A stretch of DNA of 35,700 nucleotides, from positions 1 through 35,700 of the IMG/VR virus record IMGVR_UViG_3300048800_000035. One strand, 5' to 3'. A model generated the notes under the pieces. That model had not been told where the DNA came from, ran no database searches, and saw only the letters and a program-made list of their open reading frames with translations. This DNA comes from a virus. The translations under genes and the position numbers were made by a program. Positions within the stretch are counted from its first letter, which is position 1; each line of letters starts with the position of its first letter. Of the stretch, positions 1 through 35,700 are shown piece after piece.

Positions 1-1
1 G

Positions 2-340
2 GCTCAAGTCGGGGCTCAAGTCAGGGCTCAAGTCGGGGATCAAGTCGGGGCTCAAGTCGGGGCTCAAGTCGGGGATCAAGTCTGGGATCAAGTCAGGGCT
101 CAAGTCTGGGCTCAAGTCTGGGATCAAGTCAGGGCTCAAGTCGGGGATCAAGTCAGGGCTCAAGTCTGGGATCAAGTCTGGGCTCAGGTCAGGGCTCAAG
201 TCTGGGATCAAGTCAGGGCTCAAGTCAGGGATCAAGTCAGGGATCAAGTCTGGGATCAAGTCAGGGCTCAAGTCAGGGCTCAAGTCGGGGCTCAAGTCTG
301 GGATCAAGTCGGGGCTCAAGTCGGGGCTCAAGTCTGGGAT
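2..340 (+). repeat. Coding tandem repeat, 28 x 12 bp, consensus G(C/A)T CAA GTC (G/A/T)GG
   Basis: Read directly; uninterrupted 12-bp period from 2 to 337 and likely continuing upstream of the window. Confidence 0.98.
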
Positions 341-1015
341 GCTAATTATGGACAACACGACGCCAATTGGGTTGGGTGGGCCGAATATTTCTGGCAAGAA
401 CTGAAAATCCCAAACACTGACAAGATTTCCGGTTTAGTGCATGTTAGCCAGGCATGCGGTTGGTGGTGGGCTTTCAAAAATGCGGTAATTATTACCGATA
501 GGCCATGCGAATTGCATCGTGACGAACAGGGGCGCTTGCATAACCCATCTGGAGCTGCTATCTTGTATCCTGATGGGTGGGGGGTGTATGCTATCCACGG
601 CGTTCGAGTTCCAGAACCAATCATCCTTCGCCCAGATTCAATCACGGTCCAACAAATTGATGGCGAACAAAACGCCGAGGTCAAGCGTATTATGATCGAC
701 CAGTATGGCCCGTCGCGATTCCTGATTGATGGAAACGCTAAGGAACTCCACAAGGACGCCTGGGGTCGGCTTTTGCGCCGAGAGGTTTCCGGGGATGAGG
801 CAATTTTGATGGTGGAGGTTGAAAACTCAACGCCAGAGCCTAGTGGCGAAAAGCGCCTGTATTATCTCCGAGTTGATCCCAACCTGCGTCCCATGAAGCT
901 CGGACCAGATGGAACGCGCAGTTTCGGGCAACCACAGAAGATGACGGCGCACAATGCAATTTCCAGCACGTTTGGTTTGCGGGGCGAAGAATACAAGCCA
1001 CTGATTGAGAGTTAG
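2..1015 (+). CDS. DUF6745-like protein with N-terminal (A/D)QV(G/R/W) tetrapeptide repeats; 5'-truncated by the window edge
   Basis: Frame +2 is open from base 2 through the repeat into the tracked ORF 437..1015. Motifs [51 protein letters not shown] and NAEVKR are typical of this family. Confidence 0.85.
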
Positions 1016-1017
1016 GA

Positions 1018-1227
1018 GTGAACAAGCCCATTGGTTTCTCTAACACCCACCTCCAATTCCTGCACAAAGTATCTGATGCTGGTGTAGCCGATCACATGCT
1101 GGCGAGGTGGCTTGCAGGGGCCTTTCCGGAATTGGGATACGCCAAGGCTAAGACGTATCGAGATTATTGGGTGAGTATAACCAGTGGCGAGAAGCACCAA
1201 GTCAAGAAGCATCCGAAGCTCAAATAG
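1018..1227 (+). CDS. Hypothetical protein
   Basis: GTG start immediately after the previous stop; fits the gene chain. Confidence 0.5.
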   Translation: MNKPIGFSNTHLQFLHKVSDAGVADHMLARWLAGAFPELGYAKAKTYRDYWVSITSGEKHQVKKHPKLK

Positions 1228-1234
1228 GAGACAC

Positions 1235-1471
1235 ATGCTACCTACAGCAGATATGATGAGATGGCTCAAGGCGCAGGGGGCCGAGAAGGTTCTAAAGTTT
1301 CCAAGTGGCAATATGATGTTCTTCCGGCGTTCCGTTTCCATGAAAAGCAAGAATAGGGTTTACTGGTCCTGTATGAGTGTGGAAGTGGTGGACGGCGGCT
1401 ACCTGCGAGACGGAGATACATTCCTGTTATGCGATCCGCCACCTACCGCTGCGGAGTATTTCGATGGCTAA
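1235..1471 (+). CDS. Hypothetical protein
   Basis: AGGAG RBS before ATG 1235 (start revised from 1184). Confidence 0.6.
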   Translation: MLPTADMMRWLKAQGAEKVLKFPSGNMMFFRRSVSMKSKNRVYWSCMSVEVVDGGYLRDGDTFLLCDPPPTAAEYFDG

Positions 1472-1691
1472 AGTAACTGCGCTGGGAATCTTTCATACGC
1501 CGATGGGCAGGTTTCTAAAGTTCTCCTGTGGCTGTGGCGAGGAATCTGTTAGGGAGCATGATCGTAAGCACGAACACTACGCGACTTCCTCGAACGTTGT
1601 GGAGGGGAAAGTTATGAAGCCGGTGTGGTGTACCTTCGAGTGCGACTATGTATTTGAAGCGCGACCCATTGAAGTCGAGTTGGGAGACTAA
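1464..1691 (+). CDS. Hypothetical Cys-rich protein (possible Zn-binding)
   Basis: ATG 1464 overlaps the previous gene end; CGCG and CTFEC motifs. Confidence 0.6.
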   Translation: MAKVTALGIFHTPMGRFLKFSCGCGEESVREHDRKHEHYATSSNVVEGKVMKPVWCTFECDYVFEARPIEVELGD

Positions 1692-1692
1692 C

Positions 1693-2118
1693 GTGCCAGA
1701 TGAAGTTGATTTAGACTCTCTTGTTGGAAAACACTGGCTAACCGCCGTCGATATGCTGAATGAGACTGTCAAGAAATACGGCTACGATGAGGCCTGTGAG
1801 ACATTGCGGTTCGTCTTGGACGGAAAAACATACGTCGCGGTTCAAGACCCCGGTGACGGATACCGCTCATCTATGGAGAAGTTTTTCGTCTCAGATGACG
1901 TTGTTTCTAACGCCTTCCAGGCGACAGAAGTAATAGCAACAAAGAGGGGGGATGGCCCAGACTCATACACCGTAAATGACACGCTAGAACTGCGCGATAT
2001 TGCGAACGGGAAACTCGTCCTGTCTGTAGGAACTGACAACACCGACGACTATTACCCGTCATGGGTTGGCGAGTGGATTCCCGAAAACTTACACCTAAAC
2101 GATGGCAAGGAGAACTAA
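1693..2118 (+). CDS. Conserved phage hypothetical protein (DPxDGYRS ... GTDNTDDYYP motifs)
   Basis: GGGAG RBS then GTG 1693; motif pattern I recognise from uncharacterised phage proteins. Confidence 0.75.
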   Translation: MPDEVDLDSLVGKHWLTAVDMLNETVKKYGYDEACETLRFVLDGKTYVAVQDPGDGYRSSMEKFFVSDDVVSNAFQATEVIATKRGDGPDSYTVNDTLELRDIANGKLVLSVGTDNTDDYYPSWVGEWIPENLHLNDGKEN

Positions 2119-2394
2119 ATGGCTGGACGTAGACCACTCGGAAATGAGCGCATGAAGCCCAACGGACTCAGCGCGGAGTTAGATTTATGGTTCACGGCGC
2201 ACGCCAAGACGCTGGGGAAGTCGGCAATGGCCTTGAAAAGGGAAGTTTTGGAAGAATACCGCCGTGTTACGCAGATTCAAATGTCAACGCTGGACAACAA
2301 GCCAGGAGTCGGCTACGTTGTTACCGTTCCTGTTGAAGTTATCGACTACGCCTCGGTTGGTGGTGATGCTCAAACACTAGTGCAAGCCGAGTAG
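2119..2394 (+). CDS. Hypothetical protein, possible ribbon-helix-helix-like DNA binder
   Basis: AAGGAG RBS; basic N-terminus followed by two predicted helices (LDLWFTAHAKTLGKSAMALKREVLEEY). Confidence 0.6.
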   Translation: MAGRRPLGNERMKPNGLSAELDLWFTAHAKTLGKSAMALKREVLEEYRRVTQIQMSTLDNKPGVGYVVTVPVEVIDYASVGGDAQTLVQAE

Positions 2395-3477
2395 GGTAGT
2401 TACCTGTTGTTTTTCAGCGTCGGTTAGTCCCCAGGTAAGAGGGGATGGGCCGGTGTACTCGGCGGTACGGTTGTTCACCATCACGTCGAGCAAGTCGTGA
2501 GGCATCTGGGCAAACAAGTTTCTACCGTTCTTGTGGCCAACAGTAGCTACAGCGTTTAGGAATTGCTGGTTTGTCACGTCATCAACCTTGTCTTTCTCGG
2601 CAATCTGGTAGGCCAGAAGTTCGGCGGATTCGTAAAATGGAGTGTAGTCGGCTTGCTGCCAGTTGGTAGACGGATCGCAAGTGAAGCCGGCGAATCCAAG
2701 CAAGTACGGCTCTTGTCGAGCGCGAACATCGTACCATTTGAAACGTTCTAGCGTACTAGCATTTGATTGACTGGAATATCCGCCACCCGCGTAAAATTCG
2801 GAGATAAACAGTGGCACAACTTCATTGCGCTGTTCGAGTAGGGAGTAAATATACCTGTGTCTAAAGTTGCAAGCGCCAGCACCAGCTACACGCGGGGAAT
2901 CTGGAATGAGATCGCCGTACCAAAGATCAACCGGCTGCATCTCAAGGACACCCTCATGCGTGTCGTAAATATGGCCTCCGCGCTTGATGTAACCGAACAA
3001 GCCAGTATTGACAAGTCTGACCATATCCGTCCACTCGGGGCACCCTTGCGGGAGACACGGCAGGGCAAGGTGAATATGCCGCTGATCCGCTTCTTTGACA
3101 AGTTCAATCAGCGCCAGTCCAAGTCCATCGTAATGCCCCTTTGGATCGGGTTCGTTCTGGACAGTGAAGTAATCTACCGCTTTCAACTGCGCGTCGTTGG
3201 CGTTGTTAAAAATCAGGTCAATCGACTCTTTGGCAAACTGTTCGCGCCGAGCTTGGTTCCAACTGCCCACATCCTGACAGCCCTCCCAATCGCCTACGGG
3301 GTTGATATATCGAGCAACCGTCTTGGTTCTAGGCTCAATCTGTTTCACAAAGACAAGCGGGGATGCGTCGTCCACAAATTTGACGACCGGATAGTAAAAC
3401 CCGTTAGCCTTGGCGCGTTTCACAAGATCGAGCGTATGGTTCGGATTTATGCTGTGAATAGAGATTTTACTACTCAT
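2377..3477 (-). CDS. Putative clan GH-A-like TIM-barrel glycoside hydrolase
   Basis: 366 aa; acid/base-type QNEP motif, HE motif and nucleophile-type FISEF motif; start overlaps the HNH stop (ATGA). Confidence 0.65.
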   Translation of the reverse strand: MSSKISIHSINPNHTLDLVKRAKANGFYYPVVKFVDDASPLVFVKQIEPRTKTVARYINPVGDWEGCQDVGSWNQARREQFAKESIDLIFNNANDAQLKAVDYFTVQNEPDPKGHYDGLGLALIELVKEADQRHIHLALPCLPQGCPEWTDMVRLVNTGLFGYIKRGGHIYDTHEGVLEMQPVDLWYGDLIPDSPRVAGAGACNFRHRYIYSLLEQRNEVVPLFISEFYAGGGYSSQSNASTLERFKWYDVRARQEPYLLGFAGFTCDPSTNWQQADYTPFYESAELLAYQIAEKDKVDDVTNQQFLNAVATVGHKNGRNLFAQMPHDLLDVMVNNRTAEYTGPSPLTWGLTDAEKQQVTTLLGLH

Positions 3478-3950
3478 ATCTTTTCTTCAACTGGATTTAG
3501 CCTGGCGAATTCACCGAAAATCTCAAGAGCCTTTCGGTTGTATGCGCGAGCAGCATCTTCCTCATTGTCAAATCGTCCCAAGTTGTTAGTTTTATGGTTT
3601 GTCTTTAGTTTAGCAAACCATTTCTCTCTGTTTTTATCCCAGCAAACACCCTTGTACTTGGAGGTGTGGGGAGTGATCTGTTGGTTTGCGTTGTTTTGCG
3701 AGCGCGTTGCAGGGCGAAGGTTCTCTCGCCTATTGTCTAGTCCATCACCGTTCTTGTGGTCTATATCCATGCCATTCGGAAACCCAAGTATCAGCCGGTG
3801 CATGTGAAATGGGACTGATTCACTCTGGGTGCCAGCGTACCACCTATTGTTCTCGTGCTGAATTGCATACCATTTATACCGTGATACTAGTTCAAAGTCA
3901 CAATCATCTACTAGGGCAATGCAACCATGAGTAAGCTGAATTTGTTTCAT
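3474..3950 (-). CDS. HNH-AP2 homing endonuclease
   Basis: MHRLIL...IDHKNGDGLDNRRENLRPAT (HNH_3) plus SKYKGVCW...W.AKL...LGRF...AARAYN (AP2). Confidence 0.95.
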   Translation of the reverse strand: MKQIQLTHGCIALVDDCDFELVSRYKWYAIQHENNRWYAGTQSESVPFHMHRLILGFPNGMDIDHKNGDGLDNRRENLRPATRSQNNANQQITPHTSKYKGVCWDKNREKWFAKLKTNHKTNNLGRFDNEEDAARAYNRKALEIFGEFARLNPVEEKI

Positions 3951-3984
3951 AGAATAATTGTATCATATCGAAACAGGAGGTCAA
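3951..3984 (-). promoter_or_regulatory. Sigma70-type promoter, leaderless, for HNH-AP2
   Basis: Minus strand TTGACC-16 nt-TACAAT with extended TG; ATG 6 nt after the -10. Confidence 0.7.
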
Positions 3985-4031
3985 TGATTGGACGATTCGC
4001 CGTGAGCGCCGTACTGAGTGCCTTTTGTCAT

Positions 4032-4046
4032 AGCACTATTATATCA
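4032..4046 (-). promoter_or_regulatory. Extended -10 promoter (TGATATAAT), leaderless, before a 16-aa ORF (4031..3981)
   Basis: Perfect TGn-TATAAT, then 6 nt, then ATG. Confidence 0.5.
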
Positions 4047-4057
4047 CCTGACATTCG

Positions 4058-4195
4058 GTGAATTACCTCCTGGTTGAATTTCTCGGCAAGACTATTCCAA
4101 CCATCGGCGCGTTGTTGATCGGGCTGATTGCTGGCGAAGTAACGATTCCGAGTGCGATTGTTGTTAGGATTCTAAAGACATTTGGTGTAATGTGA
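4058..4195 (+). CDS. Small hydrophobic protein (45 aa)
   Basis: GTG 4058 to TGA 4195; GTGA overlaps at both ends (with a 25-aa ORF 3984..4061 and the macrodomain gene); hydrophobic IPTIGALLIGLIAG. Confidence 0.5.
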   Translation: MNYLLVEFLGKTIPTIGALLIGLIAGEVTIPSAIVVRILKTFGVM

Positions 4196-4644
4196 AAACG
4201 ATCATCGGAAACTTACTCGAAATCGAGCATGGCATCCTTGGGCATCAAACGAATCTTTATCATACAATGGGGCATGGAATCGCACGACAAATTGCTATGA
4301 AGTGGCCCAAGGTGGAGCTGGAGTACATCGACTATGACGGAGAATTGGGGGATTGCCAGTTAGTCCAAGTTAAACCAGGATTGCTGGTGGCCAACCTGTT
4401 CGGACAAGACGGGATTGGGCGCAACTGTCGAAAAACTCACTACGGCGCATTATCCCTTGCGCTTACTAGGCTCGGCAGACATTCCGGCGATCTAGATTTG
4501 CCTGTTTTTCTGCCGTGGAAAATGTCAAGTGATTTGGCCGGAGGCAACTGGGATATTGTCTCGGAATTGATTGAGTTTTTGGTTCCCGCTGCAACTATTG
4601 TAAAACTGCCGCGATATGATCGTGTAACTGGAATGCCAGCATGA
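4192..4644 (+). CDS. Macrodomain protein (ADP-ribose binding/hydrolase; Poa1p/TARG1-like phage type)
   Basis: GNLL...HQTN...MGHGIARQI...ANLFGQ...P.KM...LAGGNW motifs. Confidence 0.9.
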   Translation: MKTIIGNLLEIEHGILGHQTNLYHTMGHGIARQIAMKWPKVELEYIDYDGELGDCQLVQVKPGLLVANLFGQDGIGRNCRKTHYGALSLALTRLGRHSGDLDLPVFLPWKMSSDLAGGNWDIVSELIEFLVPAATIVKLPRYDRVTGMPA

Positions 4645-4889
4645 AAGAGCTTTTGCATGGAATGTACTGGTTCTATAAGGGCCTCCCCACCGAGACAACG
4701 GTACGCGAGGCGGTCAGTTTCTATCGGGCTAAGTATCCGTCGAGCATAGTCACGGCGATATATGCTAATCCGTCAGAAGTAGGGGAGTTGTATAATGTCG
4801 ATGGACTTCCCGTTAGACCGGAGCGAACGGTCATCAAGGGCAACTTGTACATTTCCGTTAGTGGCGGATCGTATGAGAATCAATCATAA
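4641..4889 (+). CDS. Hypothetical protein
   Basis: ATGA overlap with the upstream gene. Confidence 0.7.
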   Translation: MKELLHGMYWFYKGLPTETTVREAVSFYRAKYPSSIVTAIYANPSEVGELYNVDGLPVRPERTVIKGNLYISVSGGSYENQS

Positions 4890-4971
4890 GGGCGCACTAT
4901 TTATCTCTGTTCTGATTGTGGCAGTAGTGATATTGGGCATGATGGTCTATGTGCCAGGAGCGTTCCGGTGA
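4873..4971 (+). CDS. Small membrane peptide (32 aa)
   Basis: MRINHKGALFISVLIVAVVILGMMVYVPGAFR; fills the gap; stop overlaps the next GTG (GTGA). Confidence 0.6.
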   Translation: MRINHKGALFISVLIVAVVILGMMVYVPGAFR

Positions 4972-5612
4972 AAGAAATACCGCTAATTTTCTCCGCCGAC
5001 AGTGTAAATGCTATTCTCGCCGGAACCAAAACACAGACACGGCGCGTTATGAATCCGCAACCGCACACTGGTTTGCGCCAGTCGCCATTTGTTCCAAGTG
5101 GCGTTGAAGATGGGCATGGGCGAGAAATGAAGTTGCGCTTTGCGCCGGGCGATTTGATTTGGGTAAGGGAAACGTGGGGTGCAGTATGGCCCATTGACAA
5201 AGAAGATGTTGATCTCGAAGAATGCAAGATCGAGTATCGCGCCGACTTACCTGTAGGCTGTACCGATTATCCGGGCCAGTGGCCCAAAGAAGATGCACAG
5301 GGCAGCGATGAGGCCCCCAAGTGGAAATCGCCCATGTTTATGCCTCGGTGGGCCAGTCGAATAACGCTCGAAGTAACCGAGGTTCGTATTCAAGTGTTGA
5401 GGCAGATTAGCGAACAAGACGCTATGGCCGAGGGCGTGACTATTCCAGAACACAAACAGGGAACAGTCAGGCTGCCTCACGGCGGAGCACCAGTTTTGAA
5501 AACATCCTTCGCGTCTGAATTTGCTACCGCTTGGGATAAGATCAACGGCAAAAAACATCCTTACGACAGCGACCCGTTTGTGTGGTGTCTTACGTTCGAG
5601 AGGATAGCATGA
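4968..5612 (+). CDS. ASCH/PUA-like domain phage protein
   Basis: MKEIPLIFS...AILAGTKTQTRR, GDLIWVRETW, WKSPMFMPRWASRITLEV, ISEQDAMAEG. Confidence 0.85.
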   Translation: MKEIPLIFSADSVNAILAGTKTQTRRVMNPQPHTGLRQSPFVPSGVEDGHGREMKLRFAPGDLIWVRETWGAVWPIDKEDVDLEECKIEYRADLPVGCTDYPGQWPKEDAQGSDEAPKWKSPMFMPRWASRITLEVTEVRIQVLRQISEQDAMAEGVTIPEHKQGTVRLPHGGAPVLKTSFASEFATAWDKINGKKHPYDSDPFVWCLTFERIA

Positions 5613-5794
5613 CAGTCAGGATACATTCATCGAGGAAACAAATGCTGAGGTATCTAAAGTTGGCTGTCATGGCAGCTTACGAGCGCCGAACCCTTGACGC
5701 CTGGTTGAATCTAGTTCAAGCCACTCGCTATGCACCCTTGGTCTATCTAGATCGTTGCCTACATTATCGCGCTGTATACGGGAACCTGAAATGA
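5609..5794 (+). CDS. Hypothetical protein
   Basis: GAGG RBS; ATGA overlaps at both ends. Confidence 0.55.
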   Translation: MTVRIHSSRKQMLRYLKLAVMAAYERRTLDAWLNLVQATRYAPLVYLDRCLHYRAVYGNLK

Positions 5795-6120
5795 CAGTCA
5801 AAATCTACCAACTCAAAGACATCGGCCGTGAAGTTCACATGATGGGCAAGTATGTCGGGGTGAGTTTCCACCTCAAACACACCTCCCGCGTTGCCACCGA
5901 CAAGAACACCAAAACCATCACTGAGACGTGGAGGGCAGACTACGCCTCCGCGCCGTATATCAATTTCTATGACATTCGGCAGGGAAGTGATGGTGAATAC
6001 TACAAAGACGATGACAGTCCGGTTCAGGGAGGCTTGAATCTAAAATCGGCTATAACTGTAGCTGTCGAACTCAAGCAAGCCTGTGACTACATCCAAAACA
6101 AGTGGTGGGAAAGTGAATAA
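5791..6120 (+). CDS. Hypothetical protein
   Basis: ATGA overlap; start revised to 5791. Confidence 0.7.
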   Translation: MTVKIYQLKDIGREVHMMGKYVGVSFHLKHTSRVATDKNTKTITETWRADYASAPYINFYDIRQGSDGEYYKDDDSPVQGGLNLKSAITVAVELKQACDYIQNKWWESE

Positions 6121-6271
6121 GGCAGACAGGAAGATCATAGCCGTCTTTATGAAACTGATTATAAACATCCTACAAGACATTCACGAAATGAAGGCTCCTT
6201 GGCCTGTTTCGAGCAGATTACAGGTAGAAACATTCCACAAACTACTAAAGGAGTGGGAAAGTAAGGCTTGA
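6113..6271 (+). CDS. Hypothetical protein
   Basis: GTG 6113 overlaps the previous gene end. Confidence 0.5.
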   Translation: MNKADRKIIAVFMKLIINILQDIHEMKAPWPVSSRLQVETFHKLLKEWESKA

Positions 6272-6296
6272 CACGGCGCAAAAGCGGAAGTAAAAT
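6268..6296 (+). promoter_or_regulatory. Near-consensus sigma70 promoter
   Basis: TTGACA-17 nt-TAAAAT. Confidence 0.85.
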
Positions 6297-6357
6297 CTGT
6301 TCGTTGCTGAATAAGCAATAGGTCGTCTGGCGGCGGCTGTCAAGAGAAGCAACAAGT

Positions 6358-6445
6358 AAAAGCGGTTTTTCGATACGCTGGTTGGCTACTTTGTTGCTAA
6401 GGCCGCCAGCCTGCGCCATCTGGCGTATCGAAAGATCGCTTTTTT
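6358..6445 (+). terminator. Long hairpin followed by a U-tract (attenuator/terminator-like)
   Basis: 6358-6386 pairs with 6415-6443 (~29 bp, with G-U pairs and one mismatch), ending in TTTTTT. Confidence 0.65.
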
Positions 6446-6935
6446 ATTACATTGAGGATGGACAGCGCCTTTATACGGCAGCTGTTTATAAATAGCCAGT
6501 TCGGTATCCCCTAATTGGAACCGTACCCTGTAAAGATGATGTGAGTCGAGCACAGTACCTAATTTCTTGACCTCGACCTCGGGTAAGTCGGACACCCCGA
6601 CGAGCCAGTAACAAAGTTAGAAGAATAGCGAACAAGCCCCCTATCGTTGCGGGCCTATTTGATTGCACCATTCTCGTTTGCCGGCCAGGGCGGTTATGAC
6701 TCTGGAATACCTGTCGGGAGACGGGAGCATTGTGATATTCAATGTGTTTTACCCCCAGGAGATTAGCCCGGTTGCGGGCTATGCCGACATGGGAAAGCAG
6801 GGAAGGTTGGGCATTTCACCGGATGCACTGGCAACCATCTTGAAAGAGTTACCTGCAAGTACCCCGAAACGAAAGCGAGTGCGGCTCCATACAGCAAACT
6901 TGCTCAGTGAGGCTTAAGCAAGGCCTCACTCCGCT
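6446..6935 (+). ncRNA. Candidate large structured non-coding RNA (family unknown)
   Basis: Largest gap lacking a convincing gene; many hairpins, including GGGA and GAAA (GNRA) tetraloops. Confidence 0.5.
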
Positions 6936-6968
6936 TCATGCTCACCACCAGCAAATGAAAGAGACAAG

Positions 6969-7340
6969 ATGGGAAAAGGAAACTGGGCAAGAAACAAGGA
7001 AAGAAATAAAAGATTACCAACCCCGACATCGGATGGCACAATAGGCTATGTATATGTTTTTCACCTTGGGATGGATAACATATACAAAATAGGCCATTCT
7101 GGAAATGTTCCATCTAGGTTAAAATCACTTGCAGCGTCGAATCCAAAAATAACTGCCAGAATAGCCAGTCGTGTTGATAATATGTTCAAAAGGGAATACT
7201 TCCTGCACAAAAAATACAAGAAACAGAGAGTGGAACGTGAGTGTTTTCGGCTAGAACGTAGCGATCTTAGTTTTATTCAGTCCTATTTGGACAAAAACAA
7301 ACCGATTCCGTTTATTGACCCAACATCTCTTTCTGAATGA
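6969..7340 (+). CDS. GIY-YIG nuclease, T5orf172/MUG113-like
   Basis: GYVYV...YKIGHS...SRLKSL...E..LHKKYK...ECFRL. Confidence 0.85.
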   Translation: MGKGNWARNKERNKRLPTPTSDGTIGYVYVFHLGMDNIYKIGHSGNVPSRLKSLAASNPKITARIASRVDNMFKREYFLHKKYKKQRVERECFRLERSDLSFIQSYLDKNKPIPFIDPTSLSE

Positions 7341-7768
7341 CCATCAAGCGTGGCACCGCGAAAGGCATCTGCCGAAGTTGCAAGCACGACAAACCCGACC
7401 TCTACGCCGGATACTGTGGGGACTGTCGAGCAGCGTATGGGCGCAAGACAAACGGGATCACGGCGGATTCAAAAAACTGGCACGAGCAGCACGAACTTGA
7501 GAAAATAGACTACGCGAAGAAAGTCAAATCGGGCGAGGCCGAGAAACAACTTCCTCCAAAATCATCGGTTGAAAAAGACGCGCTGGAACTCCGAATCGCC
7601 TATTTTCACATTCGACGCGCCGTAACCGAGTTGTTAGTCGAACTAGACAAGGTTGGATACTCCGTTCCTGACACGATGAAACACTACAAGAACTTCGGCG
7701 GATTGAGTGAGCCTTTCAGTTCGCTTGACCGTATTCGTCGTCTGCTTGAAAAACAACCTAGCGAATAA
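7337..7768 (+). CDS. Hypothetical protein with N-terminal Zn finger
   Basis: CRSC...CGDC; ATGA overlap. Confidence 0.7.
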   Translation: MTIKRGTAKGICRSCKHDKPDLYAGYCGDCRAAYGRKTNGITADSKNWHEQHELEKIDYAKKVKSGEAEKQLPPKSSVEKDALELRIAYFHIRRAVTELLVELDKVGYSVPDTMKHYKNFGGLSEPFSSLDRIRRLLEKQPSE

Positions 7769-7780
7769 TCAGATTGCCTG

Positions 7781-7815
7781 TTGACTTTCAGACAATGTGG
7801 AATTACATTTGACCT
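7781..7815 (+). promoter_or_regulatory. Sigma70 promoter, leaderless
   Basis: TTGACT-17 nt-TACATT-6 nt-ATG (7816); no SD sequence. Confidence 0.75.
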
Positions 7816-8094
7816 ATGGACAAACTTGACGCAAACGCATGGAAGGTACTAGCCGACCTTCTCGAACTGGCCGGTGATGAGTTTTCCAATCACGGCTGTA
7901 ATGACTACTCACTTCCCAACACGCCGGAAAACTTGGAATTTATGAACGCTATGCTCCACTGGAACGCACCCGATGGAACGCCAGACGAATACCTGATTCA
8001 ACTAAGCCCAGACCGAACGGAAATATACACTTCCGATTCATTCCTCATAGCATACTTTGAGCACCTTGCTAAAGAACTGGCGGGGATTGAATGA
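7816..8094 (+). CDS. Hypothetical acidic protein (FSNHGCND motif)
   Basis: Clean ORF directly after a promoter. Confidence 0.75.
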   Translation: MDKLDANAWKVLADLLELAGDEFSNHGCNDYSLPNTPENLEFMNAMLHWNAPDGTPDEYLIQLSPDRTEIYTSDSFLIAYFEHLAKELAGIE

Positions 8095-8543
8095 TCCAGC
8101 CCAACGAGCAGGACATCACCGATATGATTACCTGCGGGCAGATGGGCCGCATCTGGCATTGGCGCAAGGTCTACTACGCTCTAAAAAATCGTATGTTGCT
8201 ACTCTACGCCGTTCCTGACGGATGGGACTTGCAGGTTTGGTATGATGATGCCTGGTTAGGCGGTTACGGGGATATGCAAGATGATGAGCCGTGGGCTTGC
8301 CATCAACACATTCTTGAACGCTATATGCTCAATGGACACTTGTTTCACAAGCCGACCGATGAATTTTCCTACTGGAATCAATACAGCGCAACCAAACAAA
8401 GTGTAAATTTCGAGCACCTGAAACTAAACTGCAAGTATAAAATTGAGGGCAAGAAAAAGGGGATTTACACCGTGGTTGGGTTTCAAGCACTCAAGCGCCT
8501 TTTACGTCGCCATCCGTATGCCTTGAGAGGCGAGCTTGTATGA
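8091..8543 (+). CDS. Hypothetical protein
   Basis: ATGA overlaps. Confidence 0.7.
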   Translation: MIQPNEQDITDMITCGQMGRIWHWRKVYYALKNRMLLLYAVPDGWDLQVWYDDAWLGGYGDMQDDEPWACHQHILERYMLNGHLFHKPTDEFSYWNQYSATKQSVNFEHLKLNCKYKIEGKKKGIYTVVGFQALKRLLRRHPYALRGELV

Positions 8544-8764
8544 AACCCATTCACGACCAGACCGTCGAAGAACTCGTTCTCACAGCGTCCATTTTTGAAC
8601 TGCGCGTCGTGATTGCCGAACTAGAAGCCGGGAAGCGCAAAGAGCAACTTGAACTTATCGGTGTTCCAGCGTATGAAAGTCCGATGAAGTTGTTGCCAGA
8701 CGCCCTGGAGTTTGGATGTGTGTACACAGACATCGAAAATTCACTCCCTATCCAAAAGGGCTAA
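8540..8764 (+). CDS. Hypothetical protein
   Basis: ATGA overlap. Confidence 0.65.
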   Translation: MKPIHDQTVEELVLTASIFELRVVIAELEAGKRKEQLELIGVPAYESPMKLLPDALEFGCVYTDIENSLPIQKG

Positions 8765-9037
8765 ATGATCGAATTATGCTGCATCTGCCACGAGGTACTG
8801 ATTCCCACGTCCTTCGACAAGCATGGGTTGATTATTGCCGTTGGTATTGGTTGTCCCGACCAGCACTACGCCAAGGTCTTTGGGAACGGCGTGATGAGTG
8901 AGATTGTGGACGGGATGTGGTTCTCCTGCCACGTTACTGCGCCGATGAAAACTAAAGTCGGATGGCAGCATTTGATAAACAGGGCCGTGTTCAAGGCGTG
9001 CCGGAAGTATCGCGTCAAAATAGACCGCATCGAGTGA
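8765..9037 (+). CDS. Hypothetical Cys/His-rich protein
   Basis: CCIC...CPDQH; abuts the previous stop. Confidence 0.65.
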   Translation: MIELCCICHEVLIPTSFDKHGLIIAVGIGCPDQHYAKVFGNGVMSEIVDGMWFSCHVTAPMKTKVGWQHLINRAVFKACRKYRVKIDRIE

Positions 9038-9040
9038 GGC

Positions 9041-9376
9041 ATGACAAACAATCCGAAGGATAAGCAACGCGAGGCGAACAAGAGGTTCTTGGCTAAGCAC
9101 GGCAAGGAGTACATTGCTACCGCACACCAGCGCCACATAGACAAGATGAACGGCGCTGATATTAAGGACAGGCGGTTGAAGGTTGCTAATGAGTGTACTA
9201 TTGTCAGCGATCCCGACGAAAGTTGCAATTTCAACAAAGGCGCTGTTGTAGATAACGTTAAGGAAATGCTGGCAAGTGGTTCTTTTTCCAATGGAACAGT
9301 TGTAAATAAGTTGGGTAAATTGTACCGAGTATCGGGCGTTATAAATCAGAAGTTGGTTCTGGTAAATGACGCCTAG
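9041..9376 (+). CDS. Hypothetical protein
   Basis: GAGG RBS; fits the gene chain. Confidence 0.65.
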   Translation: MTNNPKDKQREANKRFLAKHGKEYIATAHQRHIDKMNGADIKDRRLKVANECTIVSDPDESCNFNKGAVVDNVKEMLASGSFSNGTVVNKLGKLYRVSGVINQKLVLVNDA

Positions 9377-9815
9377 CGTAAAAATAATCACCGATGGCTC
9401 CGCGCTGAGTACGGGTAGCGTGGGAGGATGGGCGGCTATCCTACAGTACGATGTGAACGGAGTAATGATTGAGAAGGAATTGAGTGGGCGTATTGACCTT
9501 GCTACAAACCAACGCGCCGAGCTACAAGCTGTGATTGAAGGGCTGAAAGCACTCAAACAATCCTGCGCCGTCGAGTTGATTAGTGACAGCGAGTATGTTG
9601 TTAAGGGATCAAATTATTGGTTGGCCCGTTGGGTTTACAAGGGATGGTGTACCAAAGGCCACAAACCCGTTGCCAATCTAGACCTTTGGAAACAAATCTA
9701 TGAGTTGAAACAATTGCACCAGGTAAAGGCAACTTGGGTAAAGGGGCACAGTTCAAATCCTTGGAACAACAGATGTGACGAGTTAGCAAATCAAGCACGT
9801 CTATCTGTTGTATAA
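9366..9815 (+). CDS. rnhA: Ribonuclease HI
   Basis: TDGS, TNQRAELQA, SDSEYV, NLDLW, WVKGHS and NNRCDELA; all four acidic catalytic residues present. Confidence 0.97.
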   Translation: MTPSVKIITDGSALSTGSVGGWAAILQYDVNGVMIEKELSGRIDLATNQRAELQAVIEGLKALKQSCAVELISDSEYVVKGSNYWLARWVYKGWCTKGHKPVANLDLWKQIYELKQLHQVKATWVKGHSSNPWNNRCDELANQARLSVV

Positions 9816-9842
9816 TCTGGCCTCGCATTTTCGGAGAGCAAC

Positions 9843-11114
9843 GTGACCTACAAAGCCATCGTATGCAAGTTGACGAATACCAGAAAGCACCCCGGCGCAG
9901 ACCGTTTGGCAATTTCGACCGTCAATGGATTTCAGGTGATCGTTGGGCTGGACGCCAAAGATGGAGATGTGGGTCTGTTCTTCAATACCGATGGAAGATT
10001 GTCGGAACCCTATTGCCAGAAGAACGATTTATTGAGAAGGAAGGCGGCAGACGGGACAAATGCTGGTGGCATGTTCGACGCCAACAGAAAAGTTCGTGCC
10101 CAACGCTTGCGGGGGGAAATTAGCGACGGATACTTTGCGTCATTGGATTCAGTCAAGTTCACTGGCTATAATGTTTCCAAGTTGAAAGTTGGCGATGAAT
10201 TTTCAGAACTCAACGGCGTAGAAATTTGTCGCAAGTACGAGACCCAAGCTACACTCAACGCCCGCGCCAAGCAGGCCGGCAAGCAAGCCCGTACCGAACT
10301 CAAGATGTTCCGCAAGCACTTCGAGACGGAGCAATTTCGAAACGTGGCCGAGAAGATTCCAGCAGGGGCTTTGCTAATCATAAGTGAAAAATTTCACGGA
10401 AGTTCACATCGCACTACGCGAACACTTGATAACAAGAAACTGCACCCGCTGGTGGAGTGGGGCTATCGCAAGTTGAAACGCCCATTGCCTCGCGAGTGGA
10501 AGTACCTACACGGGAGCCGCAACATTATTCTCGACGGTGGGTTGAATGATCCGTATTACAATTCCCAATTCCGCCAGTCTGCTGTAAATAAGTTGGAGGG
10601 TAATTTACACAAGGGCGAAGTGGTGTATCTTGAGATTGTGGGGTACATCAACGACACGACGCCTATCATGCCTGTTCACAATTCTGGTAAGACGAAAGAC
10701 AAAGAACTGATAAAGACCTACGGCAAAGAGATGGTCTATCGGTATGGGAATGTGCCTGGCCAATGCTCTCCCGCCGTCTACCGTATCGTAATGACAAACG
10801 AGGACGGCATTCAGACCGAGTTGTCATGGGAGCAAGTCAAACGGCGCTGTAAAGAACTCAACATCCCGACAGTTCCAGAAGTCATTGCGCCGTTTGTTTA
10901 CGATGGGGATTCAAAAGCACTCAGGGCATTGTGCGAGAAGTTATCGGTCGGCCCGTCGCTGCTGGATAAGACACACATTCGAGAAGGTGTGTGTATCCGA
11001 GTTGAGTCGGCGTCTATGTTCACCATTGCCAAGCTCAAGAACTTCACCTTTCTCGAACTCGAATCAAATCAGAAGGATGATGATACAGTTGTGGACATTG
11101 AGGAGGCTGCATGA
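9843..11114 (+). CDS. ATP-dependent RNA ligase, Rnl2/DRB0094 family with N-terminal OB-fold
   Basis: HPGADRL and LRGEISDG (N-terminal domain); nucleotidyltransferase motifs SEKFHGSS, YLEIVG, REGVCIR and KLKN. Confidence 0.9.
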   Translation: MTYKAIVCKLTNTRKHPGADRLAISTVNGFQVIVGLDAKDGDVGLFFNTDGRLSEPYCQKNDLLRRKAADGTNAGGMFDANRKVRAQRLRGEISDGYFASLDSVKFTGYNVSKLKVGDEFSELNGVEICRKYETQATLNARAKQAGKQARTELKMFRKHFETEQFRNVAEKIPAGALLIISEKFHGSSHRTTRTLDNKKLHPLVEWGYRKLKRPLPREWKYLHGSRNIILDGGLNDPYYNSQFRQSAVNKLEGNLHKGEVVYLEIVGYINDTTPIMPVHNSGKTKDKELIKTYGKEMVYRYGNVPGQCSPAVYRIVMTNEDGIQTELSWEQVKRRCKELNIPTVPEVIAPFVYDGDSKALRALCEKLSVGPSLLDKTHIREGVCIRVESASMFTIAKLKNFTFLELESNQKDDDTVVDIEEAA

Positions 11115-11317
11115 TAGACATTGATCGCAACCGCCGTTATGCTAGACTGATGACGCTCGCCAAGAAACCGGACGACTCCATGATTGCTTACCTATGGATT
11201 TCTGCCTCCCGGTGGGAAACTTACATCGGCGCTATGCGTTACCTAAAACAGAACAATCTATCTGTATCCGAACCCGCTGTAAATTTGCATTTACATAATG
11301 TTGCTAGGGAGCTTTGA
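11111..11317 (+). CDS. Hypothetical protein
   Basis: GAGGAGG RBS; ATGA overlap. Confidence 0.65.
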   Translation: MIDIDRNRRYARLMTLAKKPDDSMIAYLWISASRWETYIGAMRYLKQNNLSVSEPAVNLHLHNVAREL

Positions 11318-12018
11318 TGACCACCATTACCCTGTCTGAAAGTTTGCCCGCTGGAACTTACACCCTTGCGCCGATTGCCTCTCCTGTTGCTGGGCCAAAC
11401 GGTGACGTTGGCGTTGACCTTAGCACTTTCAACGATGTGAAGGACTTTCTTGCAATCAAGAACGCTGGAAAGAAGGTCTTGATTCATCGTTGCACACTAG
11501 GCTCGACTGGCCTCGACAAACAGTATCGAAACCGCTGGCCGGAAATTGTCCAAACCAAGTTTGATTTCTACGGCATCTACCACCTGTTCATTCCCGGTGT
11601 GTCGGGGAAAGCGCAGTACGATAACTTGATGGCCGTCACGCAGGGGGACCTCGGGAACTACCCTCTCACCGTTGACGTGGAGCCTATTCCCGATGGACAG
11701 ACCTATCCCAATCCGATGACAGATGTTATTGCGCCGCTCCGCGATATGCTCTCGCTCATCAAGGCGACCTATAAACCGATCATCTACACGCGGGCAAGCG
11801 CGGCGACAATTATGGGATTTGACAAGGAAACTTGGTTGCTGGACTATCCGCTTCATACAGCCAACTATACGTTGACTGGAACGGCGCTGGTTTCCGATCC
11901 GTGGCACAGCGCGGCCAAGATGCAATTTGCCTGGCAGCACTGGAACAAAGGTGTTGTGCCAGGGGTGTTGGGGAACGTGGACCTGGATAGTTACACTGGA
12001 CTGCCCTTTACGGCATGA
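11314..12018 (+). CDS. GH25 lysozyme/muramidase
   Basis: GVDLS, GIYHLF, catalytic VDVE, PIIYT, WQH...GVVPGVLGNVDLD. Confidence 0.9.
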   Translation: MMTTITLSESLPAGTYTLAPIASPVAGPNGDVGVDLSTFNDVKDFLAIKNAGKKVLIHRCTLGSTGLDKQYRNRWPEIVQTKFDFYGIYHLFIPGVSGKAQYDNLMAVTQGDLGNYPLTVDVEPIPDGQTYPNPMTDVIAPLRDMLSLIKATYKPIIYTRASAATIMGFDKETWLLDYPLHTANYTLTGTALVSDPWHSAAKMQFAWQHWNKGVVPGVLGNVDLDSYTGLPFTA

Positions 12019-12497
12019 GAGTCCCGGCGTGGAAACAGCAGACCGCTATAGCCGATGAGTTTGGACAATCGTTCTCGGAAGTCATAAGGGACTATCGCCG
12101 GGACGGGTACGAGTGGAAAACAATCGCCGGCTCACTCGAAATACCATACTCCGCTCTTAGGCGATGGGTCAAAGAACTTGAACTAGAAGATGGGGTAAGA
12201 AACGGCGCAAGCCACAAGTCCTTTATTCCGCAGAGGGCAAAAGAACTTGGCTACCCTAGTATCCAAGCGATGATTGTTGAATATCGTGGCAATGGGAAGA
12301 TGCTCAAAGAACTTGCCGCCGACATCGGATGCCATGCGTCAAAGTTGTATGTTTACATGCCGGAAGATGTCAAGGGGTTGTGGGTATTAGACCCAAGCCA
12401 ACGGAAGAACAACAACGTCTACAAGCGTAAAAAGACAAAGGGTTTATGGGCCTTAGATAGATATGGGACCAACCGAACTAACTCAACTGGGACTTGA
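12015..12497 (+). CDS. Tandem HTH DNA-binding protein
   Basis: WKTIAGSLEIPYSALRRW and LKELAADIGCHASKLY. Confidence 0.7.
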   Translation: MRVPAWKQQTAIADEFGQSFSEVIRDYRRDGYEWKTIAGSLEIPYSALRRWVKELELEDGVRNGASHKSFIPQRAKELGYPSIQAMIVEYRGNGKMLKELAADIGCHASKLYVYMPEDVKGLWVLDPSQRKNNNVYKRKKTKGLWALDRYGTNRTNSTGT

Positions 12498-13371
12498 CTC
12501 GATTGCTTTCAAAAGATCGGACTCTATCAGTTGGCGAGGCCCATGCCCTTTTTGTAAAGGTACAAGACGGTTTACGATTTGGACATGGCGTCCATTCCCA
12601 CACTGGAATTACGTATGTGATGGATGCGGTAAGAAGGGATGGGCAGACCAACTCAACTCATCCCTTGCCAGGGACATATCCGCCGAACTCAAGGCGGAAT
12701 GGGATCACATACGCCGTGAAGAACAAAAGAGGCAAGATGGATTACTACTTCATCGACGTAAAAGATTTGCCGACAGCCGTCTTTGGGAAACTTATCACGC
12801 TCGACTAACACAGTATCACCGCACGATACTACGCCAATGGGGTATAGAGGATGCCTGGCAGGACTATCTCCAAATAGGTTTCGTAAGTCACAAGTATTAC
12901 TGGAACGAAAAGATGCGGCACTCACCGGCGATTTCGTTTCCCTACTTTGGCCCCGATTGGGAGCCAATTACCATGCAGTACCGACTCATGGGCGAGGGGA
13001 TAGAGGACAGATACCGATTTGAAAAGGGACTAGGCACTCACTTCTACAACCCAACGCCGGATGAGCCTATCGGGGAGGACGTGGTGATTGTGGAGGGTGT
13101 CAAGAAGTCCATTGTCCTGTGCATAAAGGGACGGTTGAACTTGAAAGTATTGGCTATCCCCAGCAAGTCAGACTTCGGCGGGATAGAGGCGGCTGTGAAG
13201 AATTGCGTCAGGAAGTGGGTGCTGCTTGACCCGGACTCCATTACACAATCGGCTAAATTGGCATCAAGGATCGACGGGAAGGACATCACCCCTATGTTAG
13301 ACGCCAAGGTGGACGATTATTTGCTGGCGGTGCCTTGCGGCTGGAAGAACCTACGGGAAATCGTGGCATGA
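12463..13371 (+). CDS. DNA primase-like protein (Zn finger + TOPRIM)
   Basis: GPCPFC...CDGC, QYR, VIVEGVKK, LLDPD. Confidence 0.8.
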   Translation: MGPTELTQLGLDSIAFKRSDSISWRGPCPFCKGTRRFTIWTWRPFPHWNYVCDGCGKKGWADQLNSSLARDISAELKAEWDHIRREEQKRQDGLLLHRRKRFADSRLWETYHARLTQYHRTILRQWGIEDAWQDYLQIGFVSHKYYWNEKMRHSPAISFPYFGPDWEPITMQYRLMGEGIEDRYRFEKGLGTHFYNPTPDEPIGEDVVIVEGVKKSIVLCIKGRLNLKVLAIPSKSDFGGIEAAVKNCVRKWVLLDPDSITQSAKLASRIDGKDITPMLDAKVDDYLLAVPCGWKNLREIVA

Positions 13372-14021
13372 GCGTTGTAAATTTACAATTCGGGGACTGC
13401 TTGGACATCCTGCCCACCTTGACTGGTATAGACGCTGTAATAACCGATCCGCCGTATGGGATCAATGGCGGATCGGGACATATAAATCTTGAGCGAGGTA
13501 AGGGAAATTACGGCGAACTGGAAGATACCCCTGAATACATTCGCGATGTAATAGTTCCGATTGTGTGCCGACTGATTGATGCTTGTGGATGCGTAGTTCT
13601 CACCCCAGGCAATAAGAACTTCTCTCTCTACCCACAGCCGGATAGTTTTGGCGTATTTTACCAACCAGCGTCAGTTGGCTTGCAAGTGTTCGGTAACTGT
13701 GATGCTCAACCAATCTTTTACTACGGCAAGAACCCAACCAAGAAAAACATGGGCACAAAATTATCATGGCAACTAACCGAAGCGCCGGAAAAGAACGGGC
13801 ACCCCTGTGTCAAACCGATAAAGGCATGGACTAAGTTGGTTGCCGCCGTGACCCTGCCCGGCATGACGGTATTCGATCCTTTTATGGGCAGCGGCACGAC
13901 CGGCGTAGCCTGTATAAATCTCGGACTCAATTTTATCGGTTGTGAAATTGACGAAGGTTATTTCAAGATTGCCGAGCGCCGTATCCGAGAAGCGCAGTCC
14001 CAACTCAGGCTTGAGATATGA
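13368..14021 (+). CDS. DNA N6-adenine/N4-cytosine methyltransferase (beta class)
   Basis: GDCL, TDPPYG, HPCVKP, DPFMGSGTTG, IGCEID; ATG 13368 in an ATGA overlap. Confidence 0.95.
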   Translation: MSVVNLQFGDCLDILPTLTGIDAVITDPPYGINGGSGHINLERGKGNYGELEDTPEYIRDVIVPIVCRLIDACGCVVLTPGNKNFSLYPQPDSFGVFYQPASVGLQVFGNCDAQPIFYYGKNPTKKNMGTKLSWQLTEAPEKNGHPCVKPIKAWTKLVAAVTLPGMTVFDPFMGSGTTGVACINLGLNFIGCEIDEGYFKIAERRIREAQSQLRLEI

Positions 14022-14428
14022 CCAAAACCAAAGTCTATTCCCCCATCCAGATTCTAGCCTTCAAGTTTGTGAAGGAAATACTAGGCAGGGAGTTCGACTT
14101 TCGTTTTGACCGCCGTTGGATGGCTGAGGCGAAGAGAATATGTGAACCAGAAGAAGGCTATCCAATAAGTCCAGATATGGTATGGGGTTGTTTGAAGTGT
14201 CTACAGATGGGCATGTTCGGATTTGACAAGCAGATTCAATCGCTTTGGCTCGTGACGTATGGCGAACCACCTTACATTACGCAGTATGCAGAGTACATTG
14301 CACAACCACCATCTTTCTATCTGTCCGATCAAGTTAAAGATTGGGAGAAACTAACCAACAAAACCGCATACCCTGATGCCAGCGATGGTATAATGGTGAC
14401 TTCAACTTTTACACCCACACTGGAATAA
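14018..14428 (+). CDS. Hypothetical protein (replication cluster)
   Basis: ATGA overlap; lies between the MTase and the helicase. Confidence 0.7.
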   Translation: MTKTKVYSPIQILAFKFVKEILGREFDFRFDRRWMAEAKRICEPEEGYPISPDMVWGCLKCLQMGMFGFDKQIQSLWLVTYGEPPYITQYAEYIAQPPSFYLSDQVKDWEKLTNKTAYPDASDGIMVTSTFTPTLE

Positions 14429-14431
14429 AAT

Positions 14432-15745
14432 ATGATCGACAGTCTTGACTCCGCGCTGGTAACACTTGTCAGCCACGGCGAAGTAGATAATCTTATTCGG
14501 AACGGATGTCAGATTGATTGGATAGTGGACGATGATGCTAAGTTGATTTATTTGGCAGCGGTTGAGATGCTACATGGGCCTCGGCCAATTTCTCCAAACA
14601 GAATTAACTTGCTTGCAAATTGCTGGGGGCAACTGAAAGACCAAAAGACAATCAAGCAACTGGTTAGTCTCAACGGAACAGGCGAGGCCTCGGCTCCAAT
14701 CATTGCCGACAAGCTCCTCAACCGCTACCTCGGCAACAACGCCAAAAAATCCGTATCGAAGTTTTCAACCCTCCTGTCTCAAAAACCAAACGAAGCAAAG
14801 AATTTTTTACCGCAGTTCCTAATCGAGATGGAACATCTATCGAAGTCTGGACAAGCATACGACCCAAGACCGTCAGCCCACAAGGGTTCCATCGTTCCGC
14901 CCATACTTTTCAAAAGCAGGTTATCGGCGCTGAATGAAATATTCGGTGGCAAGGCGCAGGATGGTGGAGGCTATCGCAAGGGATGGTGGGCATTGTGGAT
15001 GGGGGCGACAGGACGCGGGAAAACCTCTTGGGGTTACAGCATGACCGTGGATGGCATCTTGCAGGATAAGAAGGTCGTTTTTATTTCCAAAGAACGGCAG
15101 GAACAAGTCAGAGCCAGAGTGTTACTTGGATTGACTGGGCTAACCCTAGACGAAATCGGGAAAGAGAAGGCGGCACAGCAAACACCCATTACGGATGCCG
15201 ATGGCGAAGTAGCAATGGTTCGGGATCGTATGGGTAATGTCATTGGCCCTTGGCATGAAGTCGAAACGCGCCAAAAGATTCTCACTCAATACTCCGAGAA
15301 GGTTGAGCGGCTTTTGAGACTTTACGATTGGTCGTTCTCGCCGCACCGACAAGTAAAAGCAATTATCTCCGCCGAGAAACCGGATATGGTCAACGGCGAT
15401 TTCTACGATGTGACTGATGTAGTTGGGAATGACAAGGTAGTGGGGTTGGGGGTTATCTCACGCGAGAACGAAAAGATTGCTCACGAAACGGGCGTTCACT
15501 TCAACGGATTCTTTCAGATTGCCGGCCAGGAAAAGAAAGACTACGAGAAGAATGACTCACATGCCATATCCGGTCCGTTCGGGAGTTCGATGGCTACGCA
15601 GTTTGCGGATACTGTATTGCAAACTAAGTGGGACAGACAACCAAACATGCAACATACACGCCGTAACAAGTGCCGCTTGGGTGGACTTGAGGACAGTTGG
15701 GTGATGCGGTTTGACCCCCAACGGTGGCTTTTCTTCGACAAATAA
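14432..15745 (+). CDS. Divergent DnaB-like (SF4) replicative helicase
   Basis: Walker A GATGRGKT, FISKE, D..D, FFQ, QFADTV and KCR arginine finger. Confidence 0.8.
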   Translation: MIDSLDSALVTLVSHGEVDNLIRNGCQIDWIVDDDAKLIYLAAVEMLHGPRPISPNRINLLANCWGQLKDQKTIKQLVSLNGTGEASAPIIADKLLNRYLGNNAKKSVSKFSTLLSQKPNEAKNFLPQFLIEMEHLSKSGQAYDPRPSAHKGSIVPPILFKSRLSALNEIFGGKAQDGGGYRKGWWALWMGATGRGKTSWGYSMTVDGILQDKKVVFISKERQEQVRARVLLGLTGLTLDEIGKEKAAQQTPITDADGEVAMVRDRMGNVIGPWHEVETRQKILTQYSEKVERLLRLYDWSFSPHRQVKAIISAEKPDMVNGDFYDVTDVVGNDKVVGLGVISRENEKIAHETGVHFNGFFQIAGQEKKDYEKNDSHAISGPFGSSMATQFADTVLQTKWDRQPNMQHTRRNKCRLGGLEDSWVMRFDPQRWLFFDK

Positions 15746-15762
15746 CTCCCCAATATTGCCTA

Positions 15763-15791
15763 TTGCAATCTAAATAGAATGTTGTTATATT
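15763..15791 (+). promoter_or_regulatory. Sigma70 promoter
   Basis: TTGCAA-17 nt-TATATT with extended TG in an AT-rich intergenic gap. Confidence 0.7.
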
Positions 15792-15828
15792 ATACACATT
15801 GATATTCAACTAGCCGAAAACGACTAAC

Positions 15829-16083
15829 GTGAACTCCTATCCCCGTCGCTCCACATTTCTCGGCCACCTCATTTCGTCGTTACCCAATCACGCACTTTGC
15901 GCCGAATGTCATTCTATTCTGATCTACGCTTGCGGGTTGGATACAGAGGTTCTAACCTGCGCTAAAGAACAATTGCATGTTGGACTGGTAGATCGTAAGG
16001 ATGTTGTGATTGAACCAGTCGTTTTGTCGTTCACTCGCCAGCAGCAAGCACTCGGAATCGCGTCACTCTTTGGAGAAGAATAA
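15829..16083 (+). CDS. Hypothetical Zn-binding protein
   Basis: CAEC...C...H; TAATG overlap with the next gene. Confidence 0.55.
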   Translation: MNSYPRRSTFLGHLISSLPNHALCAECHSILIYACGLDTEVLTCAKEQLHVGLVDRKDVVIEPVVLSFTRQQQALGIASLFGEE

Positions 16084-17411
16084 TGCCTACGTTTCTCTTT
16101 CAAAAGGCCAGTAAGCGCAAAGTCAAGGCCCGCATCGCTATTGATGGGCCATCTGGTTCAGGTAAAACTTACAGCGCCCTGATTGCCGCTACTGTTCTGG
16201 CCGAGGGCGGCAGGATTGCGGTGATTGACACCGAGCATGGTTCGGCATCTCTCTATTCAGACGAGTTCGATTTCGACGTTCTGGAACTGACCAACTTCAA
16301 TCCACGAAACTACATCGAGTCGATTGCGGCGGCAGCACAAGAAGGCTACGCCGTTGTAGTGATCGACAGTCTTTCCCATGCGTGGGAAGGGGCGGGTGGT
16401 GCCTTGGAATTGGTTGAGGATGCTACCAAACGCAGCAAGAGTGGCAACAGTTACACAGCCTGGCATGACGTGACTCCGTTACAGCGCGACATGATTGATG
16501 CCATGCTCCAAAGCAAGTGTCACGTCATTGCTACGATGCGCTCCAAGATGGAGTACGTTCAAGAGAAAGACAACAACGGCAAGACGATTATTCGTAAGGT
16601 TGGACTTGCGCCGGTCCAGCGGCAAGGTACTGAGTATGAATTCTCAATCGTTGCCGACATGGATACCGACCACAATCTTGTCGTGAGCAAGTCTCGTTGC
16701 AAGGCTATGGCCGACAAGGTTCAAAACAAACCCGACGCTAAGTTCTGGAAAGTGTTTCTGGACTGGCTCAATTCCGGCGCTGACGATGAACCAAAAACTG
16801 CATTCAAGTCTGAGATTCCACCTTCTCCTCCTGCTCCTGATACTGTATCCGCCGAACCAACTAGTAGAAAGGTTGATCCGTCTGGGGTGACAGACGCGGT
16901 TGCTCCCGTTAAGCGACCGATGGTTTTCCGATTTACCCATCGGGGGCAGAATGAGAAGGTGGAGCACGCCAGTGACGACGATGTTGTGGGAAATGCACTT
17001 ACTAAAGAGCCGCTAAAGACTTGGTTCGATGAGGTAATCGTCAAGTCATTCAACGCCAAGACTCACTACTACAACCATATCGACCATCATTTCGGAAAGA
17101 AGTCGGCGCTGAATCTGACCTGGGGCATGCTTGGCTGTCTTTCGGATCATGTGATTGCTGGTGTCGAGTATCCGAAAGAATACAATCCAACGCCGAAGAA
17201 GGAACCCAAGTCGAAGTCAGTTGAGGCGGCTGTCGATCCCATCATGGTTGAATTTGTGGAAAATATGTGCAAAAAGTTCAATGTGACTGAACTTCCTGCA
17301 CAAGTTTTGTCCGAAATTACTACGGCAGTCAAGCAAGGCATGTTCTCTCTTGAAAACAAAGATGACGTTGATGCGATTGAACTGACCATTTCCGAGGCGC
17401 TACCTAAGTGA
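16083..17411 (+). CDS. AAA_24/Sak4-like P-loop ATPase (recombination) with C-terminal extension
   Basis: GPSGSGKT, IDTEHGSA, VIDSLSHAWEG, HVIATMRSK, EYEF. Confidence 0.85.
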   Translation: MPTFLFQKASKRKVKARIAIDGPSGSGKTYSALIAATVLAEGGRIAVIDTEHGSASLYSDEFDFDVLELTNFNPRNYIESIAAAAQEGYAVVVIDSLSHAWEGAGGALELVEDATKRSKSGNSYTAWHDVTPLQRDMIDAMLQSKCHVIATMRSKMEYVQEKDNNGKTIIRKVGLAPVQRQGTEYEFSIVADMDTDHNLVVSKSRCKAMADKVQNKPDAKFWKVFLDWLNSGADDEPKTAFKSEIPPSPPAPDTVSAEPTSRKVDPSGVTDAVAPVKRPMVFRFTHRGQNEKVEHASDDDVVGNALTKEPLKTWFDEVIVKSFNAKTHYYNHIDHHFGKKSALNLTWGMLGCLSDHVIAGVEYPKEYNPTPKKEPKSKSVEAAVDPIMVEFVENMCKKFNVTELPAQVLSEITTAVKQGMFSLENKDDVDAIELTISEALPK

Positions 17412-18190
17412 CCGGGGAAGTCAGGACTCTCACCTACCCCGACGAGTGGTTGGCAGATATTGAGGATGCGCTTGCTCATCCCGAAAAGTTTAGGTTTGCG
17501 GGTTACGACGAACTGACTGAACCGGGTGGTATTGCAAGAGAACAAAGGAACATCGTCGTTCCGGCTTTTCTGGCAGAGCAATTTGATCTGTTTCACAGTC
17601 GCGCAATTTCCCATGCTGTTACCAAGGGACAGCATGAGGCCGCAGCGTTGTTGAACTTCTATATTGTGTTGAAATACAGATTGTGGCGCGGCGGAGAGTT
17701 CCACACCAGGCTTGAGTACATCGAGGAAGTAACCAACCAACCCTTCTCGGTAGCCAGTAGCACGATTGACCACTATTGTAGTCACATTGACGACCTGCTT
17801 GAACAAAAGATGCCACTACGGTTGATCGTCAATGCGCTGGGCATGGCTAAGGGGGCGACGGCGCGAGTTGCGAAGATGGGACAAGAAGTTATCCCAAACG
17901 GTAATCGGGAAGGGTTACTAGAAACAATCTCCGACCTGTCACCCGCCGAGGCGCATCGCTTCCTTGACGATCTGGAACAGAAAGACGTGATAGCTGGCAT
18001 CTCTGCTAACTATGTTGAGGATACCAGTCGGTTGGTCTTGGAGGTTCTTGTGACTCACCCAATGCCACAGGGGGCCAAAGACGCATCGCGGGACAGGTAC
18101 TACATCACCTGTCTGGACTGTCCGAAAGAAGTAGCGATGTGGCTCTGTGAGAAAACACACGTCCGGGCGACACGGCGGGAGTTCAAGTAA
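17408..18190 (+). CDS. Hypothetical protein
   Basis: 260 aa; GTGA and TAATG overlaps. Confidence 0.75.
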   Translation: MTGEVRTLTYPDEWLADIEDALAHPEKFRFAGYDELTEPGGIAREQRNIVVPAFLAEQFDLFHSRAISHAVTKGQHEAAALLNFYIVLKYRLWRGGEFHTRLEYIEEVTNQPFSVASSTIDHYCSHIDDLLEQKMPLRLIVNALGMAKGATARVAKMGQEVIPNGNREGLLETISDLSPAEAHRFLDDLEQKDVIAGISANYVEDTSRLVLEVLVTHPMPQGAKDASRDRYYITCLDCPKEVAMWLCEKTHVRATRREFK

Positions 18191-19476
18191 TGAGAATCCT
18201 TCTACTGGCCGATCACATGTGGAGGGACGTGGCCGGACTCGCCTCAACCCAAGTCCAGATCGAATCAATCTCCGATCACCACGTACAGATTTGCGACATT
18301 CACCTGTTCCCGCAGATGGTGGATGTATTCAAGCCAAATTTGGTAGTGATAAACGGACTCCACGACAGGGGGCGCAATCACTTGGTTGATACGGTCAGAC
18401 GGCGAGGGGGATTGTGCGCTGTACTTGCTTCCGAAGGAAGACCAAATACTGTCGAGCAACTAGACTGGACAGCGAGACAGTGGCCCGCAGAACTATGTGA
18501 CTTATACCTATCTTGGAGCGAGTGGTTTGATAAGGAACTACAAAGCAGGGTGCCATCGGCGGTTACGGGATGCCCTCGTTTCGACCACTACTTCCGTCCG
18601 TTCAATCGGGCCAAGACTATTTCGGAGTGGGGACTTGACCCAGATAAACCGATTGTGACGGTAGCAAGCAGCTTCCCGCAAGCCAAGTTTGCTGATTCAG
18701 GCGGAGACTTCTTGGTACAGGACTGGAAGAACCTCGGCGTATCCCAAATGGATATGTTCAAAGACCCGAGGGCAGTTGCGAAACTGGAAAAGACGGCGCT
18801 TGAAAGATTTTCTGTTTGGATAAGCGCCTTGCACTCCGAGAATCCGGGTATCCAGATTGTCCTAAAGCCACATCCCGCTGAGAACATTCAGTTTTGGCAG
18901 GAGCTTTCGGAATCAATTCACATCGTACTGAGTGACTATATTCAAACGATGTTGTCTATCTCGGACGTGCATGTGGCTAGAGTGGGGTGCCTGACAGTCC
19001 CAGAGGCGTGGTTATTCAATAAGCGTGTTGTACAGTGTCGCATGGGGAATGAAGTAGTAGATGGAGCCAGCGCCGCCGCTTTTGATCTTGGCTATCAAGT
19101 ATCAGACTTGCAAGACTTCCTCTTGGAAACTTCGGCGGGGTTGTCTTTGGGCGATTACGATTCAGATAGCATGTCCGACGACATTCAAGAATACGGGCGA
19201 AAGTATTTAGGGCCGATACCCGATTCCAGCAAGCGCGTAGCCAAGGCGCTGGTCAAGTTACTGGAAGAAAAGAACCCCAAGTTGGCATTTGATTTCACCC
19301 ATGCCGACAACATCGCGGTGAGGCAGTTGCTAGTACGACACGACATTGAACATGCCACTCCGAAGTTTGACCATATCAACCAGTTCTCGAAAGACGTAAT
19401 TCTGACCCGAATTGAAGAGGCCTTGCAGAAGGAGAGGAATTGGAATGAGCAAGAAAACCGACAAGTTGTTTGCTGA
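18190..19476 (+). CDS. Surface carbohydrate biosynthesis protein (GT-B; candidate nonulosonate transferase)
   Basis: DHMWRD, SEG, YLSWS, VTGCPRFD, LKPHPAEN, CLTVPEAW; resembles TIGR04396-type proteins found in nonulosonic acid loci. Confidence 0.75.
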   Translation: MRILLLADHMWRDVAGLASTQVQIESISDHHVQICDIHLFPQMVDVFKPNLVVINGLHDRGRNHLVDTVRRRGGLCAVLASEGRPNTVEQLDWTARQWPAELCDLYLSWSEWFDKELQSRVPSAVTGCPRFDHYFRPFNRAKTISEWGLDPDKPIVTVASSFPQAKFADSGGDFLVQDWKNLGVSQMDMFKDPRAVAKLEKTALERFSVWISALHSENPGIQIVLKPHPAENIQFWQELSESIHIVLSDYIQTMLSISDVHVARVGCLTVPEAWLFNKRVVQCRMGNEVVDGASAAAFDLGYQVSDLQDFLLETSAGLSLGDYDSDSMSDDIQEYGRKYLGPIPDSSKRVAKALVKLLEEKNPKLAFDFTHADNIAVRQLLVRHDIEHATPKFDHINQFSKDVILTRIEEALQKERNWNEQENRQVVC

Positions 19477-19690
19477 ATATGCAGGCAAGGTAACGTCAGA
19501 TGTGTTTCTCGACGGGAACTATTCTGTTGTTTTATTGACGCACAAGAAGGTTCGAGTTATCGGGATTGCGAAAAGAAATCCTGAAAGCGATGTGTATATT
19601 GCGGAGCGTGGTGTTGAGATTGCTACTGCCCGCGCCCTACAAAATCTCGACAAACAAGTTCACCCGCGCCGTTACAAGAAAGTAAAATGA
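19445..19690 (+). CDS. Small phage protein (GIAKRNPESD...GVEIATARA)
   Basis: Motif common in phage hypothetical proteins; start revised to ATG 19445. Confidence 0.7.
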   Translation: MSKKTDKLFAEYAGKVTSDVFLDGNYSVVLLTHKKVRVIGIAKRNPESDVYIAERGVEIATARALQNLDKQVHPRRYKKVK

Positions 19691-20640
19691 ACTTAGTTTT
19701 ATTCACAACTACCAGCCATCTCCTAGAGCATCTTGCCCTAGAGTCTATTCGGCTACACGAGACAGTTGTGGTAGATACGGACGACGCAACGCACAATCGC
19801 TTGACCGAGATCGGCATTAGCAGTATCCCCCTACGGAGTCCTGGCGACAAGGGGTGGGGCGAGCGGGACGCTGCCTTCGCTAAACTCGCCATGCCGGGAA
19901 CGCAACTACTCGAACCCTTCGACGGAACCGGTCTGCCGATGTGGAAGGTGATGTCGATTGACCGGCTAAACTTTTGGTACAGGGGCAAGCAGGCGAAGAA
20001 TCAGTATGAGTCGATCATGGCCCTTGAATGGGACAAGGCGCTTGTGCCGCTGGACATGCACAATCCCTTGCCGTTTGCGCTGGCGAGGCATTCGGATCGG
20101 TACGCCATTGGCGTACAAGTATCGACCCTCCGAACTAGGGAGTGGTATGACTTGCTCTCAACTCACACGGCGCAGTTCAACGAGTGGAAAGTCGGACAAC
20201 CTATCGAACAAAAGTGGTTAGCTAAGTTTGGCATACAATCCGACTTAGTACAGATTGAACCAGAACCAGTGGTAGAATTGCCATCGCAAGACAGCAAGAA
20301 GGCGATGCGTAAGGGGTTGGGCATACCTGAGGGGTATAAGGTTGGACTGGTGTTCTTTGACTCTCAATGCGAGTGGGAGTTTAGGCAGTTGATCCCGACG
20401 CTTCACTCGATGTACCAATTGATATACGTTTACCCGTTACATCCTTACGACTTGCGTAACTTGCAAGACCTTGGGGTAATCGGTGGGCAGATGAAGATAG
20501 CAGATAGTCTTTCGATTGAGACAGCGTGTGATGAGGCCGTTGTGATGCGGTTTGAGTACAATACTATCAAGGGCCGCGCCATACCCGTTAGGGTGATGGA
20601 CATTGCGGGAAGATTTTTGTCGCAGGAGTTATCTAGTTAG
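19687..20640 (+). CDS. Hypothetical protein, probable divergent GT-B glycosyltransferase fold
   Basis: Two Rossmann-like halves, MRKGLGI linker and YPLHP motif echoing the HP motif of neighbouring GT-B genes; gene context. Confidence 0.5.
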   Translation: MNLVLFTTTSHLLEHLALESIRLHETVVVDTDDATHNRLTEIGISSIPLRSPGDKGWGERDAAFAKLAMPGTQLLEPFDGTGLPMWKVMSIDRLNFWYRGKQAKNQYESIMALEWDKALVPLDMHNPLPFALARHSDRYAIGVQVSTLRTREWYDLLSTHTAQFNEWKVGQPIEQKWLAKFGIQSDLVQIEPEPVVELPSQDSKKAMRKGLGIPEGYKVGLVFFDSQCEWEFRQLIPTLHSMYQLIYVYPLHPYDLRNLQDLGVIGGQMKIADSLSIETACDEAVVMRFEYNTIKGRAIPVRVMDIAGRFLSQELSS

Positions 20641-20652
20641 GAGGATACAGAC

Positions 20653-20817
20653 TTGGACATTGGCCGTATCGTAAAAACAATCACAATTCCATTACCCGAA
20701 GAACGCCCGCAGGCTATTCCGTTGCCCGCCGAGAATCCGTTTAGCAAGCCCGCAGAGAAGCCAGTCGAGGCCCCTGGTTGGCCCATAAAGATTGCGGAGC
20801 CATCTAAGGCCGAGTAA
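20653..20817 (+). CDS. Small Pro/Glu-rich peptide (54 aa), absent from the ORF track
   Basis: AGGAGG RBS, TTG 20653, stop overlapping the next ATG (TAATG): MDIGRIVKTITIPLPEERPQAIPLPAENPFSKPAEKPVEAPGWPIKIAEPSKAE. Confidence 0.75.
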   Translation: MDIGRIVKTITIPLPEERPQAIPLPAENPFSKPAEKPVEAPGWPIKIAEPSKAE

Positions 20818-21488
20818 TGTCCCTGTTGGGTTGCAGGTTCGTAAAGTGGGACCACGAGAAAAAGGCGGTTACATCTGTATCCGCCGAGTTTGTTTGGAAT
20901 GGCACGCAGATGCAAGCCACGTGCGATGACGACATGCGGAAGTGGCAAGTCTATTGGACTGGCGTACCCATGTTAACATTCTCAAGTAAGGTTGTTGGCA
21001 ATTCCATTGAAATGACGGCAACCTATCCCGTAGCAGAACAACACTCCGAATCCTGCCCTGCGGAGGTCTGTAAATGCGGGTTCTGGAATCTACATGATCT
21101 TCGTGCTGCCGGCTCAGTCATGCGCGATGAGATTGATGACGGCGTAATGATCCTCACTGAATCAAACGGAAAGATTGTCCTGCATGACAATGGGTTTCGT
21201 TCGGAATACTGCAAGCCCGTTGCCGTAGTTTATCCATTCACCTACAAAATGGAAACTAAATGGTTTATGTCGGAAGATGTGTACCGAACGGTGGGCAGAT
21301 ATGACGCCGGACTGCCAATCGAGGGCAATAGTGTTTGGGTAAAGAAGGTTCGAGTACGAGCCATGTATGGACATACCCAATCTTACGAGTCCATCATGGT
21401 ATCCCTCAAGCTCCGTATCCCCGCTATTGCGCCGTCCGAGGCTACCGATATGCTTCGCAACAGTCGGATGGAGAATAACCTTCTGTGA
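20817..21488 (+). CDS. Hypothetical protein with CxCGFW and HxxGFRSE motifs
   Basis: H..CPAEVCKCGFW and GKIVLHDNGFRSEY. Confidence 0.75.
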   Translation: MSLLGCRFVKWDHEKKAVTSVSAEFVWNGTQMQATCDDDMRKWQVYWTGVPMLTFSSKVVGNSIEMTATYPVAEQHSESCPAEVCKCGFWNLHDLRAAGSVMRDEIDDGVMILTESNGKIVLHDNGFRSEYCKPVAVVYPFTYKMETKWFMSEDVYRTVGRYDAGLPIEGNSVWVKKVRVRAMYGHTQSYESIMVSLKLRIPAIAPSEATDMLRNSRMENNLL

Positions 21489-21787
21489 TAAAACTGGAAA
21501 CGGTTGCAGAACTGCGCGATCACGCCAAACAACCAGCGGCTAAAGAAGCCCTAAATGTTCTGTTGATAAATGGCTTGTCGCCGCAAGAGATGGCTACATA
21601 CGCCTGGATTGCCCTGCACAAAGATATTTCTACAAACGATCTTTGTGAGGCGGTAGGGCGACCACAGAACCACATTGGTAATATCGTATCGAAGTTACTT
21701 CGACTCGGCTTGGTAGTTCGCGTGGTTGATAGCAAAGCGGAGTGGAAATACCTGTATCGCATAGCCGGTTTCACCAATAAGCCTTGA
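21485..21787 (+). CDS. Winged-helix (MarR/TrmB-like) DNA-binding protein
   Basis: GLSPQE...STNDLCEAVG...IVSKLLRLGLVVR...YLYR. Confidence 0.75.
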   Translation: MIKLETVAELRDHAKQPAAKEALNVLLINGLSPQEMATYAWIALHKDISTNDLCEAVGRPQNHIGNIVSKLLRLGLVVRVVDSKAEWKYLYRIAGFTNKP

Positions 21788-21818
21788 TAGAATGGGCGTT
21801 CTATGCTATATTGTGGGC
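21784..21818 (+). promoter_or_regulatory. Sigma70 promoter, leaderless
   Basis: TTGATA-17 nt-TATATT (extended TG)-6 nt-ATG 21819. Confidence 0.75.
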
Positions 21819-22601
21819 ATGGAAAATGACATCATGTATATTTATGCCTTAGTTGATCCGCGAGACAATAAAACAAGATATGTTGGTGTTACCAAGGACC
21901 CCCTAAATAGATTCCGGTCCCACCTGCGAGTTAATCAATCCGTGATGCGTCATGGTAAAAAAAGATGCGAGTGGATTGCGGAACTAAGGGAAGGTAGACT
22001 TGCTCCAAAAATGATTATCCTAGAGGAGTCCGACTGGGATAATTGGCAAAAGGCTGAACAATGGTGGATTCGCCATATGCGCGAGACTGGCTATGATCTT
22101 CTAAATGTCAACAACGGTGGAATCGGTCCAAACTCGATCAGTGATGAAACTAGAGCGAGTATGAGAAAATCACACTTGGGTGTTCACACTAGGCCGATGT
22201 CCGAAACCCATAAGAAGTCTCTTATAGCCAGTCGGAGAAAATTAATACCTACTCAAGTGTCAGAGATAAGAGTCTTGTTGGCAACTCGCGCTGATTTGAA
22301 TACAAAAGAGATTGGGTTGATGTATAACGTTCATTATGGAATAATAAACCAGATAGCATATCACAGGGGTTATTCCGAGTTTACTGATGGCGACGGGTTG
22401 CAAGATGCAATTGATTCCAAGAAACGCTGCAATACCCATCCCCAGAGACGGGGTGATTTAGTTTCGCATGATGTGGTTAGGGAGGTGAGATCATTGGCCG
22501 ATAAGGGGATTAGAATTATAAAAATATCTGAAATGGTTAATATAAAATATTACACAGCATTGAGTATCATTCGTCGCCAAACATATAAGTTGGTGAAGTG
22601 A
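21819..22601 (+). CDS. GIY-YIG homing endonuclease with NUMOD3-like and HTH C-terminal domains
   Basis: YIYALVDPR...RYVGVT...R...H, AEQWWI, LLN..GG, SDETRASMRKSHLG. Confidence 0.9.
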   Translation: MENDIMYIYALVDPRDNKTRYVGVTKDPLNRFRSHLRVNQSVMRHGKKRCEWIAELREGRLAPKMIILEESDWDNWQKAEQWWIRHMRETGYDLLNVNNGGIGPNSISDETRASMRKSHLGVHTRPMSETHKKSLIASRRKLIPTQVSEIRVLLATRADLNTKEIGLMYNVHYGIINQIAYHRGYSEFTDGDGLQDAIDSKKRCNTHPQRRGDLVSHDVVREVRSLADKGIRIIKISEMVNIKYYTALSIIRRQTYKLVK

Positions 22602-23797
22602 AGAAATTTTCTATCTTTTGTGGCCGAGAGCATCATTATAAAAGACTTCACTCGGTAGTATCCGAATTGGAAAACAGGGGATGCGAAACCGGTTTTTATA
22701 TCAGCGACAATGGTTGGAACATTGATCCTGCTAGTGCATATTTGACTAGGTATGGGCAGACATTCAAACACTCGTTGGACTATTATTCACCAGATAGCAC
22801 ACCAGTCGTATCAAACATGGTACAAAAAGCCTTGCTTGGGTTTGGAATACCAGAGTTCGATAATGACTTGTTTGGTTCCATAGACCCCCATTCAATTGTT
22901 TATGCGCTTCGTGAATTCTCTGAATTTCTAGTTGCGACTGACAAGATGCTTGATATAGAAAAACCAGACAGTGTGCTAATTTTGCACTCGAATAATGCGT
23001 GGTGTCGCGCACTTGCCTATCTTTGCTCCGAAAGACAAATTCCAGTTTCGTCTTTTCAAGAGGGGCTACTTCGCAACAGGGATCAAGAGACACAGGGAAA
23101 ACAATCATCGGCGGCCGACTATGTTTCAACACTGTTTGTTTGGTCAGAAGCATCCAGGCAAGCCTACCTTGCCGCTGGCATCCCAGAAGAAAAGATCGTC
23201 GTTACGGGAATGTCACACCTTGACCAGTATCTAACGCTGATTCAAGAGGGAAAGATCAACAAGCCTTACATCAAGGCACAGTTTGGATTCAGGCCTAGCC
23301 AGACGCTTATCACACTCGCCCTGCCACAACTTTCCCGCTTTGACGGCGATGTGAATGTGACGCTTACCCAAATGTCCGAGTGGGCATCTAAGAACTTAGT
23401 CCAACTAGCTATCAGACTCCATCCATTCGAGTCACCAGACTCCGTTATGTCATTGCAAAACGGCATAAAGAATCCGATGGTGAAAGTCATTACGCAGGGA
23501 GAGTTGCCAGAGTTGATTTTAGCGTCGGATGTGGTAGTATCCCAACATTCTACGGCGGCAGTTGAGGCGCTGGCGTTGGGCGTTCCACTGGCGGAGATCG
23601 ACCTGAGTAATTTTGGCGTACTCGAATCTTTGGCCTCTCAGCATGTTGCAATCAGTATCAACAGTGGCGAGTTGGATAAACTTCTCAAGCCGATGGATGG
23701 CATCATTCCGCAGGTGCTTGTGCCGTGGAAAGTAACCAACCTGGGGCAGTTGGACGGACACGCGACGGAACGAATTGTGGATAGGTTGCTGGCGTAA
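22598..23797 (+). CDS. GT-B glycosyltransferase (capsule/sialyltransferase-like; candidate nonulosonate transferase)
   Basis: EKPD, FQEG, FVWSE, IVVTG..HLD, IRLHPFE, SDVVVSQHSTAAVEALALGVP, DGHATERI. Confidence 0.75.
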   Translation: MKKFSIFCGREHHYKRLHSVVSELENRGCETGFYISDNGWNIDPASAYLTRYGQTFKHSLDYYSPDSTPVVSNMVQKALLGFGIPEFDNDLFGSIDPHSIVYALREFSEFLVATDKMLDIEKPDSVLILHSNNAWCRALAYLCSERQIPVSSFQEGLLRNRDQETQGKQSSAADYVSTLFVWSEASRQAYLAAGIPEEKIVVTGMSHLDQYLTLIQEGKINKPYIKAQFGFRPSQTLITLALPQLSRFDGDVNVTLTQMSEWASKNLVQLAIRLHPFESPDSVMSLQNGIKNPMVKVITQGELPELILASDVVVSQHSTAAVEALALGVPLAEIDLSNFGVLESLASQHVAISINSGELDKLLKPMDGIIPQVLVPWKVTNLGQLDGHATERIVDRLLA

Positions 23798-25029
23798 TGC
23801 AGATTAGCCTAATAATTCCAACGCATAATCGAAGCGGGGCGCTCACAAGACATCTTGAAATGCTTGCGCGACAGACACTTGACCCAGCGTTGTTTGAGAT
23901 TGTCGTGGTGCAAGACGGCGTGGATACAATCATGCTCCCCGATATAAAGCGCCGTTCTGAAAAGAACATGCAGTTGAAGGTTGTTGAGTCGGAACACAAG
24001 GGGCCAGCGGCAGCAAGAAACCTCGGCGCGAAGTATGCTGATGGAAACGTGCTATGCTTTGTTGGAGACGACACATTTCCACATCGCAGCTTGCTCTACA
24101 GACATTGGCTACAACATTTCAGCATGGCAAGTAATGGACAAGTAGGGGCGGTACAGGGGTATACGGACTGGTGGGCAGACCTTCCGCCATTAGACTTCGA
24201 GAACTTTTTGTTGGAGTCTGGACTACAAGCAAACTGGTCTAGTCTCAAGAACGACAATGGCACTTGGAAAACAGACGCCAGTGGGTTTTGCCTGACAACT
24301 AACTTCTCGATTGCTAAGTCCGAGTTTGAAAGACTCGGCGGATTCAGCGAAGAGTTTCCCCACGCCGCTTGGGAGGACGTGGAGTTTGGCTACAAGGGAA
24401 CCAAGTTCGGCCTCAAGACTGCTTTTGAACCACAAGCTGTCAATCATCACGCTCACCGGCAGACGTTCGACGGGTATGTTGTAAGGAACCTGAAAGAGGG
24501 GGCGAGTAGGATTATCCTGTCTGGGTTACATCCCGAATCGGCGTGGGGATTGCTTGATCCGAATGCACTTCGGGAAACAAACAGTGGAATGTTTCAAGAG
24601 GCCGTGACTGTGGCACGGGAATTGAACCACGCCCATGCACCTGACATACAGAAACTTCGCAAGGAACGCTGGCAACGAGTCTTACAGTTAGCAAGCCTTG
24701 AAGGGATACGCAGGGGCATTGCCGAGAAGTCTAAGAAGTATCCGGTGTGGCAGGCAATTCAACACCTTCACCTGCAAGAACAGACCCAGCATGTCGTGAC
24801 AACGGCTAGGAACATCGAGACTGGCAATCTTGCTTACGCCGAGACAAGCGCGGAGTGGGCCTTACAAGCCAACATGGACAACTGGGCGCTGTGGATGGTG
24901 AGGGCGGAAGTAAGCAAGGTGATGGGAGATAAAGTCTCGGCGCTGAGATATGCTTCTACTGGAACCAAGTTGGGGCCTGGCGAGGCGTGGCCGATAGAAT
25001 TTATCAAATCAATAAGTGAGGCGCAATGA
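23797..25029 (+). CDS. Family 2 glycosyltransferase with C-terminal TPR-like helices
   Basis: SLIIPTHNR, VVQDG, GPAAARNLGA, FVGDD, GGFSEEF...WEDVEFGY. Confidence 0.92.
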   Translation: MQISLIIPTHNRSGALTRHLEMLARQTLDPALFEIVVVQDGVDTIMLPDIKRRSEKNMQLKVVESEHKGPAAARNLGAKYADGNVLCFVGDDTFPHRSLLYRHWLQHFSMASNGQVGAVQGYTDWWADLPPLDFENFLLESGLQANWSSLKNDNGTWKTDASGFCLTTNFSIAKSEFERLGGFSEEFPHAAWEDVEFGYKGTKFGLKTAFEPQAVNHHAHRQTFDGYVVRNLKEGASRIILSGLHPESAWGLLDPNALRETNSGMFQEAVTVARELNHAHAPDIQKLRKERWQRVLQLASLEGIRRGIAEKSKKYPVWQAIQHLHLQEQTQHVVTTARNIETGNLAYAETSAEWALQANMDNWALWMVRAEVSKVMGDKVSALRYASTGTKLGPGEAWPIEFIKSISEAQ

Positions 25030-25208
25030 CAGCCCTTGAAATGGTTGACGGAAAGTATTACGAGCAGGGAAGTGATGAATATCAATTAGCAATCGAGAAC
25101 ATGGCCAAGGAATACCCACAAGCCAAGACCGAATGTTTGCTGGTAAGACAATTCTGGAACCAGAGGGTAAATCTAGAACGTGCCGTTGTGCTGGCGGGAA
25201 CCAAGTGA
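25026..25208 (+). CDS. Hypothetical protein
   Basis: ATGA and GTGA overlaps. Confidence 0.6.
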   Translation: MTALEMVDGKYYEQGSDEYQLAIENMAKEYPQAKTECLLVRQFWNQRVNLERAVVLAGTK

Positions 25209-25762
25209 CTTGCATTGCTGGTATCGTTGAACCAAGTAAACGTGTTGTTTGGATTGGCGGGGACTCAGCAGCCACAAGCGGGTACGATCTCTCCATTGTC
25301 CTCGACACAAAGGTTTTCTACCACACGGGTACTAATTTCATCGTCGGTTGTTGTGGGAGCGTTAGGGCTACCAACGTCATACGTTACAAAATGACGCCTC
25401 CCGAACCAACCACTGACGACGATATGGCCTACATGGTCACTGGGTTTGTAGAGTCACTCAGGGAATCCCTCAAAGCCGCAGGTAACACCGTAAAGAACGA
25501 CGAAATGGAGTGGACTGGCGTTCAACTTCTAGTTGGTTATCACGCGAAGTTGTTTATGATCGACTCGGACTATCAGGTAAGGGAGGTTGTAACAGGTTAC
25601 GACTCTATCGGCGCTGGGGCCGACCTTGCTCTTGGAGCGTTATATGCCACTGCTGGAACGGGCGCCAAGAAGCGTATGACATTAGCAATGGAAGCGGCGG
25701 CGGTTCACAATACGGCTTGCCGACCACCCTTTTCAATATTGCGTGCGCGGTGGAGCGAATGA
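25205..25762 (+). CDS. HslV/proteasome-beta-like Ntn threonine peptidase
   Basis: GTG 25205 gives (M)TCIAG...GGDS...KVF...GCCG...SIGAGADLALGAL; Thr2 would be the nucleophile. Confidence 0.85.
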   Translation: MTCIAGIVEPSKRVVWIGGDSAATSGYDLSIVLDTKVFYHTGTNFIVGCCGSVRATNVIRYKMTPPEPTTDDDMAYMVTGFVESLRESLKAAGNTVKNDEMEWTGVQLLVGYHAKLFMIDSDYQVREVVTGYDSIGAGADLALGALYATAGTGAKKRMTLAMEAAAVHNTACRPPFSILRARWSE

Positions 25763-25770
25763 ATTGGCAC

Positions 25771-25805
25771 TTCCAAACAAGAAAGATTGGGGATACAATG
25801 AAGAA
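25771..25805 (+). promoter_or_regulatory. Sigma70 promoter, leaderless
   Basis: TTCCAA-17 nt-TACAAT-6 nt-ATG 25806. Confidence 0.65.
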
Positions 25806-26906
25806 ATGTTTGAAATTAAGCGCAGAGTAGACAGCAAACTCCCCGACAAAGAAACTCTACAAACCCTATATTGGAGTGAAATGTTGACCATGCGGGAGAT
25901 AGCAGATCGCTATGACACGCATCCCGCTACCGTCTTGTACCATCTTCGCAAGCAAAATATTCAGATAAGAGACAGAAGCGAATCGTCAATAATTGCAACC
26001 AGCAAGGGTAGGCGGTCGCATGGCAAGCGCAAATCCCCGGAGGCTGAATATACCATCGACGGTAAAATAATTTGTGATGCTTGCAAAGTTCCGAAGGACA
26101 AGAAGGAGTTTAGAGATAGGCCCGATACCAAGCGTGGAGTTTCTAGGCGATGTAACAGTTGCGCTACTGCGCGTGGTCAGTTGTGGAAACGCAGAAAGGA
26201 AATGTATCAGCGGGGAGTGGCGCTGTGCGCTAGATGTATTCGATGGTTGCCATTGGCGGAGTTCTCGGCAGACAAGACCAACTATAAATATGGTATTGCT
26301 GCTACTTGTAAAAGGTGTTCTTCTACCAATGCTGAATACCACGACTATCTTGTAGAGCGAGAAACATTGCTATCTTTCGGGATGAAATATTGTCCCGCTT
26401 GTGAACTCGTTTTCAGTGTTGACAAATTTGGGCCTCACTCCGCGTCGACGGATAAACTACAATCTGTTTGCAAAAAGTGTCGTTGGAAAATGAACAATGC
26501 GTTGTATCGACAGAAAAACCCGGAAATAAAGAGGGGCTTTTCTTCTGACGAATTGAAATTGCGGAGGAAGCAAACCGTCAAGCGGTTCTATCAAAATCAC
26601 AAGGAAATAATTCTTGTAAAACACAAATTGCGTATAGCGCGCAAGCGGAGTGGCGACGGCGGTTATACCATTGACCAGTGGACCATGTTGGTTTCTTTTT
26701 ACTCGCCCAATGGGGAATGTGTTTGTTGCAAAAAGAATGAATTGCGTCTCGGCCCGGATCACGTTAAGGCATTGGCGCGAGGCGGAAGTGGTCTTATCTT
26801 TAACATTCAGCCGATGTGTTTACCGTGCAACAATAAAAAACACGTTCGGGAAATAGAATATCGGTTTGACGGTGGCGTATATGCCAGATCGCTGATGGGA
26901 ATATAA
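25806..26906 (+). CDS. HNH endonuclease with N-terminal HTH and three Zn-ribbon repeats
   Basis: TMREIADRY HTH; repeated CxxC...F...CxxC; C-terminal CVCC...DHVKALARGG...NIQPMCLPCNNKK. Confidence 0.9.
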   Translation: MFEIKRRVDSKLPDKETLQTLYWSEMLTMREIADRYDTHPATVLYHLRKQNIQIRDRSESSIIATSKGRRSHGKRKSPEAEYTIDGKIICDACKVPKDKKEFRDRPDTKRGVSRRCNSCATARGQLWKRRKEMYQRGVALCARCIRWLPLAEFSADKTNYKYGIAATCKRCSSTNAEYHDYLVERETLLSFGMKYCPACELVFSVDKFGPHSASTDKLQSVCKKCRWKMNNALYRQKNPEIKRGFSSDELKLRRKQTVKRFYQNHKEIILVKHKLRIARKRSGDGGYTIDQWTMLVSFYSPNGECVCCKKNELRLGPDHVKALARGGSGLIFNIQPMCLPCNNKKHVREIEYRFDGGVYARSLMGI

Positions 26907-28039
26907 TGCAAATTTGCCACATATTTGCTGACGGTTTCAGCGAGCTGAATTCCACGCAGTTCCGTGGGATTATATTCATTGATGCTCTCAATCGGGCAGG
27001 GCACTCCGCCAGTCTTATCGGGGTCGAAAATTGGATGAAGGATACTTGTCGCGAAAAATTGGCAAGTGCCGATCTTATTGTTGTTGAGCGCATCCTTGTA
27101 GAAGAGGCGGTCGAAAGAGCGTCGTTTTGGAAGTCGCGTGGCAAGGCGATTGTTATTGACATTGATGATTCATATTCTCTCCTGCAACCATTTGAAGAAT
27201 CGGGGAACCAGGCCGCTAAATTCTGGAAACTCGGAATGGTTGATGTGAATTACGGCAATGGCATTACCTATTCCAAGAAACTTGCCGTATCCCCACTGGA
27301 TCAATTCCGACAGGGCTTGAAATATTGCACTGGACTGACTTCGCCCTCGCGTATTCTGAACGAAGATTGGAAGATGTATGCCCCCACCTGGGTACTGCCT
27401 AACTATTTGGACTCCCGCCGATATTTGCCCCACAAGAATATAAAAATCAAGTCCAGAGCAGATGAATTGATTATTGGATGGGGCGGGAGCATGTCTCATA
27501 AATTGTCGTTCGAGCGTAGTGGTGTAGCAATCGCCCTGCGCCGTGTCCTAAAGAGGCACAAGAATGTCAAATTCATGCTCTGCGGAGATAAAAGGATTCT
27601 CGACATCGTGAAACTTCCGCCGGAGCAAGTGGTATTCAGGAACTATGTGACCTATCAGGAATGGCCTAAGTCTGCCAAGAGTTTTGACATCGGCCTTGCT
27701 CCATTACAGGGCCGCTATGACTCGTCGCGATCCGAGATCAAGGCCGAGGAATACTCGACACTGGCTATTCCATTTGTGGCTACTGGATGTCCAACCTACG
27801 AACGGTTTGAACAGAAGAACATCGGTCTTTACGTACAGGATTCATTGGAGTATGATGCGGCAACTGTTGAGAAGCGTGCTGTAGAATGGGAACAGAAGTT
27901 GGAAGATATTATTACCCACTACGCCGATTACAAACAAAAGGCGCTTGATGATTCAGTCAACCTTGCGCCGTATTGGTGGGTTGATAATAGGGTCCAAGAT
28001 ATTGTAAAGACATACGAAAGCATCATCGCACATGGCTAG
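26906..28039 (+). CDS. GT-B glycosyltransferase (GT4-like, phage type)
   Basis: IDIDD, VLPNYLD, IGWGGSMSH, FDIGLAPL, SEIKAEEYS...IPFVAT. Confidence 0.88.
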   Translation: MQICHIFADGFSELNSTQFRGIIFIDALNRAGHSASLIGVENWMKDTCREKLASADLIVVERILVEEAVERASFWKSRGKAIVIDIDDSYSLLQPFEESGNQAAKFWKLGMVDVNYGNGITYSKKLAVSPLDQFRQGLKYCTGLTSPSRILNEDWKMYAPTWVLPNYLDSRRYLPHKNIKIKSRADELIIGWGGSMSHKLSFERSGVAIALRRVLKRHKNVKFMLCGDKRILDIVKLPPEQVVFRNYVTYQEWPKSAKSFDIGLAPLQGRYDSSRSEIKAEEYSTLAIPFVATGCPTYERFEQKNIGLYVQDSLEYDAATVEKRAVEWEQKLEDIITHYADYKQKALDDSVNLAPYWWVDNRVQDIVKTYESIIAHG

Positions 28040-28985
28040 TATATTGTTGGTCGGCGGAAGCGGCTTCATTGGTAGCCACATTTCACGCTACTTGCTTGAC
28101 AATCCCGAATATGATCGAGTTGTTATCCTATCAAGGGACTGGCACAAACAACTGGCCCTGCGGAAATCTCTAGGTAATCCAGATAAGTTCCGCTGGTTCA
28201 TTGGGGACATTCGGGACAAAGATAGACTCACAAGAGCCTTCAACGGTATTGATGTAATTGTACACGCCGGGGCGATTAAGGATCAAGTGTCGTCAGCTTA
28301 CAATCCTCGTGAAACGATGCTCACAAATGTGGTTGGAACACAGAATGTTATTGACGCGGCGATTGATTGTGGCGTGAAAAAAGTCTTGTTTATTAGCAGT
28401 GATAAGGGCACTGCACCCATTTCTTGCTACGGACACAGTAAGGCTATGGGAGAATCCCTGATTGTTGCTGCCAACACCTATTCACCTAATGGAACCAGGT
28501 TTGCTTCTTGCAGATATGGCAACGTGGTAAATTCCGCATCAAGTGTTTTGCCAATCTTTAGGCAACAGCGCGAAACAGGTACTCTCTCAATTACCGATCC
28601 GCGCTCAACAAGGTTCTGGATTACGCCGGAGCAAGCAGTTTTGTTGATATTTAAAAGCCTTGCAGAGATGCTTGGCGGCGAGGTGTTCGTTCCAAAACTT
28701 CCAGCATCACTGATTATTGACCTCGCTACAGCGGTTGCGCCAGAGGCCAAGATTGATATTATCGGCTTGCGCGTGGCTGAAAAGATTCACGAAATCATGG
28801 TCAACAATGTCGAGGCGGGCAGGACGCAAGACGTTGGATGGGGATACCGCATTGAGCCGGAGTTCAAGTTTTGGGATTCCACCGTAGCCTATCCGTCTGG
28901 TTCCCCTGTGCCGTGGGACTGGACTTACTCCTCTGCCTCGGCCACTCGCCTCACCGTGGAACAACTTCGGGCGATGATCGAATGA
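28032..28985 (+). CDS. pseB: UDP-GlcNAc 4,6-dehydratase (PseB/FlaA1-like)
   Basis: GGSGFIG, LSRD..KQ, IGDIRD, SSDK, YGHSK, RYGNV, TRFWIT, GGEVFVPKLP, EKIHE. Confidence 0.88.
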   Translation: MASILLVGGSGFIGSHISRYLLDNPEYDRVVILSRDWHKQLALRKSLGNPDKFRWFIGDIRDKDRLTRAFNGIDVIVHAGAIKDQVSSAYNPRETMLTNVVGTQNVIDAAIDCGVKKVLFISSDKGTAPISCYGHSKAMGESLIVAANTYSPNGTRFASCRYGNVVNSASSVLPIFRQQRETGTLSITDPRSTRFWITPEQAVLLIFKSLAEMLGGEVFVPKLPASLIIDLATAVAPEAKIDIIGLRVAEKIHEIMVNNVEAGRTQDVGWGYRIEPEFKFWDSTVAYPSGSPVPWDWTYSSASATRLTVEQLRAMIE

Positions 28986-29353
28986 TGAACGCCTTTGAAC
29001 TTACAGCGCAAGAACTTGGAATTACCGTGGCCGAGGTAGAGTGGGCCGTAAAGATTTCAGTTGTACATCGTAAGCATCGCAAGCAACTTAGGGAGAGACA
29101 GCGCATGGCAAATGCTGAGGCGCTGAATAAACACGAATTGGCAGAGGCTAAAGCGAAATATCCCAATCAGTGTTTCTGCATTGAGGAAGGACTTGATCCC
29201 AAGCACGATTGGAATAGCGATAAACTTATCCGCTACGACAAGAAGCGGAGATATACATATCTTGGATTCTCGACCGAGGAGTTCTATGATGATCCGATAT
29301 ATACATGCTCCACTTGCGGCAAGGAATGGCGCATTCGGATAGCAATAGCATGA
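28982..29353 (+). CDS. Hypothetical protein with C-terminal Zn ribbon
   Basis: CFC...YTCSTCGKEW; ATGA overlaps. Confidence 0.7.
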   Translation: MMNAFELTAQELGITVAEVEWAVKISVVHRKHRKQLRERQRMANAEALNKHELAEAKAKYPNQCFCIEEGLDPKHDWNSDKLIRYDKKRRYTYLGFSTEEFYDDPIYTCSTCGKEWRIRIAIA

Positions 29354-29859
29354 TTCACAACTTCATCTGGTGGTTTGACAACACGGCTGACGCTTACACT
29401 CAATCTGTCATCGGAAACTTTACCGCCGATCTGATTCTATTCAGTCTGCCTGCGCTGTGGGTGTTCTTGAGGACTATACGGCAGGGCCGTATCTTGAAGA
29501 ACTTCGGTCGTGAGATGAAGGTAAGTCCAGACGGGCAGGCGGCGGTAAATGCTGTTGACGGTGAGATTCTTATGGCCGGCAAGGGCGGTATTGAGAACCT
29601 CACTCATACTAAGGCGGTCGAAGAAAACCCCCTGTTTGCTTCCAATTCAAAGTGGATCGCCTTTCAGAGGCAGGTTGAGGGGGCGTGGGAAGTGTGGGCA
29701 ATCGACGTTGAAACTCGCAAGACCGTTAGCCTTGGAACGGTTGCCGGAGACAAGCGCCGAATGATTGAGTGGCAACCGAACAACGATCTTGTTATTCAGA
29801 TGGGCGGAACGTACCTAACGGTTTACCAGCAAGAGATTGAAAAGAGACTCAAGCAATAG
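29350..29859 (+). CDS. Membrane-anchored protein with TolB/PD40-like beta-propeller blades
   Basis: Hydrophobic helix LILFSLPALWVFL; VSPDGQ, NPLFASNSKWIAF, WEVWAID. Confidence 0.7.
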   Translation: MIHNFIWWFDNTADAYTQSVIGNFTADLILFSLPALWVFLRTIRQGRILKNFGREMKVSPDGQAAVNAVDGEILMAGKGGIENLTHTKAVEENPLFASNSKWIAFQRQVEGAWEVWAIDVETRKTVSLGTVAGDKRRMIEWQPNNDLVIQMGGTYLTVYQQEIEKRLKQ

Positions 29860-29892
29860 GATTATGTCAATGCAAATTTACAACGGTGAATT

Positions 29893-30975
29893 ATGCAAGG
29901 TGTAATACCGTACTCGACGAGTTTTATCACCGATGAGGACAAGAAGGCGGTGCTGGCCGTTCTGGATTCCAACTGGCTCACTCGCGGCAAGTTGACCAAG
30001 GAACTTGAGGCCAAACTCTGTGAACTGACGGGCAAGAAACATGCCGTAATGGTCAACAATGGGACTACTGCATTGTTGGCGGCGGTTGAGGCAACGCATA
30101 CCTTTGATGTTTATACTCCTGTTCTGACGTTTTCGGCTGTAGCAAATGCAGCGGAGATGGCATCTACCCAGCCTGAAATACATTTCCACGATGTTTGTGA
30201 AGATACGCTTTGTGTAGATTGGAACCAGTCCGCAGGCATTGATGGAACAATAGTCGCAATGGATTATGCGGGCTATCCGAGTCTTAGATCGTGGCCTCCG
30301 CATTATATGGGTGATATTGTTTTGGATGCCGCTCACAGTATCGGGGCAACGATCAACGGTGAACCCAATACTAAGTTTGCCAACATTGCCACTTATTCCT
30401 TCCATCCTACTAAAACGGTAACGTCCGCTGAGGGTGGGGCCATCGTTTGCGATAGTGATAGTATCTATGAGGAATTACTTCTTCTCCGGAACAACGGTAT
30501 TGACATTAAGACTGGATTGCGCGTTACAACCGGGTTGAACTTGCATTGCGACGAACTCTCCTGTGCCCTACTCCTGTCGCAACTAACCCGACTGAAATCC
30601 AACATTGCCCGCAAGCATGAAATCGCCAAGATGTATATGGATAGGTGGAAAGATGATCTGCGCCTCATTCTTCCTGTCTACGATGAGGGACATGCCTTCC
30701 ACCTGTATCCCGTTCGACTGTCTACCGCCGTGAATTGCACCGTTGAGGAATTTCGTGCCAAGTTATTGACTTACGGCGTTGCTAGCCAAAGACATTACCG
30801 ATTGTTGAGCAACATGCCTATCTATGCCTACATGAATTTGGACGGTTGTTACCCCGTAGCAGAACGCGCTTACGAAAGGCTTGTGTCAATCCCCATGTAC
30901 GCGGGCTTAGACGATAACCAAGTTCGCATTGTTATGAACGCAGTAGATGGGAGCTTAGATGCCTACTCAAGATAG
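29893..30975 (+). CDS. pseC: DegT/DnrJ-family PLP sugar aminotransferase (PseC-like)
   Basis: WLTRG, NNGTTAL, LDAAHSIGA, YSFHPTKTVTSAEGG, HLYPV, SIPMY. Confidence 0.85.
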   Translation: MQGVIPYSTSFITDEDKKAVLAVLDSNWLTRGKLTKELEAKLCELTGKKHAVMVNNGTTALLAAVEATHTFDVYTPVLTFSAVANAAEMASTQPEIHFHDVCEDTLCVDWNQSAGIDGTIVAMDYAGYPSLRSWPPHYMGDIVLDAAHSIGATINGEPNTKFANIATYSFHPTKTVTSAEGGAIVCDSDSIYEELLLLRNNGIDIKTGLRVTTGLNLHCDELSCALLLSQLTRLKSNIARKHEIAKMYMDRWKDDLRLILPVYDEGHAFHLYPVRLSTAVNCTVEEFRAKLLTYGVASQRHYRLLSNMPIYAYMNLDGCYPVAERAYERLVSIPMYAGLDDNQVRIVMNAVDGSLDAYSR

Positions 30976-31171
30976 CAGTTGGTTTGTTGCAACGTGGAAA
31001 AGCGATAGTTGGGGGGAAGTGTCTGAATCGTATCTATACAAGGAACAGGCACTCAACTGGCTTGACAACAAGAAGTCGGCGGAGAAGGTAGTTGACTCTG
31101 CTATTCATACTTTTCCAAACTTTCGGACGGCGCAGTATTACCGTAAGCACGGGGAATATTACCACCAATGA
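30959..31171 (+). CDS. Hypothetical protein
   Basis: GGGAG RBS; ATGA overlap with the next gene. Confidence 0.6.
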   Translation: MPTQDSSWFVATWKSDSWGEVSESYLYKEQALNWLDNKKSAEKVVDSAIHTFPNFRTAQYYRKHGEYYHQ

Positions 31172-31866
31172 ATGTAGCGATCATTCCGGCCAGGGGAAAC
31201 AGTAAGTCGGTCGCCCGGAAGAATCTTCGCCCACTGGCGGGCAAGCCCCTTTTACAATGGACGATTGACGCCGCCAAAGAAGCCAACGTATTCGATCACA
31301 TCGTTCTTACTTCCGAGGATGACGAGATATTGAAACTTGGTTTGCGAAACAATATTATGACGCTGGTTCGCCAACCCTGGCTAAGTCAGGATTTCGTGCA
31401 ATCATCGGAGGTTGCGCTTGACGCTTTACGCCAGTTGCAGTTGGCTAATATCTATCCTGATATAGTGACGATCTTGCAACCAACCTCTCCGTTTAGAACG
31501 GCGGAAGATATTGGCGGTGCCGTAGACCTATTCAATAACTGGGACTTGCCGATTGAGAAACGCGGAACCATCATCTCGGCGTATAAAAGCGCCAAGTATC
31601 ATTGGCACGACGAGGGTTGGAACGACAAGCCTCTGTACCACAATCCAGAAAAGAGGTTGGGCCGACAGTGGGAATCTGATATGGGTGTATTTGTGGAACA
31701 GGGGGCAGTCTACATCGTTTCTGCTAATCGTTTCGGCAGAGAAGGTCAGTACAGACTTCCGCCGTACCAGATTTTTGAGATGTCGGAAAGTCATTCGATT
31801 GACCTAGACTCGCCAGAGGAGTTTGAACAAGCGGAACACATGCTTGAAAGAGGACTTGTGAAGTGA
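31168..31866 (+). CDS. CMP-nonulosonic acid synthetase (NeuA/PseF family cytidylyltransferase)
   Basis: IIPARGNSK...KNLRPLAGKPL, LQPTSPFR, RQ, GAVY, SIDLDSPEEF. Confidence 0.93.
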   Translation: MNVAIIPARGNSKSVARKNLRPLAGKPLLQWTIDAAKEANVFDHIVLTSEDDEILKLGLRNNIMTLVRQPWLSQDFVQSSEVALDALRQLQLANIYPDIVTILQPTSPFRTAEDIGGAVDLFNNWDLPIEKRGTIISAYKSAKYHWHDEGWNDKPLYHNPEKRLGRQWESDMGVFVEQGAVYIVSANRFGREGQYRLPPYQIFEMSESHSIDLDSPEEFEQAEHMLERGLVK

Positions 31867-32540
31867 AGATAGCCCTGCTTGCTAAACCGTCCCACGAGTC
31901 AAGTCAGTTGTATCAATACCTGCTTGGGCGAGGGCATGTGGTTTGGCAGACAGATGAGAAAGTCACGGCGAAAGAACTGTCGAGATACGACATTGGGGTC
32001 AGCTGGTTCTACAAATTCATACTTCGCCAACCAGAACTTGATGCGGTGAAACTGGGTATAGCCAACAATCACATAGGTTTTTTGCCCGAGGGCAGAGGGG
32101 CCAACCCGAACATCTGGCCGATAGCGCATCGTATTCAAGCGGGTGTCACGCTTCACTACATGACGGCAGGTGTAGATGAGGGGCCAATCATCGCAAGACA
32201 ACCAATCGAGATAGAGGCAATCGACACTTCCAAGACGCTCTACAACAAACTTGTAGAGGCGCAGTACAATCTATTTCTTATGTGGTGGCCGTCGATTGAA
32301 CTTCTAGGCAACCAAGGACTTCGAGCACCATCTTTCGCCCAGGAAGAGGGAGCTTGGCATACTTACAGGGTCAAAGATACAGAGTGGTTTGACGACCTTG
32401 ATAATCGGTACGGCGACTCTGCAAGGCTTATGATCGACCAACTCAGGGCCAGAACCTTTCCGCCGTACAATGGTTGCTACTTTCGCGATCCAAAGACTGG
32501 CAAGAAGGTCTTTGTGGACGTGTCATTACGCTATGAATAA
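31863..32540 (+). CDS. Sugar-nucleotide N-formyltransferase
   Basis: NNHIGFLPEGRGANP, GVTLHYM..GVDEGPI, LRARTFPPY.G.YF. Confidence 0.9.
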   Translation: MKIALLAKPSHESSQLYQYLLGRGHVVWQTDEKVTAKELSRYDIGVSWFYKFILRQPELDAVKLGIANNHIGFLPEGRGANPNIWPIAHRIQAGVTLHYMTAGVDEGPIIARQPIEIEAIDTSKTLYNKLVEAQYNLFLMWWPSIELLGNQGLRAPSFAQEEGAWHTYRVKDTEWFDDLDNRYGDSARLMIDQLRARTFPPYNGCYFRDPKTGKKVFVDVSLRYE

Positions 32541-33243
32541 TCCGATTTTGTACCTCCACGCCGACTTGAACTGTGGACTGGGCCACAGAAGGCGTCTAGA
32601 AACGCTACAGACGGCTTGGGACGCGCCTAGCGAGTGGTTTGGTACAGATATACCCTCTGTTGCTGGAATTTGCGTGGTGGACGATTATTGCTTCACTGTA
32701 CAATCGTTCCAAGAATTGAAGGCAAACGGGCATTTGGTTGCCTACTTTACCGAGTTCGCGAACGATTATCCAGTGGATATTCTAATCAATCAAAACATCG
32801 GCGCGGAGAAGTTGAAGTACAATGCGCCTATTCAGTTACTCGGCACTCGTTTCTTCATGCTCCGACAGGAATATTTGACTGTCCAGAAGTACGGGCATGG
32901 TGCGATCTTCGATGCTGATTCGGTAGATAGAAAACTGTCACCGCTTGAGTTTGGTCAGACGATGGCGGAAGCTAAGGCTATCATTTGTTCCGCAGGGATT
33001 ACCGCTTACGAGGCACTGTATCTTGAGAAGCCCTTACTGCTGAGAATGTCGGCAGAGAACCAGCGCCGAACGTATGAGGGGTTGATTGATAACGGCTACG
33101 CAATACCATATAATGACATCGCAATAGAAAGGTTGAGTTACGGATGGATTCCAACAGTGAAGTCGGGAAGAAACCTCGTGGACGGCCTCGGGCCGAGTCG
33201 CGTTTGCCAAGCACTCCGCCTGATGTGGGAACAGACCCACTAA
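32533..33243 (+). CDS. pseG: PseG/SpsG-like UDP-sugar hydrolase (compact)
   Basis: AD...GLGH..R, VVDDY, DILINQN, LLG..F.MLR.E, SAGITAYE, AENQ, VDGLGPSRV; start revised to ATG 32533. Confidence 0.8.
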   Translation: MNNPILYLHADLNCGLGHRRRLETLQTAWDAPSEWFGTDIPSVAGICVVDDYCFTVQSFQELKANGHLVAYFTEFANDYPVDILINQNIGAEKLKYNAPIQLLGTRFFMLRQEYLTVQKYGHGAIFDADSVDRKLSPLEFGQTMAEAKAIICSAGITAYEALYLEKPLLLRMSAENQRRTYEGLIDNGYAIPYNDIAIERLSYGWIPTVKSGRNLVDGLGPSRVCQALRLMWEQTH

Positions 33244-33425
33244 TCTACGGTGTGTGGTTGAACAAGCATCTTGATTGGTTGAAGTACACCAGCGGCGAGA
33301 TTGTCTATTCCGATTACCTCGGATTGGCAAGGGCGGAATTGACCTCTTACGAGCGGAACGGCGGAAGTCATGCTAAGGTTATGATTATCGGGGCAGACGG
33401 TGAGCCGCAGGAACTAAATGACTAA
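33225..33425 (+). CDS. Hypothetical protein
   Basis: Fills the gap between pseG and the first synthase; start uncertain. Confidence 0.5.
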   Translation: MGTDPLIYGVWLNKHLDWLKYTSGEIVYSDYLGLARAELTSYERNGGSHAKVMIIGADGEPQELND

Positions 33426-34245
33426 AACATTAATCATCGCTGAAATTGGATCAAGCCACAATTCTTCATTCGACAGGGCTGTTGCTCTGATTGATGCTGC
33501 CGCTGACGCCGGGGCCGACTACGCCAAGTTCCAACTATTCACTGGCGATGATCTTTGGAGTCGAGAGCCGGAACTGACCAACACCCGCAAGGTCGCTTTG
33601 CCCGAGGCGTGGATTCCCAAACTCATGCAACGGTGTGTTGACAAGAAAATTGCCTTTCTGTGTACGCCGTTCTCGCCTCATGCGGTTGAGGTATTGCGGA
33701 AGAACGGCGCAACGTCCTACAAGATTTCGTCGGGTGACATTACCTATCGGCCCCTACTCGAAGCGGTGGCGGAAACCCATCGGCTAGTCTACCTATCGGT
33801 TGGAGCATCCACCTTTGAGGAAATAGACGCCGCACTTGCAATTCTAAAGAACGCCGAGGACGTGGTAATTCTGCATTGTGTTCCAGAATACCCCGCCACG
33901 CCTGCTACTGCTAATATGCGCCGTATCCTAGACCTCATTGAACGCTACAAGTTGGGCAAGAACATTGGAGTTGGTTTGTCGAGCCACCTTCGCGAGTGGT
34001 GGGTTGACGTTGCTGCGGTTCCATTCGGACTCACTTGCATCGAGAAGCACATTGATACGGTCGGAAAGACAGGGCCGGAAGGGGGGCATTCACTTGACCC
34101 ATTTGAGTTTACGCAGTTTGTTACGGCGGTTCGGGAAGTTGAACAAGCGATGGAAGTCCATAAAGAGTTCACTGAGGGCGAAGTCTATGCGCGTCTCAAC
34201 TATCGCAGGAATCCGACATATTGGACTCGTCCACTCCAATCTTGA
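33418..34245 (+). CDS. NeuB/PseI-family nonulosonic acid synthase 1 (no SAF domain)
   Basis: IIAEIGSSH, KFQ, CTPFS, YKISSGDIT, LHCVPEYP, GLSSH, IEKH, HSLDP. Confidence 0.92.
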   Translation: MTKTLIIAEIGSSHNSSFDRAVALIDAAADAGADYAKFQLFTGDDLWSREPELTNTRKVALPEAWIPKLMQRCVDKKIAFLCTPFSPHAVEVLRKNGATSYKISSGDITYRPLLEAVAETHRLVYLSVGASTFEEIDAALAILKNAEDVVILHCVPEYPATPATANMRRILDLIERYKLGKNIGVGLSSHLREWWVDVAAVPFGLTCIEKHIDTVGKTGPEGGHSLDPFEFTQFVTAVREVEQAMEVHKEFTEGEVYARLNYRRNPTYWTRPLQS

Positions 34246-34337
34246 TCCGCTGGACTGGTATCTATTCTTGCATGGGGCTAGAATCGTCCTGTTTATTCTT
34301 GCCATTCTAATTATCAGTTACTTTCTAAAGCGATAAC

Positions 34338-35174
34338 ATGACAAAACTTTGGGCCGAGATTGGGATAAACCACCAAGGCAGCGTTGAGATTGCTATAAAG
34401 ATGATTGACGCCGCCCAACGCGCCGGGGCTGATTTAGTCAAGTTCCAAATGCGCGTTCCAGAACTTGCCGTTCCAAAATCACAGTGGGATAAGCCGAAGG
34501 TTTGGCAAGGCCAAGAAATGACTTACCTAGAATACAAGAAGAAGTTGGAACTATCTCGCGACGATTACTATCGCATAGATCGACATTGCGCCGAGGTGGG
34601 GATAAATTGGACCGCCTCGGTATGGGATTATGAGAGCGCGGTGTTCCTCGTATCCTTTGCCGACCGCATCCCGTTTATCAAAATCCCCAGTGCCAAGTTG
34701 ACTGACCACGTGCTTTTGAAACAAGTATCTCGCGGGTTCAATATGCCGATTGTTCTAAGCACCGGAATGTCAACCGTGGATGAGATTGAGGCAGCAATTG
34801 ATGTAATTCCGTCCGAGAACCTTGTAATGCTCCTGCATTGCAACAGTTCATATCCAGCGTGTGATGCAGAGCAGAACCTAAGCGTGATTGAAACACTCAG
34901 ACAAGACTTCAACTTTCCAGTTGGGTTTTCGTCCCACCACAAGTCGCCATTCCCAGCCCTGTATGCGGCGGCGAGATATGGCGTTCCCGCTGTAGAAACG
35001 CATTTCACATTAGATAGAAGTTGGGAGGGAACCGATCATGCCAGTTCTCTTGAATCTGATGGACTCGAATTACTCGCTAGGGAGTTTCTGCGCATCCCAA
35101 TTGTTCTGGGCGACGGGCAAAAAGTCGTTTACGATTCAGAACTTCCGAGCAGGCTCAAGTTGAGAGGCTACTAA
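34338..35174 (+). CDS. NeuB-family nonulosonic acid synthase 2 (no SAF domain)
   Basis: AEIGINHQG, KFQ, ASVWD, KIPSA, LSTGMS, LHCNSSYP, GFSSH, HFTLDR..EGTDH. Confidence 0.93.
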   Translation: MTKLWAEIGINHQGSVEIAIKMIDAAQRAGADLVKFQMRVPELAVPKSQWDKPKVWQGQEMTYLEYKKKLELSRDDYYRIDRHCAEVGINWTASVWDYESAVFLVSFADRIPFIKIPSAKLTDHVLLKQVSRGFNMPIVLSTGMSTVDEIEAAIDVIPSENLVMLLHCNSSYPACDAEQNLSVIETLRQDFNFPVGFSSHHKSPFPALYAAARYGVPAVETHFTLDRSWEGTDHASSLESDGLELLAREFLRIPIVLGDGQKVVYDSELPSRLKLRGY

Positions 35175-35700
35175 TGTACCAATTGATTGATGGTATTCCA
35201 GTGTGGGGCCATGCCGAAGAAGGGGCGCTGCGTCAGATAAAAGTGTGTGCGGCGAATCCAAGTGTTTATAAAGCAATGCTTATGGCAGATAATCACCCCG
35301 GATATGGAGTTCCCATTGGGGGTGTGGTTGCTTATCGCGATGCTATCAGTCCAACCGGCGTTGGTTTTGATATCGGCTGTGGAAATCGAGCCTCAAGGCT
35401 TAACCTGCGGGCAGATGCTATCCTGCCTCGCATGAATGAAATTATGGACGAGGTATCCAGCACTCTGTCGTTTGGAATTGGACGCAAGAATAACGAAACC
35501 GTCGATCACGAATTATTTCACGATGATCCAGCTTGGTCTATTAGAATCGTTCACTCGCTAAAACAAAATGCACAGAATCAACTAGGAACCATCGGATCGG
35601 GAAATCACTATATTAACATTTTCTCCGATGAAACCGGAGACGTGTGGGTTGGAGTACACTTTGGTTCTAGGGGATTCGGCCATAAAATCGCAACCCACTA
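35174..35700 (+). CDS. rtcB: RtcB RNA 3'-phosphate/5'-OH ligase, 3'-truncated by the window edge (not in the ORF track)
   Basis: Translated by hand from ATG 35174 (TAATG overlap): MADNHPGYGVPIGGV, VGFDIGCG, QLGTIGSGNHY, VHFGSRGFGH. Confidence 0.95.
   Translation, partial: MYQLIDGIPVWGHAEEGALRQIKVCAANPSVYKAMLMADNHPGYGVPIGGVVAYRDAISPTGVGFDIGCGNRASRLNLRADAILPRMNEIMDEVSSTLSFGIGRKNNETVDHELFHDDPAWSIRIVHSLKQNAQNQLGTIGSGNHYINIFSDETGDVWVGVHFGSRGFGHKIATH

Follow-up and report, generated by a model that had tools for sequence, protein, structure and literature searches.

A predicted pseudaminic acid-type sugar pathway and five glycosyltransferase-like proteins encoded by an uncultured tailed phage

The bacterial CMP-pseudaminic acid (CMP-Pse) pathway of Campylobacter and Helicobacter consists of PseB, PseC, PseH, PseG, PseI and PseF, and the variant leading to Pse5Ac7Fo includes PseJ (PMC11040635). 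In Tannerella forsythia, TagB/TagF-like GT-B transferases (Tanf_01245, TFUB4_00887 and BFO_1060) that lack transmembrane (TM) segments and carry D/E-D/E-G and HP motifs are encoded beside a nonulosonate pathway (PMC5420450). Maf-type (PF01973) flagellin transferases combine a nonulosonate pathway with cytoplasmic transfer, without an exporter. Among phages, some modify 5-hydroxymethylcytosine (5hmC) with hexoses, heptose or Kdo, and the mycobacteriophages of Freeman et al. 2023 reportedly draw on host nucleotide sugars and carry two or three glycosyltransferase (GT) genes. In mycobacteriophage virion glycosylation (Freeman et al. 2023, Cell Host Microbe, PMC10527164, cited in PMC12582341), capsid or tail proteins are coated with glycans by phage-encoded soluble GTs in the absence of export genes. 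Phage DNA glycan clusters (bioRxiv 10.1101/2023.12.21.572611) pair GT-A and GT-B enzymes with sugar-activating genes (cytidylyltransferase, epimerase), and these GTs were shown to place not only Kdo, an ulosonic sugar, but also uronic and other sugars on 5hmC. A literature search returned no characterised phage with its own synthesis and transfer of nonulosonic acid, in line with the first-pass annotation of this DNA, and no published description of such a phage system.

The window analysed (35,700 nucleotides) makes up the left end (35.7 kb) of a genome of 99,998 bp, estimated by CheckV to be ~99% complete. Genes for a major head protein, portal, tape measure and prohead protease were found in this record, in agreement with the viral origin first assumed; the source is thus an uncultured tailed phage of roughly 100 kb. 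The island of interest (Table 1) was confirmed to lie directly downstream of phage-type replication genes (primase-like, DnaB-like and Sak4-like), and every gene class that the first-pass annotation had named within 18190-35174 was recovered there. Two endonuclease genes break up the island as mobile insertions. At the GIY-YIG site the relative L016 has an HNH gene instead; the HTH-HNH endonuclease is also present in L017, and L016 and L021 have other endonucleases at that position.

Table 1. Features of the island and the integrase gene of the same genome (window positions, unless indicated).
Position	Strand	Feature	Match or relation
18190..19476	+	GT-B protein 1, 428 aa; distant BFO_1060/TIGR04396-type candidate CMP-nonulosonate transferase	
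19687..20640	+	GT-B-fold protein, 317 aa, small family without a name; transferase or nucleotide-sugar hydrolase	
20817..21488	+	conserved protein, 223 aa	paralogues in relatives
21485..21787	+	small winged-helix protein (TrmB/MarR-like)	PF01978 3e-7
21792..22601	+	GIY-YIG homing endonuclease; insertion, outside pathway	PF01541 2e-7
22598..23797	+	GT-B protein 2, 399 aa; BFO_1060/TagF-like, candidate CMP-nonulosonate transferase	
23797..25029	+	GT2 (GT-A) glycosyltransferase, 410 aa	PF00535 2.9e-15
25133..25762	+	conserved protein, HslV/Ntn-hydrolase-like by PHROG	phrog_1040 1e-18
25743..26906	+	HTH-HNH endonuclease; mobile insertion	PF01844 1.9e-5
26906..28039	+	GT-B glycosyltransferase, 377 aa, GT1/GT4-like	PF13692 1.8e-4; phrog_7162 1.1e-14
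28032..28985	+	PseB-like UDP-GlcNAc 4,6-dehydratase (inverting)	PF02719 (Polysacc_synt_2) 2e-67
29305..29859	+	conserved protein between pseB and pseC	weak PD40/TolB-propeller matches only
29893..30975	+	PseC-like PLP aminotransferase	PF01041 (DegT) 3.7e-64
31168..31866	+	CMP-nonulosonate synthetase, PseF/NeuA-type cytidylyltransferase	PF02348 (CTP_transf_3) 1.7e-15
31863..32540	+	PseJ-like sugar N-formyltransferase	PF00551 3e-13; PF18216 3.4e-13
32533..33243	+	PseG-like UDP-sugar hydrolase	TIGR03590 4.6e-15, 56 bits, cut-off 154
33144..33425	+	small conserved protein overlapping NeuB1 start	73% identity over 64 aa to L017:11521-11775
33418..34245	+	NeuB-family nonulosonate synthase 1, 275 aa	PF03102 8.4e-54
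34338..35174	+	NeuB-family nonulosonate synthase 2, 278 aa	PF03102 8.7e-63
82536-83621 (whole genome)		tyrosine integrase	PF00589 2e-31

Profile searches for PseB, PseC, PseF, PseG and PseI gave a divided result. The first four were the best NCBIfam matches of the corresponding genes: PseB (TIGR03589) at 321 bits compared to 183 for FnlA and 54 for LegB (equivalog cut-off 408), PseC (TIGR03588) at 229 bits compared to 133 for ArnB and 120 for LegC (cut-off 423), PseG as tabulated, and PseF (TIGR03584) at 5.6e-25 and 88 bits (cut-off 206) for the sole cytidylyltransferase of the island. By contrast, both NeuB-family synthases scored lower as PseI than as NeuB_NnaB (159 versus 195 bits for synthase 1, each under its cut-off, and 140 versus 217 bits for synthase 2). 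The two synthases share 31% identity, and no SAF domain was detected in either. Synthase 2 has an extra insertion C-terminal to its KFQ motif, matches SpsE (1vli) and the 290-aa 6ncs in the PDB, and shares 36-38% identity with NeuBs from two uncultured phages that likewise have no SAF domain. A putative formyltransferase, whose closest PDB structure is PseJ (6ci2/6ci4, 4e-20), stands where the PseH acetyltransferase would. The PseG-like open reading frame opens at 32470, its start is likely M22, and a GLGH motif is found near the N terminus of the translation; a 35% homologue is present in the 105-kb relative G001 and none was found in the close relative L017.

The six steps of the bacterial pathway and its PseJ variant are thus all represented, with the formyltransferase replacing PseH, and the early view of a Pse-type pathway that looks complete was upheld. 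Synthesis of a CMP-Pse5Ac7Fo-like sugar by the island is a well supported prediction, and the product is probably 7-N-formyl pseudaminic acid, a nine-carbon, sialic-acid-like sugar. By contrast to the bacterial pathway, the genes are phage-encoded, the equivalog-level NCBIfam scores all fall under their cut-offs, two SAF-less synthases are present, each with a better score for NeuB than for PseI, and the PseG-like gene is missing from a close relative.

Five glycosyltransferases had been proposed; a GT2 and four GT-B-fold proteins were found, some of which may not be transferases. GT-B protein 1 matched NF046086 (1.2e-38, 133 bits, cut-off 200) and TIGR04396 (1.6e-27), with the BFO_1060 model covering nearly its full length. 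No TM segment was detected in this protein, its NEG and HP motifs are invariant (three homologues), and its Atlas structure resembles 'surface carbohydrate biosynthesis protein' clusters (TM-score 0.81). It aligned with the family of GT-B protein 2 (hhalign, 97%), for which the corresponding matches were weaker (NF046086 1.9e-19, 70 bits, cut-off 200; TIGR04396 2.5e-17). GT-B protein 2 was modelled with a GT-B fold (AF2 pLDDT 91.3), and E155-G156 and H275-P276 are invariant in its family. As judged from sequence, both proteins are distantly related to BFO_1060, the Pse/Leg transferase of Tannerella, and like it they are encoded next to nonulosonate genes; the phage pair differs in being two paralogues that fall short of the 200-bit cut-off, in a genome that lacks general O-glycosylation genes (flippase or OTase).

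An alternative, which concerns gene function and fits any acceptor, is that GT-B protein 2 is a NeuC/LegG-like hydrolysing 2-epimerase that feeds synthase 2, such that the phage would make, besides the Pse-type sugar, another nonulosonate, of Neu5Ac or Leg type. The nearest solved folds are indeed NeuC (VIA Z 25.7, rmsd 3.6, 332 residues) and other UDP-GlcNAc 2-epimerases, a weak Epimerase_2 match was detected (Pfam, 27.4 bits, under cut-off), and homologues are labelled epimerases by JGI; moreover, two divergent synthases accompany one PseB/PseC route, and synthase 2 resembles SAF-less NeuBs of other phages without nearby PseB/PseC. However, TagF and TarL score nearly as high structurally (Z 21.6 and 21.5), the HMM similarity to BFO_1060/TIGR04396 is much stronger than that to WecB (2.9e-5), the family profile ranks the TagF-like polymerase TarL first (1.3e-10, compared to 8.4e-10 for an epimerase), and the paralogue fits the BFO_1060 model over near its whole length. 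In alignments to two epimerases, the GDT Asp is replaced by Ser/Asn and the PEE Glu by Gly-Lys, residues which we take to be catalytic in the E. coli enzyme. A two-sugar island is considered improbable.

Of the remaining transferase-like proteins, the 317-aa protein had no Pfam, NCBIfam or PHROG match and belongs to a family of 84 representatives among 1.8 billion proteins. Its model (AF2 pLDDT 90.7) returned only GT-B folds by Foldseek (LpxB, CalG3, MurG and 2-epimerases, E down to 3e-8), and LpxB-like models in the Atlas (TM-score 0.56). The GT2 protein is EpsD-like (NCBIfam, 4.6e-39; phrog_2456) with a C-terminal extension of ~160 aa. Both are kept in all relatives, as is the GT1/GT4-like protein (36-72% identity).

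The genes for the five transferases and the nonulosonate pathway were found to stay together as a module in further contigs from phages and metagenomes (L015/L017, L016, L021, G001, which is L022, and L023-L026; 23-84% identity between the proteins), and the module is thus shared by divergent phages that are uncultured. When 185,579 species genomes were pattern-scanned with the alignment of the GT-B protein 2 family, no relative was confirmed. The N-acyl tailoring gene varies: G001 has an ATP-grasp gene in its island and no formyltransferase homologue. In the distant lineage L023-L026, four small ORFs separate the portal gene from the module, which follows it on the same strand and is thus placed in the head-gene block.

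No export machinery had been noted in the window, and this absence was found to extend to the whole 100-kb genome, in which no Bac_transf, Glycos_transf_4, Wzx-type Polysacc_synt or ABC_tran match, no initiating transferase, flippase, polymerase or ABC transporter/exporter, and no multi-pass membrane protein except small holin-like ORFs was detected. The first-pass annotation had reasoned from the lack of TM segments to a cytoplasmic acceptor. This does not follow: Leloir transferases that build undecaprenyl-diphosphate-linked glycans are also soluble or peripheral, and soluble GTs are normal in Wzy- and ABC-dependent pathways. S-layer glycoproteins, which are exported, likewise depend on the TM-less BFO_1060 for their glycan (PMC5420450), and host machinery could therefore export a phage product. 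Soluble phage transferases might then add sugars to a host glycan carried on undecaprenyl phosphate at the inner membrane face, for export by a host flippase, polymerase and ligase or oligosaccharyltransferase, with an altered LPS, capsule or S-layer glycan as the outcome; lysogenic conversion, superinfection exclusion or shielding of progeny from readsorption would result. Prophage genes that modify nonulosonate-containing capsules in Acinetobacter (PMC12053666, PMC6586298) provide precedent, and the integrase encoded elsewhere in the genome keeps this explanation alive. Yet the phage supplies none of the lipid-carrier or export genes, the island is full of homing endonucleases and sits within the replication operon, ~47 kb from the integrase rather than as a moron beside an attachment site, and no integrase homologue was found in G001 (85% complete). 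The location behind the portal gene in L023-L026 and the 14-gene investment also speak against it, as known conversion cassettes are, to our knowledge, far smaller. We regard envelope remodelling as unlikely, while giving it serious weight.

Attachment of a nonulosonate-containing glycan to phage DNA bases, in evasion of restriction, was also considered. Replication genes directly precede the island, an N6/N4 DNA methylase gene lies within it in L016 and G001, and GT-A and GT-B enzymes of phages are shown to glycosylate 5hmC, with Kdo among the appended sugars (bioRxiv 10.1101/2023.12.21.572611). As in those DNA glycan clusters, GT-A and GT-B genes here stand beside a sugar-activating gene. 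However, a six-frame HMM search of the whole genome detected no thymidylate-synthase-like hydroxymethylase, TET/JBP dioxygenase or C5 cytosine methyltransferase, such that every known enzyme that makes a hydroxymethyl handle is missing; PolA is not present either, and a methylase of N6/N4 type provides no hydroxyl handle. The described clusters (C5-MT with 5mYOX, or ThyS, with GT) differ from this island, where C5-MT, 5mYOX and ThyS are lacking; no similarity in gene organisation was found, and pathways in the portion of the preprint consulted have one or two transferases compared to five here (bioRxiv 10.1101/2023.12.21.572611). DNA hypermodification is accordingly rated very improbable.

On circumstantial grounds, namely the module's place behind the portal gene in a distant lineage, the acceptor is still most plausibly sought among the phage's own virion proteins, as in the first-pass annotation, although the TM argument made for them fails and the reading as a whole is held tentatively, at somewhat less than an even chance. 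From homology, the PseB-, PseC-, PseJ- and PseG-like enzymes would convert host UDP-GlcNAc to a 2-acetamido-4-formamido-2,4,6-trideoxy-hexose, which one or both SAF-less synthases would condense with PEP and the single cytidylyltransferase would activate to a CMP-Pse5Ac7Fo-like donor. The two BFO_1060/TagF-like proteins, with their invariant E-G and HP motifs, may use this donor, and the GT2, GT1/4-like and 317-aa GT-B proteins may add other residues of a defined oligosaccharide. Within the infected cell all steps would be cytoplasmic, with no phage-encoded lipid-carrier or export step, and capsid, tail or fibre proteins would be modified before or during assembly. Virion proteins are favored since the transferase candidates are related to a genetically validated T. 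forsythia family and retain sialyltransferase-type motifs (PMC5420450), since genes for PGT, Wzx and ABC transporters, multi-pass membrane proteins and known routes to glycosylatable DNA bases are all missing from the genome, and since the module is conserved as a unit and lies behind the portal gene in L023-L026. The particles would be coated with acid sugar, analogous to glycosylated mycobacteriophage virions; by contrast to mycobacteriophages, this phage would bring, besides five GT-like proteins, a whole nonulosonate pathway of its own.

Several observations were counted against this reading. No Maf/PF01973 match was detected in this genome or in the 105-kb relative, even when E values as high as 1 were admitted; cytoplasmic transfer is proposed as in Maf systems, yet would rest on the BFO_1060/TagF-like proteins. 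No protein-targeting domain was recognisable in any transferase, and the structural proteins have no striking Ser/Thr-rich tails. The structural genes of this genome are on the strand opposite to the island, which follows the replication genes, and its position here thus does not point to the virion. The sub-cut-off scores, synthases that are not best as PseI, the PseG-like gene missing in L017 and the exported glycan served by BFO_1060 were counted likewise.

Among the other ORFs, that at 28871-29353 is probably spurious, since it runs across the end of the PseB-like gene in a different frame and had no BLAST match among the proteins of the relatives. The small protein at the synthase 1 start had no family match in profile searches; it was considered as a detached SAF domain, which its sequence does not resemble. 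The 223-aa protein had no Pfam, PHROG or NCBIfam match, and only four proteins were found among 5.8 billion, with same-position homologues in L015 and L016. The winged-helix protein has homologues in L015 (81%) and L016 (61%), and the protein between pseB and pseC in L017 (63%) and G001 (37%). Homologues of the HslV/Ntn-hydrolase-like protein in L017 (71%) and L016 (50%) begin at residue 25.

The window makes up bases 1-35700 of a 99,998-bp IMG/VR virus record rated 99% complete by CheckV. Structural genes elsewhere in this genome, together with replication genes, identified the contig as a tailed phage, as had been assumed by the first-pass annotation. Upstream of the sugar-gene island, the window encodes an RNA ligase, a GH25 lysin, a primase-like protein, an N6/N4 DNA methylase, a DnaB-like helicase and a Sak4/AAA_24 protein. 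An intein-bearing protein of 883 aa is probably the large terminase, because its homologue in G001, a relative phage of 105 kb in IMG/VR, adjoins the portal gene; the G001 match was found in two adjacent pieces of 58% and 49% identity. The capsid protein has its closest isolate relatives (~35% identical) in Burkholderia and gut Firmicutes phages, and no prophage relative of it was found among 185k species genomes. By megablast against 50,697 phage records, no DNA match to the island was detected. A tyrosine integrase gene raises the possibility of a temperate phage; the relative G001 (85% complete) yielded no integrase homologue.

The pathway proteins were compared to NCBIfam equivalog models with curated cut-offs. 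By this approach, PseB, PseC, PseF and PseG models were recovered as best matches, PseI was not, and all pathway scores fell below the cut-offs. By the NCBI rule, the proteins are therefore classed as divergent homologues and not as orthologues. The PseG-like protein has a GLGH motif at its N-terminus and had no sequence match in the PDB. No acetyltransferase-family match was found among the island proteins scanned, and the N-acylation step of the pathway is represented by a formyltransferase of the PseJ type. In the established pseudaminic acid pathway, PseC introduces a C4 amine that ends up as N7 in the nonulosonate. Based on this chemistry and the PseJ-like formyltransferase, the product is predicted to be a CMP-activated 5-acetamido-7-formamido pseudaminic-type acid. 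PseJ is reported to complete the biosynthetic route to Pse5Ac7Fo (PMC11040635).

Features of the phage genome and of related contigs (window and genome coordinates coincide; L003 and L030 are stretches of the genome and of G001)
Feature	Location	Strand	Evidence or context
DUF6745 protein, first ORF, open at contig start	window 2-1015	+	4e-56
HNH-AP2 homing endonuclease	window 3474-3950	-	
RNA ligase	window 9843-11114	+	phrog_968, 5e-59; on one flank of the region
18190 protein, BFO_1060-like GT-B	18190-19476		NF046086 1.2e-38, 133 bits; TIGR04396 1.6e-27
317-aa GT-B protein	19687-20640		small unnamed family, 84 representatives; confident compact GT-B fold
GIY-YIG homing endonuclease	window 21792-22601	+	
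22598 protein, BFO_1060-like GT-B	22598-23797		NF046086 1.9e-19, 70 bits; TIGR04396 2.5e-17
GT2, clear	23797-25029		
HTH-HNH homing endonuclease	window 25743-26906	+	
GT1/4-like GT-B	26906-28039		Pfam 1.8e-4; phrog_7162 1e-14
PseB-like inverting UDP-GlcNAc 4,6-dehydratase	28032-28985		TIGR03589 321 bits vs FnlA 183, LegB 54; cut-off 407.75
PseC-like UDP-4-keto-sugar aminotransferase	29893-30975		TIGR03588 229.5 bits vs ArnB 133, LegC 120; cut-off 423.5
PseF/NeuA-type cytidylyltransferase	31168-31866		TIGR03584 88 bits, best match, cut-off 205.7; Pfam CTP_transf_3 above cut-off
Sugar N-formyltransferase	31863-32540		PF00551 and PF18216; best solved relative PseJ (6ci2), 4e-20
PseG-like UDP-sugar hydrolase, weak but specific	32470-33243, likely start 32533		TIGR03590 4.6e-15, 56 bits, cut-off 153.55
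NeuB-family synthase 1 (NeuB1)	33418-34245		Pfam 183 bits; NeuB_NnaB 195 vs PseI 159
NeuB-family synthase 2 (NeuB2)	34338-35174		Pfam 212 bits; NeuB_NnaB 217 vs PseI 140
RtcB	35174-36370, past window end	+	on other flank of the region
NUMOD3-HNH homing endonuclease	genome 52482-53429	+	
Intein-bearing 883-aa protein	genome 71350-74001 (L003:16350-19001)	-	PF14890 5e-17; LAGLIDADG endonuclease PF14528 3e-14
Radical-SAM protein	genome 77528-78562	-	right arm
Tyrosine integrase	genome 82536-83621	-	PF00589, 2e-31; right arm
Major head protein	genome, outside window	-	phrog_10, 5e-65; at 57354-58853
Portal protein and tape-measure protein	genome, outside window	-	
Prohead protease	genome, outside window	-	
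TnpB (IS200/IS605) in sugar island	G001 37247-38431 (L030:1248-2432)		PDB 8bf8, 5e-90
SAF-less NeuB, NeuB2 type	L018 (MH319754.1, Kyanoviridae-like marine virus) 10850-12807		
SAF-less NeuB, NeuB2 type	L019 (LR756508.1, 484-kb phage) 11908-12807		

The two synthases share only 31% identity, and their NeuB_NnaB and PseI (TIGR03586) scores were all under cut-off. PseI is delimited by TIGR03586 together with a C-terminal SAF domain, and neither protein falls within it, as both end before SAF. A 93-aa ORF that precedes NeuB1 was considered as a detached SAF domain and rejected, its sequence having no such pattern and no family match. NeuB1 had no PHROGs family match at an E value of 0.001 or better. 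NeuB2 has an insertion following its KFQ motif and resembles the NeuBs of a Kyanoviridae-like marine virus and an uncultured phage of 484 kb, which also lack SAF; a protein search with NeuB2 recovered just two phages, both uncultured, at 36-38% identity. No PseB or PseC genes were found near NeuB in either the marine virus or the 484-kb phage, and the marine virus NeuB adjoins a gene for a perosamine-synthetase-like aminotransferase.

Five glycosyltransferases had been proposed for the island. This is confirmed to the extent that all five proteins have a GT fold, three of them with a GT assignment at the sequence level. By hhalign (97%), the 18190 and 22598 proteins are homologues of one another, and both score below the curated NF046086 cut-off of 200 bits; by this rule, they are classed as distant relatives and not members of the BFO_1060 family. 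Each has a GT-B fold, no TM segment, and the D/E-D/E-G and HP motifs. The 18190 family has invariant N-E-G and H228-P229, and the 22598 family keeps E155-G156 and H275-P276 unchanged across 24 homologues. Tanf_01245 of Tannerella forsythia, with BFO_1060 as its counterpart in strain 92A2, is a genetically validated transferase of a pseudaminic acid derivative, with no TM segment, D/E-D/E-G and HP motifs, and a resemblance to TagB (PMC5420450). The two phage proteins share with Tanf_01245/BFO_1060 the E-G and H-P positions, the lack of TM segments and a GT-B/TagB-like fold, and are considered candidate Pse transferases.

In a confident structural model of the 22598 protein (pLDDT 91.3), the closest folds were UDP-GlcNAc 2-epimerases (Z 22-26), among them NeuC at 25.7, followed by TagF and TarL (Z 21.5); the family profile matched TarL at 1.3e-10 and an archaeal epimerase at 8.4e-10. 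The fold similarity is high, and a NeuC-like epimerase is kept as a rival reading that we regard as improbable. The protein scored 27.4 bits with Epimerase_2 against a gathering cut-off of 30.6. In the 22598 family alignment, neither the Asp of GDT nor the Glu residues of the PEE motif, which we take to be the catalytic residues of UDP-GlcNAc 2-epimerases, are conserved, and for this reason a transferase is preferred. Profile-profile comparison did not relate the 317-aa protein to either of the BFO-like GT-B families; its fold alone places it among GT-B proteins, and it may act as a transferase or as a nucleotide-sugar hydrolase.

A search of 5.8 billion proteins yielded 26 relatives of the 22598 protein, every one metagenomic, and none was found among 185,579 species genomes by a pattern scan with the family alignment. 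The relatives' contigs keep the gene order of helicase, GTs, PseB, PseC, cytidylyltransferase, formyltransferase and both NeuBs, with protein identities of 45-84% (L015/L017), 50-60% (L016) and 30-44% (L021). In a more distant lineage (L023-L026, 23-36% identity), the module is compact, immediately follows a Phage_portal gene and shares its strand. G001 is a true relative (capsid 56%, portal 50%, tail genes 29-55%), with an island stretched to about 30 kb by insertions that include a TnpB gene; such IS elements move too readily to point to a host. The G001 island has an ATP-grasp gene (L030:9074-10069; PDB 2pn1, 6e-27) and no formyltransferase. Its homologue of the 317-aa GT-B gene matched in two pieces (23887-24495 and 25158-25499) ~660 bp apart, a split that suggests an insertion, intron or mobile element inside. 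In the close relative L017, the pathway is kept with the exception of the PseG-like gene (window 32533-33243), which has no counterpart in the corresponding stretch, L017:10696-11775; in its place, between formyltransferase and NeuB1, NUDIX and cREC_REC genes are inserted side by side, the latter described by Pfam as a cyclic-phosphate processing receiver domain. The NUDIX protein was considered as a PseG replacement, and it and the 317-aa GT-B protein are candidates for UDP removal in L017. From these comparisons, four GT-B proteins, GT2, PseB, PseC, cytidylyltransferase, NeuB and several small unknown proteins are viewed as the conserved unit, and the N-acyl tailoring step as variable among relatives.

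The acceptor of the sugar was considered in light of functions absent from the genome. By six-frame HMM search of the whole genome, no match was found to an initiating transferase (PF02397 Bac_transf or PF00953 WecA-type), Wzx-type flippase (PF01943) or ABC ATPase (PF00005), and a hydropathy scan revealed no multi-pass membrane protein besides small holin-like ORFs. The genome thus differs from Wzx/Wzy- or ABC-dependent surface polysaccharide loci in having no initiating transferase, flippase or ABC transporter. Similarly, no Maf-type transferase (MptE-like/DUF115, PF01973) was matched at E up to 1 in this genome or G001, which sets the system apart from Maf-type flagellin nonulosonate glycosyltransferases; Maf is lacking, and the GT set comprises two BFO_1060/TagF-like proteins along with three others. 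A cytoplasmic acceptor had initially been deduced from the lack of TM segments in the GTs, a step that does not hold because the GTs of Und-PP pathways are soluble too.

Virion proteins would be consistent with a genome that has neither a lipid-carrier or export function nor a DNA handle, and with the location of the module behind the portal gene in L023-L026. The transferase set, which appears specific to phages and metagenomes, was also counted in favor of this acceptor, to which we assign a little under an even chance. Glycosylation of mycobacteriophage virions (Freeman 2023, as cited in PMC12582341) provides a precedent for glycans on capsid or tail proteins, to which the present system is likened from its genomic context. 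A scan of the virion proteins for Ser/Thr-rich windows revealed no convincing glycosylation tail. A host glycan is a less likely acceptor; in its favor are the integrase, the requirement of the prototype transferase for the glycan of exported S-layer glycoproteins (PMC5420450) and the modification of nonulosonate capsules by prophage genes (PMC12053666, PMC6586298); host genes could supply initiation, flippase or ABC export. The phage DNA glycosylation routes consulted all start from a hydroxymethylated base, among them the transfer of Kdo and heptose to 5hmC that was reported recently (bioRxiv 10.1101/2023.12.21.572611). Because of this need, it is relevant that the six frames of the 99,998-bp genome had no match to a ThyS-like hydroxymethylase (PF00303), TET/JBP dioxygenase (PF12851) or C5 methyltransferase (PF00145); unlike such pathways, the phage has no enzyme to make the hydroxymethyl handle, and DNA is a very improbable acceptor. 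The remaining probability falls to something else. In its full form our proposal, which is tentative and would more readily fail than hold as a whole, is that a lineage of large, uncultured tailed phages produces a CMP-activated 7-N-acyl pseudaminic-type sugar of its own and that an oligosaccharide containing the nonulosonate is built directly on the phage's virion proteins in the cytoplasm by five soluble, phage-specific transferases.

If this proposal is true, the two TagF/BFO_1060-like enzymes would make up a class of nonulosonate transferases that is new, acts on proteins and has no relation to Maf. Nonulosonic acids are surface sugars of bacteria and animals with roles in mimicry, motility and immune evasion. 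Literature searches found no phage described as having a complete nonulosonate pathway together with transferases, and the system is viewed as glycosylation encoded by a virus and assembled from a bacterial pathway that is already known. A phage that has the whole pathway and its own set of transferases would extend the range over which virus-encoded glycosylation is known, regardless of whether virion, host envelope or DNA is modified. Such a phage would also be a source of new, compact enzymes for use in chemoenzymatic synthesis, namely the SAF-less synthases, the PseJ-type formyltransferase and the candidate Pse transferases. The transferase-like proteins give an entry point to the TIGR04396/BFO_1060 family, which is poorly characterised and backed so far by genetic evidence only. 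If virions are coated, adsorption, stability, aggregation and recognition by immune systems or grazers could be affected.

The homing endonuclease load of the genome is unusually high, and the same intergenic island positions are occupied by other endonucleases (LAGLIDADG, HNH_3) in relatives L015, L016 and L021. Promoter and terminator scans of 16-35.7 kb gave counts near shuffled expectation and carry no information on expression timing. A gene at window 25133-25762 (+), which the islands of L016 and L017 also contain as a conserved gene, matched phrog_1040 'peptidase HslV family' (1e-18) and is Ntn-hydrolase-like. The genome has three tRNA genes, and the position of RtcB differs in G001, where it is found at 419-1585.

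What the first reader, a model, noticed from the sequence alone, without database searches (positions are those of the whole stretch)
31168..33243. Formyltransferase replaces the PseH acetyltransferase: predicted 7-N-formyl nonulosonic acid
Seen: no GNAT or hexapeptide acetyltransferase in the cluster, while an N10-formyl-THF-type formyltransferase is wedged between the CMP-synthetase and pseG with overlapping ends. Established: the C4 amine made by PseC becomes N7 of pseudaminic acid, and 7-N-formyl Pse occurs in some bacterial glycans. Inference: the product is CMP-Pse5Ac7Fo or an isomer.
Basis: partly seen in the sequence, partly recalled or inferred. Interest (0 to 1): 0.7.

Follow-up and report, generated by a model that had tools for sequence, protein, structure and literature searches.

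The report
Phage PseJ-like sugar formyltransferase gene
A 100-kb tailed phage carries its own genes for a sialic-acid-like sugar (pseudaminic acid type) in which a formyltransferase takes the place of the usual acetyltransferase, so the sugar is probably N-formylated; this chemistry is already known from bacteria (enzyme PseJ), so the case is a new, phage-borne member of a known kind.

Summary
Three overlapping + strand genes encode a CMP-nonulosonate synthetase (31168-31866), a sugar N-formyltransferase (31863-32540) and a shrunken PseG hydrolase (32533-33243). They sit between PseB- and PseC-like genes and two NeuB-type synthases. The window is the first 35.7 kb of a 99,998-bp tailed-phage genome. 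No GNAT, PseH or hexapeptide acetyltransferase was found anywhere in it.

The reading (7-N-formyl pseudaminic-type sugar) is the best-supported one.
- The catalytic Asn-His-Asp triad is intact.
- The closest solved relatives are 4-amino-6-deoxyhexose N-formyltransferases, including PseJ, the characterised enzyme of the Pse5Ac7Fo pathway.
- The phage encodes only one sugar aminotransferase, so the PseC product is the only phage-made amine available.

The arrangement is not new. Of the 80 nearest cellular homologues, 69 lie beside PseG and/or a NeuB-type synthase, usually as a contiguous pseB-pseC-pseF-pseG-FT-pseI operon with no room for PseH. Eleven related phage cassettes all keep the formyltransferase: nine have no GNAT, two have one beside it, none has a GNAT alone.

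Caveats: the host is unknown and could supply PseH, the stereochemistry is inferred, and formyltransferase and PseH-like domains coexist or are fused in a minority of cellular relatives. Earlier notes of this scan record similar clusters on other DNA.

Verdict: new member of a known kind, of modest interest.

The parts
28032..28985 (+). PseB-like UDP-GlcNAc 4,6-dehydratase (inverting type), step 1
   Evidence: Polysacc_synt_2 E 2e-67. PseB TIGR03589 321 bits (cut-off 407.75), far above FnlA (183 bits) and LegB (54 bits). Best PDB hit is H. pylori FlaA1/PseB 2gn4, E 1.7e-64, against PglF/WlaL at about 1e-21. It is the only Epimerase-family SDR in the phage genome.
29893..30975 (+). PseC-like PLP aminotransferase; makes the 4-amino sugar that the formyltransferase would acylate
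   Evidence: DegT_DnrJ_EryC1 E 3.7e-64. PseC TIGR03588 229.5 bits (cut-off 423.5), above LegC at 120 bits. Best PDB hit is H. pylori PseC 2fn6, E 7e-33. It is the only DegT-family gene in the 100-kb genome.
31168..31866 (+). PseF-like CMP-nonulosonate synthetase
   Evidence: CTP_transf_3 E 1.7e-15. PseF TIGR03584 88 bits, E 5.6e-25, full-length match below the cut-off. PDB hits are CMP-Neu5Ac synthetases, E 7e-21.
31863..32540 (+). Sugar 4-N-formyltransferase (PseJ-like catalytic core plus VioF-type C-terminal dimerisation domain), the subject of the finding
   Evidence: Formyl_trans_N and N_formyltrans_C, both above cut-off. Asn68-His70-Asp105 are invariant in 32 homologues. Best PDB sequence hit is PseJ 6ci2/6ci4, E 4e-20. 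AF2 pLDDT is 96.7; Foldseek top hits are Rv3404c, PseJ (TM by target 0.80-0.82), WbtJ and VioF. The start codon is supported by homologues beginning MKIALLAK, MRIALLAK and MNIALLCK.
32533..33243 (+). Compact PseG-like UDP-sugar hydrolase (236 aa)
   Evidence: TIGR03590 E 4.6e-15. hhalign to a bona fide 353-aa PseG gives probability 98.5% end to end, with two large deletions and a conserved GxGHxxR motif. AF2 pLDDT is 92.4; top Foldseek hits are PseG 3hbm/3hbn. No PDB hit by sequence alone.
33418..34245 (+). NeuB-family nonulosonate synthase 1 (no SAF domain)
   Evidence: NeuB Pfam E 8.4e-54. NeuB_NnaB 195 bits against PseI 159 bits, both below cut-off. PDB hits are SpsE, NeuB and PseI 8h2c.
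34338..35174 (+). NeuB-family nonulosonate synthase 2 (no SAF domain)
   Evidence: NeuB Pfam E 8.7e-63. NeuB_NnaB 217 bits against PseI 140 bits, both below cut-off. PDB hits are as for synthase 1.

Best explanation
The phage encodes a self-contained route from host UDP-GlcNAc to a CMP-activated 5-acetamido-7-formamido nonulosonic acid, most likely CMP-Pse5Ac7Fo. The steps are inferred from homology and gene order. The PseB-like dehydratase and PseC-like aminotransferase make UDP-4-amino-4,6-dideoxy-beta-L-AltNAc. The formyltransferase (31863-32540) transfers formyl from host N10-formyl-tetrahydrofolate to that C4 amine, the step PseH does with acetyl-CoA in the canonical pathway and PseJ does in Anoxybacillus. 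The compact PseG removes UDP. A NeuB-type synthase condenses the hexose with PEP, so hexose N4 becomes N7. The PseF-like enzyme then activates the product with CTP. The 4- and 8-base overlaps suggest that the three central genes are translationally coupled. Shown here: gene identities, an intact catalytic triad, absence of any phage acetyltransferase, and conservation of the cassette. Inferred: substrate, donor, stereochemistry and product.
For: 1. Enzyme class. Pfam Formyl_trans_N and N_formyltrans_C are above cut-off. The Asn-His-Asp triad is invariant. The best PDB sequence match is PseJ at E 4e-20, followed by the dTDP-Qui4N formyltransferases WbtJ, Rv3404c and VioF. The AF2 model (pLDDT 96.7) matches Rv3404c and PseJ best, including PseJ soaked with UDP-4-amino-4,6-dideoxy-L-AltNAc.
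2. Only one possible phage-made acceptor. The genome has one DegT aminotransferase, one SDR and no RmlA-type nucleotidyltransferase.
3. No alternative acyltransferase and no deacetylase or deformylase in 100 kb.
4. Pse-type flanking enzymes. PseB-like is closest to H. pylori PseB, PseC-like to H. pylori PseC, and PseG-like to C. jejuni PseG by fold.
5. Orthology by context. Of the 80 nearest cellular homologues, 69 lie within 6 kb of PseG and/or a NeuB-type synthase, 57 have both, and 35 have all five pse genes. In L006 the neighbours pass the NCBIfam equivalog cut-offs: PseB 506 bits, PseC 482, PseG 229, PseI 510. The formyltransferase there sits between pseG and pseI with no PseH. In five such genomes no PseH above cut-off exists anywhere.
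6. Phage cassette conservation. In 11 related phage contexts the formyltransferase is always present next to PseF. Nine have no GNAT, and two of the nine were found through PseG rather than the formyltransferase. The window's enzyme sits in an SH-aLRT 99 clade of compact formyltransferases; every member with known context is a phage cassette.
7. Downstream tolerance. PseF converts Pse5Ac7Fo as efficiently as Pse5Ac7Ac, with kcat/Km 4.85 against 4.71 s-1 mM-1 (PMC11040635). Pse5Ac7Fo occurs naturally in Pseudoalteromonas distincta (PMC3210612).
Against: No biochemistry exists for this protein or any member of its phage clade.

The host is unknown and may supply PseH or a competing Pse5Ac7Ac pathway.

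All pathway enzymes except the formyltransferase domains score below the NCBIfam equivalog cut-offs.

Both synthases score better on the NeuB/LegI model than on the PseI model and lack the SAF domain, so the stereochemistry of the final sugar is open.

Two related phage contexts carry a GNAT right beside the formyltransferase. Cellular homologues include FT-GNAT, GNAT-FT and PseG-GNAT-FT fusions. Loci L079 and L080 also hold a bona fide PseH. So the two acyltransferases are not strictly alternatives, and the formyltransferase may have a second or different acceptor in some lineages.

Unlike PseJ, the enzyme carries the C-terminal domain typical of dTDP-sugar formyltransferases.
Confidence: 0.72

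Rival explanations
1. Same formylation step, but the final sugar is not pseudaminic acid. It would be a stereoisomer or a pair of isomers (for example 8-epi, legionaminic-like or another 5,7-diamino nonulosonate), because the two SAF-less NeuB paralogues are not PseI orthologues.
For: Both synthases score higher on NeuB_NnaB (195 and 217 bits) than on PseI (159 and 140 bits), all below cut-off. Two divergent synthases are kept in all phage relatives. Phage-borne enzymes that change Pse stereochemistry are known (epaA/epaB, PMC12053666).
Against: The configuration of the hexose is set by PseB, PseC and PseG. All three are closest to Pse enzymes and not to LegB, LegC or LegG. No NeuC/LegG-type hydrolysing 2-epimerase is convincingly present: the 399-aa protein at 22598-23797 fits a BFO_1060/TIGR04396 glycosyltransferase better than WecB. 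One relative (L008) carries the Pse-associated methylase TIGR03587 above cut-off.
Confidence: 0.15
2. The host supplies PseH (or the phage acts in a host already making Pse5Ac7Ac). The formyltransferase then adds diversity or acts on another acceptor, so the phage product is a mixture or is not 7-N-formylated.
For: Formyltransferase and PseH-like GNATs coexist in L003 and the P0018 contig, in L079 and L080 with PseH above cut-off, and as fused proteins. The host genome cannot be examined.
Against: The formyltransferase is the invariant partner of PseF in all 11 phage cassettes, while a GNAT is present in only 2 and never alone. The phage has no deacetylase that could free a second amine. Five cellular genomes with the same operon have no PseH above cut-off. 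The L003 GNAT does not match the PseH model at E <= 0.01.
Confidence: 0.1
3. The formyltransferase-like protein is catalytically dead, or it serves an unrelated one-carbon or tRNA function and lies in the cluster by chance.
For: The N-terminal subdomain is about 26 residues shorter than in the bacterial homologues. The Pfam match starts at profile position 80 of 181.
Against: The catalytic triad and the RGANPNIW motif are conserved. The compact N-terminus has the same size as in active PseJ: query 27-169 aligns to PseJ 24-164. The AF2 model is very confident, pLDDT 96.7. The position next to PseF is conserved in all relatives, and the gene ends overlap those of its neighbours.
Confidence: 0.03

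Closest known systems
PseJ of Anoxybacillus kamchatkensis (PDB 6ci2, 6ci4, 6ci5, 6edk; Reimer et al. 2018, ACS Chem Biol 13:3161, as cited in PMC11040635)
   Same: Both are N10-formyl-THF-type formyltransferases sitting in a pse gene set in the role of PseH. PseJ is the best PDB sequence match (E 4e-20), with shared NxH...D catalytic residues, a shared G-A-(N/D)-P-N-(I/L)-W motif and the same compact N-terminal subdomain. The predicted product is the same, Pse5Ac7Fo.
   Different: Identity by Foldseek is only about 28-29%. PseJ (192-217 aa) lacks the C-terminal N_formyltrans_C dimerisation domain that the phage enzyme has. The phage enzyme belongs to a separate, phage-associated clade and is untested.
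dTDP-4-amino-4,6-dideoxyglucose N-formyltransferases (VioF 4yfv, WbtJ 4nv1, Rv3404c 4pzu/5vyq)
   Same: Same two-domain architecture, Formyl_trans_N plus N_formyltrans_C. NCBIfam NF005755 is the best family hit (92 bits, below cut-off). These are the top structural matches. They likewise acylate the C4 amine of a 4-amino-4,6-dideoxyhexose nucleotide.
   Different: Those enzymes work on dTDP-Qui4N made by RmlA, RmlB and VioA. The phage has no RmlA-type nucleotidyltransferase, and its only dehydratase and aminotransferase are PseB- and PseC-like.
Canonical CMP-Pse5Ac7Ac pathway (PseB, PseC, PseH, PseG, PseI, PseF of C. jejuni and H. pylori)
   Same: Five of the six activities are represented by recognisable homologues in one co-directional cluster.
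   Different: There is no PseH. PseG is cut down to 236 aa. There are two synthases, both without a SAF domain and not PseI equivalogs. Everything is encoded by a tailed phage and interspersed with homing endonucleases and small ORFs.
Cellular pseB-pseC-pseF-pseG-FT-pseI operons (for example the Ardenticatenaceae MAG GCA_015075765.1, locus L006)
   Same: The same formyltransferase family (42% identity) occupies the acyltransferase slot of a bona fide pse operon with no PseH.
   Different: The cellular versions have full-size PseG, a single PseI with SAF and a longer formyltransferase N-terminus. They sit beside Wzz, flippase and polymerase genes for surface polysaccharide.

Membership tests
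PseJ-type UDP-4-amino-4,6-dideoxy-L-AltNAc N-formyltransferase | Formyl_trans_N fold with the catalytic Asn-His-Asp triad | tested here: met
   Pfam PF00551 50.4 bits, above the 26.1 cut-off. N68, H70 and D105 are invariant in 32 homologues. AF2 pLDDT is 96.7, with formyltransferase folds as top hits.
PseJ-type UDP-4-amino-4,6-dideoxy-L-AltNAc N-formyltransferase | Encoded within a pse gene set (PseB, PseC, PseG, synthase, PseF) that lacks PseH | tested here: met
   Cluster composition. No PseH, GNAT or hexapeptide gene in the whole phage genome. The host genome was not available.
PseJ-type UDP-4-amino-4,6-dideoxy-L-AltNAc N-formyltransferase | Formyl transfer from N10-formyl-THF to the C4 amine of the UDP-sugar | not testable with these tools
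   This needs an enzyme assay. Only homology and context are available.
PseJ-type UDP-4-amino-4,6-dideoxy-L-AltNAc N-formyltransferase | Single-domain architecture of PseJ (about 190-217 aa, no C-terminal domain) | tested here: not met
   The window protein carries N_formyltrans_C at residues 186-224 (49.5 bits). The PseJ alignment covers only query residues 27-169.
dTDP-Qui4N N-formyltransferases (VioF/WbtJ/Rv3404c) | Two-domain architecture with the N_formyltrans_C dimerisation domain | tested here: met
   and structural matches.
dTDP-Qui4N N-formyltransferases (VioF/WbtJ/Rv3404c) | Score above the NCBIfam NF005755 equivalog cut-off, and a dTDP-sugar context (RmlA, RmlB, VioA) | tested here: not met
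   92.2 bits against a cut-off of 238. No NTP_transferase (RmlA) in the genome. The only dehydratase and aminotransferase are PseB- and PseC-like.
Canonical pseudaminic acid pathway (PseBCHGIF) | PseB, PseC, PseG and PseF orthologues | tested here: inconclusive
   Each protein's best NCBIfam hit is the corresponding Pse model, but all fall below the equivalog cut-offs: 321/408, 229/424, 56/154 and 88/206 bits. Best PDB relatives are PseB, PseC and PseG.
Canonical pseudaminic acid pathway (PseBCHGIF) | PseH N-acetyltransferase | tested here: not met
Canonical pseudaminic acid pathway (PseBCHGIF) | PseI-type synthase (NeuB plus SAF domains, TIGR03586) | tested here: not met
   Both synthases lack SAF. 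They score 159 and 140 bits against a cut-off of 340, lower than on the NeuB_NnaB model.

The most novel reading that the evidence does not exclude
This phage lineage has fixed N-formylation rather than N-acetylation as the signature of its own nonulosonate. The virus would then make a CMP-sugar chemically distinct from the host's Pse5Ac7Ac and, through its own BFO_1060/TIGR04396-like transferases, place it on virion or host-surface targets. That would be a virus-specific 'formyl-sialome' that could escape Pse-recognising phages, lectins or defences. The minimised PseG and the two SAF-less synthases would be co-adapted to the formyl substrate.
Probability: 0.12. Interest if true: 0.7.

Novelty: new member of a known kind. 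Interest (0 to 1): 0.35.

Why it matters
If confirmed, this phage cassette would be a compact, self-contained source of enzymes for CMP-Pse5Ac7Fo: a 225-aa formyltransferase and a 236-aa PseG. That sugar is currently reached mainly by chemical synthesis (PMC11040635). It would also show that viruses choose the N-acyl decoration of the sialic-acid-like sugars they make. That choice bears on how phage particles or infected cells are recognised. The comparative result has annotation value: the formyltransferase-for-PseH swap is common across many bacterial and archaeal phyla, yet the operons are still usually read as Pse5Ac7Ac pathways. As biochemistry, the step is already established by PseJ.

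Tried and rejected
- Direct scan of IMG/VR with the single formyltransferase protein found no relatives. A scan with an alignment found six more distant viral loci.
- The GenBank phage collection holds no close relative. The best hits are 30% identity in unannotated 735-kb megaphage records; these were not followed up.
- The first genome-contig scan, using a 32-sequence alignment, failed for lack of a conserved stretch. A 7-sequence alignment worked.
- The PseG-like protein has no PDB match by sequence, so fold and profile comparison were needed.
- The genome search 'relatives' is not available for virus records, so no host could be inferred.
- The PseJ paper itself is not held. Its content is cited only through PMC11040635 and the PDB titles.
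- Four literature searches for a published phage-encoded pseudaminic acid pathway found none. The nearest is prophage epaA/epaB, which epimerises Pse (PMC12053666).
- Transient formylation in the ArnA/ArnD manner, or an acetyl-to-formyl swap at N5, was considered and set aside. No Polysacc_deac_1 or PIG-L deacetylase is encoded.
- The 399-aa protein at 22598-23797 was considered as a NeuC/LegG-type epimerase (weak Epimerase_2 hit). It fits a BFO_1060/TIGR04396 glycosyltransferase better.
- The small conserved ORFs flanking the genes have no Pfam match and are not hidden SAF or acetyltransferase domains.
Full report
**What is there**

The window is the first 35.7 kb of a 99,998-bp IMG/VR virus record that CheckV rates 99% complete. 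It is a tailed phage. It has an HK97-type major head protein, a portal and a tape-measure protein, three tRNAs, and replication and RNA-repair genes (RNA ligase, helicase, RtcB).

A run of co-directional + strand genes makes up the sugar cluster:
- BFO_1060/TIGR04396-like GT-B proteins (18190-19476 and 22598-23797)
- GIY-YIG nuclease (21792-22601)
- GT2 (23797-25029)
- HNH nuclease (25743-26906)
- GT1-like protein (26906-28039)
- PseB-like dehydratase (28032-28985)
- a small PD40-like protein (29305-29859)
- PseC-like aminotransferase (29893-30975)
- a 70-aa ORF (30959-31171)
- PseF-like cytidylyltransferase (31168-31866)
- formyltransferase (31863-32540)
- PseG-like hydrolase (32533-33243)
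- a small conserved ORF (33243-33425)
- two NeuB-family synthases (33418-34245 and 34338-35174)
- RtcB (from 35174)

G+C content is even across the region, about 0.48-0.52.

**Checking the observation**

- The formyltransferase GTG at 31863 overlaps the PseF stop (GTGA).
- The PseG ATG at 32533 overlaps the formyltransferase stop (ATGAATAA).
- The longer ORF from 32470 is not supported. Called homologues are 236-253 aa and start like MNNPILYLHAD.

The absence of an acetyltransferase holds beyond the cluster, for the whole phage genome.
- The PseH, Acetyltransf_1 and Hexapep models find nothing at E <= 1, while the control genomes match all three models.
- My own six-frame scan also found nothing better than E 0.3. 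It used two bona fide PseH proteins, three other GNATs, an HMM of GNAT domains fused to formyltransferases, and a hexapeptide transferase.

**What the formyltransferase is**

- *Domains.* It has Formyl_trans_N plus the N_formyltrans_C dimerisation domain, both above the Pfam cut-offs.
- *Active site.* Asn68, His70 and Asp105 are invariant in 32 homologues, together with an LPxxRGAxPN(I/V)W motif.
- *Closest solved relative by sequence.* This is PseJ of Anoxybacillus kamchatkensis (6ci2/6ci4, E 4e-20). It is followed by WbtJ, Rv3404c and VioF, which formylate dTDP-4-amino-4,6-dideoxyglucose.
- *Fold.* An AlphaFold model (pLDDT 96.7) matches Rv3404c and PseJ best (TM by target 0.80-0.82). The PseJ entries include one soaked with UDP-4-amino-4,6-dideoxy-L-AltNAc.
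- *Size.* The phage protein lacks about 26 residues of the N-terminal subdomain present in bacterial homologues. PseJ is equally compact there: query 27-169 aligns to PseJ 24-164.

PMC11040635 credits PseJ (Reimer et al. 2018) with completing the Pse5Ac7Fo pathway. It also shows that PseF uses Pse5Ac7Fo as well as it uses Pse5Ac7Ac. Pse5Ac7Fo occurs naturally, for example in Pseudoalteromonas distincta KMM 638 (PMC3210612).

**What it can act on**

The phage genome has one DegT-family aminotransferase, one Epimerase-family SDR and no RmlA-type nucleotidyltransferase. The only phage-made amino sugar nucleotide is therefore the product of the PseB- and PseC-like pair.
- The PseB-like protein is closest to H. 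pylori FlaA1/PseB (E 1.7e-64, against about 1e-21 for PglF).
- The PseC-like protein is closest to H. pylori PseC.
- On the NCBIfam models both score best as PseB and PseC, ahead of LegB, LegC and FnlA, though below the equivalog cut-offs.

The next gene is a reduced PseG.
- It aligns end to end with a bona fide 353-aa PseG (hhalign probability 98.5%), with two large deletions and a conserved GxGHxxR motif.
- Its model (pLDDT 92.4) has C. jejuni PseG as its best structural match.

There is no Polysacc_deac_1 or PIG-L deacetylase. So neither an acetyl-to-formyl swap at the other nitrogen nor an ArnD-style removal of the formyl group is encoded.

**Comparative evidence from cellular genomes**

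I fetched the 80 nearest homologues in GTDB species representatives (31-44% identity). They span Acidobacteriota, Chloroflexota, Verrucomicrobiota, Planctomycetota, Armatimonadota, Myxococcota, Gemmatimonadota, Elusimicrobiota, CPR, haloarchaea and Methanomassiliicoccales.

| Genes within 6 kb of the formyltransferase | Loci (of 80) |
|---|---|
| PseG and/or a NeuB-type synthase | 69 |
| both PseG and a NeuB-type synthase | 57 |
| all five pse genes | 35 |

- The typical layout is a contiguous pseB-pseC-pseF-pseG-FT-pseI operon that leaves no room for PseH (for example L029, L025, L044, L050).
- In L006 (Ardenticatenaceae) the neighbours pass the equivalog cut-offs: PseB 506 bits, PseC 482, PseG 229, PseI 510.
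- In five such genomes no PseH above cut-off exists anywhere.

So the formyltransferase-for-PseH swap is widespread rather than peculiar to this phage. The swap is not absolute:
- Eleven of the 69 loci have a GNAT that matches my HMM at 25 bits or more. These include L080 with PseH above cut-off and two fusion loci, L091 and L096.
- L079 also holds a bona fide PseH. Its formyltransferase scored below my ORF threshold, so it is not counted among the 69.
- Representative-library homologues include FT-GNAT, GNAT-FT, PseG-GNAT-FT and PseF-FT fusions.

**Comparative evidence from phages**

Eleven related phage contexts were examined.

| Context | Layout around the formyltransferase |
|---|---|
| window | PseF-FT-PseG |
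| L002 (92-kb contig) | same synteny as the window |
| L100 | PseF-FT-PseG-like |
| L102 (found through PseG) | PseF-FT-PseG-like |
| L103 (found through PseG) | PseF-FT-PseG-like |
| L010 | PseF-FT-PseG-like |
| L008 | FT, Pse-associated methylase (TIGR03587, 125 bits against a cut-off of 112), PseG |
| L009 | FT, then NUDIX hydrolase in place of PseG |
| L101 | FT, then DUF5662 |
| L003 (also L004, L005) | FT, then a generic GNAT that does not match PseH at E <= 0.01, then PseG |
| P0018 contig | Acetyltransf_3 GNAT beside FT |

In all eleven the formyltransferase is present. Nine have no GNAT, two have one, and none has a GNAT without the formyltransferase.

In a maximum-likelihood tree the window's enzyme falls in an SH-aLRT 99 clade of 21 compact enzymes. 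Every member of that clade with known context is a phage cassette. The clade is sister to another IMG/VR sequence and then to the cellular pse-operon clade. Six further IMG/VR loci, one of them a giant-virus MAG, carry more distant formyltransferases in nonulosonate clusters.

**Most likely mechanism**

The inferred steps are:
1. PseB-like and PseC-like enzymes convert UDP-GlcNAc to UDP-4-amino-4,6-dideoxy-L-AltNAc.
2. The formyltransferase, using host N10-formyl-THF, makes the 4-formamido sugar.
3. The compact PseG releases 2-acetamido-4-formamido-2,4,6-trideoxy-L-altrose.
4. A NeuB paralogue condenses it with PEP to give Pse5Ac7Fo.
5. The PseF-like enzyme makes CMP-Pse5Ac7Fo.

I put 0.72 on N7-formylation of a Pse-type sugar. 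The main residual doubts are:
- the stereochemistry, since the synthases are not PseI equivalogs and score higher on the NeuB/LegI model;
- possible host-supplied acetylation;
- what the formyltransferase does where a GNAT coexists with it.

**Comparison with the known, and novelty**

Functionally this is the PseJ route. Architecturally the enzyme is nearer the VioF/WbtJ/Rv3404c class, because it keeps the C-terminal domain that PseJ lacks. It therefore works like PseJ without being a strict PseJ orthologue.

No paper in the held library describes a phage-encoded pseudaminic acid pathway. The nearest is the prophage pair epaA/epaB, which epimerises Pse (PMC12053666).

Earlier notes of this scan already record formyltransferase-bearing nonulosonate cassettes in other phages, and PseH-less operons in bacteria and archaea, with PseJ as the closest known enzyme. 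Notes on the surrounding pathway, the GT-B proteins and the two synthases of this same window exist as separate findings.

For the specific claim examined here the verdict is: observation confirmed, interpretation supported, chemistry already known, new member in a phage setting. Interest is modest (0.35).

Noticed in passing
L009:7696-8524 (related phage contig SRR29078153_40600): In this relative the slot after the formyltransferase holds a NUDIX hydrolase (153 aa) plus a cREC_REC-like protein instead of the PseG-like gene. This may be a non-orthologous replacement of the UDP-sugar hydrolase step.
   Followed up: partly
L008:4859-5446: A pseudaminic-acid-associated methylase (TIGR03587, 125 bits against a cut-off of 112) is inserted between the formyltransferase and the PseG-like gene in another phage relative. 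This suggests further tailoring of the sugar.
   Followed up: partly
P0020, P0031, P0035, P0038, P0062, P0069, P0087, P0091, P0123, P0124 (representative-library homologues): There are recurrent gene fusions of this formyltransferase family with PseH-like GNAT domains in either order, a PseG-GNAT-FT triple fusion and a PseF-FT fusion. Formyl- and acetyltransferase domains therefore often work side by side, and what the pair does is unexplained.
   Followed up: partly
window 33243-33425 and 30959-31171; also L002:11390-11635, L009:8521-8775, L100:7957-8199: Small conserved ORFs of about 60-85 aa with no Pfam match sit between PseG and the first synthase, and between PseC and PseF, in nearly all phage relatives. 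Their function is unknown.
   Followed up: partly
window 29305-29859; L003:5825-6283; L101:3163-3642: A small PD40/Tricorn_N-like beta-propeller fragment (150-185 aa) is conserved inside the phage cassette, usually between PseB and PseC. No role in the known pathway is apparent.
   Followed up: no
window 21792-22601, 25743-26906; L003:8342-9124; L009:2525-3550; L100:2572-3390: Homing-endonuclease-type genes (GIY-YIG, HNH, LAGLIDADG) are inserted at different positions of the sugar cassette in different phages.
   Followed up: no
window 18190-19476 and 22598-23797: Two GT-B proteins match the BFO_1060-family glycosyltransferase model and TIGR04396 (surface carbohydrate biosynthesis protein) below cut-off. 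From memory, not checked here, BFO_1060 is tied to a Tannerella nonulosonate transferase, which would make these candidate transferases for the CMP-sugar.
   Followed up: partly
L052:5558-8707, L074:5545-8631, L023:6676-8727, L053:6702-8750: In Acidobacteriota and Elusimicrobiota the PseF domain of the formyltransferase-bearing operon is fused to a class-III aminotransferase, and sometimes also to a Gfo/Idh/MocA oxidoreductase. This points to further unexplored elaboration of the sugar.
   Followed up: no
L033, L038, L049, L062, L081, L083, L084, L087 (haloarchaeal genomes): Cultured haloarchaea (Halorubrum, Haloarcula, Natronomonas and others) carry PseF-PseG-FT next to divergently oriented NeuB, PseC-like and PseB-like genes. 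They are tractable organisms in which the formyl pathway could be tested.
   Followed up: no
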